Part shown: piece by piece, positions 1-64,000 of the stretch
Numbering within the stretch: the first letter of the stretch is position 1
Layout: the number at the start of each line of letters is the position of its first letter
From: a virus
Lineage: Duplodnaviria > Caudoviricetes
Reading direction: 5' to 3' (one strand)
Virus record (IMG/VR): IMGVR_UViG_3300021255_004427
Span: 32,001 to 96,000 of that record
Length of the DNA: 64,000 bases
Notes under the pieces: model-generated
Databases searched by the model: none
Seen by the model: the letters and a program-made list of their open reading frames with translations, nothing else
What the model was told of the DNA's origin: nothing
Position numbers and translations under genes: made by a program

Positions 1-347
1 TGGATGCTCTGGGTTTAGCGTTCTTAGCATTCGCGCTTGAGATGCCAAATGTTGCTAAGACAATTGAAGATGTGGACTTTACAGCTCACATGGTTAACGG
101 TGAGTCTCCGTTTGCCAAGAGAGACAATGCTCCGACAGGCAAGAACTGGCGGGGCGCATCTAACCCATGGAGCAATGCAAGTCTAATGAATGGCACTGTC
201 TCCTATAAAGACGCTCAGGATAAGAGCGATGGGGATCAGCCAAAATTCTTCCGCGCACCACTTGCTGGTACGGCTGCCAGAAGAAAGAGTAATTGGGGAT
301 CCAGAAGAAGCTCAGGTTTTGGCTTTTGTGGAAGATCAATGTTCTGA
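1..347 (+). CDS. 5'-truncated ORF, probable terminase large subunit C-terminus
   Basis: Frame is open from the window edge (xDALGLAFLAFALEMPNV...). DAL followed by a hydrophobic helix resembles the last acidic motif of terminase nuclease domains, and the gene lies upstream of portal/protease/capsid. Confidence 0.4.
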   Translation, partial: DALGLAFLAFALEMPNVAKTIEDVDFTAHMVNGESPFAKRDNAPTGKNWRGASNPWSNASLMNGTVSYKDAQDKSDGDQPKFFRAPLAGTAARRKSNWGSRRSSGFGFCGRSMF

Positions 348-353
348 TAGATA

Positions 354-384
354 GTCGGCGCCGGAAAAATGGACGCCGATTTTT
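354..384 (+). terminator. Putative intrinsic terminator
   Basis: Stem GTCGGCG...CGCCGAT followed by a T-run just after the stop at 347. Confidence 0.45.
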
Positions 385-417
385 ACTAAGGTAGACATAT
401 AGTAGAAGGAAATAGAA

Positions 418-2409
418 ATGGCAGAAGAAAGATACGATAGGCATGACATACTAGCCATACCAGACTTAACCCCCAAGCGGAGTTACGAGTCTGATGGTAT
501 AGTTCAAGCACCAGGCCTGCAAACTCCCATACAAAAGCCTGTTCGCGAATTAAAAGTAATAGATGATTTGGACGAACTCACGTCGCTTGCAGATTTGCTG
601 CCTCCAGAAATTGGAGATATCATTCGCGATATAAACAGGGTTCTGTCGGAAGATTCTCAAGGCAAATTAATCATCGCGATTGAACAGGGAGGCTTTCCTC
701 CTCCAATTACGATTATTCCACCATCAACACCGCCAGAAGGAATAGGGCCTGTAAATTTTCCTCCGATTAGTGGCGGCCCAGGAAGCGAGACTTGGGGGCC
801 AGGTACAGGATTACCAAGTAATGGCGGTGGCGAAATTGATGGCCCGGGAAGCGAGACTTGGGAGCCGGGTACAGGTTTGCCAGGTAGTATCGGTGGTGGA
901 ACGGAAGGCCCTGAAGGAGAAATGGGTGGCCCAGGGACAAGCTCTCCTGGTAGTGGCGGCAGCACAAGTGGTGGTCCTGGTAGTGGGACAGAGCATCCAG
1001 GAACATGGCCTTCAGAACAGGAAGGCAGCGGGGGTGGCGGCCCTGGTAGTGAGACGAAAGGCCCCGGAATAGAAACGAAGGGGTACGGCACTTCCCATCC
1101 GACAGACGGTACATGGATAATTGGCGGGCAACACGAGCCGAATGATGGCGATTATGATGTCGACGATATTTTCTCTGCCCCGCCAACTTTTACCGTGGAA
1201 TTAGAGCCTACGGATTCATTAGTAGATCTTGCCCGAAAAGCATATCGAGATGACGACCTGGACATCAAGGCCGATTATGTCGCCAAGATGACGCAAAATA
1301 TTGCGCGCTTTTATCAGGTTATGTCCACCTTGGCAGTAGACGGAGGCATGCCTGACTATTCGTATCTTATGCGCGAATTTGACGGAACGGCAGTATCAAC
1401 GAGTGATGCAAATCAAAGACATCTTATCGATTACATCTGTAAAAATCAGATTATCTATGACCAGCGCCTTAGACAAATGAATTTAACACATACTGCGGAG
1501 AATACCCTTATTATGACCCGTGGCTTTTCTGCAGCTGAAGCCCAGCGTGAAAGATATTTTGGCGAGAAGTTCAAGGCCAATATGAACGACACTGCCTCTA
1601 CTCTTTCCAATGATATTTTGGAAAAAGAACGTCAAAACGCAAACAAAAAGTACAAAGAGGCAGCCTATAATATGTACAAATATCTTGATTCGGCGGCAAA
1701 ATATACGAATGCTTTGCTTAACATTCGCATCGACGAAGCGGCGGCAAAGGTGCAACTCTCAAATACCGGTAGCGATATTTATGCAATTACACCTCCGCCT
1801 CCCCCAACAGCAGATAATATTGATGATGGGTTCGAGACTACCCAGAAGCAAACTGAGATCGGCGAAAAATATGTTGAGGAAGCTCAGAAAGATTCTGTTA
1901 TGGGATATCAGGCTTCTGGTGGCGGTGCGTCGTATAGTGGTGGAGGCAACTACACAAGTAATACCAATATCCCTAGTGTAGGTATAGCGCCGGGCAAGGG
2001 TGTTGAAAATATTCCCAAGGGGCAATCTCCAGAGTGGGCTGTTAATATGTGTATTCGTTGCTCAAAAGGGTGTGGTATTCCCGCCGATTGGATTTACGCT
2101 CAATTTAGAAACGAATCCGGTAATTTTGAAAGGCCATGCGCACAACACAATTATGGCGGTATGTCAAGTACGAGTGGTGGTTGGATGACATTCAATACAC
2201 CTGATGATTTTGCCGATTACATGGCAAAGGTTCTGCCTCGATGGGTTGGCAGTGATGGAAAATCAACAACCCAGGCAAAGACAATGTTGGAATATGCTAT
2301 CGCGCTTCAAACCGATAGTTCTCCGTATTGCGCGGAACCGGCTGGCGTAGAACCCTACTACGCAGCAATGTTGAACTGCCTCGGAAATCAAGGTACAGTT
2401 TTAACCTAA
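418..2409 (+). CDS. Gly/Pro-rich protein with C-terminal lysozyme-like (glucosaminidase/FlgJ-type) domain
   Basis: 663 aa; GPGSETW-type repeats at aa ~120-225; C-terminal IPADWIYAQFRNESG...HNYGGM resembles the AQxxxESG...NxxG muramidase motif. Confidence 0.5.
   Translation: MAEERYDRHDILAIPDLTPKRSYESDGIVQAPGLQTPIQKPVRELKVIDDLDELTSLADLLPPEIGDIIRDINRVLSEDSQGKLIIAIEQGGFPPPITIIPPSTPPEGIGPVNFPPISGGPGSETWGPGTGLPSNGGGEIDGPGSETWEPGTGLPGSIGGGTEGPEGEMGGPGTSSPGSGGSTSGGPGSGTEHPGTWPSEQEGSGGGGPGSETKGPGIETKGYGTSHPTDGTWIIGGQHEPNDGDYDVDDIFSAPPTFTVELEPTDSLVDLARKAYRDDDLDIKADYVAKMTQNIARFYQVMSTLAVDGGMPDYSYLMREFDGTAVSTSDANQRHLIDYICKNQIIYDQRLRQMNLTHTAENTLIMTRGFSAAEAQRERYFGEKFKANMNDTASTLSNDILEKERQNANKKYKEAAYNMYKYLDSAAKYTNALLNIRIDEAAAKVQLSNTGSDIYAITPPPPPTADNIDDGFETTQKQTEIGEKYVEEAQKDSVMGYQASGGGASYSGGGNYTSNTNIPSVGIAPGKGVENIPKGQSPEWAVNMCIRCSKGCGIPADWIYAQFRNESGNFERPCAQHNYGGMSSTSGGWMTFNTPDDFADYMAKVLPRWVGSDGKSTTQAKTMLEYAIALQTDSSPYCAEPAGVEPYYAAMLNCLGNQGTVLT
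775..886 (+). repeat. Coding tandem duplication (66-bp period) encoding GPGSETWxPGTGLP
   Basis: ggcccaggaagcgagacttgggggccaggtacagga at 775 versus ggcccgggaagcgagacttgggagccgggtacaggt at 841. Confidence 0.8.
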
Positions 2410-2415
2410 ACAAAT

Positions 2416-2441
2416 AAAAAGACGCCCTTAGGCGTCTTTTT
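2416..2441. terminator. Bidirectional intrinsic terminator
   Basis: AAAAA-GACGCC-ctta-GGCGTC-TTTTT between convergent genes. Confidence 0.85.
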
Positions 2442-2444
2442 CAT

Positions 2445-3566
2445 TTAATACTTAAAAATCTTCTTCATTATATCTTTTGTTTTCTGTGAAATATCAGGGT
2501 TGGCATTTACTGCGTTAAAGATAATACTTTTAACTGTATTAGCTTCGTTCTCTGATTCCGCGACAATTGGGAATGTAATAAACCCGTCCGGCAGCTTCTC
2601 ATCAATCTCAGCACGGCCAACAATTGTCTGCATGCTCGGGGTGGTATATATAAGTTCAATATCTTCAACAGTCTTTGCTTTACCAAGCGTCTTAATATCG
2701 GCGGCAGTCAACTTATTCTTATATAACCCCTTATCGTATATATAATGTTGCAACTCATTATCTAACAGAGAAATGGCACAGGCAAGCTGTATTGTGATCT
2801 TTACACCATCAACGCCATCAACATATGGCCATAGCTCCGGGATGAGATTTCTCAATTGATAGAGTCTTTTAAGAGAGCCGCCACTCACACCCATAACCTG
2901 ACCAATTTTATCCATGATTCTTACCCGATGTTCATTCCACTTGCGGTTAGGGCGCGTATCTTTTTCCAGGCGGTTCATATTGATAACAGCCTGGGCTTTA
3001 ACGGCGGTAGTATTTTCTCTACGAATTACATTATCAAAAATAATGATTTTGCGAGCCTCGACATCATCCAGCTCATCAAAGTCATAAACATAGCAGTTCA
3101 TGGCTTCAAACCTCTTGGCCATTTCCGGGTTATTGTTGTCGGGGCTTGTGAATATTTCGTGAAGTTCCTGAAAAGCGCGATGTCTCGTGTGCCCGCCCAG
3201 AATCATATACGAACCGTTCTCCTGCTTCCATACAAGCGCAGGCGAGAGCTGACCATAGGCAACAAGGTTCTTCATTAAGTCAGTAAGAATGGTTTTATCC
3301 TGATTGGGGAAGAAGTTCCATTCTTCCTTAGCCGGGATAAGTTTTGAAATAGGAACCATTTCTGTATGATACTGCGGATAGAGCTTTTCAATTTCATGCA
3401 GCTGCTGTTCGTTCCTGCCTCTATCTTCATTCGATATTGGAGCAACCGCCTCTTCGCCACTTGCAATCTTCATCCAGTCATAATTTGGCAGTGAGGACTC
3501 ATCATCGTAAGAACCAGCCTTTGCAAAAGCCCCCATCGATACCGTCTGTTTATGCTTCTTGCTCAT
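2445..3566 (-). CDS. parB: ParB/Srx-family partition protein
   Basis: GQLSPALV...YMILGGHTRHRA matches the ParB N-terminal GxxRxxA motif; HTH-like segment follows; directly downstream of parA. Confidence 0.85.
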   Translation of the reverse strand: MSKKHKQTVSMGAFAKAGSYDDESSLPNYDWMKIASGEEAVAPISNEDRGRNEQQLHEIEKLYPQYHTEMVPISKLIPAKEEWNFFPNQDKTILTDLMKNLVAYGQLSPALVWKQENGSYMILGGHTRHRAFQELHEIFTSPDNNNPEMAKRFEAMNCYVYDFDELDDVEARKIIIFDNVIRRENTTAVKAQAVINMNRLEKDTRPNRKWNEHRVRIMDKIGQVMGVSGGSLKRLYQLRNLIPELWPYVDGVDGVKITIQLACAISLLDNELQHYIYDKGLYKNKLTAADIKTLGKAKTVEDIELIYTTPSMQTIVGRAEIDEKLPDGFITFPIVAESENEANTVKSIIFNAVNANPDISQKTKDIMKKIFKY

Positions 3567-4392
3567 AAAGCACCTCCGTGATTTCTTTGTAAAGCTTTTT
3601 AAAGTCTGAGGAAATCTTCTTGTTATGAAATTTTTCCGTTACTGCGCAATGATAATTAACGGATTTACGTGCATCTTCGCTTTCACGAATAGTCGTGTCG
3701 AAGAGCTTGCCCTCTGCTTTTCCGCCATTAAGCTTAGCAAGTTCTATAGGGATAATCTCTCTAGCTGAAGGAATATACTCTTTCGTCCCGCTCGTGTTGT
3801 GCTTTACTCGATTAAAGAAATATCCTAGTAATTTAATATTGGGATTTGCACGGCGCCGGCTCTTAATTATGTTCTGATACACCTGCGATAATCCAGCAAC
3901 ACTTCTCTCATCCGGATCCATGGGCACAAGAATATAATCACAGCTTTGCATTGGGAGCAATGTGTCTAGGCCAATGGACGGATGTGAATCCATAATAACG
4001 ATATCATACTCATTCATATCTTGAATAGCCGCGACAAGTTCCGTCCATGGATTTACACCTTCGTTAAGGCGAAACTCGCGAACCTTTCCCATAAAACCCT
4101 CACCTTCTATCAGTAGTGAGCCTGGTATCATATCGATATTCTTATACTGCGTCGGCATAATAAAGGTACGTGGCGAAACTTGAGCTCCATATATTCTTGA
4201 AATAATCCCGGCCATAATATCGTGCTGCGGATCGGCCTCAACCTTCATTGTTTGTGTAAGGTTCATCTGCGCATCTGCGTCTATTAGGAGTACCTTCTTT
4301 CCGTCATTGGAAAATAGGTAGGCCAACGCAGCGGTGGTAGTTGTTTTACCAACGCCACCCTTATGGTTTGCTATACACATGGTTTTTCCCAT
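3550..4392 (-). CDS. parA: ParA/Soj-family partition ATPase (start probably ATG at 4392)
   Basis: Deviant Walker A KGGVGKTT, LLIDADAQMNLT, YDIVIMDSHP; a GAGGAGG RBS precedes the ATG at 4392. Confidence 0.92.
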   Translation of the reverse strand: MGKTMCIANHKGGVGKTTTTAALAYLFSNDGKKVLLIDADAQMNLTQTMKVEADPQHDIMAGIISRIYGAQVSPRTFIMPTQYKNIDMIPGSLLIEGEGFMGKVREFRLNEGVNPWTELVAAIQDMNEYDIVIMDSHPSIGLDTLLPMQSCDYILVPMDPDERSVAGLSQVYQNIIKSRRRANPNIKLLGYFFNRVKHNTSGTKEYIPSAREIIPIELAKLNGGKAEGKLFDTTIRESEDARKSVNYHCAVTEKFHNKKISSDFKKLYKEITEVLYEQEA

Positions 4393-4525
4393 CAACAACA
4401 ACCTCCTCATAATAAAAATCTCCATAAATAGTCTATCATAAATACTCTTACTATTCCACTACTATCGTTAATATTATTCTATTTTGCCATTTAGCAGTCC
4501 TGCATATCGCTTAAAAACGACCTAG

Positions 4526-4560
4526 AAAATTTAGGGGACCGATTTGGTCCCCTAAATTTT
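4526..4560. promoter_or_regulatory. Perfect 15-bp inverted repeat upstream of parA; candidate parS/operator
   Basis: AAAATTTAGGGGACC-gattt-GGTCCCCTAAATTTT lies between divergent genes, so it is not in a terminator position. Confidence 0.5.
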
Positions 4561-4676
4561 TGTTTAGTGAATAACAAAAACCCTGTGGTAATATGCGCTT
4601 AGATTGTAGACCGGAAAGGACGGTGTGAGGTATTTTTCAAAAACTTAGACGCCAGATTGCTAACACATTCTTCTCT

Positions 4677-6764
4677 TTGTCTGAAAGAGTTGGCGGCGTA
4701 CAAAAGACTAAAACGGGTGTGATGGCAAAGAATAAGTTTGCTATTGCTTCTGCCGTTCTTGGCAGCTATATAGGATATTCCCGACGTGATGGCATATTTT
4801 TTAGATGTGAATATGACCTTGACGAAATAAAGGCTGCGGCCGAGACAGAGGGGTATTTAGCTACAGCCATCCAGAAATATAGTGAGCTTTTTATGAAAGC
4901 AGGGTATACCTTAAAAGGTACAAGTGATGCTCCGGCGGATTATCTTAGACAGCGTTTTAAGATGATGAGCTATATGGGTGAATTTGAGCCATTTCCTCTT
5001 TTAATGAGAGAAACTGCTTTTGACCTTGTTAAATTTAGTAATGCATTCTGGGTAAAGAACCGTGCAGATAAGATTCCTTTTGTTAAAGCAACAGGAATTG
5101 TGAGCTCAGAAAAATGTGTAGCGGGATATTCAAGATTAGACCCGGCACAAGTTCGCGCCCAGTTCGACAAAGACGGTAAGCTGTCGGCATACAAACAGGT
5201 AACGCCTACAGGCAGAGAAAAGGTTTTTAAAACCGAAGATGTGATTCATTTTGTTTTGAATCGCTCGGCCGAATCCGTGTGGGGAACACCACGATGGATT
5301 CCGGCATTGGAAGATATTCGTTTTCTTCGGACGATGGAAGGCAATGTTGCGACAATAGCTCATAGGTTCTCAGCGCCTATCGTCCACGCAAAGGTTGGTC
5401 TACCTCAGGAGGGTAAGGGTGGCACCAAGAAGGAAATTGATGACACCAGAAATCTTATCGAAAATACGCCCCCTGACGGCATGATTATCACTCCGGAAAG
5501 AGTTGCTTTCTCTATAGTTGGTGCCGAAGGAAATGCTCTGGACTTAAAAGATTATCTATCTTATTTTGAGAATCGTGTGTTTACCGACCTCAATACTTCC
5601 CAGACAATGATGGGACGTGGAGGCAGCAAACAAGATGCTGACTCTATGGAAGAGCAGGTTCATAACGCTGTTAAAGATAACCAAGCGGCGTTTGCTATTC
5701 AATTTAAGGATGCTGTAATAACTGAGCTCTTACTTGAAGGTGGCTTTAATCCCATCCTAAATGAAAGCGACGATGTTGATCTTGTATTTAATGAGATTAA
5801 TCTCGATACAAGGGTTAAGCTGGAAAACCACATCACAAATCTCTTCCATGCTAATGCAATTACTTATGAAGAAATGCGAGCTGGTATCGGTTATAAGATT
5901 GGCAACATTGATGAGGATAGAGATCACCTGTATTCAAACTTTATCGAACAGGCCAACCAGCTTGAGCAAATCGAAGTCAACCATCAGAACGCTATCGAAA
6001 TAGCAAAGCTAAGCGCACAGCTTACAAGCTCTACTGAACAAGATAGTGGCAAGGATGATGATAAATCGTCTTCCGCAAAAGCAACAAAGAAAAAGAAGAG
6101 CACCTATACAAAAAAGAATACTGGCAATGGCAAAGGTGTAAAAACTGGGAAAAAGACAGGGGCTGTAAAAGCCACCGATTCTCCTTCCAACCAATACGGC
6201 ACATACAGCGCCAAAATTAAAGAGTCTGCTATTATTAATGAGTTTTCTTCCAAACTTAATGATAGTGGCAGCAACGCTGGAGATATAAAAAACAGAATCA
6301 AGTCCTACGTAAATGACATGTCAGTAAAGGGTGCAAAAGAGGGGTATGTAAAGGCTAAGGATACATTGGATCCTGGCAATGAACACAAAAAACCGTTACT
6401 TGCCCCGCAAAATAGTGTCTTAATAAACTATTTTAACAAGAATATTGATGAGTTTTTTAGTGATATAAATAAAAAGCTTAGTAATACGGGGGACGAATGC
6501 GGTTTTAAACGGCTGTTCGAGTCACAAAAATACAGGCTCACTATGCTTACGGATTTTGTTTATAGGAAGTCTTATTGGTACTCTTACTTAAAAACATGTG
6601 AGAGCCACGGAGTAAATCGTGTCAAAGTACATTGCCGCGAAGAAAGCCGACATAAAGAAAAATATGACGGCAAAATTATTAATCCGAAAAACTTCAACAT
6701 AAATGATATTCCGGGATACAGCACGAATTGCAGCTGCTATTTAGAACCACTAGAAAATGAATAG
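4677..6764 (+). CDS. Portal protein with C-terminal MuF/gp7-like extension
   Basis: Portal-like motifs (DLVKFSNAFWVK, EDVIHF...WGTP, AITYEEMRAGIGY); position before protease and capsid; C-terminal IPGYSTNCSCYL resembles the MuF PPxHPNCRC motif. Confidence 0.75.
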   Translation: MSERVGGVQKTKTGVMAKNKFAIASAVLGSYIGYSRRDGIFFRCEYDLDEIKAAAETEGYLATAIQKYSELFMKAGYTLKGTSDAPADYLRQRFKMMSYMGEFEPFPLLMRETAFDLVKFSNAFWVKNRADKIPFVKATGIVSSEKCVAGYSRLDPAQVRAQFDKDGKLSAYKQVTPTGREKVFKTEDVIHFVLNRSAESVWGTPRWIPALEDIRFLRTMEGNVATIAHRFSAPIVHAKVGLPQEGKGGTKKEIDDTRNLIENTPPDGMIITPERVAFSIVGAEGNALDLKDYLSYFENRVFTDLNTSQTMMGRGGSKQDADSMEEQVHNAVKDNQAAFAIQFKDAVITELLLEGGFNPILNESDDVDLVFNEINLDTRVKLENHITNLFHANAITYEEMRAGIGYKIGNIDEDRDHLYSNFIEQANQLEQIEVNHQNAIEIAKLSAQLTSSTEQDSGKDDDKSSSAKATKKKKSTYTKKNTGNGKGVKTGKKTGAVKATDSPSNQYGTYSAKIKESAIINEFSSKLNDSGSNAGDIKNRIKSYVNDMSVKGAKEGYVKAKDTLDPGNEHKKPLLAPQNSVLINYFNKNIDEFFSDINKKLSNTGDECGFKRLFESQKYRLTMLTDFVYRKSYWYSYLKTCESHGVNRVKVHCREESRHKEKYDGKIINPKNFNINDIPGYSTNCSCYLEPLENE

Positions 6765-6778
6765 GAAGGTTATCACAC

Positions 6779-8167
6779 ATGCCATTAGCTCTTAGAGAAG
6801 TTGAAGGGTATGATGTAACGAATCCTACCGCCCCTATCAGCTCGGAAAAACTCAAAGAATGGTTTGAGAAGTGCAAGAACTTTAAAGAGTCCGAGCATAC
6901 CGCAAAACCGGATGGTTTTTTCACGGCCTGTATTGAAGCCATTCACGGCGATACACCGACCAGAAATTACACGCGGTATATGACGAGCAGTTTCAAGAAG
7001 GCAATTCCAACATGGACCTCGCCTTATCCTGTCCCTAACATTATGTATCACAACGATTATAACGGTGAAGTTGTTGGGCGGATTATCGAGGCCAAACAGG
7101 GAGATTCAAAAAGACTCCCTGGAGCCCAGGCACTTATCCTCACATCTGCCATCCCGGAATGGAAAGACAAGGAAAAGGTTCAAAATGGGCTTTACAGTAC
7201 GGTTTCTATTGGTGTTTCCGCAACAGATGTCCGTTGCAGTATCTGCGGCGCTCAGCTAAGTGAAGGCGATTTTTGTGAACACCAGCGTGGGTATACTTAC
7301 AAAAACGAAGAAACCGGCAAGAAAGAAACCTGCTATTGGGACGTCTATGAATGGGAAGCAAAGGAAATTTCGTTTGTCATTGTACCGTCCGACAAATACG
7401 CAGGAATTGTATCCTACTCCTACAATTATGCATCAGATGATGAGTCTACAACGGAAACTGAAAAACCAAAAGGCACACCTCCGGCAAGAAAATGGAGGAT
7501 GTCCGGCTCAGAAGATAACGATGCTTCAAATACAAATAAAATGACTGAATCGCAGAATTCCGACAGTCTGTTACCACCACCAACAGCTAAGCAGGAATCA
7601 GAAGGAGAGAAAACATTGAACATTCAGGAAGCAGAACAGAAAATCGCTTCTCTTGAAACGGAAGCGAAAGCCCTGAAGGGGGATGCTGTTGTTCTTCAGG
7701 AAAAAGTTGACGCTTTGAACAAGGACAAAGTTTCCCTGCAGGAATCTATCGCAGAGATGAAAACTGCCGTTGAGGAAAAAGACCTCGCATTGAATCATGA
7801 AAAACAGTTGCGCGAAGCCGCTGAAAGCAAAGTTGAAGGCCTGGAAAAAGAAGTAAAGGCCAGCCTTGCTGAATCCCTGGCTACGCTGCGCGAAAAGGCT
7901 GGTAAGCCCGCAATCGAAAAGCTTGCAGACCGCTCGATTGATTCCCTGCGCGATGCAATTACTGATATCAAGGCTGAGCTGAAGGAAGCTGCCGACAAGG
8001 CTGCTAAAGAAGCAAAAACTGCCGAAGAAGCCAAGGCTGCTGAAGAAGCAAAAAAAGCCAAGGGCTCTGTCAAAGAAAATACGTTGAAGGAATCGGAAGA
8101 GACTCCGGGTGCAAACGTAGCTGAAGAAGCAAAGTCCCCCGCTGTTGCCGAAGACTTTGATCTTTAA
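6779..8167 (+). CDS. Prohead protease with C-terminal coiled-coil scaffold
   Basis: YHND...VVGR, TVSIG, CSICG...CEH Zn motif, EISFVIVPSD; E/K/A-rich coiled-coil C-terminal half. Confidence 0.8.
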   Translation: MPLALREVEGYDVTNPTAPISSEKLKEWFEKCKNFKESEHTAKPDGFFTACIEAIHGDTPTRNYTRYMTSSFKKAIPTWTSPYPVPNIMYHNDYNGEVVGRIIEAKQGDSKRLPGAQALILTSAIPEWKDKEKVQNGLYSTVSIGVSATDVRCSICGAQLSEGDFCEHQRGYTYKNEETGKKETCYWDVYEWEAKEISFVIVPSDKYAGIVSYSYNYASDDESTTETEKPKGTPPARKWRMSGSEDNDASNTNKMTESQNSDSLLPPPTAKQESEGEKTLNIQEAEQKIASLETEAKALKGDAVVLQEKVDALNKDKVSLQESIAEMKTAVEEKDLALNHEKQLREAAESKVEGLEKEVKASLAESLATLREKAGKPAIEKLADRSIDSLRDAITDIKAELKEAADKAAKEAKTAEEAKAAEEAKKAKGSVKENTLKESEETPGANVAEEAKSPAVAEDFDL

Positions 8168-8187
8168 TCAGGGAGGACATTTATAAA

Positions 8188-9834
8188 ATGGCTTTATATC
8201 CTACTTCTATGGAAACTCGTTATAAGCTGCAGCCGGGTGGCCGTGGCGAAGTATTTGTTGCTGATCAGCCGGGTTACCGCGATGGCGCTGCTCGTATCAA
8301 TCGTACGCAGAACAGCATGAGTGAAGCCCCGCACGAGGCACTCACTGGTAAATACATTCTGGATAAGCGTCTGCCGGCACAGTTTAAGTATGGCTTTGCT
8401 GTTGGCTACAACAATATGGTTATTACAAAAGGCCGTATCGTAGCAGCTGACCCGTACATGGATCGTCAGGACTGGACTACGGATCGTCAGTTCAATGTAT
8501 TGACTCTGGCAAATGGTGGCGCACTGGTTCGCCTGCGTAAAGAAGGCGACGTATATCCGACGAAGGATACGTTGATTTCTGAAGAATCTCGCGGTGGCAA
8601 AGTTGCTGGTATTGGTTTGAACTGGATCCCGGTTGAAGGCATGGAAGAAACCTGGGGCGAAGGCGTATATCGCGCTTGTAAAACTTCCGGCTCTGCACAG
8701 CTCGAAGCTGCTAGTATGGGCATTGATGTTGAACACACCGGCAAGGTTGTTGAAAATGCGGAAAAAGCTACCGACGGCACGGTTGTTGGCGGTAAAGTTA
8801 CGGATGATGTTCGTGCTGCTAACGTTCCTCTTGGTATGCTGGGCAAGAACCAGTACACCCAGTTCAACGACGACAGCATGGACGGCATGATTCCTGGCCC
8901 GATTCTCACGGATAAGATTGTTGAACTCCCGTACTTCCAGTTCAAGGACAAAGCAGAAAAGCAGCCTTGGGGCGCTATCTACGGTACGCTGAAAGTCGGC
9001 GATCTGGTTAAATCTGATGAAAACGGCCGTTTGGTTGTATCTCCGCTGTCTTATGATGTTGCTCTCGATACGATGACTGCCGCAGAAATCGAGCGTGAAC
9101 GCCAGCAGGTTGTTGGCCAGGTTATTTCCCTGTCCCATGATATGGTTCCCGAGGGTGGTTATGAACTCGCTCAGTGGGCTCTGGCTGACCGTCTGAAATA
9201 CGAAGGCTTGAATCCGGAAATCTACACGCAGACAAATCGTCCTGGCGAAGATGCAGTATCCGCATCCGTATTCCAGAGCACCGGTCGTTACCCCGGCTAT
9301 CCGTACGACAAAGCGTACAGCGAACACGACCTGCATATGTTGGGCATGGGTGGTAACCACTATGACAAGTTTATGCCGCTCGAATATCAGCTCGATAATG
9401 GTATCCCGGGCCTGACCGATGGTCACAACGCCGTTGTTCGTGATTTTGAAAACAATCACGCAGCCGTAATCTTTGCTCGTAAAGACAATACGCAGCCGTA
9501 TGTTCGTTCTGTAATCAAGGTTTGCCAGAATGGTAACTTTGAGGATGGTTCCTTGAAGGTACAGCTTGGCGATGGCGATTTCATTGATGTTAACAGCCAG
9601 ACTGTTAAAGGCGAGCCGCAGAAGCTCAACGATGCCTTCGCTGTTACGTACTACAACGCCGTTCAGGGGCTTGTATGCATCGAAGTTGTTGATGAAGCGA
9701 AAGCTGACGAGATGCTGAAGGACAAAGAACTCGTTGTTAACCTGAAATACAAGAAGCGCGGCCTGAATGGCGTTCCGACCTTTATGGATTGGGATGGCTG
9801 TGTAGGTAGTGCTAAGATTATGCTTCAGCGCTAA
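8188..9834 (+). CDS. Head structural protein (decoration/cement-like)
   Basis: Between scaffold and capsid genes; strong RBS; highly biased codon usage like the capsid gene. Confidence 0.5.
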   Translation: MALYPTSMETRYKLQPGGRGEVFVADQPGYRDGAARINRTQNSMSEAPHEALTGKYILDKRLPAQFKYGFAVGYNNMVITKGRIVAADPYMDRQDWTTDRQFNVLTLANGGALVRLRKEGDVYPTKDTLISEESRGGKVAGIGLNWIPVEGMEETWGEGVYRACKTSGSAQLEAASMGIDVEHTGKVVENAEKATDGTVVGGKVTDDVRAANVPLGMLGKNQYTQFNDDSMDGMIPGPILTDKIVELPYFQFKDKAEKQPWGAIYGTLKVGDLVKSDENGRLVVSPLSYDVALDTMTAAEIERERQQVVGQVISLSHDMVPEGGYELAQWALADRLKYEGLNPEIYTQTNRPGEDAVSASVFQSTGRYPGYPYDKAYSEHDLHMLGMGGNHYDKFMPLEYQLDNGIPGLTDGHNAVVRDFENNHAAVIFARKDNTQPYVRSVIKVCQNGNFEDGSLKVQLGDGDFIDVNSQTVKGEPQKLNDAFAVTYYNAVQGLVCIEVVDEAKADEMLKDKELVVNLKYKKRGLNGVPTFMDWDGCVGSAKIMLQR

Positions 9835-9857
9835 TAACACGGAGGTAAATAATAATA

Positions 9858-11102
9858 ATGATTTCTCTTAACGAACGCCTCACGAAGGCTGAAAATAGAA
9901 TTAAGGCTTTGAAAGAAAACGAAGCCGCAAAGAAAGCCGGCAAGCCGGCTGTTCACCAGATGAAGGGAGATGCTTCCCTGAAGGAAATGGAAGCATACAA
10001 AACCTTCCTGCAGCAGCTCAGTGGTAAGGATACGTCCAATAAAACCGCTCGTGTTACCCTGAACGAAATGCTGACATCCACGGATATCATTGACATGATT
10101 CCGAAGGTAATTTCCGGCGAAATGATCGAAGCTGCTGAACCGCAGCTTCTGGCCGCAAATCTCTTTACAAAGATCCAGGCTCCGGGCAATGGTGTTACAA
10201 TCGTTGTTCCTGTTGTTGGCGAAATCTATGTTCGTGAAGTTGCTGAAGGTGCACCGTTCGAAGAAACTGCTCCGGACAATGCTACGCTCGAAAACAGCCG
10301 CCTGACCATCGACATCAAGAAGTATGGTTCCAAGGTCTCCATCACGGAAGAGGCTATGAGTGACTATACCTGGGATGTTCATGCTCTGACGATTCGCCAG
10401 ATGGGCCGCGCATTTGCTCGCAACAAGGAAGAAAAGTGCTTTAAGGAATTCTCCAAGCACGGTCATGTTGTTTTCGATAACGCTATCCGCGATCAGCGTC
10501 CGGAAGCAGGCACGCATGGTCTGGATAAGAAGGGCAATGAAAACAATACCCTGTCTGTAGAAGACTTCCTGGAAATGATGCTTGCTGCAATCACCAATAA
10601 CCACACACCGACGGACTTCTTTGCTCATCCGTTGGTATGGACGATCTTTGCTGCCAACGGCATGGTTGGCGCTGGTATGAGCTTCGGCGCTCTTGGCGGT
10701 CAGAATGTAAACCCGAGCGGCGGTACGCAGGGCAGCCCGAACTTCTCTGGCTTGCAGAATAACATTGGCAACCAGCAGTTCATTCTTCGTCCGGAAGATG
10801 TACAGAACCGTCTGCCGATTCCCCTCACGGTTAACCTCACTCCGCAGGTTGCCTTCAATAAGGAACGCAAAGCATTCGATTGCTACATCGTTGACCGCAA
10901 CAATGTTGGTATCATTGCTCAGCGTCAGGAAATCACCATGGACAACTGGACGAATCCGGAACTCGATGTTCAGTTTATCAAGGCGAAAGAACGCTTTGGT
11001 GTTGGCATCCAGGATCATGGTCGTGGCATTATGGTTGCCCGCAACATTGCTGCCGAGAAATCCTATCCGGAAAGCCTCCCGGTTCGCGTTATTGCAGAAT
11101 AA
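9858..11102 (+). CDS. Major capsid protein (HK97-type)
   Basis: IPKVISGEMIE, VREVAEG, IKKYGSKVSITEEAMSD and KERFGVGI resemble HK97-fold MCP elements; GGAGG RBS; followed by a terminator. Confidence 0.85.
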   Translation: MISLNERLTKAENRIKALKENEAAKKAGKPAVHQMKGDASLKEMEAYKTFLQQLSGKDTSNKTARVTLNEMLTSTDIIDMIPKVISGEMIEAAEPQLLAANLFTKIQAPGNGVTIVVPVVGEIYVREVAEGAPFEETAPDNATLENSRLTIDIKKYGSKVSITEEAMSDYTWDVHALTIRQMGRAFARNKEEKCFKEFSKHGHVVFDNAIRDQRPEAGTHGLDKKGNENNTLSVEDFLEMMLAAITNNHTPTDFFAHPLVWTIFAANGMVGAGMSFGALGGQNVNPSGGTQGSPNFSGLQNNIGNQQFILRPEDVQNRLPIPLTVNLTPQVAFNKERKAFDCYIVDRNNVGIIAQRQEITMDNWTNPELDVQFIKAKERFGVGIQDHGRGIMVARNIAAEKSYPESLPVRVIAE

Positions 11103-11133
11103 TATCTGCTCTAATTTCCGGGTTAATTATATC

Positions 11134-11162
11134 AAGAGGCAGTCATTTGACTGCCTCTTTTT
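11134..11162 (+). terminator. Intrinsic terminator after capsid gene
   Basis: AAGAGGCAGTC-attt-GACTGCCTCTT followed by T-run. Confidence 0.85.
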
Positions 11163-11224
11163 AATTAAGGGAAATCCTTTGGTAATAGCGGCAAATGTAG
11201 AGACTAAAACAACCGGAGGATTTT

Positions 11225-11614
11225 ATGGGTAAAAAATATACCGAAACGGAAATTGAAAGAATACAGAACGAGCTATCCAATCAAGTAGAGAAAGAAAATG
11301 ACTTTTTAACTGAGATTGAACAGCTCTCAGAGTCAATTGCCCACCGTCTTGTACAGGGGCGTCACACGAGGGAACGTTTTTTAGACACAGACTTTATCTT
11401 CAATCTGAGATATGACGATGTGCGAAAGATTATCTATGTAATGAGAACTGATCCTGTAAAACTGGCAATTGGCATGGGGCACTACAGGCCCGCAATTTTC
11501 GCAGAAGAATACAACGAAAACCTGACCATGGATGAAAATGTTTACATTGCTGTTAAGGCAGCGTTATGCTCCAAGGCGGGAATTATAAATGTCGACGAAG
11601 CAGGTAACGACTAA
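11225..11614 (+). CDS. Hypothetical protein
   Basis: 129 aa, GGAGG RBS. Confidence 0.7.
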   Translation: MGKKYTETEIERIQNELSNQVEKENDFLTEIEQLSESIAHRLVQGRHTRERFLDTDFIFNLRYDDVRKIIYVMRTDPVKLAIGMGHYRPAIFAEEYNENLTMDENVYIAVKAALCSKAGIINVDEAGND

Positions 11615-11632
11615 CGGAGGTTTTTATAAATT

Positions 11633-12253
11633 ATGGCAAATGTAATCGCTCGAGTAAAACTGGCTCCCGGCGAAACGGGTTTCTTTGACAGCTCGACAAA
11701 CACGTATCTTAACTGGAGTCATCCGGTAGCAGATATCGAACTGGGTTCCGACCTGAAATCTTTGCGGGCTGCAGTAAAGGCCAAAAAGATTACAGTTATC
11801 GAAGGGTCTCTTGGACAGAAGAAAACCTTTAAGCAGGTTTTGATGGAAGCGAAAAGTAAGCGCACCGGACAGCCCCTCGAGGAATTAATGGGAGACACGC
11901 CGTTGGCCTTTGAACCGACTGAAATTATTGGCAGCGATAATAAAACGGACGGCAAGGTTGCAGTGACAAAAACTACGCTTGATATTAAGCCGGACAAAGA
12001 ACTTGTTGAACAAGCGGTAACTGAAAGCAAGGTTGCCACCGAAACAGCAAAGAAGACTGTAAAGGCAGCAGATACAAAAGTTGAAGAGGATAAAAAGGTT
12101 GAAGAAGCCTCCGCAGCTGAACCGGTAGAAGATAAGGCGAAAGAGCCCGAGGAGAAGGCTGCACCTAAGAAGAAAACCACCAGCAAGAAAAAGTCAACCA
12201 AAAAGGTTGATGAAGAAGCTGCGGTTGAAGCTGAGGAAAAAGCAGACAAGTAA
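11633..12253 (+). CDS. Hypothetical virion-associated protein with K/E-rich C-terminus
   Basis: 206 aa, GGAGG RBS, low-complexity charged tail. Confidence 0.65.
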   Translation: MANVIARVKLAPGETGFFDSSTNTYLNWSHPVADIELGSDLKSLRAAVKAKKITVIEGSLGQKKTFKQVLMEAKSKRTGQPLEELMGDTPLAFEPTEIIGSDNKTDGKVAVTKTTLDIKPDKELVEQAVTESKVATETAKKTVKAADTKVEEDKKVEEASAAEPVEDKAKEPEEKAAPKKKTTSKKKSTKKVDEEAAVEAEEKADK

Positions 12254-12269
12254 AGGACAGGTGTAAATC

Positions 12270-13088
12270 TTGTATCAAAAGTTTACCGTGGAGTCGGTGC
12301 GCGTATTTGAGGCCGACCACCTAATAAAAATCGGTTTTACCTTTGATGTGGATGAAGACTCTGTTACTGAAACCTCGGTTTATCTAACACTGAAAAACGG
12401 GGATATAAACCCCATTACAATGTCTAAAGTAACCGTGGATGGCCCCACGGTTACTTTAGAATATGAGTCTCTACAGGTAAATACCGATTATGAAATTGTC
12501 GTCACTAAAGATGTCCGCTCTATTATGGAAGATGAGCTGGCTATTGAATTTAAGAAAAGGATACGTCTAAACTCTCGCGTAGATAGCGTAGTTAACATTA
12601 TCGCCCCTATTGATTATGAGGAATTGGAAAAGCCACATTTTTTGTTTTCTGAAGAAAAGGGCAAAAGCGGCAAGGCGTTTAATCGCTTCAGAATTCAAGT
12701 GGCGCCAGATTACGGTTTCTTAAACGTGATCTACGATACAGTTATTGAGTCGAGGAATGAAATAACTCTTTCGGGCCTCAAGGCGAATCCACAATATTTT
12801 GTCAGAATGCGTGTTGAAGCTAATGACGATGAATATGGCAATTGGACAAAAGGCAGAACCTTTACGTTAAAAGGCGAGCCAGAGCCAGATTACACAGTAC
12901 CAACAACAAACAAGCCCAAAAAGCCGGAAGATTGTGACGATGTTGTATTTGAAGATGACTTTGAGATTATTGGTTATCCGGAAAACGGTATAACGCCTGA
13001 TGGTAGTTTTATCATTGAGTTTGACGAGGACATTGATACGTCGTCCATCGATATTGCAAATATCGTCCTTACAAGAAAGCAGGTATGA
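12270..13088 (+). CDS. Ig-like/FN3-like beta-sandwich structural protein
   Basis: IKIGFTFDVDEDSV, LQVNTDYEIVV and LSGLKANPQYFVRMRV are typical Big/FN3 strand patterns. Confidence 0.55.
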   Translation: MYQKFTVESVRVFEADHLIKIGFTFDVDEDSVTETSVYLTLKNGDINPITMSKVTVDGPTVTLEYESLQVNTDYEIVVTKDVRSIMEDELAIEFKKRIRLNSRVDSVVNIIAPIDYEELEKPHFLFSEEKGKSGKAFNRFRIQVAPDYGFLNVIYDTVIESRNEITLSGLKANPQYFVRMRVEANDDEYGNWTKGRTFTLKGEPEPDYTVPTTNKPKKPEDCDDVVFEDDFEIIGYPENGITPDGSFIIEFDEDIDTSSIDIANIVLTRKQV

Positions 13089-13089
13089 T

Positions 13090-13764
13090 ATGGAGCGAGT
13101 CAATTTTTCTTATCGAGTATTTGACAACTGTCTGGAAATTATCCCGGATGGCGGTATTAAAAATAATAGCATCTATAAGCTGACATTGAAAAACATTCGA
13201 TCCGCTGAAGGACATAAAGTGCTTGACAAACAGAGTCTTGAGATTACAACAGCCATGACACCAGCATATTGCAGCGTTGATGCTATCCGTACTCTCGTGG
13301 ATGTATTTGATATATCCGAATCGACGATCTTATTTCAAATTCGCCAAGCCAGTAAGGAAGCAGACTTTATCTGGCGCTCTGTTTATAACAAGCCAATAAC
13401 TCGCGATGCGGATGGCAACTATCCGTTTCCTGTCGAAAAATTTACAGAGGTGCGCGCAAGCCAACTCGCATTGACAAGAGCATACATTACTGGCACATCT
13501 GAAAGCGGACTTGAAGGAACACTGGGTAAGATCACTTTTAAGAACGGCGAAGAGCTCGGAAATATCCGAAAGTTGATAGATTCCCTAAAGGCCGAGGCTG
13601 ATAAATGGCAGGATGCTATCCGGGGGTATGTCTTTGACGGTAGAAATAAGCCCGCATTTGCATTGCGCGGCAATCATTCTCTTCGTGCTACGCCGGCCGC
13701 AGTTATTCTCAGGAATTATAATCGTGACGGCAATATGGGGCTGAAAGGAGGATTTGTCATCTAA
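13090..13764 (+). CDS. Probable head-tail adaptor/neck protein (start probably ATG at 13090)
   Basis: PAYCSVDAIR...IRQASKEAD helical connector-like pattern; ATG directly after the upstream stop. Confidence 0.5.
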   Translation: MERVNFSYRVFDNCLEIIPDGGIKNNSIYKLTLKNIRSAEGHKVLDKQSLEITTAMTPAYCSVDAIRTLVDVFDISESTILFQIRQASKEADFIWRSVYNKPITRDADGNYPFPVEKFTEVRASQLALTRAYITGTSESGLEGTLGKITFKNGEELGNIRKLIDSLKAEADKWQDAIRGYVFDGRNKPAFALRGNHSLRATPAAVILRNYNRDGNMGLKGGFVI

Positions 13765-14225
13765 TGTTAAATCCAAATTTCAATAAAAAGATTCGAGCCA
13801 TTATCCATAAACTGGAATATCCAATGTATGTCGTTATTCGTGACCAGTCCATGTATTGCCCATGTCGCGATGCAAATAATACGCCAGATCCAGACTGCCC
13901 AAAATGCTTGGGAACGGGAAACAAAATAAAAATCAAAAAGATAACCGGCGTTATGGAACCGGACGAAGTATCTCTGCGTCTTGAAGGACAGCAACAGGCA
14001 GCTCCATCAAACTATTATTATTTTGATGCAGAAAAGGTTCCAAAAGAAACGGTGCTTGCTGGCAATATTATTGTCCGCGAAGATGAAGCAGATATCTTGC
14101 AAGGGGCAAAGAAGTTCCGCTCAGACTCTAATAAGGTCATTTATTACTACGAAGAAGCCGTCCCTATGAAATCCAATCTGAAACTCTTTTTAAAGAATTT
14201 TTATAATCTGGTGAGAACAAAATGA
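13764..14225 (+). CDS. Probable head closure/neck protein with Cys cluster
   Basis: CPC...PDCPKCLGTG motif; position in the neck region. Confidence 0.5.
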   Translation: MLNPNFNKKIRAIIHKLEYPMYVVIRDQSMYCPCRDANNTPDPDCPKCLGTGNKIKIKKITGVMEPDEVSLRLEGQQQAAPSNYYYFDAEKVPKETVLAGNIIVREDEADILQGAKKFRSDSNKVIYYYEEAVPMKSNLKLFLKNFYNLVRTK

Positions 14226-15241
14226 TTACAAGTATAAAGGAAATTGACTTACACAAATCAGTTCTTCTCATTGGCATCGGTGCGACAAATAAGTACCTGC
14301 ATGACATTGTAAAACCGGAAAGGGTATCTGAAGCTCGGGAGGTTTTTGGTGACAGCGACCTTGTAGATTCATACGAACTTCTAGTAAGAGGCAATGAGGA
14401 TAAAGACATTTTCATTATGAATATCGAGGTTATGACTGATTATCTCGACATTGCACCGCTCGTATCCAGTTACGATTTCTCCTACGTAGTCCCTATAGAT
14501 GTCGGTATTGCAAATTTTTTCTATGACCCAAATAAAGATGGGAAAAAGATCTTTTATATTCAGTATCTAATGGAGTCGCTACCGGAAGAAAATAAAACGG
14601 TATTTTTGGTTACTGACACGCATGCTAGTTTATATCAGGACATTGACCAGTTTTTAGAAAGCATGAATTATCGTGAACGGGAGTTCAGAAGCAGCCTCCA
14701 GTTAAAGAAAACTAAAAGGCATATCACGTTTGTAGCGAACAATTTAAGTGGCATTGCGTATGGTAATGTAGAGTTGTGCCGCATGATTCTACTTACCGAT
14801 GTAAACGAATACCCCGCAGACAGTGACGAGCTTCATGCAATATTCAGTCTTGATTTTAACGACAATGTAAGTAGCATGGCTTACTTTAAGACTCATGCTG
14901 ACAAGACCACGTCAGTAGAAAACCTTCTTAACTTTGATGAGGAAGAAGAGCCGACAAAGATATTCTTTATCTATAGGATTTGTCTTTACATCGCGAAAGA
15001 ACTGGATTTCACCGATTATATCGGCTCCAAATATATCTCTTATAAAAAGCAGCGCATTGCTGCTATTGTCTCAGACTATTTACGTACACTGGTTGGATAT
15101 GTACTGATAAATTATCGAATAGACGAATGTTTTGCAAAGGAAGATCCAAGACATCCTGGAACAGTTGACATTATTTTGAGTTATTCTATCCAGCCAATCG
15201 GGTGTGCAGAACGTTTTATTACAAGAACATTGAGGATTTAA
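14222..15241 (+). CDS. Short tail-sheath-like protein
   Basis: N-terminus (LLIG...EAREVFG) and C-terminus (DYIG...VDIILSYSIQPIG) parallel the termini of the 1014-aa sheath in this window. Confidence 0.5.
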   Translation: MITSIKEIDLHKSVLLIGIGATNKYLHDIVKPERVSEAREVFGDSDLVDSYELLVRGNEDKDIFIMNIEVMTDYLDIAPLVSSYDFSYVVPIDVGIANFFYDPNKDGKKIFYIQYLMESLPEENKTVFLVTDTHASLYQDIDQFLESMNYREREFRSSLQLKKTKRHITFVANNLSGIAYGNVELCRMILLTDVNEYPADSDELHAIFSLDFNDNVSSMAYFKTHADKTTSVENLLNFDEEEEPTKIFFIYRICLYIAKELDFTDYIGSKYISYKKQRIAAIVSDYLRTLVGYVLINYRIDECFAKEDPRHPGTVDIILSYSIQPIGCAERFITRTLRI

Positions 15242-15244
15242 AGC

Positions 15245-15922
15245 ATGATAGAAACATTCGATAGTAAGGTCCACAGTACAGATGCTTTTGAGCAAATGCT
15301 GCAGCGACGCGAAAACGGCCGTCGCCGAAATGAAGCACAAGAGCAACGAATCCTAAAAACAGACACTGATTATTCCAGAGCCGAAAAGGGCGCGTCAATG
15401 AACGACTTCTTTGAGTTAGTTAAGAAGATGGTTTTGCGAGGATTAAAGAAGTATAAGGTTGAGATTGTTCCTAATGACGGCCCCCGTAGAGTTCTTGATC
15501 CGGCTGAAAAAATCGACCACCCGATCATTTATTACAAAGTTGTCTCGCGGGTCCCTCGTGATAAAAACTATAAGCCGAGGTTCCGCGAAGATATTTATGA
15601 CAAAAATCCCGATGGAAGCGAACTTCGTCAGGGTGCAATATATGGACAATTTTTTGATTGTGAAATTCAGTTTGACATTATCGCCAGTGATTACAGCACC
15701 GCTGATACGGTAATGAATGCTTTTGAAGATGCAATGCAAAAGTATGCTGGTTTCTTTAAAAGAAACGGTGTAAGTGAAGTTTTATTCGCAAAACAGTTTA
15801 CTGATGAAAACCTTGATATCTACCGGCAAAGAATGTCAGTAAGGTCCTTGGTTTACGACGTAGCTATCGAGCGTATCCGGCTTGCTTATGACACAACAAT
15901 TATGGAAATCACTCAATCTTAA
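15245..15922 (+). CDS. Probable tail terminator/completion protein
   Basis: Directly before the sheath; IQFDIIASDYSTADTVMNAFE pattern. Confidence 0.45.
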   Translation: MIETFDSKVHSTDAFEQMLQRRENGRRRNEAQEQRILKTDTDYSRAEKGASMNDFFELVKKMVLRGLKKYKVEIVPNDGPRRVLDPAEKIDHPIIYYKVVSRVPRDKNYKPRFREDIYDKNPDGSELRQGAIYGQFFDCEIQFDIIASDYSTADTVMNAFEDAMQKYAGFFKRNGVSEVLFAKQFTDENLDIYRQRMSVRSLVYDVAIERIRLAYDTTIMEITQS

Positions 15923-15943
15923 TCTAATCATGGAGGTACTCTA

Positions 15944-18900
15944 ATGAGTGTACTTAACGAAGGGAATAATCTCCCTGGTACAATCATCGACATAGAGAGC
16001 GAAGTTAGCCGAGACTACGACCCGTCTCTCTGGGGAACCACAGAATCTGTGGTAGTGATTGGTACAGCATTTCAGGGCCCGGTAGGCGTTCCGACTCAGA
16101 TCTACAATGTGGATATGGCTCGTTACTTCTTCGGTGCAACGTACGACAGTGCAACTCATCGCTCTGCATCCCTGGTTGCTAACATCCAGGCTTGTTTTGA
16201 CCGTGGTTGCCGTACGATTTACGCAATGCGTGTTGGTGGTAAGGATATTTACAAGGATTTCCGTCTTTGTGAAGCTTCTGAAAAGTATCGTCTCCGTATT
16301 GCTGGTCAAACCCCGACCAATACAACGAAACAGAGCTATCTGCGTATCAACGTAGCCTCTGGTTTCGAACAGATTACGCTGTATAAGCCGGCAGCTAAGG
16401 CAACAATTGCTGAAAGAAAACAGGCTTATGTGGATGACATGAATTCCATTCTTGCCTTCCAGATCAATTTGAATGCTGATGTTGGCCTCACCCGTAACGA
16501 TAAACTCGTTGACCTGGTGCGTCATTTCAACAGCAATGAGCATAACAACGTGTTTGTTATGAGCATTATTGATGCTGATGGCAACGATGTAACGACTGCT
16601 CCCGAGGCACAGGAACTGCGTATTGGCTCCCTGTTCTCTGGCGTTTACTTTGTCGGTCGTGATAAGAATAGTGACGCCGCTCCGGCATATTCAGTTGTAA
16701 CGGCCCGCGCTATTATCAACGAGAATGACCCGAAGCCGTACAGCTCTTACGATGAAAAGTTCTATCGCGTGGTAGAATTCAACTCTGATGTATCGAGCGA
16801 ATATCCGATTACCGCACGTCGTTACGACGAACTGAAAAATCTCCTGCAGGGCGCATCCGTTGTTGCTGGCAATGATTACAAGTTCCTTGAAATGGCAGGC
16901 ATTGTTGACCGTGTTTGGCTCCAGGATGACGTCGACTATGAAGAAGCAGAACTGAGCAAGTTTGAGCTTTACAAGCGACTGGGTTCTGGCTTTGCAATTA
17001 CGGCTCAGGCTATTGAACGTAAGGGTAAGGATAGTAAGGGCCGCGAACGTCGTCCCCGCATTATCGAAACTCCTGCAGATGATGCAAACCATATTGTTGG
17101 TATCACCGACGGTATTTACTCTCTGCTCGAAAACACGGAAAGCCAGTGGCGCGTACTTGCTGCTGCTAACGCCGACGACAAAGCAGACGGCAAGCTGCCG
17201 AAAGCAGAAGCCTTCAAGATTGCTACGCCGAATCAGGTTAAGCTCTTTGGTAACCCTGTAAGCGGCAATGGTGCTCTTATTACGGCTACGCCGAAGGTTG
17301 CCGAAGATGACCTGACGGCACCGAAGGAATACGAATTCCACTTCATAAAGGTTGACGAGGAAGAAACCGAATACGACAACATTGAGGATGTATACACTGA
17401 CCATGTTGTAAAAATCGTTTCTCGCATTGACACTGGCGTAGCTGGTCTCAAGGCTATGTTGAAGGCAGATAAGTATCCCAACGGTACACTGTTCCTCGTT
17501 TTTGAACCGAGCAATTTGACGGAAGGTCATCTGTATCGGATTCTCGACGGCAAGGTAGCACTGCTTAACATCGCTCGTCTGGAAAACGAACTGTTCAGTG
17601 TAAATCGCGAACTTTATGTCGGTCAGATTGTAAATGGTGACCTCGTTTTTGTTCCGGCAGATGTTGTTGTTACGGCTGGAGCTCCCACAACATATCTCTC
17701 GAAAGAATATGTTCTGGTAGATAACGGCACGACTCTCTTTGTTGCTGCAGTAGATGAATCCACGGCTAATGCAGGCAAGGGCAAGCTTCGTCCGCTGGGT
17801 ACGCTCGAAAGCATGCTTGGCGATAATGATAACAAGACTCTGGTCTATGTCGAAGACTCTTATGCCCAGAAGAACCTTATCAACATTACGACGGGCGCGG
17901 CTGACTTCATTCCGCTCGAAGAATTCATGGAACTCCTGCAGGAAGATCCGTCCCTTAATAAGCTGTTCAACTTTGAACTGACTGAGGATGGGGCAGACCT
18001 GATGTCGGAATATCCTGAGGATATCGAAGCGAATTACGTTTCCTCTACTGGTGGAAACCTCTACTTCGAACAGGTTCTTGCTGATGGCACTGTAGCTCCT
18101 GGTGAGTACTACGGCCTTGCTGAAAATAAGGAAATTGGCTACGACTACAGCAAGTACATTCCGTTCCGTACGAACGATAACTTTGTACGTCAGCTCGCAC
18201 AGCACTGTGCAAAGACTTCTCTTGGCACGTCCATGACTCATGGCGTAATTGGTTACAGCCCGCTTCGCAACTATTCTCTTAAGTCTATTGCGGCTCGTGT
18301 TGAAGAACTGGTTAAGGTTAACTACTCCTTGTACGCCAAGAAGTGGAATGGCCGCGAGTTCCTGAATATCGACGGCAATCCGTACGAAATCGGCGGCAAT
18401 GTTACTGTAACTGCTTTCCAGTACCCCATAACCTCCTCCAAGGATGGCGTAACGACTACTGTGAACGGTGCCGCTGGCTATGCTGGTATGGTTTCCGTAC
18501 TGCCGGTTGATCAGAGCACGACGCTTCAGCCGACTGGCCTCAATGCTATTGACTTCTTCTACTCCAATACGCAGTTGAAGAGACTGATTAGTGCAGGTTA
18601 TGTCGCTGCTCGTATGTCCGAGACGAAGGGTATCTGCATTGCAGATGGTGTAACCATGGCCCCGGCTACTGAGTTTAGAAACCGCATCTCCATTGTCCGT
18701 ACAATGAATGCTTGCGGCGATTCTATTCGTCGGGCTGCTGAGCCGTACATCGGTAAGAAGAATAGTCTCCAGAACCGCAGCGCCCTTAAGACGGCTGTTG
18801 ACTCTGCACTCAATAGCTTGACAGAGACGCTGATTTGGGATTACAAGTTCGAGATTGTCAACCTGAGCTCCTACACGAGCGATGCTGAAATTGACATCAC

Positions 18901-18988
18901 TTACGAAATCTTCCCGATGAACGAAATCAGGAGCGTAACTAACAACATTACTATTTCCCACCAGTCCACTGGCGGAAATAAGTCCTAA
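15944..18988 (+). CDS. Contractile tail sheath protein
   Basis: LPG..., VVIGTAFQGPVGVP, AAGYAG, RISIVR, IRRAAEPYIGK and PMNEIRSV sheath motifs; 1014 aa with large insertions. Confidence 0.88.
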   Translation: MSVLNEGNNLPGTIIDIESEVSRDYDPSLWGTTESVVVIGTAFQGPVGVPTQIYNVDMARYFFGATYDSATHRSASLVANIQACFDRGCRTIYAMRVGGKDIYKDFRLCEASEKYRLRIAGQTPTNTTKQSYLRINVASGFEQITLYKPAAKATIAERKQAYVDDMNSILAFQINLNADVGLTRNDKLVDLVRHFNSNEHNNVFVMSIIDADGNDVTTAPEAQELRIGSLFSGVYFVGRDKNSDAAPAYSVVTARAIINENDPKPYSSYDEKFYRVVEFNSDVSSEYPITARRYDELKNLLQGASVVAGNDYKFLEMAGIVDRVWLQDDVDYEEAELSKFELYKRLGSGFAITAQAIERKGKDSKGRERRPRIIETPADDANHIVGITDGIYSLLENTESQWRVLAAANADDKADGKLPKAEAFKIATPNQVKLFGNPVSGNGALITATPKVAEDDLTAPKEYEFHFIKVDEEETEYDNIEDVYTDHVVKIVSRIDTGVAGLKAMLKADKYPNGTLFLVFEPSNLTEGHLYRILDGKVALLNIARLENELFSVNRELYVGQIVNGDLVFVPADVVVTAGAPTTYLSKEYVLVDNGTTLFVAAVDESTANAGKGKLRPLGTLESMLGDNDNKTLVYVEDSYAQKNLINITTGAADFIPLEEFMELLQEDPSLNKLFNFELTEDGADLMSEYPEDIEANYVSSTGGNLYFEQVLADGTVAPGEYYGLAENKEIGYDYSKYIPFRTNDNFVRQLAQHCAKTSLGTSMTHGVIGYSPLRNYSLKSIAARVEELVKVNYSLYAKKWNGREFLNIDGNPYEIGGNVTVTAFQYPITSSKDGVTTTVNGAAGYAGMVSVLPVDQSTTLQPTGLNAIDFFYSNTQLKRLISAGYVAARMSETKGICIADGVTMAPATEFRNRISIVRTMNACGDSIRRAAEPYIGKKNSLQNRSALKTAVDSALNSLTETLIWDYKFEIVNLSSYTSDAEIDITYEIFPMNEIRSVTNNITISHQSTGGNKS

Positions 18989-19010
18989 TGCTGTTAGAAG
19001 TAAAAGGTTA

Positions 19011-19041
19011 TAAGGCGGGCTTTCCCGCCCGCCTTAATTTT
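19011..19041 (+). terminator. Hairpin/terminator between sheath and tube
   Basis: TAAGGCGGGC-tttccc-GCCCGCCTTA then ATTTT. Confidence 0.6.
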
Positions 19042-19061
19042 ATATAGTGAGGTAAATGTAA

Positions 19062-20017
19062 ATGGCAAATGCAAATAGCTCCACTTACACGAACACCTAC
19101 ACCACTTTTTCGGGCTGCGATATCGTATGCTCCTTCGGTTCTCAGATTATTGGCGAACTGCAAGGTATTAGTTATTCGGTGAAGAGTTGCCGATATTAGT
19201 CGATTTACAGATAAGGCTAATAAAGCAGTGGGGAAAAATCCTGGAAGGCTAAGTCAAAAGATAAGCTAATCAGAGGTGAAGGCGAAAGCCAGCCGCAACG
19301 CATAGGTTTTGAAATAATAAACCCACGAGGCCCCACCTGTCTCTGTATTAAGTCGTAAGACAAGATAGAAAAGATATGCTGAACATCATAGGAAACTATG
19401 AGAACTGGAGGATAAAAAGCCTTCAGGATAACAAAAATTGAACTCGTGAAAAGGCTCCGGTGTACACGATGGGTTCTGCAAATCCTCGTTCTTTCTCTCG
19501 CGGAAAGAGGGGTATCGCAGGTACTCTCGTGTTCGTGGTTTTCGATCATGACGCTCTGCTTAAAGGCTTGGCTGAACATGTCGAAAACAACAAAGTGTTC
19601 CATCGTATCGGTAAGGATATTAACTGGAAGCCGATGACGATTGATCAGTGGGATAATGAGATGAAGAACATCGCCGCCCAAGGTGACAAAGGCACCACCA
19701 GTCAATCTGCCGGTACTCGAACCCAGGCAATATCTCAGCAGGCAGAACCGATTATCGCGGACGAAATACCCCCATTCGATATCACCATTTCCATGGCAAA
19801 CGAATACGGGAAAGCAGCGGTCATGGTGCTGTATGGCGTAGAAATTCTGAATCAGGGCAGCCAGTTCTCTATGGATAATATCCAGAGCCAGATGGCTTGC
19901 ACGTTCGTTGCTGCTCGTCTGAAATGCCTTGAGGCTGTCGACATGGCTACTGGTAAGACCATTCCTAACGGCAACTCTACTATCAACATGGATGAGTACA
20001 CGACAACCCAGAATTAA
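19062..20017 (+). CDS. Tail tube protein, spliced: join(19062..19180,19441..20017), 231 aa
   Basis: GAGG RBS and ATG at 19062 give MANANSSTYTNTYTTFSGCDIVCSFGSQIIGELQGISYS; splicing rebuilds GT|A (Val) and continues in frame TREKAPVYTMGSANPRSFSRGKRGIAGTL, collinear with the uninterrupted paralog at 20100. Confidence 0.88.
19181..19440 (+). ncRNA. Group I self-splicing intron, 260 nt, no ORF
   Basis: P1 exon UCGGU pairs with GCCGA (U19180-G19189 wobble); P10 GAGUU (19184-88) pairs with 3' exon AACUC; P3 GUGGGG/CCCCAC; P7 GCAUA/UAUGC after AAGA; P9 UCAUAG-GAAA-CUAUGA; terminal G19440. Confidence 0.92.
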
Positions 20018-20032
20018 ATAACCAATAATGGT

Positions 20033-20077
20033 AATATCGGGGTAGCACTCAAAACGGGTGCTACCCCGATATTTTTT
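20033..20077 (+). terminator. Intrinsic terminator after tube gene
   Basis: 16-bp stem AATATCGGGGTAGCAC/GTGCTACCCCGATATT plus T-run. Confidence 0.85.
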
Positions 20078-20099
20078 GAGTGTTTGAAGGTGATTTTGT

Positions 20100-22169
20100 T
20101 TGACAAAAAACGAAAAAGAGCTTTGGAATGATTACCAAACTGCATTAACAAACAGTATGGTTGCATCAAGAAAAGCGCAAGCGGAGTTTACTAAAAAGAA
20201 TCCCGGCAAACAAGCCACGGCTGCTGACCTTATCAATTATGGTTATGACGCTGACGCAGTTAATAATCAACTTAAACAAAAACGACAGGGCCTTATTGAT
20301 AAAGGGTTTGTCATAAAAGATGGCAAATGGCACGCGCCCGACGGGACAAATGTTTCCAATAAAGGGAAATTTCAGCCGCAGGAGTTATTCAGCGATCCCC
20401 CCGCAAGAGCGGATGGCAGGGGAGATGTGTCGGACGATGCACAAACATCCAAATATTCGCAGGCGCGAGAAAAAGTCCTGCAAGATATCCAAGTCGCAAT
20501 CGATGAGTATTTTGCTGAATCTGAAAAAACAAAGGTTATTCCGCAAATACAGAAAGCAATAAAAGACTTGAGTAGTGGAAAAGACAATAGCGTAAAAACG
20601 GCTATTGGCGACTATTCTCTTAATGAATCCGAAGCAGCATCGTTGCAGCAGGAAATGGACTCTCAGTTTGAATACAAGGTAACGGCTGCATGGGAAAAGA
20701 GTTACAATAAAAAACCTCGCGAAGCCGTAGCTGATCCAGAAAAACATGTGAGCGATGACGAAGCTTACGATATACGAAAAAAGTATGCTCAGAATATAAA
20801 AGCTGCAGAACAGCATGTTACAAACACGGTAGAGGCGGCGCTGAAGCAATTTGAAAAAAATAAACAACTCCCCACAGAAAGCGTTTTTGATAATTATGTA
20901 AAAAATTACATAGGTCAGACCGTTCATAAAAGCGAGTTCTTTCCTGTAGATATGCCGGAAAAGGAAAGAGCCTGTATTAGTAATTATATTTACCAGGATA
21001 TTAGGGGAGACTTACTAAATAAATACCGAGAGCTTGCTAAAGGTGAAAGTCAGGTTACAGGCAAAACTCCTGGCGAGATAATCGCAGGCAGTACTGGCAA
21101 GACTAATGAGGCAACAAAACCCAAGGTTACAAGCCGGACAGTCTCAGGCTTTGCAAAAACAAATATATCATTTTCAGGCTGCGATATGGTTATCACTGCT
21201 GAAATGGTGACAACAAAAGGTACTCCTGTATCGGTAATGGTAGGCGAAGCTCAGACTATTTCCTATTCCATCTATCGCAAGCTCAGCCCAATACTAAATA
21301 TTGGTAATATCAATGCCAAGGATTATGTGGGCGGCCCCAGAACAATTGCCGGCAGCTTAGTTATGACTGTATTTAACCAGCATTGGGGGACGCAACTTAT
21401 CGACCAGTTCTCAAAAATCGAAGGCTATGCATCATCCCGAAAAGTCTTGATGGATGAACTAGCGCCAATGAACATAACTATTAGTATGGCAAATGAATAT
21501 GGTATTTGCTCCAGACTTGCAATTTACAGCGTTCGTATATTCTCTGAAGGGCAAGTCATGTCCATTAACGACATATTCACGGAGAACACCTTCCAGTATG
21601 TTGCCTTAAATATTGACTATCTTGCGGATGTAAATACAAAAGAAGACTTAGAGCCTTTGTATCGCGATGCAATTATTGCGCACGAAAAGATGGTTGAGGA
21701 AGCGTCAAAGACAGGCATCAGTAAAAGTGGCAATAGCGGTAATACGCCACCAAATCAGGGTGGGGGCGATAGTGTATCGAAGGATGGCAAGATAGAGTTT
21801 GACCCCAATAAGGATACGTCAAAACAAAAAGAAGATACAAAATCGCAACCATTATCGCAGCCACAGACATCAAGTGGCGGTTTTACCGGTCTTAATGGAG
21901 AGCAAATTCCTTACGTGTCTTGTGGTGATAACAAGGCTGGCGCTCTTAATAAAGCGGCGTCATTAAGAAAGGAATATGCAGAAGCAGTTATTGGTGACTT
22001 GAACAAAATTGACGATTTAAAGAAAAACCCGGATTCGCCCGCCAACGAAAAGGTAATGAAAGAGCTTGCCCGAATAACGAGATGGTATAGAGAGGCAGTG
22101 TTGGAAATAACAAAACATTATGAACAGGTCGATCCTATGGATATTCGTACCGACAGAACAGGGGTGTGA
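20100..22169 (+). CDS. Protein with central tail-tube-like domain and helical extensions
   Basis: aa ~355-505 SFSGCDM...GEAQTISYS...RTIAGSLVMTVF...DELAPMNITISMANEYG align with the spliced tube protein. Confidence 0.7.
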   Translation: MTKNEKELWNDYQTALTNSMVASRKAQAEFTKKNPGKQATAADLINYGYDADAVNNQLKQKRQGLIDKGFVIKDGKWHAPDGTNVSNKGKFQPQELFSDPPARADGRGDVSDDAQTSKYSQAREKVLQDIQVAIDEYFAESEKTKVIPQIQKAIKDLSSGKDNSVKTAIGDYSLNESEAASLQQEMDSQFEYKVTAAWEKSYNKKPREAVADPEKHVSDDEAYDIRKKYAQNIKAAEQHVTNTVEAALKQFEKNKQLPTESVFDNYVKNYIGQTVHKSEFFPVDMPEKERACISNYIYQDIRGDLLNKYRELAKGESQVTGKTPGEIIAGSTGKTNEATKPKVTSRTVSGFAKTNISFSGCDMVITAEMVTTKGTPVSVMVGEAQTISYSIYRKLSPILNIGNINAKDYVGGPRTIAGSLVMTVFNQHWGTQLIDQFSKIEGYASSRKVLMDELAPMNITISMANEYGICSRLAIYSVRIFSEGQVMSINDIFTENTFQYVALNIDYLADVNTKEDLEPLYRDAIIAHEKMVEEASKTGISKSGNSGNTPPNQGGGDSVSKDGKIEFDPNKDTSKQKEDTKSQPLSQPQTSSGGFTGLNGEQIPYVSCGDNKAGALNKAASLRKEYAEAVIGDLNKIDDLKKNPDSPANEKVMKELARITRWYREAVLEITKHYEQVDPMDIRTDRTGV

Positions 22170-22175
22170 TATTTT

Positions 22176-23975
22176 TTGTTTGCTAGAAACACAATAATGC
22201 CGGTAGAGATTCATGGCGATACTCTAAAAGCCATGTTCTTCGGAGGGTATTATAATCACTCCACGGTAATAATTCAGGGGGTTCCAAGCGGAGATATTCT
22301 CAATAAAATTGAAAATGCAGAGACGATAGTTGAAGAAGATGATTTGCTTGGTTATCCCTGTATGGAAATAAAAGGGCTGTCGCAAGGGAGCTACATTGTT
22401 TACACAACAACGGTTGATGGTTCAGAGCGTTCGGAGGCATACCACTTTACTGTAACCGGTGATAGCAAAGCGCAAATTCTTCAGCAGGCGGCAGAGTCTG
22501 CAGGGGTATGGCAAAGCAACTACGTAAAATCCACAGTTGCAGATATGTCTGAGCGCACAGACGTAATAAAATGGTTAAATCAACGAATCAAAGAAGCTAA
22601 AAATACGGACGATAAAATCAGCGCATCTATGGTTCTTTATATGTACGTCAGTCTTATTAATAAACGCGCGCAAAAATGTTGCTTTACACCCGAACCGTTT
22701 ACCCTGGAAGCGTTAAGTGGTAACTTTCGTCTTGATGGAGAAGCCGTACGTGTAATTCGACACAATCTTCAAAATGGAAAATGCGAGACTTTTATCCCTT
22801 CTATATTGCAGGATTTGTGTCATATGCAAGAAGAAGATGGCGGGATCTATCTGTATGTTGAGGTGGGTGAAAGTGGTCTGCCGATAAACTATGCATTGTC
22901 ATACAAGCCAGAAGCGAAAACGATGGCGTTGATAAAGGAAGAGATGATCCAAAGAGGGCAAAAGCTGCAGCGGGCGCTTGAAAGAACCATTGATTATCCT
23001 ATATCCTATCTTGAATTTTCAGAAGAAGAGCTGCAGTGGGTTTCCATAATCGACAAGCTCCGTGACGGGATTCCTTTATTTAGGGCGCCGAACATCCAGT
23101 ATGAGCATGGGGTGATTACCGTAATGCCTCACGAAGAGGACATTGCTCTCCTAGATTTTGTCAGCGGCAACTTGTATCTTGCTATTAATGAGCTCGAATA
23201 TTGTCTCGGAAGTAATCGGCGCCGAGTAAAAATGCAACCCAAGGAGTTTCATATTTATAACGACAGCTTTGGTATTGGGACAGAACCGTATCTGTATTGG
23301 ATTGAAAATAAAGATGGGCAGGTGCTTTCCGATATAAGAGTACTAAACCTATCTGTAGATTCTGAAATGGGTGGGATTGTGTATGATACGGATGATGCGA
23401 ATTACATTAATGAACGACTTCGAAAATTAGAACTGTATCATTACAAAAAACATCTTATTCCTATAGTTCAAAACAATACCACAACACAGGCTAACTTTGA
23501 AAAGATAGCTGATGCCTTTTCTGTATGCGAATCGGATGGAGAGACGCAGCCGGCAGGAGTGGCGGACAATATTCTTGACCGCAATATTCTGCGCAGTAAT
23601 ATTCTCACGTTTGCCGAACTCAGCATGGCTGTAATGCGGGACAGGATTACCTATAGCCGTTACGGCACAAATATTGTCAAGGCCCCGTTCTATTATCGCA
23701 GCAAATTAAATACAATCGTCCTCCCCATGGGGCAGGATATATTATACAAAATTGTACGATATGATTTTAAAAATGGTCGGCAAGTTGATTATATCCCAGC
23801 GCTGAAACAAAGCACAAGAGAATACAGATTTAACAATACCGAGTGGGCATTTGTAACCGCGTTAGACACAAACGATATGAGAACATCTGGTTATATTATG
23901 TTGGACTTTAGTAAGCGAGGAGTGTCTGCCAACGTATATACGTATATGGCAACAAATGTGGAGGTGAGCTATTAA
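22176..23975 (+). CDS. Hypothetical protein (tail region)
   Basis: 599-aa ORF; no motif recognised. Confidence 0.6.
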   Translation: MFARNTIMPVEIHGDTLKAMFFGGYYNHSTVIIQGVPSGDILNKIENAETIVEEDDLLGYPCMEIKGLSQGSYIVYTTTVDGSERSEAYHFTVTGDSKAQILQQAAESAGVWQSNYVKSTVADMSERTDVIKWLNQRIKEAKNTDDKISASMVLYMYVSLINKRAQKCCFTPEPFTLEALSGNFRLDGEAVRVIRHNLQNGKCETFIPSILQDLCHMQEEDGGIYLYVEVGESGLPINYALSYKPEAKTMALIKEEMIQRGQKLQRALERTIDYPISYLEFSEEELQWVSIIDKLRDGIPLFRAPNIQYEHGVITVMPHEEDIALLDFVSGNLYLAINELEYCLGSNRRRVKMQPKEFHIYNDSFGIGTEPYLYWIENKDGQVLSDIRVLNLSVDSEMGGIVYDTDDANYINERLRKLELYHYKKHLIPIVQNNTTTQANFEKIADAFSVCESDGETQPAGVADNILDRNILRSNILTFAELSMAVMRDRITYSRYGTNIVKAPFYYRSKLNTIVLPMGQDILYKIVRYDFKNGRQVDYIPALKQSTREYRFNNTEWAFVTALDTNDMRTSGYIMLDFSKRGVSANVYTYMATNVEVSY

Positions 23976-24583
23976 TGGCAAGCATCATCAGCACATTTCA
24001 GAAAGCTACTGACGCCGTGTATCCATCAGAAGTTATCAATAGAACCAATATCTATAACTCCATGGGGGGCGATCTAGGTTTTCGAAATGCCTTTACCGTC
24101 CACGACTTAAATGGGCGAAGATATTACTCGTCAATCGATGCAGCGATTCTCTTTAATGGCCAGATGGTAGATGAAATCGTGCAGATTCAGTGGACTATTG
24201 AAGAGCAGACAATGCCTCTGTTCGGATATAACAGTTATGTATGGGACGAAATCGCCAAAGGATCAAGAATTATTCGCGGGGCATTTGCAATAAACTTTGT
24301 TGTTCCGGACTACTTAAATATGATCCTAGAGAAGTCAATTAAGGACGGCAGCTTCAAAAACACAGGAAAACAGACTGAGCCTAATAAACATTCTGCAATG
24401 TATTCTAATTCCTTTTCCATTGGCATTGGGTATGGAAGCAAAGATGATATTGTTGGGGAAACCCCGTGTATCATTTTGGAAAATGCAGTCATCCAGTCTT
24501 GCGGACAAGCGCTGGATACACAGGGGGCAAACCTCGTAGAGATGTACCAGTTTATCGCTAGGGACAGGAGTTATTCAAGATAA
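23975..24583 (+). CDS. Tail-tube-like protein (possible tube initiator)
   Basis: YYSSID...FNG...IQWTIEEQTMPLFGY...GSRIIRGAFAINF...YQFIAR is a diverged tube-fold pattern. Confidence 0.6.
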   Translation: MASIISTFQKATDAVYPSEVINRTNIYNSMGGDLGFRNAFTVHDLNGRRYYSSIDAAILFNGQMVDEIVQIQWTIEEQTMPLFGYNSYVWDEIAKGSRIIRGAFAINFVVPDYLNMILEKSIKDGSFKNTGKQTEPNKHSAMYSNSFSIGIGYGSKDDIVGETPCIILENAVIQSCGQALDTQGANLVEMYQFIARDRSYSR

Positions 24584-24586
24584 ATG

Positions 24587-24655
24587 TAATAACCTTTTTC
24601 TCTTTAGTAATGTGTGCCACGTAGAGCAAACAAATTAGAGAGAAAGAGGTTATTA
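24587..24655 (+). promoter_or_regulatory. 20-bp RNA stem covering the RNA ligase RBS
   Basis: TAATAACCTTTTTCTCTTTA (24587-24606) pairs with TAGAGAGAAAGAGGTTATTA (24636-24655): 18 Watson-Crick plus 2 G-U pairs. Confidence 0.6.
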
Positions 24656-24657
24656 TT

Positions 24658-25806
24658 TTGCGCAAACTCGCATCTATTCAGGTTATTAAAAAAATAGAGC
24701 CAATCGAAGGTGCTGATCGCATCGAAAAAGCAACAGTTCTTGGTTGGCATGTTGTAGTTCAAAAAGGACTTTATAAGGAAGGCGACCGCGTTGTCTATTT
24801 GGAGATCGACTCTGTTCTTCCGAAAGAACTTGCTGAACGGGCCGGATTTTCAGATAAGTATTTGAAGACACGTCGCTTTAAAGGTGTTTACTCCCAGGGC
24901 ATGTGCGTCCCACTTACCGAACTTTATCATACAAAATTTCCGTATGGCAGTGGCAGTGCAACAAACATTGTAGAGAGAGCTAAAGATGGGCGATGGGACG
25001 ACATGAATGTAACCGAGTATCTCGGCATCACAAAGCACGAGGCTGATCAGCGCAATGACGATCAATGGTGGAAGAGACATCGTGCAGAAGCAAAGCCGCC
25101 CAAAAAATGGTACACAAGATTCCGTATTGGCCGTTGGTTCTGGAAAAAGTTCCTTTACAAACCCACATCTGGCCCGTTCCCATCTGACCTCGTGCCCAAA
25201 ACGGACGAGACTCGTGTTCAGATTCTTGGCGATGTTTTGGAAAAATATAAAGGGGTTCGTTGCCAGTATACGGAAAAGCTGGATGGTTCCTCTATCACGT
25301 TTTGGAAGGACAAAAAAGATAAACTGCATGTTTGCAGTCGAAACCGCGAACTTTTCGACAAGGCCGACTTTATGTACGCAACAATCGCAGAAAAGTATGC
25401 AGATAAATTCGGCTATGGTTTTGTATATCAGGGGGAAATTCTTGGCCCGAATATCCAGGGAAACAAGTATGGCGTAAAAGATTACGAGGTATATATTTAT
25501 CAGGCATACTGCCCGGAGACAAAAGTTTATCTTGCGCCGGAAGAACTAAGCGCACATCTTCAAACTGCAGGTCTTCCGCAGGTTCCTATCCTTGGAGAGT
25601 TTGACCTTATTGACGATATTGACGCTCTCGTTGATATGTCTATCGGAATGAGCGTCCTGGCAAGCCGAGGAAAAGATACGCAGCGCGAAGGTATCGTTAT
25701 CCGCCCCTTGGAGAATATCGACGGATTGTGCGATGGACGCTTTGTTGGTGGCCGTCTCTCTTTCAAGGCAATCAATCCTAAGTTTCTAGTAAAATACAAT
25801 TTGTAA
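24658..25806 (+). CDS. RNA ligase (DRB0094/Rnl2-like family)
   Basis: N-terminal KLASIQ...IEPIEGADRIE...VVYLEIDS; motif I TEKLDGSS; QGE, REGIV and SFKAIN motifs. Confidence 0.88.
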   Translation: MRKLASIQVIKKIEPIEGADRIEKATVLGWHVVVQKGLYKEGDRVVYLEIDSVLPKELAERAGFSDKYLKTRRFKGVYSQGMCVPLTELYHTKFPYGSGSATNIVERAKDGRWDDMNVTEYLGITKHEADQRNDDQWWKRHRAEAKPPKKWYTRFRIGRWFWKKFLYKPTSGPFPSDLVPKTDETRVQILGDVLEKYKGVRCQYTEKLDGSSITFWKDKKDKLHVCSRNRELFDKADFMYATIAEKYADKFGYGFVYQGEILGPNIQGNKYGVKDYEVYIYQAYCPETKVYLAPEELSAHLQTAGLPQVPILGEFDLIDDIDALVDMSIGMSVLASRGKDTQREGIVIRPLENIDGLCDGRFVGGRLSFKAINPKFLVKYNL

Positions 25807-25820
25807 GGGGAAGAAAATAA

Positions 25821-26636
25821 ATGGCACTCAAATTAAATTATATGGAAGAACAGAAGACCGAGCCGGTTGTTATTAATTATCCAACCCCGGTATATACGCT
25901 GAATAAAAAGAAAGAACTCCAGACTGCATTTGAAATCTCCAAGCTGCTTGATAAATTTTTACAACGATTAAGAGATGCGGCAAAATCCCTCATCAAGAAA
26001 ATACATGTATCCGAGATTGACCGATGGAAGGCAAGAGTTCCAGGGATTGATTGGGACGCAAAGCCAACTCCAATTACATCAGATTTGAATGTTGACAATA
26101 CTCCTCTGCCGCTTTTCAATGAAAAACATTGCACATCAGAATACACAAAAACTTACACAACATTTAGCGGAAAGGATACTATCGTGTCCTTTAATGGTAA
26201 AATTATGGGAGATCTCCAATCTTTTGAATACGAAGTGGATGGCGAAATGAAAGGTGAAGTCAAGCTGACCTGCTCCCAATTCGAAAAACATTGCCTACAG
26301 GCAGATGATACATTAGCCGTTGTAACGATGGTTAACGAGTATGGCAGGGGGGCGTTTCAGGTATTCAGACTGAATAAGTTGAAGAAATACTACACTTGGG
26401 CTTCCATGGATGCTATTCTTTCAAATGAACAGGCAATCTACGACTGCGAGCTCCTGATTCCGCAATCCCCAATACCGGACACTGTAAGACTCATGCCTGA
26501 GGAAACGTTTAATGACATGGTAAAGAAGGTGTACGCCGGGTGCGCCCAAAAGAACTATCTGCCAGATACACAGAAGATTGCCGGGCACATCGCTAACCGC
26601 ATGTACTTTTACTATCTGTATAAAAACTTCTGCTAA
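25821..26636 (+). CDS. Protein with degenerate tail-tube-like domain
   Basis: YTKTYTTFSGKDTIVSFNGKIMGDLQS and MVNEYG closely match the tube protein; unrelated N- and C-terminal extensions. Confidence 0.6.
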   Translation: MALKLNYMEEQKTEPVVINYPTPVYTLNKKKELQTAFEISKLLDKFLQRLRDAAKSLIKKIHVSEIDRWKARVPGIDWDAKPTPITSDLNVDNTPLPLFNEKHCTSEYTKTYTTFSGKDTIVSFNGKIMGDLQSFEYEVDGEMKGEVKLTCSQFEKHCLQADDTLAVVTMVNEYGRGAFQVFRLNKLKKYYTWASMDAILSNEQAIYDCELLIPQSPIPDTVRLMPEETFNDMVKKVYAGCAQKNYLPDTQKIAGHIANRMYFYYLYKNFC

Positions 26637-26754
26637 TTGACACTCCCCATACGTAAACGCAGGGGATTCTTAATTCAACGACCGTGGCGAGTTGGCCTAA
26701 GCCAATTCGTCTTACACAATCTCCAAAAGCGTAGATTCCCGTGTGTCCCACGGT
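26617..26754 (-). ncRNA. TnpB-type omegaRNA/reRNA scaffold plus flanking guide
   Basis: ACCGTGGGACACACGGGAATCTACGCTTTTGGAGA...GAATCCCC...GTCAA resembles IS605 right-end RNAs; the guide would be flanking TTAGCAGAAGTTTTTATACA. Confidence 0.6.
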
Positions 26755-27039
26755 ATTTGTGTATGTGAATGCTTGTTATCTTTACAGCGGTGAGGTCTTT
26801 AAATCACCGCAGGTTGATACACGCAACCTCAACCTGCTAAGAACTGGTTGCCCGTAGGCCTTGGTTTTCGATTCGTCCAGTTTCTATTGTGGCAGGGCTT
26901 CTCCTTTCTTTCGTATTCTTTAGGTTAAATCTATTATACTACAAAAGTTAGCAGTTGTCTGCCTTCAATTGCTTACGCAAATTCGGCAGACCCGCCTTAT
27001 ATCCCAATAGCTAAGCTAGGGGTTTTACGGCGGATTAAA
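26637..27039 (-). mobile_element. Non-autonomous IS200/IS605-family mini-element (PATE-like), no tnpA/tnpB
   Basis: On the - strand: TTAT target motif, left-end hairpin CCGCCGTAAAACCCCTAGCTTAGCTATTGGGATATAAGGCGG, right end GAATCCCCTGCGTTTACGTATGGGGAGTGTCAA ending in TCAA next to the stop codon at 26636. Left boundary uncertain by about 3 bp. Confidence 0.8.
26933..26961 (-). promoter_or_regulatory. sigmaA-like promoter inside the mini-element
   Basis: CAGACA-17 bp-TATAAT on the - strand, pointing toward the right end. Confidence 0.5.
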
Positions 27040-27091
27040 ATAATAAAGACACCGAGTTTTATGCTCGGTGTCTTTATTATTTTAATCCGCC
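27029..27091. terminator. Perfect 28-bp inverted repeat; core is a probable bidirectional terminator
   Basis: GGCGGATTAAAATAATAAAGACACCGAG-ttttatg-CTCGGTGTCTTTATTATTTTAATCCGCC. Confidence 0.75.
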
Positions 27092-28387
27092 AGGTAAATC
27101 GCCATGCTTTTCCTGCCACTCTCTAAGAAAGTCATTATTTTCAGGTGTCTGTATTGTAGAATCATCCACATGGTTGCGAATAGACTCTGATATTTTAAGC
27201 GGCTCAAAGATAAGATCGTAATTAGAAGCCGCATCTATGACGTCATCTCTGTATTGTGGGGCGCGAAGCACAATCCTGGTTGCCAGCGTTTTGAACGGCT
27301 CATCAGATAGATTGCTTTTAAGCATTGTTCTAAGGTATCCGCCTGAATTGATAGAATCTGGCGGGGTTCCTTTTTCTTGAAGTTTGCCTAAATTAATGCA
27401 GGTCTCGAGAATGGCGCGCCAGACTTTAGCCGGCTGTGACTGATATTTTGCTATCGATGTTTTACCAAACCCCAAGGACTCCATCTTCGAAGATAGGTAG
27501 TCCCAAGAAGGAACACCGTATTCATCAAAAATAGCATAAACATGATGAGCTGGCAGCAGGGGTGTCGGCGCCGCATTTAATGCAACGACAAAGATGAATT
27601 CGGTAAGTCGCTGGCCGGGGACATTTGTTGTAATCTCATCCTCGTTCAAAATACGGAACTGAGATTTTGGTGAGGAGTTGATGTCCTCAATGGCTTTTTG
27701 TATGACATTGCGCTTATAGTCATTAGGGCTGGCCAGCTTGAATTTTCCTGTCTTGGGATTAACAGGGGTAGGGACACGCAAACGAAGCTCTTTATAAGAT
27801 ACTGTTATCCTGTACGGATACGGAGATTCGTTAATCTTTTCCTCCGCAACCCTTGCAGAGAGCCATTCATAAAATGGATAGGTGTAAGCGCTGGAGCTTT
27901 GTTCGTGAAATTCATAATCCATTTGAAAAGCAGGGTTACACAACACATTCTCTATATAAAAATCCTGATACTCTTTATTTATTGTAATGCGGACAAGTCC
28001 TTTACTCTGATTTTGTTTAACCGAAGAAAGTATCCAGTACGTAGCTTTTTTAAATCCCTGATTTCTTTCAGTGTTATGTTTGAAATGAACTGTAACATTG
28101 AGGGGGACTTTTGTCAGGTCGTCAAAGACCTTTTCGAAAGATTGGTAAAGAGAGTGCCAGCTTTTCACATTCTTGGCTACAGCCAGTTTGCGGAAATCTA
28201 TATCAAAGGTAATGGGGACGGTTATATCTCCGCCATTTTCTACATAGTCTTGGATGCCTTTACGAATAGCAACAATGAAGTCAGACTCATGTTTTGTTGT
28301 GGCGCGATTCGGGCTGCCTGCTGCAAGTTCTAGGCTAGAGAAAAGTGAAGTCTGTTCAAAATGCTTTTCCAAAGATAACGCCTCCAA
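27077..28387 (-). CDS. Plasmid replication initiator, Rep_3 (winged-helix) family
   Basis: SAYTYPFYEWL, VSYKELRLRV and YKRNVIQKAIEDIN parallel Rep_3 motifs; adjacent iteron array. Confidence 0.8.
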   Translation of the reverse strand: MEALSLEKHFEQTSLFSSLELAAGSPNRATTKHESDFIVAIRKGIQDYVENGGDITVPITFDIDFRKLAVAKNVKSWHSLYQSFEKVFDDLTKVPLNVTVHFKHNTERNQGFKKATYWILSSVKQNQSKGLVRITINKEYQDFYIENVLCNPAFQMDYEFHEQSSSAYTYPFYEWLSARVAEEKINESPYPYRITVSYKELRLRVPTPVNPKTGKFKLASPNDYKRNVIQKAIEDINSSPKSQFRILNEDEITTNVPGQRLTEFIFVVALNAAPTPLLPAHHVYAIFDEYGVPSWDYLSSKMESLGFGKTSIAKYQSQPAKVWRAILETCINLGKLQEKGTPPDSINSGGYLRTMLKSNLSDEPFKTLATRIVLRAPQYRDDVIDAASNYDLIFEPLKISESIRNHVDDSTIQTPENNDFLREWQEKHGDLPGGLK

Positions 28388-28411
28388 TCAATAACTTCAT
28401 TTACAAAAAAC

Positions 28412-28440
28412 ATATTAGCACGGGCAAATAATAAAATCAA
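28412..28440 (-). promoter_or_regulatory. Putative rep promoter
   Basis: TTGATT-17 bp-TAATAT with extended TG; an iteron-like TTTCGGAGG sits just upstream (28448-28456). Confidence 0.5.
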
Positions 28441-28444
28441 GAAT

Positions 28445-28880
28445 AATTTTCGGAGGTTTTATAAAGATAATAATAAAAGAAATAAGAAAAACATATAAGG
28501 CATGGTAATTTGCGCTGAACCCGCATAGAATAAGGGGAAACCCCCGAGTTTTTTATAAACCTCCGAGTTATAAATAGACTACCTCCGAGGAAAAAATCAG
28601 CAACCTCCGAGTTTTATATAACGACCTGCGAGTTTTTCATAAACCACCTGCGAGTTTTTCATAAAAATATACACAACCCTGTGGATAACTGTGTTGATAA
28701 CTCACATAGAGTTGTGGATAAGTGTGCCGGATTGCCCATGCGTATAGGGGATGTGGCAATTTTAATGTAAAACTCGGAGGCTGAAGGAAAACGTTATAAA
28801 TAACTCGGAGGCCGGATTATGTTATGTAAAACTCGGAAGTCGTTTTTTGTGTAACGCATTTTATGTAAAACTCGGAAGTT
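28445..28880. repeat. Iteron-type replication origin with DnaA boxes
   Basis: Six direct ACCT(C/G)CGAGTTTT-like repeats at ~28540, 28559, 28581, 28603, 28624, 28646; DnaA boxes TGTGGATAA at 28680 and 28713, TGTTGATAA at 28692; four inverted AACTCGGA(G/A)G repeats at ~28769, 28801, 28828, 28867. Confidence 0.88.
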
Positions 28881-28955
28881 GGTGTTGGATTATCTTGTTA
28901 ACAACAGTAATGTACGAACTAGCAAATAAGAACATATAGTTTTGTGGAGGAAATA

Positions 28956-29405
28956 ATGAGTAAGGAAAAAGATACCAATATTGACGAGCAGGCTGAAATT
29001 GCAGCTCTTGAAGCAGAAGCGCTGAAGGAAGAGCAGCCGTCAGAATCTGAGCAGGTAGCAGATGAATTGCCGGTGATCCCTGGTACAACAGTAACGGCAG
29101 CTGAACTTGATAAATTTAAACAGGAGTACAAAAAAGTGTTCCTGACGGATTATATGGGTAAGCGTTATCTGTGGCATCGTCTCAACCGTAAGAAGTTTGG
29201 CGAAATTTGCGATGCCACAGAAGATATTAAGGATGATGACGAGCTCCTGTCCGCCCGCGAAAAAGAATTCGTAAAAGCATGCGTTCTGTATCCTGGCGCA
29301 GAAGAGGTTGCAGAAGACGTTGAGGACGAGATGATTTCTTCCCGTATCTCCAGAGAAATCCTTTTCAAATCCGGTTTCTATCAGCCGACCACGGTAGAGC
29401 TGTAA
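28956..29405 (+). CDS. Probable tail assembly chaperone (start probably ATG at 28956)
   Basis: Acidic small protein with YLWHRLNRKKF...KACVLYP; upstream of the giant tail genes; GGAGG RBS. Confidence 0.55.
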   Translation: MSKEKDTNIDEQAEIAALEAEALKEEQPSESEQVADELPVIPGTTVTAAELDKFKQEYKKVFLTDYMGKRYLWHRLNRKKFGEICDATEDIKDDDELLSAREKEFVKACVLYPGAEEVAEDVEDEMISSRISREILFKSGFYQPTTVEL

Positions 29406-29412
29406 TCGCGAG

Positions 29413-30396
29413 GTGATTCCCATGAAGATGAAAACGGGTGGGATGGCAAAACAACAGCCTCACGAGGTAGACCTGAAGGAACTGTACGAACAGTATTTGG
29501 ATAAATACGGTCAGGTCTTCATGCATGATTTTGGCGAGAATGGCGTTTTCATATTCAAAAGTCTTGGACGAAAAGATTTTCGGGAATTACGCGATTCAGA
29601 CGCTATTAATGATTATGCCAAGGAAGAGATTATCTGCGAGCAGTGCGTTCTTTATCCTAAAGGGTTTGACTTTGAGAATTGCGATGAAGCTGGTCTTCCC
29701 ACGCAGCTTGCCAATTTAATTTTAGAAAAATCCCTGTTGAAGAGCAGCGACCAGCTTGCGAAAGCTATTCACTATTTTCGCGACAGATTATGGGATACGA
29801 CAGATGAACAGCTGACGTGTATAATTCACGAGGCGTTTCCGGAATACACAATCGAAGAGATTGCGAACTGGGATGTCATGAAAACCGCGGAATATATGAC
29901 AAAAGCCGAATATATCCTGCATAAGCTTCGCGGCATCCCATTGACAGATACGCAGGGCAATGAAGTAGAGTACGTTCCGCCCAGTGTACGTCAAGAGGTG
30001 CAGCAGCCACCACAGAATAACATGCCTACCCAGACAATGGAAGAACGCTTTGCGAAAGTTGATAATGTGCCTGCACCAAAAATGGATCGCAACGAAGTGC
30101 TTAGACCCAAAAAGCAGCCACAACAACCAGCCCCGGTCCAAAGCGGTAAGGATAAGCAAGCGAGACTTGCACAGCTCAGGCATTTGCAGCAGGTGGCTCC
30201 TATCGACCCGAACACAGGAATGGCTATCGACTGGGCAAATGATTCTGTTATGCAAAAAGGTTTTGATGCTTTGCGCAACCAGAGTTTTGATGATAGGCCG
30301 ATCGCGGAAATCCCAATCGATGATTCGGAAGAAGGCATGAATGCAATTCCTGAAGCACTTAGAAGTAGATTCAAAGTTATCAAGCAAGAGGACTAA
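29413..30396 (+). CDS. Second probable tail assembly chaperone (paralog)
   Basis: FIFKSLGRKDF...EQCVLYP parallels the preceding gene. Confidence 0.5.
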   Translation: MIPMKMKTGGMAKQQPHEVDLKELYEQYLDKYGQVFMHDFGENGVFIFKSLGRKDFRELRDSDAINDYAKEEIICEQCVLYPKGFDFENCDEAGLPTQLANLILEKSLLKSSDQLAKAIHYFRDRLWDTTDEQLTCIIHEAFPEYTIEEIANWDVMKTAEYMTKAEYILHKLRGIPLTDTQGNEVEYVPPSVRQEVQQPPQNNMPTQTMEERFAKVDNVPAPKMDRNEVLRPKKQPQQPAPVQSGKDKQARLAQLRHLQQVAPIDPNTGMAIDWANDSVMQKGFDALRNQSFDDRPIAEIPIDDSEEGMNAIPEALRSRFKVIKQED

Positions 30397-30399
30397 CGA

Positions 30400-33300
30400 A
30401 TGGCTGAAGACAAGCTTTATGAAGAAGCAAATGAAGACCTCAGTGATACACTCATAGATTTTGGCACAGATATAGCCGCCGCAGGTGTAGCGGCGGTTTC
30501 TTTTTATCGTGCTGGCGGAGTGAGAGCACTGTCAAAAAAACTCTCGGATTATAGCCACTCCGGATTAAAAAGAGCTGTTGATGATTTTCGAGCGCTTGAC
30601 TACGATCATATTAATTATCGGACGCTAAAAAAATCATACGAACAGATTCGTAATGGGATGAGAAATTTTAAAGCTCAACCTCATGACAATCGCATTCGCT
30701 GGGAGGCAAGGCCAGGCACGCCCATAGAGCTGATCATGGAAGCTGCAAAGCTTCGAGAGTCATCACCTGTAATACAGGAAAATGCCAGATGGCAAAGAGA
30801 AGTTGTAAGGCGCATACAGAAAACCGCATACAAGAATCTGAGCGCTGCGCTGGGCGCTGCAAAGATAAAAAACAGGGACACGATAAAATTAGCGCAGGCT
30901 CAAATGGCAAAGCTCGTTGCCCATGTGGCCAGCGAAGCAAGAAAAGGACATGTAGATTTTGATACAGCAAGGCTTCAGAAAAACTTTAAGGTAACTGGCG
31001 CGGGCGGAGATTTTTATCAAAAAGTTATTGACACTGCAAAATCGCAGGCTGAAAAATTCTCCCTTAATGCAGCAAAACATAAAGGGAGAACTATTGAAAA
31101 CCAGATAGCCGACAGGCTTGAAGCAGTAGAAACGCTTGAACGGGCAGCCGGAGGCAGATACTCTGGAAATACCCTTCGCGATAAAGCATTTGGCGATGGG
31201 CTGGTAACAATCCGCGACACACTCAGTCATGCAGATAGGTTCAATGACACTGACGGCACCTTATTTATAGGTAGTGACCATTCCGTAAAAGAAAGGTCTT
31301 TTCTAAAGGCGTTACAAGAACTCCATGAAAGAGTAAAAGCTAAAAACGATAAAGAAATGCTTGAACGCTTTGAAAATATCGTTATAGACCCGCATCTACG
31401 TAAAACCACTGATGGGGAAATATATTCTCTTGACCCGCTGTATAAAGCAAGATACAAGGTTCTCAAAAGTCTGGCTTACACTATGCCGGGGAAAATTCTG
31501 AAGCTTGCAGATATGATGATGTCTGAGACTACGCCGGCGTTTTATCAGTTCAAAAAGGGTACGCTTAATCCGGTGCTCGCGGCTTTTGAAGAAGGCAACA
31601 CGACCAAGCGCATCATGAGTGACTACTTCTACATGACCGGAAAAGTATTCCGGTATGATGAAGAAAGCAACAAGTTGCTGGATGAATCCGTAAAAGAATT
31701 AGATGGAGGCACACTCTTTTCCACTAGATTTGCAGGCATGGCAAACCTGTATAAAGACATCAATGGCCTTAATGCTCAGCGCGTAAGACAAGACGGGTCA
31801 ATAAGCAAGATTCTTGATCTTAATGCTGCACCGGGAATGAATCCGTGGGATTATCTGGCTGGATATTTTAGCGGAGAACGGGATAAAAAATATCTACCCA
31901 ACGTCATTAAAGATATCAAGAGTGGGAATCTTTTTTCAACATCTGACGATATTGATGATGTGTATGAAAGATTGTCCAGCTTAAACATCTTTTTAAATAA
32001 GAGCACAAGAGGCTTGACGCTGCCTATGCTCAGTGCTCTCGAAAATGTGGCGAGAGAAACCGCTGCTCAGGACGGTAGAGACGCCCTTGAAATTATCAGC
32101 CTCCTAAGACTAAATAATGGTGAACAAATTCTTGACGGCGTAAAAGCCATGGTTGGAGCTCATGGCGGTACAGATGGCGCGTTTTTGAATAACCGTCTTA
32201 ATCGACTGGTAAGCAAATTCGCACGAAACGAATCCGCAACAAAGGGATCTGTCGAACTTTTAGAAGACATTTCTGGTGCTTGGACTGATGATATTTCCGC
32301 TGCCGGTGGCTTAGATTTTTATGGGCAGCTACAGAGAGAGCTGTCTAAAGAAGCGTTAATGCGTATGGCAGAAAACTCTCGTGACGAGGCCGGCGGCTTA
32401 TACAATGCGATAAAAGGTGTTATTGAAAAAAGCAGCATGTCTCACGCTGACGAGGAAGCCGCAAAAAGACTGGCCTATACGTCAATCTTGGATAATGAAA
32501 CCATGAATGCGTTTACCGGCTTCGGGAAATATCAGCGTAGCGAGTATGATGTTGTCGATCCGATAACCAACCAGTCCTTACTGGAGAGCCTTATCGCAAA
32601 ATATACCACTGTTGCGGGCGGAAAAACTACGCGGGCAGGCGAACAAGATGCGTCCAGGGTTATCCAGGATATGGTTAATGATGGCCATGAATGGCAGATG
32701 CTGCATGCTAATGGACGCAACCATGAGAGTGATATACCCGAGCAGTACATTGAATCCGACTATGCAATACTCCGCAAAAGCTCCGGGCCTTTGGAAATTC
32801 TAAAAGCCATAAATCAATCCATAACGGATAGTTCGTTAGATGCACTCAAAGATGAAGGAATGAACTTCATTAATCAGCTCAAGGCTGGCGGACATGATGC
32901 TGGGAATCTATCCAGAATGACGATGGTTCCGTATTTCTTCTTGCGGCGCTTAGGTGGAGACGATCTGCCTCCTTTCTTACAGTTTTCAAACGAGGCTCTT
33001 GATAGCACATGGGGGTTAACAAAAGCAATAGCTAAAAGAATCGCTCCTGTGGCTATCGGAGAAACTTATCTTGAGTGGGGCGACGATACTGTAGGTGCAG
33101 TTACCGGTGTCAGACCAAGTGCGGGATTCGTAAACACTCTGGATTACATGGATATTGGCGCGAGGACTATGCTGGATATGACCGGGATAGGTGGCTTTCT
33201 TGAAAGCGAATCTTACGTCAATCCTATCATGCAATATTGGGGTGGCCGGGATGGCTATTATGATGCCGATGAAGAACGTGATTTTATTGCCAATGGATAT

Positions 33301-36300
33301 GAAGCGGTAAGGCGCGGGCGTTATTGGTCATTTGGTTCGGTAAATGAGTTCCGTGGTTCGACAGTCGAGTATTATCAGCCAACACTTACCAGACGACTTA
33401 ATAGCGACTACTACAATAAATCATTGTATAGTGGTTATTGGGATAAATGGGGGCATTCTCTGTTACCTACGCCAACAGCACCATTTTCCCCGCTCGTTTA
33501 TTTAATGGACCCGTACTATCTCGAGGAAGAGCATAAGGAAGATCGCCCATACACGGTTTCCGGCACAATGTTTGATAAAGAAACTCCTTGGGGTATCGTC
33601 CTTAATCCTACAATCGGTGAACTTGTAAAACCGGTTGTTAAGATGAACCAGGACAGGCTGACGGATGGCGGGCAAGATGTAAAAGCCATTATCTATGGTA
33701 TAAACCAGCATATCCGTGATACTGCTCAGGGTGACCACGCATACGCCATGGTATTCGACCGCGAACAGATTACCGCCGGCGAATATACTTCATACGCATC
33801 TCCCTCGCTTGGCCAGTATAATATCCGTATTGGTAAGGATCGTGGGGAGCAGATGCATCAGGAGCAGCTTGATGCTCTTGGCGGGCCGATGGAACCAGAG
33901 CGTCGCGAAACTCTTTATGAGGGCGGCGGTTCTGGTGATGGCTCTGGTAGCGGATTAGGATTCGGCGGTTCTGGTGGCGGAGGTTCTTTTGGTGGGCAAT
34001 ATCCGCTTGACCTTTTAGGACAGACAAATCGAAAAATATACGTAGCTGCCGCCCGCAATGAAAACAAAGGCGGCATGATCACCACCGACTATATTCGCCA
34101 TAGTAAAGTAGACGAAATCCTCGGCAACGAAGATATGGGTGACCTGATTAACGCCGGAGCTGGTGGCGATCTTGTTCACGAGACAGCTCAGTCGCTAAGA
34201 TTAATTGGCGGTATCTATGGTTATGGCGCAAACAGAGCGTTTGGATTCGGCGAGCGTGATGGAAAGCAAATTGCAGATGCCGGAGACATTGACTCTTTTA
34301 GTCGTTCATTCTGGGATGAATCCGTTGGTGGTATTGGCGGCGGCGTAGCAGAAATTGGGCGTCGTTTTATCCCGGAATACAGGCGAAACATACGTGTCAA
34401 TCCGCTCTTAAATACGATGCCAGATTGGCTTCCAGAGAAGCTAAGATTCGGGGACCCGTATGCGCAATTGCCTAAAGGAGAGGCTCGTCTTCCCGGCAAA
34501 GGGTATGAAGCGTTAAATGAATTACACCCGGACTCCTATGGAATTTATGGCAGCTACGACCGTTATAAGATTTTGGCTGACGTCGCTCCAAATTCAACAG
34601 AGTTTAAGGTCTGGAAAAAGATTGCGAACGCTACGGTTACTGACCCTGTTCTAAAAAAGGACATGGAAAAAATCCAAGAGCGCGTGAACGAACAAAACAA
34701 ACAGCACGATTTTTACGACTATCGGATTCTCGGTAAAGACGTGGATTATCAGGACGCTATTATCCAAGAGGTCAACAAGGATGGTTCATTCCGCATTCGT
34801 GGGTCGAATAGATTATTAACTCTTGCAGGCATTGAGTTTGATAAAACGACCGCGATGAGTGGGGCTGGTAATCAGATTATGGCCGAGTATTTACATCCCG
34901 GCCAGAGTGTAACCATCGCAACAGATTCGAATGAGTATAACAGAGACAATCCTGACGGTACAAATAATGGGGAAGGCACTGTAAATGCAGCTGTATTTGT
35001 TGACGATGAAAGTGTCAGTGAGCTTTTACTTAATGAACACAAGGACGTAATCAAAAAGAAAAAAGACCATCTTAATGCTGCGGACGTATATGCCCTAACA
35101 AGTACATTTGACCGCGTGCTTGGCGGTGCTGCAGAGATTGTTGCTCATGCCGATCTGCCGTTAATCCATGATCGGTGGTTACGTGTAAGAAGCCCGCTTG
35201 AATCGTATAATGCAGAACAAGTATACGGCACGCCATACCAAACATGGTCAGACGTGTGGGGGACGTATATCCAACCGGCTATGGAGAGGGCAGTGTCGGA
35301 TCATTGGGGTGTAATCCGTGGTGCCGCAGAATGGTTCGCTCTAAATAACTTGCAGGCCAGAGAAGGTATTGGTAAAACAAAGAAAATGCTGCTATCTGGA
35401 GCGGCCGCGCTAATGGATAGAGGGGCGTTTATTGGCAGTAGTATTGCTACGTTCTTCCGTCCTGGTGATGGCGAATTGTTCCAGAAAGGCGGTAAAATAG
35501 GCTTAGGCTTGTCGCTCCTTGGCAATCTGTATACCAGCGCGCAGTCAAGCCCAACAGAGGCAGCCGCGAGCTATGCCACGGTTGGTTGGATGGCTGCAGA
35601 TGTGCTGGATACAGAAAAAGAAAAATTCACCAAAGCGCTTAGCGGTTCTATAGAGAAGTTTTTCCGAAATGAAGAATCGTGGAAGTTTAGAACAAAAGGT
35701 GCGTTTATTGGCGCGGCTGCCGGCGTGGCCATGTCTGGCTTATTTGGCCCATCACTTGAAAGTGGAGAGCGTGCCCATTGGACTCCGGACAGGATAAAAC
35801 AAAAGTGGGAACTTGAAGATTACTTTGACCGTCTGACATATATAAAATATACGGGGCTCTATAACCGCGCAGCAGAACTTGCCAAGAGCGAAGAAGGCAC
35901 GGATGTAAAGAAGATTTTTGATGACTATGAAGAATGGAGCGATTGGCGCCGCGAAATTATGCAGGACTCGGACGTAAACAACACCGAGTTCACCCATCTA
36001 GCCAAGAAGAGAATCCAGCGAGCATTAGATGGTCTTCATGATGAAATCTTCGGCAGTAATGATGAGAATAACCATCGTTTTGAATATAGCAATGGCTTTT
36101 CGATAAACGATCTGCCGGGTGTCCGCAATGGTGTATTCCATTCTGAAGAAGTATCCGAGGAAGAACGGCTTTATACACTGAATGCTTTGGTAACGATGGG
36201 TGTTCGATACAATAAACCGGGCACGTCGCGCACTCAGGAAGATCGTGACATGAGCCAGCTCAGAGAATTTGAGCGCGTGTATGGAACTAAAATTCCGGAC

Positions 36301-37092
36301 TACTATCAGGTACATCACATTGTAGAGTTCTCAGAAAACGGTGCGGATGACCCATCTAATATGATTGCTCTCAACCCGGACGATCATCAGTATATCACCG
36401 AACAGCAAAAGAAAATCTCGGAGGGCGATTTTACTGCTGCTGAAATTGGTGCAAGAACTGCCATGCGTATCGGCGAATATGGACGGGCAGCACTGCTCTA
36501 CAAGAAGGCTGCGGAATCCACTATGTATGGTTTGCGGGCGGATGCTAGGTGGACAGATGTTGTAAAAGCCTTGCCGAAATACGAGCGAGATTATTTCACT
36601 GAGTTCATGCGTGAAAACGATCCTGAAAAGCGCGAGGAAATTCTGCAGACCGTATCGCCATTTTTAAGGCGAGCATTGAAGCAGGTCTGGAAGATGGACT
36701 ACGAATCTGATAAAGGGCCGGACAATGAAGAATATTTTCAGAGTCATAATCTGCCAAACTTCCAGTGGGAAGGGTGGGATCCGGATTCTGACTTGAACAA
36801 GGTAAAAGCAAAGACCATTAAAAACGAAGGCATGCTTTTCTCCGATTTTGGAATATACGAATCTACGTATCGTGACCAAGAAGTTATCAATGCGCCAAAT
36901 CTATCGCCTAAAGGTGGAGACGATCCGATAACAGTACAGGCAAATCTGCAGGCAACTTTGTCTGGTTTGGGACTTGTGGGTGTCGAAGTTTCTGTCGAGC
37001 CAAAGTCCACAAAAGGTATTACCTCGGTAATTAACGTCACGAAGGTAACATCGTATAAGCTGGGAGAAACGGTTGATAACCTATTCTCCTGA
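30400..37092 (+). CDS. Giant (2230 aa) tape-measure-position protein with embedded HNH domain
   Basis: Follows the chaperones; helical and Gly/Ala-rich hydrophobic segments; QVHHIVEFSENGADDPSNMIALNPDDH at aa ~1970-1996. Confidence 0.65.
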   Translation: MAEDKLYEEANEDLSDTLIDFGTDIAAAGVAAVSFYRAGGVRALSKKLSDYSHSGLKRAVDDFRALDYDHINYRTLKKSYEQIRNGMRNFKAQPHDNRIRWEARPGTPIELIMEAAKLRESSPVIQENARWQREVVRRIQKTAYKNLSAALGAAKIKNRDTIKLAQAQMAKLVAHVASEARKGHVDFDTARLQKNFKVTGAGGDFYQKVIDTAKSQAEKFSLNAAKHKGRTIENQIADRLEAVETLERAAGGRYSGNTLRDKAFGDGLVTIRDTLSHADRFNDTDGTLFIGSDHSVKERSFLKALQELHERVKAKNDKEMLERFENIVIDPHLRKTTDGEIYSLDPLYKARYKVLKSLAYTMPGKILKLADMMMSETTPAFYQFKKGTLNPVLAAFEEGNTTKRIMSDYFYMTGKVFRYDEESNKLLDESVKELDGGTLFSTRFAGMANLYKDINGLNAQRVRQDGSISKILDLNAAPGMNPWDYLAGYFSGERDKKYLPNVIKDIKSGNLFSTSDDIDDVYERLSSLNIFLNKSTRGLTLPMLSALENVARETAAQDGRDALEIISLLRLNNGEQILDGVKAMVGAHGGTDGAFLNNRLNRLVSKFARNESATKGSVELLEDISGAWTDDISAAGGLDFYGQLQRELSKEALMRMAENSRDEAGGLYNAIKGVIEKSSMSHADEEAAKRLAYTSILDNETMNAFTGFGKYQRSEYDVVDPITNQSLLESLIAKYTTVAGGKTTRAGEQDASRVIQDMVNDGHEWQMLHANGRNHESDIPEQYIESDYAILRKSSGPLEILKAINQSITDSSLDALKDEGMNFINQLKAGGHDAGNLSRMTMVPYFFLRRLGGDDLPPFLQFSNEALDSTWGLTKAIAKRIAPVAIGETYLEWGDDTVGAVTGVRPSAGFVNTLDYMDIGARTMLDMTGIGGFLESESYVNPIMQYWGGRDGYYDADEERDFIANGYEAVRRGRYWSFGSVNEFRGSTVEYYQPTLTRRLNSDYYNKSLYSGYWDKWGHSLLPTPTAPFSPLVYLMDPYYLEEEHKEDRPYTVSGTMFDKETPWGIVLNPTIGELVKPVVKMNQDRLTDGGQDVKAIIYGINQHIRDTAQGDHAYAMVFDREQITAGEYTSYASPSLGQYNIRIGKDRGEQMHQEQLDALGGPMEPERRETLYEGGGSGDGSGSGLGFGGSGGGGSFGGQYPLDLLGQTNRKIYVAAARNENKGGMITTDYIRHSKVDEILGNEDMGDLINAGAGGDLVHETAQSLRLIGGIYGYGANRAFGFGERDGKQIADAGDIDSFSRSFWDESVGGIGGGVAEIGRRFIPEYRRNIRVNPLLNTMPDWLPEKLRFGDPYAQLPKGEARLPGKGYEALNELHPDSYGIYGSYDRYKILADVAPNSTEFKVWKKIANATVTDPVLKKDMEKIQERVNEQNKQHDFYDYRILGKDVDYQDAIIQEVNKDGSFRIRGSNRLLTLAGIEFDKTTAMSGAGNQIMAEYLHPGQSVTIATDSNEYNRDNPDGTNNGEGTVNAAVFVDDESVSELLLNEHKDVIKKKKDHLNAADVYALTSTFDRVLGGAAEIVAHADLPLIHDRWLRVRSPLESYNAEQVYGTPYQTWSDVWGTYIQPAMERAVSDHWGVIRGAAEWFALNNLQAREGIGKTKKMLLSGAAALMDRGAFIGSSIATFFRPGDGELFQKGGKIGLGLSLLGNLYTSAQSSPTEAAASYATVGWMAADVLDTEKEKFTKALSGSIEKFFRNEESWKFRTKGAFIGAAAGVAMSGLFGPSLESGERAHWTPDRIKQKWELEDYFDRLTYIKYTGLYNRAAELAKSEEGTDVKKIFDDYEEWSDWRREIMQDSDVNNTEFTHLAKKRIQRALDGLHDEIFGSNDENNHRFEYSNGFSINDLPGVRNGVFHSEEVSEEERLYTLNALVTMGVRYNKPGTSRTQEDRDMSQLREFERVYGTKIPDYYQVHHIVEFSENGADDPSNMIALNPDDHQYITEQQKKISEGDFTAAEIGARTAMRIGEYGRAALLYKKAAESTMYGLRADARWTDVVKALPKYERDYFTEFMRENDPEKREEILQTVSPFLRRALKQVWKMDYESDKGPDNEEYFQSHNLPNFQWEGWDPDSDLNKVKAKTIKNEGMLFSDFGIYESTYRDQEVINAPNLSPKGGDDPITVQANLQATLSGLGLVGVEVSVEPKSTKGITSVINVTKVTSYKLGETVDNLFS

Positions 37093-37101
37093 GTAATTTT
37101 T

Positions 37102-37134
37102 GACGACTGTAATCTTGCAGTCGTCTTTTGTTTT
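37102..37134 (+). terminator. Putative terminator
   Basis: GACGACTG-taatcttg-CAGTCGTC followed by TTTTGTTTT. Confidence 0.6.
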
Positions 37135-37147
37135 AGGAGAATAATTA

Positions 37148-40100
37148 ATGGCAAATAACATTTATTCCAATCGGGCGACATCCCGACTTGCAAATAGAGA
37201 AAGACAGAATCGGGCGGCAGAAGACCGTTTAATTAAAAGAAGCAGTCAACAATATTCAGAAGAGCTTAGGCAGTACAATGAAGACAAAAAGGCTTCAAAA
37301 AGTGTGACTGACAATTCGTTGGTGAAGCCGGTATTTCAGCACCCAATAGACTTAGAGATAGAACTTGAGATCTTAAATAACCAAGCGCTGATTCCATCCA
37401 TGTCTAGAATTGCTAATTTTGACTGGGCGGGCGCAAATGCAGTTTATGGGGCGCTCCCAAAGCGCTTTAATGAGCGAGGGGAAGTAAGTACTGAAGTAGC
37501 AAATATATATGAACAAAAATTCCTGCCCGTAGTGGGAGAGCTGTTAAATAGCGTACAATCCCCTACGCAGTTAAGCACGGTGCAATCTGGTGATGAATTA
37601 TTAAAACGCACAATCATTCAGGATGCCCAGCTTAACTATGCCTTCAATCACAATGCCCTTGTAAAAACGAATATGCAAAAACAAAAGAAAGTTGTTGAGC
37701 ATATCCAGAAGACCGGGAAATTTATTGAGTATGACCTCGAGGGTATTGGAAACGATATAACCGAATTCTCCTTTATTGAATTTGACACCAAGGCCAAGAC
37801 CGGCACGCCGGTAAAGAAATGGATGACCGGCCTTACTGGTGTTAATCCGGAAACCGCAAAAGAACTTCAGTCATTAATTGACGATTATAGACAGTTCGGT
37901 TTCAAACATGGTGACCAAAAAAATGGTGTATCCGAAGCAGATCGTTACAAACTGGAAACCATTGCTAAGCGTGGGCATAAAAAGACGGTTGTAGAAAATA
38001 AGGATGGCATTAACATCCTTAAAAGTTATGCTGTTAACGAAGACGTTTTGATTCCACAGGTCGAAGATTTAGAGCGCGGTCTGCAAGGGCTCATTGATGA
38101 CTATAATGTAATCCACAGTGCAAAACCCAAAACATATAGTTTTGACGGGAGACAGTACCAGCTCTATCGCGACGACTATATGATGCTACGCATGCTTTAC
38201 GACGCAAAAAAGCGCAATATAGCCCTGTCAGGTCTCAACGTTTTTGGTTACGACAACGCCCAGATAAACCGCAAATTCAACCAGGCTACTGGTGACGCAT
38301 ATTTGCTATGGAAGCAGATAACCGGCACGGGCGATATGAATGACGCATTCCTCATTATGGATAAAACAATGATCCATCGTGAGAAAAACGACCCCGCAAA
38401 AATTCTGGCAAATGTTAATGGCGCTCTCGAAGATATTGTGGCGAACCCAGGGAATACATTAAATACATCCCGGGGGCAGCAGGCAAGATACGGTAATACG
38501 ATTGACCCGGCAACCGGGAAAATCATAAATGGCCCCGACCGTTACCAGCAGATGATGCATGAGCTGTTTAATGGCGTAATCTATGCGCAGCACGCAGCTT
38601 TCTCGGATACAGCTATTCAAGGTTTCACAACTATTGATATGCTGAAGGATAGCTCTTTTACGGCTACAGTAAAAGATGAGAACGGGAAGAACGTAGCAAA
38701 CCCTGATTATATATTCAGCAATAGCAAAATGGAACCCGAAAGACTCGCTAAGGCCGGGGATATCTTTTATGTCCAAAAGGGTGTTATGGGGAATACCGCT
38801 GCTGGCGGCATGAGCTTCGTTGTTGACGGATTATCTGGCGATATAAGATTTGACGGAGTAAGATTTGATGCTCAGGGAAAACTCCTGACAAAAGAGAATC
38901 TGGTAGCACCGGCGCTAAAGAGTAATACTTATGCCATGCTTGCTGGCGTAAAAGAGATATCTGTTGACAGCGCTATCGGAAGAGAATATGGAAAAATCAA
39001 AGGCACGGCCGGGGCGGAAAATCTCGTAGCCTTGATGTTCTATCAGTATGGCGAGGCATATAAAGGAGACGCAGAAGGAAGATTAAAGGACTTAAATGTC
39101 TGGGTAGGCACAAAAACCGAAGCGGAGGAATTTCTCGGTTCTAACCCGTATGTAGGTTCTGTTGTCCCTCAAAGCGCTCCAAAGACACTCGAAGATTGGC
39201 GCACCATATCTTCGACAAACGGGCATATTGATACAACAGGAGTGTCTCCCTCTGTAAATGAAAAATTTGGCAAGAGGCATGAAGATGGCTCTATAGCAGA
39301 CTTAAGTGAGGCTGTAGAAGAATCTAATATAACAAAGCAGCGGGATTCTGCAAGTAATTGGCTCCGCAGCCTCAATTATAATAAGGCGAAAAACGCACTG
39401 AAATATATAAAGGCTCTAAATGAGGAAAAAGAGAACCGCAAAGCAGGGGGGAGTATTTCAGAGTTTGCAGTTCAGCGCCTTAAAGAAGTTGCGGGAGATC
39501 GTAAAGCCCTGGAAAAAGCATATGGAATGCTTAAACCGTACGAGGACGCCGAAGAAGTATTAACACAAACTATTGCTAATGCGACTTACTCAGCAGGATA
39601 TTTGGATAAAGTAAAAGATATTCTGGAAGAGTCTCTGGAGTTGACCGATAAGCTGGCTGGCGCAAATGCGAAAAAAGAAGTTAAGGATCAGTATTTTGTA
39701 CAAATCTACGAACATGCGCTGAGTGTATTAGCTGAAGAAACTGAAGGGGAGAAAGCTAAAGCACAGGCCGGCAAACAGGCAGCAGGTGGGCACCCAAAGG
39801 TCGATAATGAACTCAGGACTTACACACCGGCTCAGGCATATGGACAAACAGCCGAAGGACAGCTTAGAACTGGCAAGCAGGCTCGATCTATCTTGTTGGA
39901 TATTTCCAGTATCATGCCAGAAAACCGCAGTCATAATGCGGGGCTCAACAGTCAAACCGGTACATTCTTTGAGATTGATCCAAACGAAACTGAGCCTCAC
40001 TGGGGGGCCAGACTGTCTAAGCTCCTCGGAACGGAGAATAGGGCTGTGGCGGTGCGCAAACTAGGCGCTCTTATTTCTAAGCAGTATGGAGAAATTAAAG

Positions 40101-43100
40101 GCGTCAAGAGACTTTCGCGCGATTTAGAAAATATGCCTGCAGAACCCTCGGCAATGATGCTGAGGGTAAACCAGACGCTGGATATGATCCAAAGATTCCG
40201 ACCGGAAATACTAAGAAATCCAGAAACAAAATATCTGGATACAGTTAACGGTCCGGCCTCTGTCGATACTCTTAATGGCCTTTCTGAAGAAAAGCAGAAA
40301 GCTATTAAAGAGAAGATGTATGATGTCAGCGGTATTGAAAAAGTATACAGTGGCAAGGAAAAAATAGAAAATCTCGTCGAGAAAATCACAGAGTCTATTT
40401 TTGAGCCAACCAGCTTATTCAATCTGAAAGATAATAAAGTTACAAAAGCCGCACAAGACGAATTAGTTAAGCATGGATATTCCCCGTGGGAAGCAGAAGA
40501 AATTATTCGTGACCGTGATAAGCGGATGGGGGCAACCAAGAGGTATTTGCGTAATGCTCTGACCCCGATTCTTAGTGCGGGTAATCAGGTAACGCACAGG
40601 TTCGATTTAAGCAGAAAACGGCTTGAGCTTATTGATGATTCCAACGGCAACGTGTTTGATATTTCTTATCTGTTGCCGATAGAACGTTATGATTCTAAGA
40701 CAGGCCGGTTCTATACACAGTTAGGCAATTCCCAAATTGCTACGCTTAAAACGCTGGGCCGTAGTATGAATGACGAAACCGGTGCGCTAGGGGATTTTGG
40801 ATTACGTACACAAATCGACATCGCGGCAGACCATTTGGCGCGATACGCAAGATACGCCAATAATACGGGGCGCACAGCAAGCGAAAACATCAGTACACTG
40901 CAGTGGGTGATGAAAAAAGCAGTTGAGCTTATTCGTCCCGACAGTGTAACAAGATACGACCATCAGGATAAACGTTTTGGCTTGATGCTCGACTTTATGC
41001 CGCTGGTAAAAGAGTTTGGCTATTTTAAGCAGACTGGTGCGTTTACCGACCTAAGCCTTAGTGAGGGGACAACTAAAGCTCTAAATGCCATGGCGAAGCG
41101 GCTCGCAAAAGAAAACGAGAACGTAGAAGCCGGCAAAAAGTCTATGGCTGTTAACGATGTAAAACCGGATGAACTCGAAGCCATTTATAAAGACTTCGAT
41201 ACCATTTTCGGCGCCTTAGCAGAAGATAGTAAGTTTTCACAAGCTGTATTTGGCAATCTGCCACAAAGCAAAAAAGAATACGCACAATCCAGATTAGCTC
41301 ATATCAACAGGCATGCCGTCAAAGATCCGAGCAGAGCGCTGGCTTCATTTACAAACACGGGGTATGATGCAACGGCTTTCGCTGGCAAAGATAATCGTTC
41401 TGTAACTGTTGTTACGGCCAGAGCTCGGACGATGGACGTAGACAGCTTCTTACGTGAAGATAAGAGTCGAAAAGAGCTTGTCCGTGGCGGCAGGATTCTC
41501 CTTACCGAAGCTGAAGAAGCCGACATGACGCATGGGCGCTACGGAACCATTCGCACGAGAGCACTGAATATTGATACTTCAGTTTACGAGTCTGTGATTG
41601 CCGCCCGCCTTGAAGACGAAGCAAGCGGTAAGGTTCAAAAGGTATTATCCAGCCTTAAAGATTCGGACGAAGTAGTCCGCTTTTTAAACGAGAATGGCTC
41701 AATAGCTAATCCGCGGCTTCTGCATTTATTCCCGAAAAATATTAATCAGAAACATCTGACGGATGGCCTTATTGATATAGATGAGCTCCAAGGCACTGCA
41801 ACTATAGAGGCAATAGAAAACGAGAAGAAGGTTCGTCGTGCCACAGAAGAAGTGGTAGAGCTTGTCCGGGAAGCGGATAAAGTCGCCTTTAAATATGCGG
41901 CTGATGGTCGCGGCTGGGAATATGTCCAGCGCGGCGATATTATTGCCTGGGATAAAAGTTATGCCGGTACTCCGTCAAAAGTACGAGCAGAGCGAGAGGG
42001 ATATCTTTATAAGCGCTACTTCATGGGAGGACGTGAAGTAGATGAAGCCGAAATCAATGATGTCCTCAATAAACATTTTGACAAATTCAAAGAGTATGGT
42101 AGGGGTGCATCTTCTAAAACCAATGCTGAAATCAGGCAAATAGCGGCAGAGATTTTATCCGGAGAAGGGTACACGCTCCGCTACATTGTTAAGTCTGGAG
42201 ACGCTCTTGGGTATCAGAAGCTCATAGACAATAAAGAAAAAGCCGTAAACGACTTTTTACTGGCCGGTCTCGGTGAAGCCGATGAAGACATTAAAAAGCT
42301 TTTAGTCCCCAAAGAAGGCGGCGTGGCGAAAAAAGTTCTTCGTCCGTCACCAGAGGCCCTGAAGGATATCGAGCACTTTAATGCTTATCTGGAAGCAAAT
42401 GGGTATCGAGCAATTGACAAAAAATCTATTGCGGATTGGGGCGAATTTAAGAAAAAGGTTATCGCCGAACAGTCAGTTAAATTTGATGCGGTAACACAAT
42501 CGTTACAAGACGCTGGCTTTGTAGATAAAGACACAATCAAAAACGGCGTGAATCGCCTCGGTATTGTTAGCACGGCAATGCTTGAACAAATGAAAGGTTC
42601 ACACCGGGAAAATGACCGTATCGAATCCCGCATTGCCGATGCAATCGACGCGCATGCTAGAGCAATAGAAGCTGACGAAAAAGCTAAGGCTAAAGCAAAA
42701 GGGATTGAGTATGCCGGTTCTTTTGAAGCTGCCTACCAAAAAGCATCCGAAGAGATCCTTGGCCAATTGCAGCAGAAAGCTGTATTTAAGGACAGGGACG
42801 GCAATAATCTTCTCGCTGGCATGGACTTGTCAGCTGAAAGAGGGCATGACGGCATTGTCCTTAGCAATGATTTGTACACCGTCGATATTAACAAGCTGGA
42901 TAAAATCGTTGGCCAATATGTAAAGGAAAACCGCGTTACGGCGGATGGTGTTAGCGAAAGTGTTCGAAAAGCGATAGCTTCTTCCATCGAGTACAACGCC
43001 GGTGTAGAGATGGATAAAAAGGAATCGGCGTTCAGGGAAGGCCGCCTATCGCAAGAAGCATACGATAAAGCAAAAGGCGATTTTCAGGATCAAATAAAAA

Positions 43101-46100
43101 AGGCTGAAAGAGTTGCCGGCGGTGACAAAAACGAAGTTCTTGGCTATCAAAAAGTATCAGGACTATCCGTAGCCGCAGATGCTGATGAGGTAGGCCTCAA
43201 TAACGGCAGCAACAGCAAAGGCGTAAAGATGACACGCCGTCTTGCCCAGAACCTTAACCAGGAGGTCATGGATGAGAAAGGGCTCGATTCGGTTCGCCTG
43301 GCTTATGAAAAGATGTTGCAGAATGCCTCAGGGGAAGAACAGCAGCAGGAGATTCTTGACCGCTTTAACAGGCGCTATAAAGACTTTGGCGTATCCGCAA
43401 AATGGAATGCGGAAGATGGCAAGCTAACGGCCACTTACAGCGAGCCGGGAAAACTACATCGCATAAATGCAGACATAATCAAGAACATGGAAGAGGAAAT
43501 AATCCGTGGTCAGGGATTTGGAGCTATATGGGGTGATGGTGTTAGTACTGGCGGGGTTCGCGGTGTTATCATAGACGGGCATGTTCACGCAGATGATATG
43601 CGCGAACTTAAACAACGTGGCATCAGTGAGAAGTCCATCAATACAATGATTAAAGCTTATGAAGAAGCCCACGGAGCTAAAATCATTGGCATGAATAACT
43701 TCCTTAACCAGTATTCTTATCAGTCTAGTGCCGCGGCCAATGAATTCAACGCCCAGATGGGAAAAGCCGAAACAGAAGCTGAACGCGCTGAATTAATCGA
43801 GCGGTTTACCAAAAACAATCCTGATTTTAATGTAAGAGGAATCTGGGAACTAAACACAGATAAGCAGTTCTTCCAAAATGACCCCCTAAACCCAAATAAT
43901 CGTAATATGATTATTGATATGGGCGAAGGCGCAGTTCAGCGCTACGTTGCTGTGCCAATGGAAAACCTTTCCATGATGGATGCAGCAAATGGAGAAGGAG
44001 TAATATCTGGTTCGGCTGTCCGCGACAATATTAGCAGCCTCCACCACTATTTCGAAGAGCAAAGATATCGCGGCGCTACAGTAAGCGAGTTTTATAAGAA
44101 CAAGTACAATGAAGGAATTAGCGATCTTCTAAAATCAATAGTAAATCTCTCGGTTCACAAAGAAGGCGCTGCAGCTCAGGTAACAAGCGATTATATTACG
44201 GGGTCTGGCACATTCAAGTCTGATATTATCCGTATGACCGCAGACAATAATTTTGAGACCATTGTTCGTAATGAAGCGGGCGAAGTTATAAACGGCAAAA
44301 AGAAAGCCTTTGGTTTGATGAATACAGCCAAAGTAGATGGGATAAGTCTTGCTGATCATATCAGGGCCGGGCACAATATTAACGCTACATTCCTTGGTGA
44401 AGACTTCTTTGTAAATGCCTTGCAGGATGACAGTTTGTCTGGAATTTTGGGGCAACTTGGTATAAAAGATAATAAAAAAATAGTCAATGACTTCCTCGAT
44501 AATATAAACGATGGCGGCGGATTAGGCTTGCAGATGAGACAGCCTGCCGAGTATAATACGTCAGTCGGTGGTTCGTATTTATTTCTTGACAGAAGCCTTT
44601 CTCGTAACCAGGCAAGAATAACGCAAAGTACGCTTGCCGGCCAGAACGGCGATAAGGATGGTGACTTGGTTTATGCACTGCTTGCCCGTGCAGATGCACA
44701 AATTAAAGTTACCGGTGTAAACGAGGACGGAGAAGAAGTTGTATTAAAATCCTTCAATGCTCGCATTAACAACCTGCAGAAAAACCTGATAGAAAATAAT
44801 CTGGATGTCGGGAATCTTGGCATTAAAGACCTGGAGAATTTCTCGGACGTAAAGATAAGTGTGGGTTTTTCCGGGAAAAACCCGTTTGAGGCATACGCAC
44901 GTTCAGCGGAAGTGATTGGTACGTCTTCACTCACAGGTATAAAAAGGGATGTACTAACGCTTAAAGACCTAGACAAAGCTATCAAGATCCGTAACGAAAA
45001 AGCAGAGACAATGGTCGCCGGCAGGGTTTGGAATTCAAATCAGTTAAGCGTGAGCGACCGCAATAAATTCAATGAAGCTTTTGAGCAGGAAATTCAGGGC
45101 AGCAAGGAATTTAACCAAGCTATTGAGGAGTACAACAAAGAGAATGGTAAATCAATAACTGCCGAAACCCTGACGGCAGATAGTTTAGCTACAAATTCTG
45201 ACGGACAGGGCATTGCAGACAGATACTTGAAAATTCGATACGGTAAAGACACTACGTCGGATGAGTATAATGCAGAGGCCGAAATTCTGGCCAACAGGGT
45301 AAATAAGCTGAATATGGATGATGAAATTGCAGCACATATGGGCAAAGAAAGAGCTGGTATTTTTAATATGAATACCTACCGCATGACCCAGGTTGCACAT
45401 ATTATCCGCGATCACGGTTTAGACAATGGCTTAACCGATGCTGACTTAAATATAATCAACCAGTTCATGGTCCATGTCAAGGAAGCTGGTCAGGTTCCTA
45501 AAAACGCGACAGCGACAGCTTCTAGTCTGGAAGGGCTCGACACGGCGCTGAAAGACTTCTGGGGTATTGGCACGGGCCGGGATGGAGTAGTCTATCAAAA
45601 ACAGGCAGACCCGACAAAGTTAAACGAACTCATTGATGAAGTTTACGCTGGAGGCATTAAGGAGTTTAAAAAACTTCCGGAACGGATGAAGGATCCGGAA
45701 ACCGGCACTGTGAGTGCTGACAGGATTAAGGAAGCTTTCAGCCATCTTATGTCTGAGGGCAATTCCCTTAATGGTGAGCTTTACAAAGCTTTGCGTGTCG
45801 GCTATGCGATGGATATGTCGTACACCAATATTGGTACGCCAGATGAAGGCGATATGCTCTACCGTGCTAATCAGATTAAAGATAAGTGGGTAGAAGACAT
45901 TGGGTTTGAAGATGCCAAGACGCAGCACGTCGATATTATGACAACTCCGTCAAGGATCGCGGGAACCTCTGAATTTAGCGACACACCGTATACCCCGGAC
46001 GAAATGATTGGAGATCTTCCGGAAGGCGAGCTGACAATGGGAGATCAGGTGCGAGGCCTGTTAAGTTCGATAAAAAAGAACTTCAAGGGGCATGGTGCGA

Positions 46101-46456
46101 TGGCCATGCTCGGTTTTGCCGGAGCCACAATGGCAATCGGTATGGCGGGTGGAGCACCTACCGCACCAACACCGACTCAAGGGCAGGCGCAGGGGATACA
46201 GCAAGAAAATGCGATTTATGAAATCCCCAGCACGATGAGTATGCAGGGGGTTCAGAGCGGGGCTAACCAGTCATACATTATCAACGTAAATGCATCCACA
46301 GATAAGGGGCGCGACTTTGCAACAAATGTAATTAATCAAGCGTTTGCCAATATGCCGCAAGGTGCCGGCGGCAACACCATGACTATGAATATCAAAGACT
46401 CGTCTAGTAATATCGGCTACAGTGATATTGCTTCATATGTCTCAGACATGTTATAG
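37148..46456 (+). CDS. Giant (3102 aa) putative single-chain two-barrel RNA polymerase with N-terminal DEDDh exonuclease domain
   Basis: RQP (aa 2464) then NGDKDGD (aa 2500-2506); beta-like elements at aa ~1512-1700; YDLE, GLNVFGYD and HAAFSD exonuclease motifs at aa 195-487. Confidence 0.65.
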   Translation: MANNIYSNRATSRLANRERQNRAAEDRLIKRSSQQYSEELRQYNEDKKASKSVTDNSLVKPVFQHPIDLEIELEILNNQALIPSMSRIANFDWAGANAVYGALPKRFNERGEVSTEVANIYEQKFLPVVGELLNSVQSPTQLSTVQSGDELLKRTIIQDAQLNYAFNHNALVKTNMQKQKKVVEHIQKTGKFIEYDLEGIGNDITEFSFIEFDTKAKTGTPVKKWMTGLTGVNPETAKELQSLIDDYRQFGFKHGDQKNGVSEADRYKLETIAKRGHKKTVVENKDGINILKSYAVNEDVLIPQVEDLERGLQGLIDDYNVIHSAKPKTYSFDGRQYQLYRDDYMMLRMLYDAKKRNIALSGLNVFGYDNAQINRKFNQATGDAYLLWKQITGTGDMNDAFLIMDKTMIHREKNDPAKILANVNGALEDIVANPGNTLNTSRGQQARYGNTIDPATGKIINGPDRYQQMMHELFNGVIYAQHAAFSDTAIQGFTTIDMLKDSSFTATVKDENGKNVANPDYIFSNSKMEPERLAKAGDIFYVQKGVMGNTAAGGMSFVVDGLSGDIRFDGVRFDAQGKLLTKENLVAPALKSNTYAMLAGVKEISVDSAIGREYGKIKGTAGAENLVALMFYQYGEAYKGDAEGRLKDLNVWVGTKTEAEEFLGSNPYVGSVVPQSAPKTLEDWRTISSTNGHIDTTGVSPSVNEKFGKRHEDGSIADLSEAVEESNITKQRDSASNWLRSLNYNKAKNALKYIKALNEEKENRKAGGSISEFAVQRLKEVAGDRKALEKAYGMLKPYEDAEEVLTQTIANATYSAGYLDKVKDILEESLELTDKLAGANAKKEVKDQYFVQIYEHALSVLAEETEGEKAKAQAGKQAAGGHPKVDNELRTYTPAQAYGQTAEGQLRTGKQARSILLDISSIMPENRSHNAGLNSQTGTFFEIDPNETEPHWGARLSKLLGTENRAVAVRKLGALISKQYGEIKGVKRLSRDLENMPAEPSAMMLRVNQTLDMIQRFRPEILRNPETKYLDTVNGPASVDTLNGLSEEKQKAIKEKMYDVSGIEKVYSGKEKIENLVEKITESIFEPTSLFNLKDNKVTKAAQDELVKHGYSPWEAEEIIRDRDKRMGATKRYLRNALTPILSAGNQVTHRFDLSRKRLELIDDSNGNVFDISYLLPIERYDSKTGRFYTQLGNSQIATLKTLGRSMNDETGALGDFGLRTQIDIAADHLARYARYANNTGRTASENISTLQWVMKKAVELIRPDSVTRYDHQDKRFGLMLDFMPLVKEFGYFKQTGAFTDLSLSEGTTKALNAMAKRLAKENENVEAGKKSMAVNDVKPDELEAIYKDFDTIFGALAEDSKFSQAVFGNLPQSKKEYAQSRLAHINRHAVKDPSRALASFTNTGYDATAFAGKDNRSVTVVTARARTMDVDSFLREDKSRKELVRGGRILLTEAEEADMTHGRYGTIRTRALNIDTSVYESVIAARLEDEASGKVQKVLSSLKDSDEVVRFLNENGSIANPRLLHLFPKNINQKHLTDGLIDIDELQGTATIEAIENEKKVRRATEEVVELVREADKVAFKYAADGRGWEYVQRGDIIAWDKSYAGTPSKVRAEREGYLYKRYFMGGREVDEAEINDVLNKHFDKFKEYGRGASSKTNAEIRQIAAEILSGEGYTLRYIVKSGDALGYQKLIDNKEKAVNDFLLAGLGEADEDIKKLLVPKEGGVAKKVLRPSPEALKDIEHFNAYLEANGYRAIDKKSIADWGEFKKKVIAEQSVKFDAVTQSLQDAGFVDKDTIKNGVNRLGIVSTAMLEQMKGSHRENDRIESRIADAIDAHARAIEADEKAKAKAKGIEYAGSFEAAYQKASEEILGQLQQKAVFKDRDGNNLLAGMDLSAERGHDGIVLSNDLYTVDINKLDKIVGQYVKENRVTADGVSESVRKAIASSIEYNAGVEMDKKESAFREGRLSQEAYDKAKGDFQDQIKKAERVAGGDKNEVLGYQKVSGLSVAADADEVGLNNGSNSKGVKMTRRLAQNLNQEVMDEKGLDSVRLAYEKMLQNASGEEQQQEILDRFNRRYKDFGVSAKWNAEDGKLTATYSEPGKLHRINADIIKNMEEEIIRGQGFGAIWGDGVSTGGVRGVIIDGHVHADDMRELKQRGISEKSINTMIKAYEEAHGAKIIGMNNFLNQYSYQSSAAANEFNAQMGKAETEAERAELIERFTKNNPDFNVRGIWELNTDKQFFQNDPLNPNNRNMIIDMGEGAVQRYVAVPMENLSMMDAANGEGVISGSAVRDNISSLHHYFEEQRYRGATVSEFYKNKYNEGISDLLKSIVNLSVHKEGAAAQVTSDYITGSGTFKSDIIRMTADNNFETIVRNEAGEVINGKKKAFGLMNTAKVDGISLADHIRAGHNINATFLGEDFFVNALQDDSLSGILGQLGIKDNKKIVNDFLDNINDGGGLGLQMRQPAEYNTSVGGSYLFLDRSLSRNQARITQSTLAGQNGDKDGDLVYALLARADAQIKVTGVNEDGEEVVLKSFNARINNLQKNLIENNLDVGNLGIKDLENFSDVKISVGFSGKNPFEAYARSAEVIGTSSLTGIKRDVLTLKDLDKAIKIRNEKAETMVAGRVWNSNQLSVSDRNKFNEAFEQEIQGSKEFNQAIEEYNKENGKSITAETLTADSLATNSDGQGIADRYLKIRYGKDTTSDEYNAEAEILANRVNKLNMDDEIAAHMGKERAGIFNMNTYRMTQVAHIIRDHGLDNGLTDADLNIINQFMVHVKEAGQVPKNATATASSLEGLDTALKDFWGIGTGRDGVVYQKQADPTKLNELIDEVYAGGIKEFKKLPERMKDPETGTVSADRIKEAFSHLMSEGNSLNGELYKALRVGYAMDMSYTNIGTPDEGDMLYRANQIKDKWVEDIGFEDAKTQHVDIMTTPSRIAGTSEFSDTPYTPDEMIGDLPEGELTMGDQVRGLLSSIKKNFKGHGAMAMLGFAGATMAIGMAGGAPTAPTPTQGQAQGIQQENAIYEIPSTMSMQGVQSGANQSYIINVNASTDKGRDFATNVINQAFANMPQGAGGNTMTMNIKDSSSNIGYSDIASYVSDML

Positions 46457-46465
46457 ACTTTACAA

Positions 46466-46499
46466 AAGACCAGGGCAATAGTTTCTGGTCTTCTTTTTT
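46466..46499 (+). terminator. Putative terminator
   Basis: AAGACCAG...CTGGTCTT followed by T-run. Confidence 0.55.
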
Positions 46500-46522
46500 A
46501 TAGAAAACTCGGAGGAAATAAA

Positions 46523-49500
46523 GTGGTAACTGATTTTATAAACCCCGCAATCGGCTTGCCGGATATGGGGGATTTTTACTACGATGCACCTGATCAGGAA
46601 TCGTATTTTGGCGAAATGGATAAAAACCTCAACTCTGTTAGGCGTGACAGAGCCAATTCTGCGGAAGCGTACAGATTCTATCAGGAAGACCCTCCGCAGC
46701 CCGGCGCCGATGAACAGGGAAAAGTCTATGTTTTTGACGTAGAACTTGGCGCAAAAGGTATCGGCGATGACAGTGAAGAAGTGGCTGGCATTAAAGTAGA
46801 CGACGGCGACACGCTTGCAATCCCCGTCGGAAGTATTCATCCAGCCGACGAGAAAAGTGAAAAATACCTGAGCTATATAAAGGGGTATACCAGCACTCAT
46901 AATAGCAGTGGAGAGGCCACGGCTGTAAATGTTCGTTTTGCGGGACTCGATACAAAGGAATTGCCCCATTATCGCAAGATTGGCATGGACGAGCTCAACC
47001 AAAAAGAGCTGTCTCAGGTAGACCTCGGCACAGCCCTTGGGAATAAAAATTATATGGTGTCCAAGTACAAAAGCTGGATGCAGACTCGCAAAACATTGGA
47101 CAAAGCTTACGACGGCTACAAAACCAAAGGCACGTTCTTTGACTATGCGCAGCCCAGTGATAGTGTTGTAAATGTGGTAAAACTGGACGACGATAAATAC
47201 CATCAGTATTTTTCTGATGGTACAAACGGCTATGTCCTTGTAGCAAATGCAACAAATGATTACAGTCCGGAAACCATTGCTGATGCAGGCATTGGTCGTG
47301 ATGTTGTAGTAAATGCGCTAAACGATGCAGAAGCTATGCGTATTGTGGTGGATGGTACGCAGATTACCCGTGATGGCGGCAACATCAAAACAATGTTTAA
47401 CACAGAACTGTACGGATCGGGATTCGAAAATGAAGCAAGACGCCAATTAGATATGCTTTTTGACTCCTATACAAAACACCAGCGCCCCGGTTTTAATACA
47501 TGGGGGCAGGATGCGTATGGCCGCTGTATTAGCGCTGTCTATGTCAAAATTAAGGGCCAGTGGATTAACCTTAACAAACTGGTTATTGCCGATACAAACA
47601 TGACGGAGATTAACAAGTATAATGATGGCGATCAGGCTTCCACAGCAATTAATCTGGATAGCTACGAATATGACAAGAAAGCCTATGCCGATAGTTTGTA
47701 CGCCGACACGAGCAAGTTTGACGATCGTGAACAGGTGCAGAAACAGATTTTTGGACAAACCTGGAAAGCCCTGAAAGATTGGACGGTTACAATTGGTGAT
47801 GTGACGCTTTTTGTACCGCCGACCAGTATTCGCACACTTACACAGACTAAGGCTGAAAGAATGCCGCTTATCCGTGCAAAAGGGTCTATGGCAAAAAGCT
47901 CGACAAAGAACCAGCGAATCATTGAGATGGACTTGTATTTCAATGAAGACCGCGGCATTAACGGCTATGAATATAAAACCAATACCCGTCCGGATAATAA
48001 AGGTAAGAATGTCACATACTGGATGAATGGGCTGCGCGCGCTGTATGCTCAGTTTCGTGTAGCACCATTTTTGCCAATAGAAAGCTATTACATCAATACT
48101 GTGTTAGGTGTAGATGCAGTTTCGCTTGTGAGTTTCTCCTGCGAGACGGTTCCTAATTTTCCTAAGCTGATAAAAGCCACAATCCAGTTGTCTGAGTTTG
48201 AGTATCGCATTTATATGCCGGAAATCCCCTTTGATGACGGCAGCGATGATGATACGGAGGTTCGTAATTACTTTAGTAAGCAGATAAACTATCCGCTGTT
48301 CCGCTACTATTACCAACGACTGCTGCGGAACGGCGAAGAGTTGAGAGGGGTTAAATTCCTCGACAAAAAGTACATCACCAGCACCTTTGGCAACAAAACA
48401 TGCCTTGTCCCAGCTAACTTCGTAGATCCGTACATTCGATTCTATGTGCCGAACAAAAATCAGTTGGAAAGATTAAAGAAGGCAAAGCTTGAACGCATGG
48501 CTCGCCCCAACACAGTTCGTGACATAACGAAGACTGAGCTTAACTTTGCCGATGAGATGGCAAAAGTAAAAAATGAGATAGATTATATTAATACCTCACA
48601 GTCGCCACTCGATAAGGTCAATGATTATTTAAAGGCGCCGGAGCTCGATGGCTATGTTCTTGCTGGCGTTAACAACCGGATGGTGATTGGTAAAGCTGGC
48701 GCGGCCGGCACTTTTGTACCGGATGAAGAGAAGACAAGAGAATTAGAAAGCCTGCTTAGTGAGGCAACAACCTACTATGAAGTGGGACTTACTTCTTTAA
48801 AAAGAGAAGATGGCCAGCCTCTTTGCCAAAAACAAGGGGCAACAACATTCGGTCCGTCTAATTCTGACGGTTCTATTTACGGCGCCTACTTTTCAATCAA
48901 TGTTGAATATCCGGATATATCCGAAGACTCTCTTAACAACTTGAGGACATTATCTTCGATTTCAGGCGTTGCCTCTGCGGACGAAACCTTTGTTAACAGA
49001 AACCTTCGTCTTAGAATGTCTGTAGACTTTGGGGAGAGTAATCTGACGTATGCGTCAAATTTGTTAAAAGGCGCCGCGCTCGGTAAGGGCGAATCCTTAT
49101 TCTACTTTGATGTTAATGCAGACTCGAGCTTCTTAAATTTCCTTGCCGAAGTAAACAATAAACAGGGGGTAGGTGGTAACGAAGACGCTAACGGCGCAAA
49201 AGCGTTAGTTGATTTTGTAAGTTCTGCTACATTAGAATTTGAGCCGTATAATGATGATGAAGACTTCTTGGTAGAAGCTATTCATATCAACACCAGCAAC
49301 ACATTTGCTCAGGTAACTCTGCAGGAAACGTCAGGGTATGCTCCTCAGTATATGGGAGGAACAGATGTATCTCTTCAGATTAGTATGTATACGCAGAGTA
49401 AAAAGGCAGCCTCTGCAATTAATGCGTTGCCGCATGTATCGGCGGAATTTGCCCGCAATTATCGATTGGTTCTGGCAGCGTGGCCATTAAAAATCGAAAC

Positions 49501-52500
49501 GGAGTTTACTAAGCTGTTTGGCATCACCGATGTAATGGTGGAAGCTTGTGAAGTGGATACGGTTCCGAATTATCCTGGGCTTTATCATATTACAATGAGC
49601 CTGGTATCCGTAGACAGGTCCCTGCGTAATAGAGAATCTCTACAACAGAAAGATATGAAAAACTTCCACAACCTGTCTGTGCAGGGTGTCGCTCGTGAAC
49701 GCAGATGGTCCTACGCGCAGATGACAGAATATCTTTCTGAGGCAGAATTGTATCCGGATCTTGAATTACCAACTCTTAAGGAGCTGGCAGAGAATGGTTT
49801 TAATTTTATCCGCTACTCAAATACAAAGCGTGTTTATCCTGATCCGGATTTCTACTTCACGTACAGCTATGTCTTGATGAGCCAGCTTATTCGAGAAGCT
49901 GTGCTTAATTCGCTTAACTCCGATGCGTGCCAGACGGTAATTAAAGATACGACGGGCAAGGAAATCAGCGGCAGTCTTGCAAACCGCATGGGCTCCTGGA
50001 ATCGAAATTATGAATTATCCAGAGGGTGGGATAAGGACCTTAGTTCCGTATTCCAGAATGACGACCTTATTACCGCCCGCATTATTTCTGATTACGAGAA
50101 TGTTGCTGATGACGAACGCGATGAAACATGGACAATAGCACCAAATGTGAAGGTGGCCATGATGGAAAAGCGTATGCTTAACCGTATTAACGATTCTTCC
50201 AAGCAAAGCTATCAGGAAAAGAACGGAGCAAATATTCATTCGTCTACGACATATGATAATGCGGATGGAATAAAGAAACCAGTGACTGGTCAAACAACCG
50301 AAACCGATAAAGACGGCAATGTGACCGAGTTAAAGGATGCGCCGGACAATACCGGTAATACTGGATTGTCAAATGAAGACAATAAGGGAAATCTCGAAAG
50401 GTTAAAGCAGCAGCAACAGGATATCAAAGATGAAAAAGCTACAGGTAAATATTCCTCTGCCATGTATAAAAAGAACGAGGAAATTTCCAATCGTATAAAC
50501 GGTGTTATTAAACATTATCAAAACACGTCGATTGACGAAATGGGCGGCAGTATTGGAGATGCCGTACAGCAACTGGTTGCTGCGTTCAATACTTGCCCCA
50601 AATACAATAACTCGCACATAGAAGGCGTTCCAGGACAAGGCAGGAGCGAAATACCAAACGGGTTGTTTGGTAAAATCCCCGCATTCTTGGATGCGGCTGC
50701 TGATGCCATTTGCAGCAATAACGGTGTTGACTACAGTGAAGAGACGGCAGACCATTTAAACGCCGCCGCTACGGCATTTGGAGGTACAGTTGCAACATCA
50801 ATGGGTGTCGGTGCAGCGATAGGTTCGGTTGCAACACCAGTGGGAACAGTAGCAGGTGTAGCAGCTGGTGCTGCAGTGGGAACAGTAGCTGGTACAGTAG
50901 CAGCTGTCGCATCAGTAGCGACAGGAGCGCACTCTAAAAATGAAAAAGCTCCGTGGAGACACAGCACTAAGTATCGCGGGCGGCTTAAAATCGATGGCGT
51001 AGAACAAGTGTGGGCTTTCGATGACAAGGATCCGAAAAAGGATTACAAAATCGAAATGATTGCAAAGAACGCTACCGAGTTTGGGTATTTTAACTTCAAG
51101 TTCTATACACCGGAAGAATTAGAAGATCGGTTTGGTTACTATGGCCATATCGAACGGGACAACACGGTAGAAAATAGCGAAACTGTTGTAGAGGCTCATC
51201 CTCGTGTTGGAAAGTACTTGGCTGACCCGTATTATCGGTATGCAAACGCAGAAGTGCAAGAAGCGTATGTTAAGAAGTGCCTAACTGATTATGATTTTGC
51301 CAAAAAAGCATTCCTTAGAATCTGTATGCTGTATATGCAGGTGTTGGTAAGCTACAGCATTTTCCCGTCGTTCTCTTATGACGTAATGCGGGATGCTTTT
51401 ACCAATGAAGAAAATATGCGAAAAGTTTTGGCTGGCGTTGAAGAACTGCGAGCAAAGAAAGCTGCAGAGGAAAGAACTAAATCCGAAACGCAAAAACAGT
51501 ACGGCACGTCCAAGAAGTATTCTCAGAAAAAACAGCCAGGAGAAGTGAAAAAGGATGCTGCCAGCGTAGTATCATATGTTGGTGATGCCATCCCTGAGGG
51601 AGAAAAAGGCAAAGAAGCAGAAGGTAAGGATACAGAAGCCAAAGAAGGGAACGCACAAGAGAATAACGGCGATAAAAAATCGAGTACAGACAAGGCTGCT
51701 ACCGAGCAAGCCACGACAGATTCTGCCAATGCTAAAAAGACGGCAGCGCTTAATAAGTCGTTATCGGATTATGCCAAGAAGATTAACGAGAACAAAGAAG
51801 CTATGGACAATGGCAAACTGTTCCTCATGTGCGCCATGGGTGTTGTCGATGGAGATAAGAATTTCCTCAAACTTCTTCTTAACAGAGAATACGATTCCTT
51901 GAATGCAATCGCAATGGCAGCATGTAGCGGAAAAACGTCTCCAAATAAGAAGGATGCTACGTACGAAACGCGCCTTCGGAGCTTTATTCGGGCATTGGCC
52001 GGTGAAAATGTTATTGACAACTCGTTGATTGGTTCTGGTGAAACTGAGGCACCGGCAGCCGTTTTAGGGGAGAATAACTCCCGTTATAACTGCTCGGCTG
52101 CTGCTGAAGACCCGACCATGTATATGGTGCACAGCTTCTATGATATGGTCGTCCATGATTGCCGTGGGAGAATGCTTCGAGCCTTCCCAACATTCTATAT
52201 GTTTTTCATTGATGAAGGACGCAAGATTGGTAAGTTCAGGCTTCATGACAACTTCTACAACATAAATGCAATCTCCAGTATAACGATTTCAAAGTCACGC
52301 AAAAACCCTACTGACGTAGCGGAAGTCGTAATGACCAACTTCTTTAATACATTTACAACAGAAGATGAAGATTTGAATATGAACTATTCGACGAATTTTA
52401 CGGATGTATTTAAATCTTTGTGGCTGCCTACCTTGCAGTCCTATGCTGTAGATGAAGAAGAGCGCCGCACAAACGCCCCTAAGGCTGAACGATTCAGGTT

Positions 52501-55291
52501 ACGACCGGGCGCAAGGGTTCATATCCGTATTGGCTATGGCGCCGATGCTTCTCATCTGCCGATTAGTTTTAATGGGATGATTGCGGAAGTAGATAACGGC
52601 GATGTAGTAAAACTCATTTGTCAAAGCGATGGCGGAGAAATCTGTAAGCCCATTCTTCTAGAAAAGAAAGCGTCAGAACTTCAGGGGATTGATGGCGTTG
52701 GTTGGTCATCCGTTGCTGAAAACGGCGATACCCCGAAGAGTATTATGCGTAGCCTGATGTGCTTAAAAGGCGGGCTTATCAATTCCTATATGCATGATAA
52801 GGGCTGGGATGACGCAGCAAATCTTATTGGTACGCCAATAAACCCGCTAGGGATTTATCACTTCGGTAATCCCGACATGGCATATGCCGGAGACCCCGAA
52901 CCAGTACAAAACATCTTCGAGATTGGTCTTAAGGCAGGTTCGGACCGATACCTAAACGTCTCGGGGGATGACCATAAAGAAGGCGTGCTTGAGGGAATGG
53001 CAAATACCTTTAAAGGCAAGGACGAGGATATTGCAACGCACCTGCAGTTCGAAGTGTTCGGTAAAACTGTCTGGGATGTAGCAAATATCTGCCGGAGTAC
53101 CGATCCGGAATACTACGCGGCTGTTCGGCCATTCCATATGCGTTCTACATTATTTATCGGGCGCGCGCATGACTACTATGCTTATGATTATGAGCAAAAA
53201 GGCGGCACATGGATTGAAAAGCGCAAGCCATTCCAGCAGGCGCATATCTATACGTCACTCTCTGATATTATTGACAATCGGCTGGCGGTTTCTCCAAAAG
53301 ACATCAAGACGTGCGCCATTGGCATGTATGAAGTAGAAGGTTTTATGAATGCCAAGGTACAGAAGAAAACCGACCCGCAGTGGGTGGATGCGGCAATATA
53401 TCCGGAGTACCAGAAAACAATGTATGTAGATACAAAACTCTTCGGTGAAGCATCTAGAAAGCTTGGCATCATAAGTGATGTTACTGGGTGGTTTACCAAT
53501 GGTGTATTCAATAGCTGGCTGGATCGTGGTTTTGACAAGGAGGGCGATGCGCAAAATCATCATGCTCTCGCAGTAAAGATGACCATTAGTGCCCTTAAGG
53601 ACGCGATGAAAGAAATGTATCAAGGGAATATTGTTGTTATTGGCGACCCAACAGTACAGCCTAACGATCGCATAATCCTAAACGATACATACAATTACAT
53701 CAACGGGCAGTGCCTTGTCCGCGATGTAGTTCAAGTATTCTCCAGTGAAAATGGTTTTAGAACAGTGCTTACACCGGATCTCATCACCACACAGGTGGGG
53801 GATGCGTCTGCTGGGGAATCTAAAAATCAGTCCTTTGGCTGTCTTGGTGTAAATACTGTAGTTGGCACACTGGGCGCGATTTGCGGAGCGAAGCTTATGC
53901 AGGGGGCAGCATCAGGATTGTTTAAAAGCCTGCAGAGCATAAAAAACAGCGAGAATGCTGTAAAAGTTGGTAACTTAATCAAAAGCACAGGCTCTGCTAT
54001 AAATGAAAGCAAGGTTGTGCAGGTCGGTAAAAATGTTCTTGGTGGGTTTTCGAAATTTGGCAATGCTTTAAGTAAGATTGGAAGTGTTGCTCGTGCAGTT
54101 TCAACTGTAGCCAGTGGAGCTGAAGCAGTAGCTGGCGCAGTGGCCGGCGGCGCAGAGGCTGTAGCCGCTGCGGTCACGGCTGGAGGCGCGGCAACGGCGG
54201 CGGCAATTGCTGCTCCACTTGTTCCGGTATTTATATTGGGGCTTGGTGCCATAGAAGATATTGTGGCAAGTAAATTCAATAGCAGGAAGACGCTGGTAAT
54301 ATTCCCGTTAATGAAATACAACAAGCCATATGTTGGCGGAATTGATGGCCACGTTGGTTCTGTGTACGGAGCACCAAACTTTGGATCTGAAGATGCAATA
54401 CAGTCTATATTTACGACGCTGTCGAATGCAAGCAACTACCCCTATTTTTCGAAAGTGGTAAACGCCCTGTTCGGAAAAGACGGTATTATGGATATTCATC
54501 AGAGCTTTGGTTTGGATGAGTGCCAGAAGATTGCTAACGATGAAGGTCTTGCGCAAACTGCATATCGCCAAATAAACAATAGCCAAATAAACAACTTCTC
54601 GAAAGCATCTTTTAACCCGCTTAAGCCGCGCATGTCTGTACGGAGTAACAATGCCATTCAAAAAGCAAAAGCCCTTTATGGCGTAACCGGAAAAACTCCT
54701 GACGATATAAATGCGGATACAAAGATGAAGGAAATGAAGAGCGTTATTCATGACGAGACATTGAAACAATACTTCACTAATGGGTTCTTCCGTGTAGCAG
54801 CACACGAGAAAGGTTTTACAGCAGATATCAGTGACAAGATTGAATGTATCTGTATTAAAAATCCAGACAGTGAAGAATACTACTACATTAATGCTATCCT
54901 GGACAGTAATGGGTGCTATGACATACCATTTGTACACAAAGAAGCGGCGGGAGTCCTGCATGATATCATTGTGAGGTCGTTTGTTTTTATGGCTGGTACA
55001 GAACAAGAACGCGATGCATATAAATGGTATGAAGACAATAAAGGGTCATTCATAACACTGACTTCGGCCTTAAAGTGTGGCTCGTCCAAGAATTATGAAT
55101 CCACAGGCTTCTCGTTTGTATTAACCGCCTCGGACGATAAATCTCAAAAGGCGCTTTCTAGTGCTATTGATTTTATCAATCGCCAAATGGCGGAAACGCA
55201 TAATAAGATGGAGGCTGTACCAGAGGCAGTAATGACTAAGAAGGAAAGTGGCCGAGATGTATTTATTGTAGTGCATCCGCCACAGAGGTAA
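46523..55291 (+). CDS. Giant (2922 aa) baseplate-hub-like protein with N-terminal thermonuclease (SNase) domain
   Basis: DDGDT, VRFAGLDTKE and DAYGRCISAVYV...NLNKLV SNase motifs; GNIVVIGDPTVQPNDRIILND...VRDVVQVFSSENGFRTVL hub (gp27/gpD-like) pattern near the C-terminus. Confidence 0.65.
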   Translation: MVTDFINPAIGLPDMGDFYYDAPDQESYFGEMDKNLNSVRRDRANSAEAYRFYQEDPPQPGADEQGKVYVFDVELGAKGIGDDSEEVAGIKVDDGDTLAIPVGSIHPADEKSEKYLSYIKGYTSTHNSSGEATAVNVRFAGLDTKELPHYRKIGMDELNQKELSQVDLGTALGNKNYMVSKYKSWMQTRKTLDKAYDGYKTKGTFFDYAQPSDSVVNVVKLDDDKYHQYFSDGTNGYVLVANATNDYSPETIADAGIGRDVVVNALNDAEAMRIVVDGTQITRDGGNIKTMFNTELYGSGFENEARRQLDMLFDSYTKHQRPGFNTWGQDAYGRCISAVYVKIKGQWINLNKLVIADTNMTEINKYNDGDQASTAINLDSYEYDKKAYADSLYADTSKFDDREQVQKQIFGQTWKALKDWTVTIGDVTLFVPPTSIRTLTQTKAERMPLIRAKGSMAKSSTKNQRIIEMDLYFNEDRGINGYEYKTNTRPDNKGKNVTYWMNGLRALYAQFRVAPFLPIESYYINTVLGVDAVSLVSFSCETVPNFPKLIKATIQLSEFEYRIYMPEIPFDDGSDDDTEVRNYFSKQINYPLFRYYYQRLLRNGEELRGVKFLDKKYITSTFGNKTCLVPANFVDPYIRFYVPNKNQLERLKKAKLERMARPNTVRDITKTELNFADEMAKVKNEIDYINTSQSPLDKVNDYLKAPELDGYVLAGVNNRMVIGKAGAAGTFVPDEEKTRELESLLSEATTYYEVGLTSLKREDGQPLCQKQGATTFGPSNSDGSIYGAYFSINVEYPDISEDSLNNLRTLSSISGVASADETFVNRNLRLRMSVDFGESNLTYASNLLKGAALGKGESLFYFDVNADSSFLNFLAEVNNKQGVGGNEDANGAKALVDFVSSATLEFEPYNDDEDFLVEAIHINTSNTFAQVTLQETSGYAPQYMGGTDVSLQISMYTQSKKAASAINALPHVSAEFARNYRLVLAAWPLKIETEFTKLFGITDVMVEACEVDTVPNYPGLYHITMSLVSVDRSLRNRESLQQKDMKNFHNLSVQGVARERRWSYAQMTEYLSEAELYPDLELPTLKELAENGFNFIRYSNTKRVYPDPDFYFTYSYVLMSQLIREAVLNSLNSDACQTVIKDTTGKEISGSLANRMGSWNRNYELSRGWDKDLSSVFQNDDLITARIISDYENVADDERDETWTIAPNVKVAMMEKRMLNRINDSSKQSYQEKNGANIHSSTTYDNADGIKKPVTGQTTETDKDGNVTELKDAPDNTGNTGLSNEDNKGNLERLKQQQQDIKDEKATGKYSSAMYKKNEEISNRINGVIKHYQNTSIDEMGGSIGDAVQQLVAAFNTCPKYNNSHIEGVPGQGRSEIPNGLFGKIPAFLDAAADAICSNNGVDYSEETADHLNAAATAFGGTVATSMGVGAAIGSVATPVGTVAGVAAGAAVGTVAGTVAAVASVATGAHSKNEKAPWRHSTKYRGRLKIDGVEQVWAFDDKDPKKDYKIEMIAKNATEFGYFNFKFYTPEELEDRFGYYGHIERDNTVENSETVVEAHPRVGKYLADPYYRYANAEVQEAYVKKCLTDYDFAKKAFLRICMLYMQVLVSYSIFPSFSYDVMRDAFTNEENMRKVLAGVEELRAKKAAEERTKSETQKQYGTSKKYSQKKQPGEVKKDAASVVSYVGDAIPEGEKGKEAEGKDTEAKEGNAQENNGDKKSSTDKAATEQATTDSANAKKTAALNKSLSDYAKKINENKEAMDNGKLFLMCAMGVVDGDKNFLKLLLNREYDSLNAIAMAACSGKTSPNKKDATYETRLRSFIRALAGENVIDNSLIGSGETEAPAAVLGENNSRYNCSAAAEDPTMYMVHSFYDMVVHDCRGRMLRAFPTFYMFFIDEGRKIGKFRLHDNFYNINAISSITISKSRKNPTDVAEVVMTNFFNTFTTEDEDLNMNYSTNFTDVFKSLWLPTLQSYAVDEEERRTNAPKAERFRLRPGARVHIRIGYGADASHLPISFNGMIAEVDNGDVVKLICQSDGGEICKPILLEKKASELQGIDGVGWSSVAENGDTPKSIMRSLMCLKGGLINSYMHDKGWDDAANLIGTPINPLGIYHFGNPDMAYAGDPEPVQNIFEIGLKAGSDRYLNVSGDDHKEGVLEGMANTFKGKDEDIATHLQFEVFGKTVWDVANICRSTDPEYYAAVRPFHMRSTLFIGRAHDYYAYDYEQKGGTWIEKRKPFQQAHIYTSLSDIIDNRLAVSPKDIKTCAIGMYEVEGFMNAKVQKKTDPQWVDAAIYPEYQKTMYVDTKLFGEASRKLGIISDVTGWFTNGVFNSWLDRGFDKEGDAQNHHALAVKMTISALKDAMKEMYQGNIVVIGDPTVQPNDRIILNDTYNYINGQCLVRDVVQVFSSENGFRTVLTPDLITTQVGDASAGESKNQSFGCLGVNTVVGTLGAICGAKLMQGAASGLFKSLQSIKNSENAVKVGNLIKSTGSAINESKVVQVGKNVLGGFSKFGNALSKIGSVARAVSTVASGAEAVAGAVAGGAEAVAAAVTAGGAATAAAIAAPLVPVFILGLGAIEDIVASKFNSRKTLVIFPLMKYNKPYVGGIDGHVGSVYGAPNFGSEDAIQSIFTTLSNASNYPYFSKVVNALFGKDGIMDIHQSFGLDECQKIANDEGLAQTAYRQINNSQINNFSKASFNPLKPRMSVRSNNAIQKAKALYGVTGKTPDDINADTKMKEMKSVIHDETLKQYFTNGFFRVAAHEKGFTADISDKIECICIKNPDSEEYYYINAILDSNGCYDIPFVHKEAAGVLHDIIVRSFVFMAGTEQERDAYKWYEDNKGSFITLTSALKCGSSKNYESTGFSFVLTASDDKSQKALSSAIDFINRQMAETHNKMEAVPEAVMTKKESGRDVFIVVHPPQR

Positions 55292-55295
55292 ATAA

Positions 55296-55658
55296 ATGGG
55301 AGTACTTGGAAATGCAATGAAAAATGGTGTCATTGGCGAAGCTATGCGCTCCGCCAATCGGGACCAACAGACTGTTGCCAAAGTACTCAGCGCAGATGAG
55401 TCCAACAATCAGTGTACTGTAGAGTACATGGATAGGGACGGAAGTAAGGTAAAAATAGATAAGGCTATGGTGGATCTGCGGAATAAGGACTGGTTCCCCA
55501 GCAAGGGGGACATAGTCCTTATCCGTGTATCTGGCCGTTCTGCGCTAGTGGAGCAGCAGTACACAGAAGATTATAATGCGGATGTCCGTAGTAAACAGAA
55601 GTTAAGTAACGACGTCACCCCGGATGGTGACGGAACTGTAGCAGGTTCAATTTTTTGA
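55296..55658 (+). CDS. Probable baseplate spike/gpV-like OB-fold protein
   Basis: AKVLSAD...CTVEY...WFPSKGDIVLI pattern; follows the hub-like gene. Confidence 0.5.
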   Translation: MGVLGNAMKNGVIGEAMRSANRDQQTVAKVLSADESNNQCTVEYMDRDGSKVKIDKAMVDLRNKDWFPSKGDIVLIRVSGRSALVEQQYTEDYNADVRSKQKLSNDVTPDGDGTVAGSIF

Positions 55659-55665
55659 GGAAATT

Positions 55666-56751
55666 ATGGCAGAAAATAAATCAGAAAAGTTTGCACTGCA
55701 GGTTGGTGCGGTAAAGCCAGACTTGCGGGCAAATATCAATGCACTGAGAAAGCGGGCGGATTATGCTGACCGTTCCACTGACTCAGCTATGGTGGGCAAT
55801 AACGGCAATGCCTCTCTACGCCTGTTCGATAAGAAAATAAATCAGGCAGCATCCCAGAATTCGTCCCAAAAGATGACAGATAAGCAAAATATCACCACAT
55901 CTTTTGAGGAACGTCATGTGACCAACAGATATAGTTTGGAAGCCTATGACTTTATCTTTAATGGTCATAAGCTCAATCCTAACCTCTGGGAATATAGCGA
56001 TTTTAAGAAGTATACGGATATGTATGGGCAGGAACATGCAGTCGGCGGTTTTACCATGATGGGTACTATTCTTACCCCGTCATGGGATGAACAGCTGCAT
56101 CGGTATGTTCTCATCCGACGTCAGACACGTATGCCGTTCTTCTCGCCGAAGAATAATGTGCCGGAAATCTTAAAGACCCTGAATATTGACGACCCGACCA
56201 AAGTCGCCTACAAATACGGCGTAAAGCAGTCGTCCGAAACGGCACAACAGTATTATGAACGCGTAGGCAAGAACTTCGACCAGAAAAAATATTACACTGG
56301 CGCTACCGCACCGAATCCAAATGGTGGCGGCGCTGGCACTGCTACGGCAGAGATTATTGAAAAGGCTGTTCAATGGTGTATTAAGATTGCTAACGATGAG
56401 GATGGTCAGATTCATCACTATTCCCAGCAGAACAGACAAGGCCCGGATTATGATTGTACGTCTTTCGTATGTGCTGGTTTGCAAGCGGGTGGACTGGATA
56501 TTCCGTTTTTGGGTGGCGGAGATTTTGATAATGCAATCTTAAACTATGGTTTTGAACGACTCCCATTCCCCGGTCTTGAGGGGTTGCAGCGCGGGGATAT
56601 CATGAGCAATCCGTCGCATGTTGAATGGTATATCGGTAACAACCAGCGTTGCGGTGCGCATACCGATAGTAAGCCTGCTGAAAAACAGATTAGTGTAGAG
56701 CAATATTGGGAAGGTCAGGGGTGGACAGATATTTTCCGATATAAAGGGTGA
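55666..56751 (+). CDS. Virion-associated peptidoglycan hydrolase, C-terminal NlpC/P60 domain
   Basis: YSQQNRQGPDYDCTSFV (catalytic Cys), LQRGDIM, SHVEWYIG (His). Confidence 0.8.
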   Translation: MAENKSEKFALQVGAVKPDLRANINALRKRADYADRSTDSAMVGNNGNASLRLFDKKINQAASQNSSQKMTDKQNITTSFEERHVTNRYSLEAYDFIFNGHKLNPNLWEYSDFKKYTDMYGQEHAVGGFTMMGTILTPSWDEQLHRYVLIRRQTRMPFFSPKNNVPEILKTLNIDDPTKVAYKYGVKQSSETAQQYYERVGKNFDQKKYYTGATAPNPNGGGAGTATAEIIEKAVQWCIKIANDEDGQIHHYSQQNRQGPDYDCTSFVCAGLQAGGLDIPFLGGGDFDNAILNYGFERLPFPGLEGLQRGDIMSNPSHVEWYIGNNQRCGAHTDSKPAEKQISVEQYWEGQGWTDIFRYKG

Positions 56752-56754
56752 TTA

Positions 56755-58509
56755 GTGATGGCGCAGATACCTAGCTATAATAAAATAGATTATCAAAACG
56801 ATTCCAAGCTTGTCGTATATGCAAAACAGCAGGCGATAGCGAAGGCGATGTCAAAGACATCGCCCGCTGTTGCTGCAAAGACGAGCATTATTGCAGGAAA
56901 TCAATCCAGCAGCACAAGGTACGAAGTTCCGGAATATAACAAGATTGACTACAAAAATGATTCTTTGGCGGTTATTACCGCGAAGCAAAAGGCGATTGTA
57001 AAGGCGCAGGGGGCGTCCTTACCTATAGCCAAGACGAATAACACCACCAGCGCTCCAGCAAAAAAAACGAGTGCTCCGCAGTATGAGATACCCAGCTACA
57101 ATAAAATAGACTACGCTAACGACTCACTAGCAGTAATTCAGGCGAAGAGACTGGCAATTGCCAATGCGCAGGGAGCTAACGGTCAAGAAGCAAAAACTCC
57201 AACAGTTAGTGTGTCGGTTAGTGAAGAAGCAGTCACAGTGATTTCGCCTAAAACCGAAAACGCAGTAAAAACCGAAGCCGAGAAAAAGAGTGAAGAAGCT
57301 AAAGCAAAAAAACTCAAAGAGGCTGAGGATCGAAAAAAGAAACGGGATAAAGAGTTTCAGGAGAAAACAGCTGTTGTTCAAAAGAATAGTGAAGAAGCCG
57401 CCAAAAATGTACAAAAGTATGTCGCCGAGCAATTAAAAGCCAACACCGAGAAGAAAAAGGACAAGGATAAGGACAAGGTAGCATCTTCATCTGAAGCGCT
57501 GAAAGAGATGAAAGATAACGTAAAAGGTGTATGGAAGAACTTGGTATCCCCCCTTAGCGGTTCTCTCAGCGACGCTGCAAAAAATATAAAATCAGATGAA
57601 GCCGCGAAAAGCATTATCGGTGAAATCAAAAAGACCTCGCAAGGGATAGGTAAGATAGAGGATTTTCTTAAAGGCGCAAGCGGCTTATCAAACGAAGACC
57701 TTATTAAACTCAGCACAAAATCTATTCTGGATTTCCAAAAAGATATTCTCAGTCAAAATTTAACCCAGCAAGCTATCCTGGATAGCATAACAAAACGCAT
57801 TGCCGAGCAGGAAGGCAATATAGCTAAGCTGGCTCAGAATATAGCAGACCAGTACCTTGTCCAAAAAGCGTATATTAATACATATCTGAAAAATACCCTT
57901 GGCAATCCGGAGTTTATGGAAAATATGTCGAAGACAATTGGCGGCCAGGTTAATGACTACATTGATGCATTATCAAACGAAAAAATTAATTCGGTAAATA
58001 ATCGGATTAATACAACCATCGACAATACATTCAACCGTATAACAAGCCAGGTAGAATCGACAACACAAAAGATAAACACAAAACTGGATGACCTGCTGAA
58101 GTTGGACATTGTAAATGACCTTAACCAAAAGCTTGAGAAAAGCATTTCTCTAGAGGCGTTTGAGAAGCGGTTGAACGCAAATCCGTTAACACAGGTATTG
58201 TCACCGAGTATTATGGCGATTTGTCAAGCAGGCAAGTTATCTGTTCTTAACTCCTTTAAGCAACCGAAGATGCTTGAAACAATTACAAAGGTTCAAACCA
58301 AGATTAAGGCGGTTCAAGAAAACCTTAATAAAGCAAAAGAATTCATTGCGAACAAAACAAAGCAGCTCAAGGAGTACGTGGACAATCTTAAAAAGAAAGC
58401 TACAGAAGCAGTTAAGCAGTTTGCCAATAAAGTTGTAGCGGACATAAAGAATAAGATTTCAGTAGCAATATCGGGAGCGCTAGGCAGTGTGGCCGGAGGT
58501 CTACTTTAA
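56755..58509 (+). CDS. Coiled-coil protein with three N-terminal repeats
   Basis: Three copies of (I/V)PxYNKIDYxNDS...AK..AI..A followed by a long helical region. Confidence 0.65.
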   Translation: MMAQIPSYNKIDYQNDSKLVVYAKQQAIAKAMSKTSPAVAAKTSIIAGNQSSSTRYEVPEYNKIDYKNDSLAVITAKQKAIVKAQGASLPIAKTNNTTSAPAKKTSAPQYEIPSYNKIDYANDSLAVIQAKRLAIANAQGANGQEAKTPTVSVSVSEEAVTVISPKTENAVKTEAEKKSEEAKAKKLKEAEDRKKKRDKEFQEKTAVVQKNSEEAAKNVQKYVAEQLKANTEKKKDKDKDKVASSSEALKEMKDNVKGVWKNLVSPLSGSLSDAAKNIKSDEAAKSIIGEIKKTSQGIGKIEDFLKGASGLSNEDLIKLSTKSILDFQKDILSQNLTQQAILDSITKRIAEQEGNIAKLAQNIADQYLVQKAYINTYLKNTLGNPEFMENMSKTIGGQVNDYIDALSNEKINSVNNRINTTIDNTFNRITSQVESTTQKINTKLDDLLKLDIVNDLNQKLEKSISLEAFEKRLNANPLTQVLSPSIMAICQAGKLSVLNSFKQPKMLETITKVQTKIKAVQENLNKAKEFIANKTKQLKEYVDNLKKKATEAVKQFANKVVADIKNKISVAISGALGSVAGGLL

Positions 58510-58521
58510 GGTGGTGGAAGA

Positions 58522-59046
58522 ATGCTAGATTTAGAAATGACGGACAATGGAGATCTTGCATGGTCTTCGGTGTCGAGCTCGGGCGCTTTTCATTTAAGGT
58601 TTGCGCTGGCAGATTACAAAACGCAGCATATACATTTTCTTTGTAGGCCGACAAGCCGTTTGCAAAACAAACATCGCAAGGGGCAGCGCATTCGCTTCTG
58701 TTTTGCGGAACCAGGAGAAGAGTTTAAGGTACAAACCGGCTTGGTTCAGAATGAAGATGAACGACTACAAGCACTCTACATTGCACTTCGCACAGAGCTT
58801 GGCGATGTAAATGACGATACGGTGGGTTCTGATTTCTATAAAGAGGCTCACCATATCATAGCAGATGCTAATGATTTATCGACTATCCGTGATAAAGCTG
58901 CGGAAGTAGTTGAACGCTTCTTTCCGGGCTCAGTCCTCGAAGCTGAATACTCAATATGTCCAGAGGCAAAAAACTTTAAGTATCAGTCAGTGAAGTTTAC
59001 AATAAAAGATAAAGACAACGAGGTTGTAGCTTCGTTTGTATTCTGA
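58522..59046 (+). CDS. Probable baseplate wedge protein (gp25/gpW-like)
   Basis: MLDLEMTDNGDL...QALYIALRTELG...GS pattern; position among baseplate genes. Confidence 0.55.
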   Translation: MLDLEMTDNGDLAWSSVSSSGAFHLRFALADYKTQHIHFLCRPTSRLQNKHRKGQRIRFCFAEPGEEFKVQTGLVQNEDERLQALYIALRTELGDVNDDTVGSDFYKEAHHIIADANDLSTIRDKAAEVVERFFPGSVLEAEYSICPEAKNFKYQSVKFTIKDKDNEVVASFVF

Positions 59047-59072
59047 GAGAGCGAAAGCTCTCTATTTTTTTT
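59046..59072 (+). terminator. Intrinsic terminator
   Basis: AGAGAGC-gaaa-GCTCTCT then A and a long T-run. Confidence 0.8.
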
Positions 59073-59102
59073 GAAAAAATTTGCTTTGCTGTAAAAATAG
59101 TC

Positions 59103-59153
59103 TTGACAAATGTGGTAATGTGTACTACGATTAATGTAGTACAAGATACCACA
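59103..59153 (+). promoter_or_regulatory. sigmaA promoter overlapped by two NrtR-type operators
   Basis: TTGACA (59103)-17 bp-TACGAT (59126); boxes TGTGGT-aatgtgt-ACTACG and TGTAGT-acaagat-ACCACA, both with the GT-N7-AC core. Confidence 0.75.
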
Positions 59154-59170
59154 AAAAAGAGGTTGATTAT

Positions 59171-59956
59171 ATGTCAGATACACAAGAAGAGAAGGAATTT
59201 CTCAAGAACTACGATGCGGCACAGTATGAAAGACCATCCGTAACAGCAGATGTTGTTATTTTTACTGTAGACAGAGATAACGAATTAAGTATCCTGTTGA
59301 TAAAGCGCGGAGGGCATCCTTTTAAGGACCATTGGGCTATCCCAGGTGGATTTCTTGAGGCTGGAAAAGAATCCATTGATGAGGCAGCCGCCCGCGAGCT
59401 GTACGAGGAAACGGGAATAAAGGTTTCTAATGGTATTGAACTTAGGCAGCTTATCACAGTTGGTGAACCGGATCGCGACCCGAGAACACATGTCGTAAGC
59501 GTAGTTTATACGGCATTGGTTCCCAAAGGGCTTCTGCATATAAAAGCAGGGGATGATGCAAAAGAAGCACAGCTTTTTAAAATCCGCAGTTGGTTCGACG
59601 AAGAAGGAAACCGCAGGCTGCGTCTTGTTGGTGATAAGATTTCACTTACCACGGATAACCTTGCATTCGATCATGCCCGCATTATAAAAATTGCATTGGA
59701 AAGGCTTAGGGGGCGGTTAGAATATACGGACGACGCCTTCGCAATGCTCAAGAATAAAAAATGTTTTAAGATTTACGAGCTCAAGAAAATTCACGAAACC
59801 ATTTTACAAAAAGTAATCGACAGAGCGAACTTCCGTAAAATGTTTATTCGAAACTTTGTCGATACCGGTAAAGTTAGAGAATTAAAAAAAGATGAAGTTG
59901 AAGGTGCTGTAAAAACAGCAATGTATATGTATGTTGGAGGAAATGAGCATGAGTAA
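59171..59956 (+). CDS. nrtR: NrtR family Nudix-wHTH transcriptional regulator
   Basis: YERPSVTADVVIF, WAIPGGF, RELYEETG, PDRDPR, LAFDH and C-terminal wHTH DRANFRK. Confidence 0.9.
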   Translation: MSDTQEEKEFLKNYDAAQYERPSVTADVVIFTVDRDNELSILLIKRGGHPFKDHWAIPGGFLEAGKESIDEAAARELYEETGIKVSNGIELRQLITVGEPDRDPRTHVVSVVYTALVPKGLLHIKAGDDAKEAQLFKIRSWFDEEGNRRLRLVGDKISLTTDNLAFDHARIIKIALERLRGRLEYTDDAFAMLKNKKCFKIYELKKIHETILQKVIDRANFRKMFIRNFVDTGKVRELKKDEVEGAVKTAMYMYVGGNEHE

Positions 59957-60500
59957 AAAAGTATTGATTGTTGTTGACATGCAGAACGATTTTATCGATG
60001 GTGCGCTGGGCACTAAAGAAGCCGAGGCCATTGTCGATAACGTAGCCAAGAAGGTTGCGGAGGCAAAAAAGAACGGCGATATCATTATCTTCACGCAGGA
60101 TACACATACGGAAGATTACCTCAACACGCAGGAAGGTAAGAATCTGCCGGTGCCTCACTGTATTAAAGGAACAGATGGCTGGAAGATAACCAACAAGATT
60201 GACATTCCTGAAGAACACCTGATATACGAAAAAGGCTCCTTCGGCTCTGGTGAACTTGGCAAAGACCTCTCCAATAGCGAGAAGGAAATCAGTGCGATTG
60301 AATTTGTCGGGCTTTGCACAGATATCTGCGTACTGTCCAACGCAGTAATTGCAAAAGCGGCACTGCCGGAAGTTCCCATCACAGTAGATGCTGCATGCTG
60401 CGCAGGCGTAACGCCGAAGAGCCATGATGAAGCTCTTGGCGCATTGCAGATGATTCAGGTAAAAGTCGTAAACCAAGGGCAGGAACCCTGGAGGGCATAA
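59949..60500 (+). CDS. pncA: Nicotinamidase (isochorismatase family)
   Basis: VVDMQNDF, DTH, PHC, EK and TDICV catalytic/metal residues; operon context; start set from the GGAGG at 59936. Confidence 0.88.
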   Translation: MSKKVLIVVDMQNDFIDGALGTKEAEAIVDNVAKKVAEAKKNGDIIIFTQDTHTEDYLNTQEGKNLPVPHCIKGTDGWKITNKIDIPEEHLIYEKGSFGSGELGKDLSNSEKEISAIEFVGLCTDICVLSNAVIAKAALPEVPITVDAACCAGVTPKSHDEALGALQMIQVKVVNQGQEPWRA

Positions 60501-60501
60501 A

Positions 60502-61038
60502 ATGCGCGTCGGAATTTACTTTGGTTGCTTTATCCCGCTTCATAAGGGACATGAAGCAATAATTAAAACAGCCCTAGCCGAAAATGACCATTTAATTCTG
60601 GGCGTTTGTGGGTATGATAATGACCGTGGCCATGATTATGTTCCGTTTCGGCAGCGTATCAATCTTATATCAAAGATATATGGCCGGCGCAAGAATATGA
60701 CTCTAGCGGTTGTAGATGATAAGAAAATCGGCCTTAAAGGGACATTTAGTTTAAACGCCTGGGAAATCTGGTGCAACGAACTATTCAAAAACTCTGGGTT
60801 TGACCCTAGTGACAAGGCAAATCAATACGTCTGGTATTCTGGCGAAAAGGATTATCTGGAGAAGATACAACAGCTATATCCCAGCCACGAAATGCGGCTC
60901 ATTTCCAGAGACGTAATTCCGATTTCGGGAACGGAAATCAGGGCCAATACCAGTAAATATATCACGCATATTAATCCGTTATTTGCTTTGTACTTAGCAG
61001 CACGGGAATTATTGGAGGACAATAAACATGAAGTTTAA
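60502..61038 (+). CDS. HxGH nucleotidyltransferase, probable NaMN/NMN adenylyltransferase (NadM/NadR-like)
   Basis: GCFIPLHKGH and ISGTEIR motifs; lies between pncA and pncB. Confidence 0.75.
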   Translation: MRVGIYFGCFIPLHKGHEAIIKTALAENDHLILGVCGYDNDRGHDYVPFRQRINLISKIYGRRKNMTLAVVDDKKIGLKGTFSLNAWEIWCNELFKNSGFDPSDKANQYVWYSGEKDYLEKIQQLYPSHEMRLISRDVIPISGTEIRANTSKYITHINPLFALYLAARELLEDNKHEV

Positions 61039-62245
61039 TCAGATTATCAATTCTCTCTTGGAAACTGACCTTTACAAATTTAGCATGGGGCAGGCAATTT
61101 TCCATCAGGCCAGCGAATATGAAACCACTTGGTCTTTTAAATGCCGCAATAAAGACGTATTCTTTACGCCGGAAATGGTTGAAGAAATCCGTGAGCAGAT
61201 AAAAGCATTCTGCGGCCTGCGTTTCACGGAGGATGAGCTTCAGTATCTGGCCGGAATCAAATGGCTAAAGAAGTCTTATATCAACCATCTGCGCCTGTGG
61301 CGGCCCAACTTTGAGGATTTCGATATCAAGGCGGGCGGCGAAAAGGGCCTTATTCTTGAGGCCAAAGGCACGCTTCTGGATACATCTATGTATGAAATCC
61401 CGACTCTGGCCATTGTCAACGAGGTATATTACCGGTTCCGTGACGACTACGCATTGCTCGTTGAAGACTCCAAGGCTCGTACGCGGGCAAAAGCAGAAAA
61501 GATTCAGATGGGCAAGTATTGGCTGCCGGTATTCTCTGAATTCGGTCTGCGCCGCCGTCTTTGTGCAGAAGCGCAGGAATTTGCTGTAGAAACATTCTCC
61601 AAGCTGGATTGCCATGATGTTCTGCGCTCCTATTTTGTCGGCACCTCCAACGTTTATCTGGCCAAGAAATATGGCGTAACGCCGGTAGGCACGATGGCAC
61701 ATGAATGGATTATGTGCATGGGACAGGGCAATCACCTGTACAATCCTTCCTATTCTAACAAAGTAGCATTGGAAGCCTGGGTAAGAGAGTACGGCGTAGA
61801 TAATGGTATCGCACTTACCGATACGATTACGACGGACTGTTTCCTGCGCGATTTCAACAAGACGCTGGCTACGCTTTTCAGCGGTGTGCGCCATGACTCC
61901 GGTGACCCGTTTGTATGGGGCGACAAGATGATTGACCACTACACTCGCCTTGGCATTGACCCGATGACAAAGACGCTGTTGTTCTCTGATTCTCTGAACT
62001 TTGAGAAGGCAGATAAGATTGCTCATTATTTCGATGGCAAGGCTAAAGTAGCTTTCGGTATTGGTACATTTATTGCCAACGACACCTATGCTGAGCCCTT
62101 GAACATTGTCATGAAAGTGACGGAATGCAATGGCAGCCCGGTTGCAAAAATCTCCGATACCGTCGGCAAAGGGATGTGCAAGAGTCAGGAATATGTGGAC
62201 TACCTGCAGAGAGCTATTGACTGGCGCCTGAAGAATAAAGACTAA
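61028..62245 (+). CDS. pncB: Nicotinate phosphoribosyltransferase
   Basis: LLETDLYK, EFGLRRR, GTSNV, GTMAHE, RHDSGD, FSDSL, FGIGT. Confidence 0.93.
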   Translation: MKFNQIINSLLETDLYKFSMGQAIFHQASEYETTWSFKCRNKDVFFTPEMVEEIREQIKAFCGLRFTEDELQYLAGIKWLKKSYINHLRLWRPNFEDFDIKAGGEKGLILEAKGTLLDTSMYEIPTLAIVNEVYYRFRDDYALLVEDSKARTRAKAEKIQMGKYWLPVFSEFGLRRRLCAEAQEFAVETFSKLDCHDVLRSYFVGTSNVYLAKKYGVTPVGTMAHEWIMCMGQGNHLYNPSYSNKVALEAWVREYGVDNGIALTDTITTDCFLRDFNKTLATLFSGVRHDSGDPFVWGDKMIDHYTRLGIDPMTKTLLFSDSLNFEKADKIAHYFDGKAKVAFGIGTFIANDTYAEPLNIVMKVTECNGSPVAKISDTVGKGMCKSQEYVDYLQRAIDWRLKNKD

Positions 62246-62248
62246 GGG

Positions 62249-63028
62249 GTGTTTTACTTGTATCCTGAATTTGATGCGAAGAAAGATAAAGAAAAGATTA
62301 TCAGCTTTTTGAGAAATTGGTTTGCCGAAAACGGCACACCGGAAACAAAAGCTGTAATAGGTATTTCCGGAGGCAAGGATTCCTCTATTGCTGCAGCACT
62401 TTGCGTAGAAGCGCTGGGGGAAGATAATGTCATCGGAGTTCTTATGCCCAATGGCATCCAGCCAGACATTGACGATGCGCTTGAGGTGGTAAAACATCTT
62501 GGTATCAAATATCGCATTGTCAATATTGAATCGTCGTACAAAGCTATGCTTAAAGCGCTGCAGTATACCGAGGCTAAAGTTGACAACAACTTCCATTTTT
62601 CAGTTACAGACCAGCTTCTTCAGAATCTTGCGCCAAGGTTACGGATGGCAACGTTATATGCTATAGCGCAGGGAGTAGAAGGTGGTGGTCGAGTTATCAA
62701 TACCTGCAATCGTTCTGAAGATTATGTAGGTTATTCGACAAAGTTCGGTGATAGCGCCGGCGACGTTTCCCCGCTTGGCGCTTATACTGTAGATGAAGTC
62801 CTGGCCATCGGAGCACTTTTGGACATTCCGGAAAGACTGGTACACAAAGCACCGTCTGACGGGCTTTGTGGTAAAACCGATGAAGATAACCTGGGCTTTA
62901 CCTATGCTGTTTTGGACAAGTACATAAAAACCGGCGAATGTGAGGATGAGCTGGTGCAGAAGCGAATTGACGAGCTGCATTATATCAATCTTCACAAACT
63001 CAAGCCAATGCCAATGGTTAAACGGTAA
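62249..63028 (+). CDS. nadE: NH3-dependent NAD+ synthetase
   Basis: GISGGKDS, RLRM, NRSE..VGYSTKFGD, KAPSDGL, TDEDNLG; no glutaminase domain. Confidence 0.93.
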   Translation: MFYLYPEFDAKKDKEKIISFLRNWFAENGTPETKAVIGISGGKDSSIAAALCVEALGEDNVIGVLMPNGIQPDIDDALEVVKHLGIKYRIVNIESSYKAMLKALQYTEAKVDNNFHFSVTDQLLQNLAPRLRMATLYAIAQGVEGGGRVINTCNRSEDYVGYSTKFGDSAGDVSPLGAYTVDEVLAIGALLDIPERLVHKAPSDGLCGKTDEDNLGFTYAVLDKYIKTGECEDELVQKRIDELHYINLHKLKPMPMVKR

Positions 63029-63033
63029 TCAGC

Positions 63034-63065
63034 AAAAAGCTTCTATCGAATGATAGAGGCTTTTT
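63034..63065 (+). terminator. Terminator closing the NAD operon
   Basis: AAAAAGCTTCTATC-gaat-GATAGAGGCTTTTT. Confidence 0.8.
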
Positions 63066-63147
63066 ATTTATCCGTGGACTAAAGCATTCCAGATGGTAAT
63101 GTCTGGACTAGATAAAATTCGGAAAATACCAGATAGGAAGGAAAACA

Positions 63148-63936
63148 ATGCGTACAGCTGAAGATATAAATTTAAGTATAAAAGATAGTTTTTATAAGTT
63201 AACCGGGCGGGAATACCGGTCGGGAAGCGCACTGGGGTTTATTACGGACGCTGTGTCGCGCGAAATGGAAACGGCTCATCTTGAAATCGAGCGCAATAAG
63301 AATCCCCATATCTATACAAATCTATACGGGGAAGACCTTGATAAAATGGGGACATTTGTAAATGTTCCTCGCGAAGCCGGCGAAGATGATATGACATACC
63401 TGTACAGGATTATGAATTGGACATATTTAAAAGCAGGGGCAAATAATATTGCTGTAAACGACTCTTTGCTTAACCTGGAGTATGCTTCCGATGCCCAATA
63501 CTATCCGAAACTTCATGGCGCGGGAACGGGTGTTATTTACATTATCCCAACAGAGTATAGCGACGATATTATGGCAAAGGCGTTGGCCGAGGTAAAAAAG
63601 CGGGTTGAAAATGTTATTTCGCCAGAGTCTTATACGGAATATATTATTCCCACGGCGGTGCCGGTTAATCTGGTATGCCACTTAGAAGTAAACGGCGGCG
63701 ATGTTTCTTACATTAAGGATAAGATTTCAGAGGCGCTAAAAGAATACATCAATGGGATTGCTCCAAACACCTACCTGTCCGTCGGCGAAATGAACCGGAT
63801 TGGGCTGGAAATGGATAATGTTGATTTCTTCTCGATAGATGGAGTCTATCTTAACGAGGAATACAATACTGATACAAAAATACTGCAAGAGCTAGAAACT
63901 AAAATGTTATTTCAGGAAATAAGCTGGGAGGATTAA
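63148..63936 (+). CDS. Baseplate J-like wedge protein
   Basis: GEDLDKMG...VPREAGEDDMTYLYRI and GAGTGVIYIIP patterns. Confidence 0.7.
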   Translation: MRTAEDINLSIKDSFYKLTGREYRSGSALGFITDAVSREMETAHLEIERNKNPHIYTNLYGEDLDKMGTFVNVPREAGEDDMTYLYRIMNWTYLKAGANNIAVNDSLLNLEYASDAQYYPKLHGAGTGVIYIIPTEYSDDIMAKALAEVKKRVENVISPESYTEYIIPTAVPVNLVCHLEVNGGDVSYIKDKISEALKEYINGIAPNTYLSVGEMNRIGLEMDNVDFFSIDGVYLNEEYNTDTKILQELETKMLFQEISWED

Positions 63937-64000
63937 AACACATGAGCTTGTCTATGGAATCTGTCTTGCCGAGCATGAAGCGAAGCTTCCCCAGCTGGTC

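Follow-up and report, generated by a model that had tools for sequence, protein, structure and literature searches.

RNA polymerases (RNAPs) delivered with the virion, which allow phage transcription to start without the host enzyme, are found in N4 (T7-like fold), in PhiKZ-like phages (multisubunit enzymes carried in the head), and in crAss-like phages. The PhiKZ and AR9 RNAPs (PDB 7OGP, 7S00) consist of 4-5 separate, head-packaged polypeptides. Among the described enzymes, the nearest to the protein presented here is gp96 of the Thermus siphovirus P23-45, a virion RNAP fused to the tape measure, which transcribes the first genes of the incoming genome without host RNAP (Chaban et al., 2024, PMC10770324; PDB 8H2M/8H2N). 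Its RNAP is N-terminal and is followed by a long tape that includes metallopeptidase and membrane domains. The described tail module most similar to the one presented here is that of Bacillus phage 0305phi8-36 (Thomas 2007; Hardies 2007), in which the two-gene chaperonin gp143/gp144 is followed by gp145, gp146, and gp147, all three annotated in its record as virion proteins verified by mass spectrometry. Of these, gp146 has been assigned as the tape measure, and gp147 has been linked to T4 gp27 (PMC2147016). Fusion of a staphylococcal nuclease (SNase) domain to this hub family was reported as early as 2007, in the BtI1 prophage (PMC2147016).

We analyzed a window of 64,000 nucleotides (positions 32,001 to 96,000 of IMG/VR record IMGVR_UViG_3300021255_004427), the source record being the linear, ~95% complete, 224-kb genome of an uncultivated jumbo phage. 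As a preliminary description had claimed, three consecutive giant open reading frames (ORFs) of 2230, 3102, and 2922 aa, all on the + strand, form a 25-kb block behind two tail-chaperonin homologues, with intergenic gaps of 55 nt (P0001-P0002) and 66 nt (P0002-P0003). A tail sheath gene (1014 aa) and tube-like genes lie upstream. The features of the block are as follows.

28944..29405, + strand: tail-chaperonin homologue, 153 aa
29413..30396, + strand: tail-chaperonin homologue, 327 aa; the pair lies directly upstream of the trio
30400..37092, + strand: P0001, 2230 aa, homologue of the virion structural protein gp145 of 0305phi8-36
35701..35757, + strand: Gly/Ala-rich hydrophobic segment of P0001 (aa 1768-1786, Kyte-Doolittle scan)
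36232..36408, + strand: HNH nuclease domain (P0001 aa 1945-2003), inside a ~145-aa insertion missing from gp145
37148..46456, + strand: P0002, 3102 aa, giant in the tape-measure position, with a putative DEDDh domain, then a predicted fused beta-beta' RNAP, then a conserved C-terminal module
37715..38617, + strand: putative DEDDh (DnaQ-like) 3'-5' exonuclease-like domain (P0002 aa ~190-490)
41345..43219, + strand: predicted RNAP beta-like module (P0002 aa 1400-2024), first double-psi beta-barrel
43754..45871, + strand: predicted RNAP beta'-like module (P0002 aa 2203-2908), catalytic double-psi beta-barrel and long bridge-like helix
46085..46456, + strand: hydrophobic Gly/Ala segment (aa 2983-3003) and C-terminal module, the most conserved part of P0002
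46523..55291, + strand: P0003, 2922 aa, GTG start, baseplate hub of the gp147 family
46775..47557, + strand: staphylococcal-nuclease-like domain (P0003 aa ~85-345), split by a ~190-aa insertion
52139..54403, + strand: hub core (P0003 aa 1873-2627), aligned with gp147 residues 838-1560 and, over 2172-2627, with phrog_20474

The order of the trio is shared with 0305phi8-36, Edson, ME3, and all 19 IMG/VR loci surveyed (contigs of 33-247 kb, 18 of them over 100 kb), each of the 19 having a P0001-type gene upstream of the giant, so three giants where the preliminary description had expected a single tape measure gene are the normal layout. In KLEB27-3 and in L004, a contig-end fragment, the giant is likewise followed by the hub. 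The chaperonin ORFs match gp143/gp144 in BLASTP (E 1e-6 and 5e-5 for the 153-aa ORF, E 3e-16 and 1e-10 for the 327-aa ORF), and both have counterparts in locus L003 at 53-57% identity. At the nucleotide level, the region gave no megablast match among 50,697 GenBank phage records, and a scan for promoters and terminators 3' of the hub gene found nothing exceeding chance. The survey of relatives, proposed in the preliminary description as a check, thus shows the trio to be a block conserved within a single jumbo-phage lineage, most likely, from homology and gene order, the tail-interior and baseplate-hub block of 0305phi8-36-like jumbo myophages. The label "phage-plasmid" is so far unsupported beyond one Rep3_N-like ORF (27077-28387, E 2.5e-5) on the minus strand, opposite to the trio, in a record that is linear and ~95% complete.

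P0001 aligns with gp145 in five collinear segments (BLASTP, E 5e-26 to 5e-9) and is homologous to CDS0026 of Moorella phage MTATph1 (E 6e-55). The HNH domain assigned to it earlier is genuine, with PF01844 matching residues 1967-1998 at 25.8 bits (cut-off 21.4 bits; E 1.2e-5) and PDB matches to Cas8f-HNH chains (E 1.4e-4). Six IMG/VR loci (L005-L010 only) retain its core, VHHIVEF...SNMIAL..DDH (His-His...Asn...His), with 75-100% identity, and the alignment with the L003 homologue runs across the HNH region. In BLASTP comparison with P0001, the domain is missing from both gp145 and MTATph1 CDS0026; judged from these alignments, it is a subclade-specific insertion and not a feature of the family. 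The idea that the insertion is an intein was dropped, no Cys/Ser...HN-Cys/Ser/Thr boundaries being visible in the translation.

The third giant, P0003, is by homology a gp27/gpD-type baseplate hub of the gp147 family, in agreement with the earlier assignment. It matches gp147 with E 8e-67 over 799 columns and in two further segments (BLASTP) and phrog_20474 with E 1.7e-178, and tblastn reaches the hub proteins of 0305phi8-36, MTATph1, Edson, KLEB27-3, WH1, and ME3. The SNase-like domain occupies the N-terminal part, where gp147 instead carries peptidoglycan hydrolase domains. Its motifs DGDT (94-97), RFAGLDTKE (138-146), and DAYGR (330-334) provide D96, R138, D143, T144, E146, and R334, invariant or nearly so in 16 hub homologues, which we take to be equivalent to D21, R35, D40, T41, E43, and R87 in SNase numbering. 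Pfam SNase (PF00565) was matched by five of the 16 homologues (best E 0.005) and by nothing in P0003 itself or the rest of the genome; the three nearest ESM Atlas feature clusters carry PF00565 (0.89-0.90). Gly/Ala-rich hydrophobic segments lie within the hub core (aa 2437-2459 and 2533-2585), and the Kyte-Doolittle scan found such segments in all three giants, as had been noted. The enzyme signatures named in the preliminary description (HNH, DEDDh, RNAP, and SNase) and the hub are real and conserved in homologues.

The whole of P0002 had no sequence match in Pfam, PHROG, or PDB (the last searched with phmmer), and profiles of two alignments of its family (A1 and A2) found nothing meaningful among PDB sequences. 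The assignment of P0002 as an RNAP comes from its predicted structure and conserved residues. AlphaFold modeled residues ~1400-2950 as a single-chain fusion of RNAP beta-like and beta'-like modules (pLDDT 83.6, pTM 0.81; other model of the RNAP part, pLDDT 70.2, pTM 0.64). Foldseek searches of PDB with the two models gave at least 268 and at least 290 matches at E<1e-3, the top 50 being all beta', with E down to 8e-8 and probability 1.0 for the best; TM-scores were low (0.12-0.21) because only the cores superpose. VIA-align wide and an ESM Atlas shape search agree with an RNAP large-subunit fold, the best Atlas cluster by shape comprising viral proteins with both PF00562 and PF00623 (TM 0.42/0.53, 623 residues aligned). 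The RNAP part of P0002 thus folds, in prediction, like beta/beta' subunits, which was the outcome that the preliminary description had proposed to look for by domain-wise modeling and Foldseek.

The catalytic signature R2464-Q-P...D2502-K-D-G-D is invariant both in a set of 18 and in a set of 27 relatives, with a spacing of 38 aa between RxP and DxDGD in nearly all of them. It passes the filter [RK]xPx{20,100}DxDxD used for RNAPs in Supplementary Data 4 of PMC10770324, and the second, beta-type barrel carries two conserved basic residues (K1691/K1698). Ten positions (K1691, E1697, K1698, H1819, R2464, P2466, D2502, D2504, G2505, and D2506) are invariant in 27 full-length relatives, the order of the beta-like ones being presumably that of the bacterial beta active-site residues. 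By modeled fold and catalytic residues, P0002 is a bona fide two-barrel RNAP with predicted activity, as its motifs had first suggested. The enzyme might instead, together with the DEDDh domain, prime, copy, or repair nucleic acid at entry (primase-like, RNA-dependent, or DNA-synthesizing) and be no DNA-dependent transcriptase; we regard this as highly improbable, since transcriptases (the PhiKZ/AR9 nvRNAPs and cellular beta/beta' subunits) lead the structural matches in both quality and number, and the order of the invariant beta-like residues also speaks against it. A second RNAP candidate in the genome (16394-19726, minus strand) shows a KxP...DRDGD motif only, with no Pfam, PDB, or phage match.

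The DEDDh motifs pointed out earlier in P0002 hold across the family, with all five residues (D196, E198, D369, H482, and D487) invariant in 24-27 relatives of 14-99% identity; D405 is also invariant and N364 nearly so. The order of ExoI (D-x-E), ExoII (D), and ExoIII (H-x4-D) is kept. Family members match phrog_403 and phrog_192, "DNA polymerase exonuclease subunit" (three members each, best E 1.8e-4), and weakly match Pfam RNase_H_2 (three members, E 0.025) and DNA_pol_B_exo1 (one member, E 0.003). A whole-genome search found no match to Pfam RNase_T, the DEDDh alignment (A2) showed no significant similarity to E. coli DnaQ in hhalign, and an ESM Atlas feature search with the DEDDh part was uninformative. 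We therefore describe residues ~190-490 as a putative DEDDh-type exonuclease-like domain.

An exhaustive phmmer search found 57 relatives of P0002, ~25 of them measuring 2600-3450 aa. Conservation peaks in the C-terminal module in both alignment A1 and the full-length alignment, and many search matches cover this module alone. Neither half of P0002 had a tblastn match in the 50,697 GenBank phage records; profile comparison (hhalign) aligned the family with the tape-measure-position proteins of the Bacillus phages Edson and vB_BauM_KLEB27-3 (probability 96.6, E 4.9e-10, 2188 columns), which lie beyond the reach of tblastn. Edson GAKEdson_0920 (2515 aa) and KLEB27-3 gp034 (2434 aa) are full-length homologues encoded immediately upstream of the hub, with NRYPTIN...D(H/Y)DGD and the ExoI/II/III motifs. 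Their annotations read only "hypothetical" or "structural protein", and the searchable literature contained no report of an RNAP in these giants. For Acinetobacter phage ME3, comparison of the family with ME3_36 alone was not significant (E 0.5), with the motif in register. The best BFVD match is annotated "Minor tail protein" (E 2.8e-9).

The counterpart in 0305phi8-36, gp146, is tied to P0002 by position and, through Edson, by the C-terminal ~160 aa only, which in Edson match gp146 with E 2e-5 (BLASTP). P0002 itself found nothing in gp146 by BLASTP, and alignment A1 showed a weak C-terminal likeness to it (hhalign, E 0.09). Unlike P0002, gp146 has no DxDGD, RxP, or DEDDh motifs; it is also the only protein in this gene position verified by mass spectrometry. 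When the family was aligned with the three Bacillus proteins, the RxP/DxDGD region stood opposite gp146 residues 2006-2059; as the probability was only 35%, we do not claim gp146 as an RNAP relic. In the three-way Bacillus alignment, the gp146 segment facing the motif reads TNEPDEV...FDQASP.

That gp146 is present in the virion and lacks these motifs means that a protein in this position may have a structural role without catalysis, and P0002 could accordingly be a purely structural tape-measure or tail-interior protein, its polymerase and exonuclease being inactive relics that serve as structural mass. We consider this improbable, because relics would not retain invariant catalytic residues and spacing, and across 27 relatives, some with as little as 17-20% identity, neither the catalytic residues of the two barrels nor the five DEDDh residues vary, and the spacing is fixed; the same motifs are retained in Edson and KLEB27-3.

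P0002 has the chaperonins, one gene away, on one side and the hub on the other, the place that gp146 holds in 0305phi8-36. An active enzyme in this place might also be left unpackaged, acting late in the cell from among the tail genes, with P0001 (gp145 type) or another protein as the true tape measure. Most of the enzyme is globular, whereas classic tape measures are extended and helical, and L003 has a chaperonin homologue ahead of the P0001 homologue as well, so that P0001 may be the chaperoned lumen protein. The gp145-type protein of L003 is split into two ORFs located before an extra chaperonin pair. Yet this pair stands directly before the giant, which is followed by the hub, and the place between chaperonins and hub is kept in every relative examined. 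The C-terminal hydrophobic/end module is common, through Edson, to the virion protein gp146, KLEB27-3 gp034 is annotated as structural, and a late, non-packaged RNAP would have no obvious role. Taken together, we judge an unpackaged P0002 unlikely.

We favor as the probable reading that the trio is a tail block and that P0002 is a multi-enzyme virion protein with an RNAP, ejected with the DNA. Delivery of the trio with the genome is a reasonable inference, because gp145, gp147, and the positional counterpart gp146 are verified virion proteins of 0305phi8-36. With the two upstream chaperonins assisting, the three giants would be assembled into the tail, and upon sheath contraction P0002 would leave the tail together with the DNA, its hydrophobic end contributing to a membrane conduit. 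Its polymerase would then transcribe the first genes of the incoming genome independently of host RNAP, as P23-45 gp96 does, and the second candidate polymerase could take over later. More speculatively, the exonuclease may process 3' ends of DNA or RNA where the genome enters, and P0001, through its HNH domain, and the hub, through its SNase domain, may serve as virion-borne nucleases directed against host or extracellular DNA. A folded polymerase of ~1500 residues cannot fit folded inside the tail-tube lumen, a puzzle that P23-45 poses as well.

The preliminary description took crAss-like phages as the closest comparison. As is proposed for P0002, phi14:2 gp66 is reportedly a very large virion protein that is ejected and contains a two-barrel RNAP; it differs in belonging to a podovirus that is said to carry the cargo in its head or muzzle and in its reported YonO/QDE-1-like clade. 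The crAss proteins among the BFVD matches were weak (E 0.03 or worse). To our knowledge, no described RNAP has an exonuclease partner. In contrast to the PhiKZ/AR9 enzymes, P0002 is one chain in a tail-module giant. The nearest known case is instead P23-45 gp96 (PMC10770324), which shares with P0002 an RNAP whose gene occupies the tape-measure position in the tail module. In P0002, however, the RNAP is C-proximal and the N-terminus DEDDh-like, no Pfam peptidase family matched, and of the remaining features only the hydrophobic segment is common to both. The suggestion that the combination was undescribed thus holds in part: an SNase-hub fusion (PMC2147016) and a tape-measure RNAP (PMC10770324) were already known, and what is new relative to P23-45, as predicted from sequence, is the different architecture, the contractile tail, and the added exonuclease-like domain.

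A broader reading, which we advance tentatively and rate somewhat below an even chance, is that the "tape measure" across the 0305phi8-36-like superclade is a beta-beta' RNAP with a DEDDh domain ejected by way of a contractile tail. Its exonuclease would ready the end of the incoming DNA, or single-stranded promoter elements, for the polymerase, and the HNH and SNase neighbors would complete the toolkit. The superclade would include uncultivated phages, Edson, KLEB27-3, and possibly ME3, and 0305phi8-36 would represent a secondary loss. If the favored reading of P0002 holds, the question of how a tail can store or pass a folded enzyme of such size would be sharpened, and the "tape measure" annotation of cultured Bacillus phages would change. 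A large and widespread lineage of contractile-tailed jumbo phages would then deliver a fused beta-beta' enzyme that is closer to cellular and PhiKZ-type RNAPs and is coupled to an exonuclease.

The source record, of which the window is bases 32001-96000, is a linear virus genome of 224,101 bp with an estimated completeness of 95%, in which three giant ORFs follow one another in the tail region, separated by gaps of 55 nt (P0001/P0002) and 66 nt (P0002/P0003):

30400-37092, plus strand: P0001, 2230 aa
37148-46456, plus strand: P0002, 3102 aa
46523-55291, plus strand: P0003, 2922 aa, GTG start

5' of the trio, the window encodes a tail sheath of 1014 aa and contains tube-like genes, and the two small ORFs directly 5' of the trio are homologous to tail chaperonins gp143/gp144 of 0305phi8-36. 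Since the ORFs, their chaperonin neighbours, and the Gly/Ala-rich hydrophobic segments (present in each of the three products) were all found, the preliminary description of the trio was accurate as an observation; its interpretation as an injected takeover kit comprising a polymerase and nucleases is supported in part.

Among the tube-like genes of the tail structural module lies an RNA ligase gene (24658-25806, plus strand; phrog_968, E 4.5e-57). Two other plus-strand ORFs of the window (20100-22169 and 25821-26636) match phrog_9206, whose label 'major head protein' looks misleading here; their position and the annotation 'tail tube paralog' in 0305phi8-36 make tail-tube paralogues the likelier identity. 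Flanked by tail-tube genes on one side and the chaperonins on the other, a 436-aa ORF (27077-28387, minus strand) matches Pfam Rep3_N, the WH1 domain of a plasmid replication initiator, above the cut-off (E 2.5e-5), and this match is the sole basis for having called the virus a phage-plasmid. Just 3' of the hub region, there is an NAD+ salvage/synthesis cluster:

59171-63028, plus strand: NUDIX, phrog_19305, NMN adenylyltransferase-like, phosphoribosyltransferase-like, NAD synthetase

According to a 2024 report, such systems occur in gut jumbo phages (PMC11662467).

The trio is a conserved block rather than an anomaly, and as such it is already known. In the type phage 0305phi8-36, chaperonins gp143/gp144 are followed by gp145 (1930 aa), gp146 (2537 aa; labelled 'hypothetical tape measure') and the 1903-aa hub gp147; according to its record, mass spectrometry found the last three in the virion. 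The alignment of P0001 with gp145 is collinear (E 5e-26), and P0003 aligns with gp147 (E 8e-67). The assignment of gp146 as tape measure rested mainly on tail length, and the related prophage BtI1 was described as having a staphylococcal nuclease (SNase) domain on its hub (Hardies et al., PMC2147016). [quoted passage not shown] Edson and ME3 have the same three giants, 3' of small chaperonin-like genes, and KLEB27-3 has a giant and then the hub. The order of P0001-like protein, giant, and hub is also kept in 19/19 IMG/VR loci, namely those recovered using the P0002 C-terminal alignment, on contigs of 108-247 kb and one of 33 kb. In one relative (L003:1395-8522), the P0001 homologue, HNH included, is divided into two ORFs (1419 aa and 885 aa), with one chaperonin homologue 5' of it and a second, extra chaperonin pair directly 5' of the P0002 homologue; the RNAP giant of this locus also bears an HhH motif (PF00633). 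At the tape-measure position, MTATph1 (L002:8265-15621) has a 1309-aa ORF, with a transposase gene and small ORFs between it and the hub; no DxDGD motif was found there, and the giant gene appears to be interrupted or replaced.

P0002 itself gave no sequence match in Pfam, PHROG, or PDB. An exhaustive phmmer search with residues 2050-3102 identified 57 relatives, about 25 of which are 2600-3450 aa long. When these are aligned, R-x-P-x-x-Y-x-x-S is invariant, and D-x-D-G-D comes exactly 38 residues after it (R2464...D2502-D2506). In the full-length alignment (27 members), R1417, E1515, H1819, K2338, K2357, G2737, and K2785 are also invariant, as are K1691, E1697, and K1698 within an (R/K)K-x5-EK motif. 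AlphaFold models of residues 2050-3102 (pLDDT 70.2, pTM 0.64) and 1400-2599 (pLDDT 83.6, pTM 0.81) gave at least 290 and at least 268 Foldseek matches against PDB at E<1e-3. RNAP beta' chains account for 50/50 of the matches listed in each search (best E 8e-8); superposition is limited to the cores, which keeps the TM-scores low (0.1-0.2). The closest ESM Atlas cluster by shape comprises viral proteins with both Rpb2_6 and Rpb1_2 domains (TM 0.42/0.53). From the invariant residues, the models, and the Foldseek and Atlas matches, residues ~1400-2950 are predicted to form a two-barrel RNA polymerase of fused beta-beta' type whose active-site signature is intact, a folded enzyme of ~170 kDa.

In addition to the polymerase region, P0002 carries ExoI (FIEYDLEG), ExoII (NVFGYD), and ExoIII (HAAFSD) motifs at ~190-490, where D196, E198, D369, H482, and D487 are invariant in sets of 24 and 27 relatives at identities down to 14%. 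Family members match phrog_403 and phrog_192 'DNA polymerase exonuclease subunit' (three members each, best E 1.8e-4), as well as Pfam RNase_H_2 and DNA_pol_B_exo1; no match was found with Pfam RNase_T, with E. coli DnaQ (hhalign), or by Atlas feature search. These profile signals are weak, yet point in one direction, and the region probably adopts a DEDDh fold (DnaQ-like 3'-5' exonuclease type).

By tblastn, no P0002 relatives were found among GenBank phages. Profile comparison aligned the 27-member family with the tape-measure-position proteins of two cultured Bacillus jumbo phages, the Edson 2515-aa protein (L025:7238-14785) and the 2434-aa KLEB27-3 gp034 (L024:7449-14753), over 2188 columns (probability 96.6, E 4.9e-10). 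Their annotations go no further than hypothetical or structural protein (gp034 being a 'structural protein'), and both contain DEDDh motifs and NRYPTIN...D(H/Y)DGD (DHDGD / DYDGD), which closely copies the beta' signature NRAPTLH...NADFDGD. 0305phi8-36 gp146 (L001:9185-16798) has neither RNAP nor DEDDh motifs and matches the Edson protein in the last ~160 residues only (E 2e-5), which points to the C-terminal hydrophobic segment and end module as the common denominator of the tape-measure-position proteins; gp146 looks like a family member whose enzymes were lost or replaced. The top BFVD structural match of P0002 comes from a gut virome and bears the name 'Minor tail protein' (E 2.8e-9), and an ME3 protein model matches the P0002 RNAP model (E 2.1e-5). 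The 1603-aa hypothetical protein ME3_36 (L028:9459-14270), encoded between the gp145-like protein and the hub, contains REP...DHDQD; it is shorter, with no recognisable ExoI motif. The sole 0305phi8-36 RNAP in Iyer et al. 2021 is a separate YonO-like one (PMC7824862), and we found no paper on an RNAP within tape-measure-position tail proteins of these phages.

The P0001 HNH domain, which is above the Pfam cut-off and matches Cas8f-HNH chains, lies inside a ~145-residue insertion missing from gp145 and MTATph1 CDS0026. It is restricted to the close subclade (L005-L010), where its rate of evolution is about that of the flanking sequence; the L003 homologue aligns across the region too. The P0003 N-terminus contains three SNase signatures (DGDT, RFAGLDTKE, and DAYGR) divided by a ~190-residue insertion. 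Residues equivalent to the catalytic ones vary little or not at all across 16 hub homologues, five of which match Pfam SNase (best E 0.005), and the nearest Atlas clusters bear PF00565. The SNase domain is widespread among hubs of the clade, and its fusion to the hub is already known; the HNH insertion appears to be undescribed.

The closest known system to P0002 is gp96 of Thermus phage P23-45, a 5002-aa tape measure with a two-barrel virion RNAP in its N-terminal part, which transcribes pre-early genes, including the gene for a second, non-virion RNAP (PMC10770324). In contrast to gp96, the RNAP of P0002 is C-proximal and closer to beta/beta' and PhiKZ/AR9 enzymes than to the gp96 one, a predicted exonuclease is added, a peptidase is lacking, and the tail is contractile. 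A tape-measure-fused RNAP is already known as an idea. The architecture that joins DEDDh to a beta-beta' RNAP at the tape-measure position in a broad lineage of myophages, and its presence in cultured Bacillus phages, appear to be undescribed. The sole other [RK]xP...DxDGD ORF of the genome (~1100 aa, 16394-19726, minus strand; L026:2895-6194, minus strand, outside the window) reads KYP...DRDGD, has no match in Pfam, PDB, or the phage database, and adjoins a 622-aa ORF for an HhH protein (HHH_3 motif, E 4.3e-7). By analogy with gp96, P0002 would reside in the tail of the particle, exit it together with the DNA, and then initiate transcription; the other ORF, a candidate second, non-virion RNAP by its motif, would fit such a two-polymerase scheme.

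What the first reader, a model, noticed from the sequence alone, without database searches (positions are those of the whole stretch)
59046..63065. Complete deamidating NAD+ rebuilding operon inserted between baseplate genes: candidate new anti-defence pathway
Seen: a self-contained cassette (own promoter, flanking terminators) nrtR-pncA-HxGH transferase-pncB-nadE between gp25-like and baseplate J-like genes, with catalytic motifs intact. Known: these steps give nicotinamide to nicotinate to NaMN to NaAD to NAD+; SIR2/TIR-type defences cleave NAD+ to nicotinamide plus ADPR; described phage NAD reconstitution routes are NARP1 (Adps/Namat) and NARP2 (Nampt/Nmnat). Inference: a third, four-enzyme, ADPR-inducible route whose deamidated intermediates may escape NADases. 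Alternative: a metabolic moron benefiting the lysogen, since similar operons occur on Firmicutes chromosomes.
Basis: partly seen in the sequence, partly recalled or inferred. Interest (0 to 1): 0.85.

Follow-up and report, generated by a model that had tools for sequence, protein, structure and literature searches.

The report
Phage-borne ADP-ribose-gated NAD+ salvage operon
A 224-kb rumen phage carries a working-looking copy of its host's operon for rebuilding NAD+ from nicotinamide, plus its own adenylyltransferase, which may help it survive NAD+-destroying bacterial immunity; such clusters have already been reported in giant phages and none has been tested.

Summary
Between two intrinsic terminators lie a sigma-70-type promoter with twin NrtR operators and five tightly packed genes: nrtR, pncA, an HxGH adenylyltransferase, pncB and nadE. 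Catalytic motifs are intact. The cassette sits between a gp25-like and a baseplate-J-like gene of a 224-kb IMG/VR phage.

- Origin: nrtR, pncB and nadE form one clade with Selenomonas chromosomal nrtR-pncA-pncB-nadE operons. Even the promoter and operators are conserved. A distant phage relative has the two baseplate genes adjacent, so this is an insertion.
- Adenylyltransferase: it is not NadD. It is a rare stand-alone NadR-type NMNAT domain, not found in 201 Selenomonadaceae genomes. In other phage cassettes a NadD-type gene takes this role, never both. In one phage it is fused to NadE.
- Selection: all five genes are under purifying selection, and composition matches the phage.

The reading is partly supported. 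The route is plausible, but the order of the last two steps is unresolved and the anti-defence role is untested. It is not the "third" route, because NARP3 (PnuC/NadR) exists. Preiss-Handler clusters in jumbo phages were reported in 2024. This scan has already noted similar phage cassettes on other DNA (e1-3914656, e1-5362108/9).

The parts
58522..59046 (+). Upstream flank: 174-aa virion/baseplate-type protein (gp25 / sheath-initiator-like, lead only)
   Evidence: No Pfam or PHROG hit. Atlas neighbours are 'baseplate family protein', GP46, GPW_gp25 and Sheath_initiator at 0.90. Conserved next to the cassette in L002-L007, and directly next to the baseplate-J-like gene in L169.
59046..59071 (+). 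Intrinsic terminator closing the upstream structural gene
   Evidence: 7-bp GC-rich stem, GAAA loop and a run of 8 T. Folds at -11.8 kcal/mol.
59103..59131 (+). Sigma-70-type promoter TTGACA-17 nt-TACGAT
   Evidence: 10 of 12 consensus matches. The same architecture stands upstream of nrtR in S. ruminantium S137 (L082), in Lachnospiraceae and in other phage cassettes.
59112..59128 (.). NrtR box 1 (GTGGTA-N5-TACTAC), between the -35 and overlapping the -10
   Evidence: Part of an 18-nt-arm inverted repeat. Fits the GT-N7-AC core of NrtR sites (PMC2330246). Conserved in position in host and phage homologues. The strict motif occurs only twice in 224 kb, against 0.05 expected.
59136..59152 (.). 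NrtR box 2 (GTAGTA-N5-TACCAC), just downstream of the -10, over the expected transcription start
59171..59956 (+). nrtR: Nudix-related ADP-ribose-responsive repressor (261 aa)
   Evidence: PF00293 1e-20 plus NrtR_WHD; NF050029 135 bits over residues 5-254. PDB 2fml and Shewanella NrtR 3gz5. 66-69% identical to Selenomonas NrtR. Groups with Selenomonas at 99 support.
59931..60500 (+). pncA: nicotinamidase (189 aa; the true start may be an internal Met at 59943 or 59949)
   Evidence: PF00857 3e-26. Best PDB hits are nicotinamidases 1ilw/1im5, 3o90 and 3pl1, with the D, K, C triad and D-x-H...H aligned. phrog_19305.
60502..61038 (+). Stand-alone NadR-type pyridine-mononucleotide adenylyltransferase (178 aa), with no kinase and no HTH domain
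   Evidence: TIGR01526 83.6 bits against NadD TIGR00482 22 bits. PDB NadR 6gye, E = 3e-21. AF2 pLDDT 93, and the best folds are NadR NMNAT domains with TM 0.71-0.75. HxGH and ISGTxIR are conserved, but the NMN-binding loop is remodelled.
61028..62245 (+). pncB: nicotinate phosphoribosyltransferase (405 aa)
   Evidence: NF003704 469 bits and TIGR01514 412 bits, both over their cut-offs. 83-86% identical to Selenomonas PncB. Clade support 100.
62249..63028 (+). nadE: single-domain, ammonia-type NAD synthetase family protein (259 aa, GTG start)
   Evidence: TIGR00552 171 bits, over its cut-off. SGGKDS P-loop. PDB 3fiu, 2e18 and 3p52. 66-76% identical to Selenomonas NadE. Clade support 100.
63034..63073 (+). 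Intrinsic terminator closing the cassette
   Evidence: 14-bp hairpin at -17.3 kcal/mol, z = -5.15, followed by a U-rich tract.
63148..63936 (+). Downstream flank: baseplate-J-like protein (262 aa)
   Evidence: Atlas 0.98-0.99 to baseplate J/gp47 clusters. Weak PHROG baseplate hits. Its 52%-identical homologue in L169 directly follows the upstream-flank homologue.

Best explanation
The cassette is an autonomous, host-RNA-polymerase-read operon.

Origin:
- A jumbo-phage lineage of rumen Selenomonas-like bacteria captured it from a host-type nrtR-pncA-pncB-nadE operon.
- The phage lineage then completed it with a stand-alone NadR-type adenylyltransferase.

Regulation (inferred from the family):
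- NrtR, from the phage and probably also the resident host protein, sits on two boxes over the promoter.
- ADP-ribose, the product of NAD+ cleavage, releases it.

Pathway:
- PncA turns nicotinamide into nicotinate.
- PncB makes NaMN from nicotinate and PRPP.
- The adenylyltransferase and NadE together convert NaMN to NAD+. The most likely order is NaMN to NaAD to NAD+, using ammonia.

Effect: NAD+ is replenished in the infected cell exactly when NAD+ is being broken down. The most likely selective benefit is tolerance of NAD+ depletion, including Sir2/TIR-type abortive-infection defences.

What is shown: gene identities, motifs, operator conservation, host origin, insertion, purifying selection, and recurrence in several phage lineages.

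What is inferred: substrate specificities, ADP-ribose induction, timing of expression and any anti-defence effect.
For: Identity and regulation:
- Family and motif assignments.
- Twin GT-N7-AC boxes over the promoter are conserved in S. ruminantium S137, in Lachnospiraceae and in other phage cassettes. They are unique within the 224-kb genome.
- ADP-ribose releases NrtR in vitro in two family members (PMC2330246).

Origin:
- PncB, NadE and NrtR each group with four Selenomonas species at 99-100 support.
- Selenomonas operons lack the adenylyltransferase, and it was not found in 201 Selenomonadaceae genomes.
- L169 has the two flanking genes adjacent, so the cassette is an insertion.
- The cassette is kept in six further contigs of this phage group.

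Selection:
- dN/dS is 0.03-0.125 for the five genes.
- Cassette GC is 45%, like the phage (44%) and unlike the Selenomonas operon (55%).

Adenylyltransferase slot:
- Of 80 viral PncB loci, 44 carry a NadD-type gene, 13 a NadR-type gene and none both.
- Of 80 bacterial loci, 8 carry either.
- By PncB clusters, 7 of 12 virus-containing clusters carry one, against 6 of 40 bacterial-only clusters.
- A natural NMNAT-NadE fusion exists in a 467-kb phage with terminal repeats.
- A 41%-identical homologue lies next to pncB and nadE.

Context:
- The genome has no NadD, NAMPT, PnuC or PRPS-like gene.
- RNA-library contigs identical to the cassette exist in a metatranscriptome of the source sample.
- Defence-type SIR2_2 proteins occur in 15 of 101 Selenomonadaceae genomes.
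- Precedent: ordinary salvage enzymes act as counter-defence in NARP2 and NARP3 (10.1101/2024.02.11.579819; PMC13464706).
Against: - No experiment exists on this or any phage Preiss-Handler cassette in the literature searched.
- The adenylyltransferase belongs to the NadR family. To my knowledge its studied members use NMN, not NaMN, so the self-contained NaMN-to-NAD+ route rests on gene context.
- The likely host already has the same operon under the same operator, plus NadD and de novo NadA. The added value of a phage copy is therefore unclear.
- The route costs PRPP and several ATP and has four steps, which may be slow against an active NADase.
- An integrase-family gene and the classic moron layout fit a lysogeny-related role equally well.
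- The RNA contigs do not prove transcription and say nothing about timing.
Confidence: 0.55

Rival explanations
1. The cassette is a general metabolic moron or auxiliary metabolic gene set. It tops up NAD+ for the lysogen, or for a long jumbo-phage infection, and has no specific relation to NAD+-depleting immunity.
For: - The layout is that of a moron: its own host-type promoter between two terminators, inside a late structural module.
- An integrase-family recombinase is present in the genome (phrog_1, E = 2e-37).
- The same operon is an ordinary housekeeping regulon in Selenomonas, Lachnospiraceae and Clostridium (PMC2330246).
- 174 of 668 gut jumbo phages carry NAD synthesis genes, which suggests a general need (PMC11662467).
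Against: - No integrated copy of this phage was found in 121 Selenomonadaceae genomes searched.
- No NAD-dependent ligase was found in the genome that would explain a special demand; other NAD+-consuming enzymes were not searched for.
- The entry substrate and the inducer are exactly the two products of NADase defences.
- Phage cassettes are enriched for their own adenylyltransferase relative to bacterial operons, which suggests a need for high autonomous flux.
Confidence: 0.3
2. The last two steps run in the Francisella order. NadE acts as an NMN synthetase (NaMN to NMN), and the NadR-type enzyme, keeping its family's NMN specificity, makes NAD+ from NMN.
For: - The adenylyltransferase is NadR-type by sequence and fold.
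- The best solved relative of the NadE is 3fiu. From my own memory this is the Francisella NMN synthetase; the Sorci 2009 paper was not held.
- The route is established in Francisella (cited in PMC3376133).
- The phage genome has no NadD.
- The NMNAT-NadE fusion fits either order.
Against: - The phage NadE is 66-76% identical to, and forms one clade with, the NadE of Selenomonas. Selenomonas has a canonical NadD, so its NadE presumably amidates NaAD.
- The next-best solved relatives are ordinary short NAD synthetases.
- An archaeal member of the single-domain, ammonia-using NadE type (M. jannaschii) has no NMN synthetase activity (PMC3376133).
- NadD-type and NadR-type genes are mutually exclusive in otherwise similar phage cassettes, which suggests the same job.
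- The NMN-binding loop of NadR (YPxGW) is remodelled in this clade.
Confidence: 0.2
3. The cassette is not self-contained. The NadR-type enzyme only recycles NMN (for example from NAD+ pyrophosphatase or ligase reactions) in a side branch, and the nicotinamide route still depends on host NadD.
For: - The NadR family is NMN-specific where studied (own knowledge).
- Butyrivibrio chromosomes carry both a NadD elsewhere and a NadR-type domain inside nrtR-pncA-X-pncB-nadE.
- The host NadD is available in the infected cell.
Against: - The gene is consistently embedded between pncA and pncB, or fused to nadE.
- It never co-occurs with a NadD-type gene in phage cassettes.
- A second, salvage-dedicated adenylyltransferase inside NrtR regulons is a known theme, for example Pseudomonas nrtR-nadD and C. 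acetobutylicum pncB-nadD-nadE (PMC2330246).
Confidence: 0.2

Closest known systems
Bacterial NrtR-regulated 'salvage I' operons (Rodionov et al. [quoted passage not shown]
   Same: Same regulator family, same palindromic GT-N7-AC operators over the promoter, and the same pncA, pncB and nadE enzymes. Three of the genes form one clade with Selenomonas, and the promoter-operator region is nearly the same as in S. ruminantium S137.
   Different: It is carried by a phage inside its baseplate module. The adenylyltransferase is a stand-alone NadR-type domain inserted between pncA and pncB, instead of NadD. Its composition has been adjusted to the phage.
'NAD-jumbo phages' with Preiss-Handler gene clusters, such as Kuafu_71 pncB-nadD-nadE (Microbiome 2024, PMC11662467)
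   Same: A phage of more than 200 kb with clustered genes for a complete deamidated route to NAD+. The counter-defence idea was already proposed there.
   Different: That paper does not mention NrtR (0 occurrences in its main text) and describes NadD. Here there is an ADP-ribose-type switch, a pncA entry step and a NadR-type adenylyltransferase. Neither case has been tested experimentally.
NARP2 (Nampt + Nmnat) and Vibrio phage KVP40 NadV/NatV
   Same: Phage enzymes that rebuild NAD+ starting from nicotinamide, one of the two NADase products, and end with an HxGH adenylyltransferase.
   Different: NARP2 is amidated and has two steps (nicotinamide to NMN to NAD+). Here there is no Nampt, and the route goes through nicotinate and NaMN with an extra amidation step.
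NARP3 (PnuC + NadR-like Bas30_86; Sci Adv 2026, PMC13464706)
   Same: The 178-aa enzyme is homologous to the NMNAT half of NadR-like enzymes (PDB 6gye and 8x7f; phrog_3462).
   Different: There is no ribosylnicotinamide kinase domain and no PnuC in the genome. The NMN-binding loop carrying the Y86/W90-type residues is remodelled. The precursor is nicotinamide, not imported nicotinamide riboside.
Francisella tularensis route: PncB, NMN synthetase (NadE*), NadM
   Same: A genome without NadD that combines PncB, a short NadE and an NMN-type adenylyltransferase. 3fiu is the best solved match of the NadE.
   Different: The adenylyltransferase is NadR-type, not NadM. The NadE groups with that of NadD-containing Selenomonas. 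The specificity is unknown.

Membership tests
NrtR-regulated Preiss-Handler (salvage I) operon | NrtR protein with an N-terminal Nudix-like domain and a C-terminal winged-helix DNA-binding domain | tested here: met
   PF00293 plus PF21906 (at its cut-off). NF050029 covers residues 5-254. PDB 2fml and 3gz5 align to residue 235.
NrtR-regulated Preiss-Handler (salvage I) operon | Palindromic operator with a GT-N7-AC core overlapping the promoter of the regulated genes | tested here: met
   Two boxes at 59112-59128 and 59136-59152 flank the -10. They are conserved in host and phage homologues and unique in the genome (motif from PMC2330246).
NrtR-regulated Preiss-Handler (salvage I) operon | ADP-ribose releases NrtR from DNA | not testable with these tools
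   Shown in vitro for the Synechocystis and Shewanella proteins only (PMC2330246). The Nudix box here is G-X6-E-X7-REUXEEXGU, identical in Selenomonas.
NrtR-regulated Preiss-Handler (salvage I) operon | PncA nicotinamidase, PncB and NadE present with catalytic motifs | tested here: met
   PncB and NadE score over their NCBIfam cut-offs.
NrtR-regulated Preiss-Handler (salvage I) operon | NadD-type NaMN adenylyltransferase for the NaMN to NaAD step | tested here: not met
   TIGR00482 scores only 22 bits on the 178-aa protein, and the genome has no NadD. The slot is held by a NadR-type domain.
NadR-family NMN adenylyltransferase | Rossmann-type nucleotidyltransferase fold with HxGH and ISxTxxR motifs, closest to NadR NMNAT domains | tested here: met
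   PLHKGH and ISGTEIR are present. TIGR01526 is the best family. The fold matches 6gzo, 6gyf and 1lw7 at TM 0.67-0.75.
NadR-family NMN adenylyltransferase | C-terminal ribosylnicotinamide kinase domain (and an HTH in enterobacterial NadR) | tested here: not met
   The protein has 178 aa and ends after the NMNAT domain. Full-length relatives have 350-390 aa.
NadR-family NMN adenylyltransferase | NMN-binding loop with the YPxGW-type aromatic pair (Y86/W90 of Bas30_86) | tested here: not met
   The Trp is kept, but Y-P is replaced by G(T/K)F(S/T)xxx with two extra residues and a preceding DDKK, throughout the stand-alone clade (residues from PMC13464706).
NadR-family NMN adenylyltransferase | Preference for NMN over NaMN | not testable with these tools
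   This needs enzyme kinetics. Gene context points towards a role in the NaMN branch.
Phage NAD+ reconstitution pathways (NARP1-3) | NARP1: Adps (PRPS-like) plus Namat | tested here: not met
   No Pribosyltran_N match in the genome. The only NAPRTase-family gene is a bona fide PncB.
Phage NAD+ reconstitution pathways (NARP1-3) | NARP2: Nampt plus Nmnat | tested here: not met
   There is no Nampt. The phosphoribosyltransferase passes the PncB equivalog cut-offs.
Phage NAD+ reconstitution pathways (NARP1-3) | NARP3: PnuC transporter plus a bifunctional NadR-like kinase/adenylyltransferase | tested here: not met
   No PnuC match and no kinase domain.
Phage NAD+ reconstitution pathways (NARP1-3) | Restores NAD+ and rescues phage from NAD+-depleting defence | not testable with these tools
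   This needs infection assays.
NAD-jumbo phage (PMC11662467) | Phage genome over 200 kb encoding all steps of a salvage or Preiss-Handler route | tested here: met
   The virus record is 224,101 bp with CheckV completeness 95%. All four enzymatic steps have a candidate, provided the NadR-type enzyme or NadE covers NaMN.

The most novel reading that the evidence does not exclude
This would be a fourth phage NAD+ reconstitution pathway. It senses the defence's own product, ADP-ribose, through NrtR. It then rebuilds NAD+ from the other product, nicotinamide, by the deamidated route. It does so with a previously uncharacterised stand-alone NadR-type enzyme that has switched to (or gained) NaMN adenylyltransferase activity, which makes the phage independent of host NadD. 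It would protect against Sir2/TIR-type NADase immunity.
Probability: 0.3. Interest if true: 0.75.

Novelty: new variant of a known kind. Interest (0 to 1): 0.5.

Why it matters
If it works as proposed, the known phage answers to NAD+-depleting immunity (NARP1-3) would gain a deamidated route that switches on only when NAD+ is being cleaved. It would also show that phages can take a whole host regulon, operators included, and make it self-sufficient by adding one enzyme.

The stand-alone NadR-type adenylyltransferase clade is small: 239 representatives among 1.84 billion proteins. It is tied to pncB and nadE in phages and in a few Lachnospiraceae. It is a concrete enzymology target. Its substrate choice decides which of two known orders of NAD+ synthesis operates.

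Practically, the cassette is a compact five-gene unit that can be moved into model systems for direct tests.

Tried and rejected
Searches that found little or nothing:
- A DNA search of the cassette against 50,697 phage records gave only one 220-bp match.
- A close-pattern scan of 185,579 species genomes with the adenylyltransferase found nothing.
- The Sorci 2009 NMN synthetase paper is not held. No residue-level test of NadE specificity was therefore possible.
- Pfam found nothing in the 2922-aa and 3102-aa proteins or in four downstream structural proteins.
- Terminase_6C and the sheath C-terminal domain were not detected in five other cassette-bearing virus records. Their viral nature rests on IMG/VR terminal repeats and CheckV completeness instead.
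- No direct repeats flank the cassette, so there is no transposon-like signature.

Evidence I rejected:
- I do not take the top PDB hit 3fiu as evidence for the Francisella route. The next hits are ordinary NAD synthetases, and an archaeal member of the single-domain, ammonia-using NadE type (M. jannaschii) has no NMN synthetase activity (PMC3376133).
- A single-sequence AlphaFold model of the upstream 174-aa flank was unusable (pLDDT 44). 'gp25-like' therefore stays a lead.

RNA runs:
- The metatranscriptome contigs of run X4 cover only the cassette and not the 9 kb of flanking structural genes.
- Runs X15 and X20 hold only 90-95% relatives.

No complex prediction was run, because no binding claim is made.

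Full report
**Where the window lies.** The window is bases 32001-96000 of a 224,101-bp linear IMG/VR virus record with CheckV completeness 95%. Earlier notes of this scan describe it as a contractile-tailed jumbo phage with its own RNA polymerases. I did not test those notes.

- Five co-directional, tightly packed ORFs lie at 59171-59956, 59931-60500, 60502-61038, 61028-62245 and 62249-63028.
- They match NUDIX plus the NrtR winged helix, isochorismatase/nicotinamidase, a cytidylyltransferase-like HxGH enzyme, PncB and NadE.
- PncB (NF003704, 469 bits) and NadE (TIGR00552, 171 bits) pass their curated cut-offs.
- PncA has the Asp-Lys-Cys triad and the D-x-H...H metal site, aligned to P. horikoshii nicotinamidase.
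- NadE has SGGKDS.
- The transferase has PLHKGH and ISGTEIR.
- NrtR keeps RELYEETGI in a G-X6-E-X7 Nudix box.
- An intrinsic terminator follows the upstream gene (59046-59071).
- A TTGACA-17-TACGAT promoter lies at 59103-59131.
- A 14-bp hairpin (-17.3 kcal/mol, z = -5.15) closes the unit at 63034-63065.
- The downstream flank is baseplate-J-like.
- The upstream flank is only tentatively gp25 / sheath-initiator-like, and its fold failed.

**The switch.**
- An inverted repeat with 18-nt arms spans the -10.
- It resolves into two 17-nt boxes, GTGGTA-N5-TACTAC and GTAGTA-N5-TACCAC.
- Each box has the GT-N7-AC core that Rodionov et al. derived for NrtR sites. In that study ADP-ribose released two NrtR proteins from DNA in vitro (PMC2330246).
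- The same TTGACA / box / -10 / box layout stands upstream of nrtR in S. ruminantium S137, where it is almost base for base the same. It also stands in several Lachnospiraceae and in two other phage cassettes.
- The strict box occurs only at these two places in the 224-kb genome, against 0.05 expected. The regulator therefore controls just this cassette.
- Because the operators match the host type, resident host NrtR should also bind them. This is inference.

**Origin.**
- The closest bacterial PncB proteins are from Selenomonas ruminantium, S. caprae and Selenomonas sp. (83-86% identity).
- Those chromosomes carry nrtR-pncA-pncB-nadE with NrtR 66-69%, PncA 59-64% and NadE 66-76% identical. 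They have no gene between pncA and pncB.
- In trees of PncB, NadE and NrtR, the phage group forms one clade with the four Selenomonas species at 99-100 support.
- Other viral lineages nest separately among Lachnospiraceae, which points to independent captures.
- Six further viral contigs of 79-235 kb, from different samples, hold the same cassette between the same flanks.
- A more distant relative, L169 (baseplate J 52% identical), has the two flanking genes 144 bp apart with no cassette. The cassette is thus an insertion into the baseplate module.
- The capture is old. Synonymous sites are saturated against Selenomonas. Cassette GC is 45%, matching the phage at 44% rather than the Selenomonas operon at 55%.
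- The five genes show dN/dS of 0.03-0.125 between phage lineages, similar to the structural flanks.

**The adenylyltransferase is the unusual part.**
- It is not NadD (TIGR00482, 22 bits). It is a NadR-type NMNAT domain (TIGR01526, 83.6 bits; L. lactis NadR 6gye, E = 3e-21).
- A confident model (pLDDT 93) matches NadR NMNAT domains best, ahead of NadM, NadD and PPAT.
- It lacks the kinase domain. Its family is tiny: 239 representatives at E <= 0.001 among 1.84 billion, and 15 at E <= 1e-30. The next relatives are 350-390-aa NadR proteins.
- It was not found in 201 Selenomonadaceae genomes, so it was added to the captured operon from elsewhere.
- Its relatives are consistently tied to the same pathway:
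  - between pncA and pncB in three other phage lineages and in Butyrivibrio chromosomes;
  - next to pncB and two nadE genes in a metagenomic contig;
  - fused to NadE in a 467-kb phage with terminal repeats.
- In a large set of other viral contigs the cluster carries a NadD-type gene instead, lying between pncB and nadE (pncA-x-pncB-nadD-nadE).
- Of 80 viral PncB loci, 44 have NadD-type, 13 NadR-type, 23 neither and none both. Of 80 bacterial loci only 8 have either.
- Counted by PncB clusters at 85% identity, 7 of 12 virus-containing clusters have an adenylyltransferase, against 6 of 40 bacterial-only clusters.
- This looks like non-orthologous displacement and a phage-specific drive to make the route self-sufficient.
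- The NMN-binding loop that carries Y86/W90 in the NARP3 enzyme (PMC13464706) is remodelled and longer in the whole stand-alone clade. That would fit a changed pyridine-nucleotide preference, but it proves nothing.

**Order of the last steps.**
- The best solved relative of the NadE is 3fiu. From memory this is the Francisella NMN synthetase; the paper was not available.
- The next hits are ordinary short NAD synthetases. An archaeal member of the single-domain, ammonia-using NadE type (M. jannaschii) has no NMN synthetase activity, while bifunctional NadM enzymes work with ordinary NAD synthetases in Acinetobacter (PMC3376133).
- Selenomonas has a canonical NadD. Its NadE, and most likely the 66-76%-identical phage NadE, therefore amidates NaAD.
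- My odds are about 55% for NaMN to NaAD to NAD+, 20-25% for the Francisella order, and about 20% for a separate NMN branch that still relies on host NadD.

**What it is for.**
- The genome has no other NAD gene: no NadD, Nampt, PnuC, PRPS-like gene, second Nudix or NAD-dependent ligase.
- The entry substrate (nicotinamide) and the inducer (ADP-ribose) are the two products of Sir2/TIR NADases.
- Defence-type SIR2_2 proteins occur in 15 of 101 Selenomonadaceae genomes.
- Ordinary salvage enzymes are proven counter-defences in NARP2 and NARP3.
- Against this, the likely host already has the same operon plus NadD and NadA.
- The phage also has an integrase-family gene, although no integrated copy was found in 121 genomes.
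- Nothing has been tested. Contigs identical to the cassette occur in a metatranscriptome of the source sample, which is weak support for transcription only.

**Novelty.**
- The operon type is a textbook NrtR regulon.
- Complete Preiss-Handler clusters in jumbo phages, with the counter-defence idea, were published in 2024 (PMC11662467).
- NARP3 is already taken by PnuC/NadR.
- This scan has noted similar phage cassettes and phage NrtR switches on other DNA.
- I did not find three things in the literature searched:
  - the NadR-type stand-alone adenylyltransferase as the phage-added step;
  - the retention of host operators;
  - the enrichment of adenylyltransferases in phage cassettes.
- I therefore rate it a new variant of a known kind, of moderate interest and readily testable.

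Noticed in passing
L167:4485-5753 (also L003-L005): In the sister phage lineage, a 422-aa RRXRR-HNH endonuclease gene is inserted between nrtR and pncA. It splits the cassette and looks like a homing-endonuclease invasion.
   Followed up: partly
L035:13676-14917: A 413-aa natural fusion of the NadR-type adenylyltransferase with NadE, in a 467-kb virus record with direct terminal repeats.
   Followed up: partly
contig of P0026 (no DNA held): A 41%-identical stand-alone adenylyltransferase is followed by pncB and two tandem nadE paralogues (247 and 252 aa). This may be one NAD synthetase and one NMN synthetase.
   Followed up: no
L014:8001-10650 and 13 similar viral loci (L012-L031): A different phage NAD cluster: pncB-nadE followed by a NudE/YffH-like ADP-ribose-type Nudix hydrolase, with no adenylyltransferase. 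A MAG contig labelled Odoribacter (L096) is nearly identical and may be a mis-binned phage.
   Followed up: no
L041:7427-7993: A conserved 188-aa protein of unknown function (phrog_20637) sits between pncA and pncB in the large NadD-type phage cassette lineage.
   Followed up: no
L083-L085, about 150 nt upstream of nrtR: Other Selenomonas species use a different operator variant (TAGTC-N5-GACTA, three or more copies) before the same operon. Operator and regulator have therefore diverged within the genus.
   Followed up: no
L163:7903-8117: One near-identical phage contig has about 200 extra bases between pncB and nadE, and its nadE frame extends to 302 aa.
   Followed up: no
G000:C1:174805-175803 (L173:1072-2070): An integrase-family tyrosine recombinase (phrog_1, E = 2e-37) in a 224-kb phage. 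Whether it serves integration or dimer resolution is unknown.
   Followed up: partly
window 30400-37092 and L162:12070-14913: The 2230-aa protein carries an HNH motif near residue 1970-2000. A 947-aa downstream protein carries long collagen triple-helix repeats and is probably a fibre.
   Followed up: no
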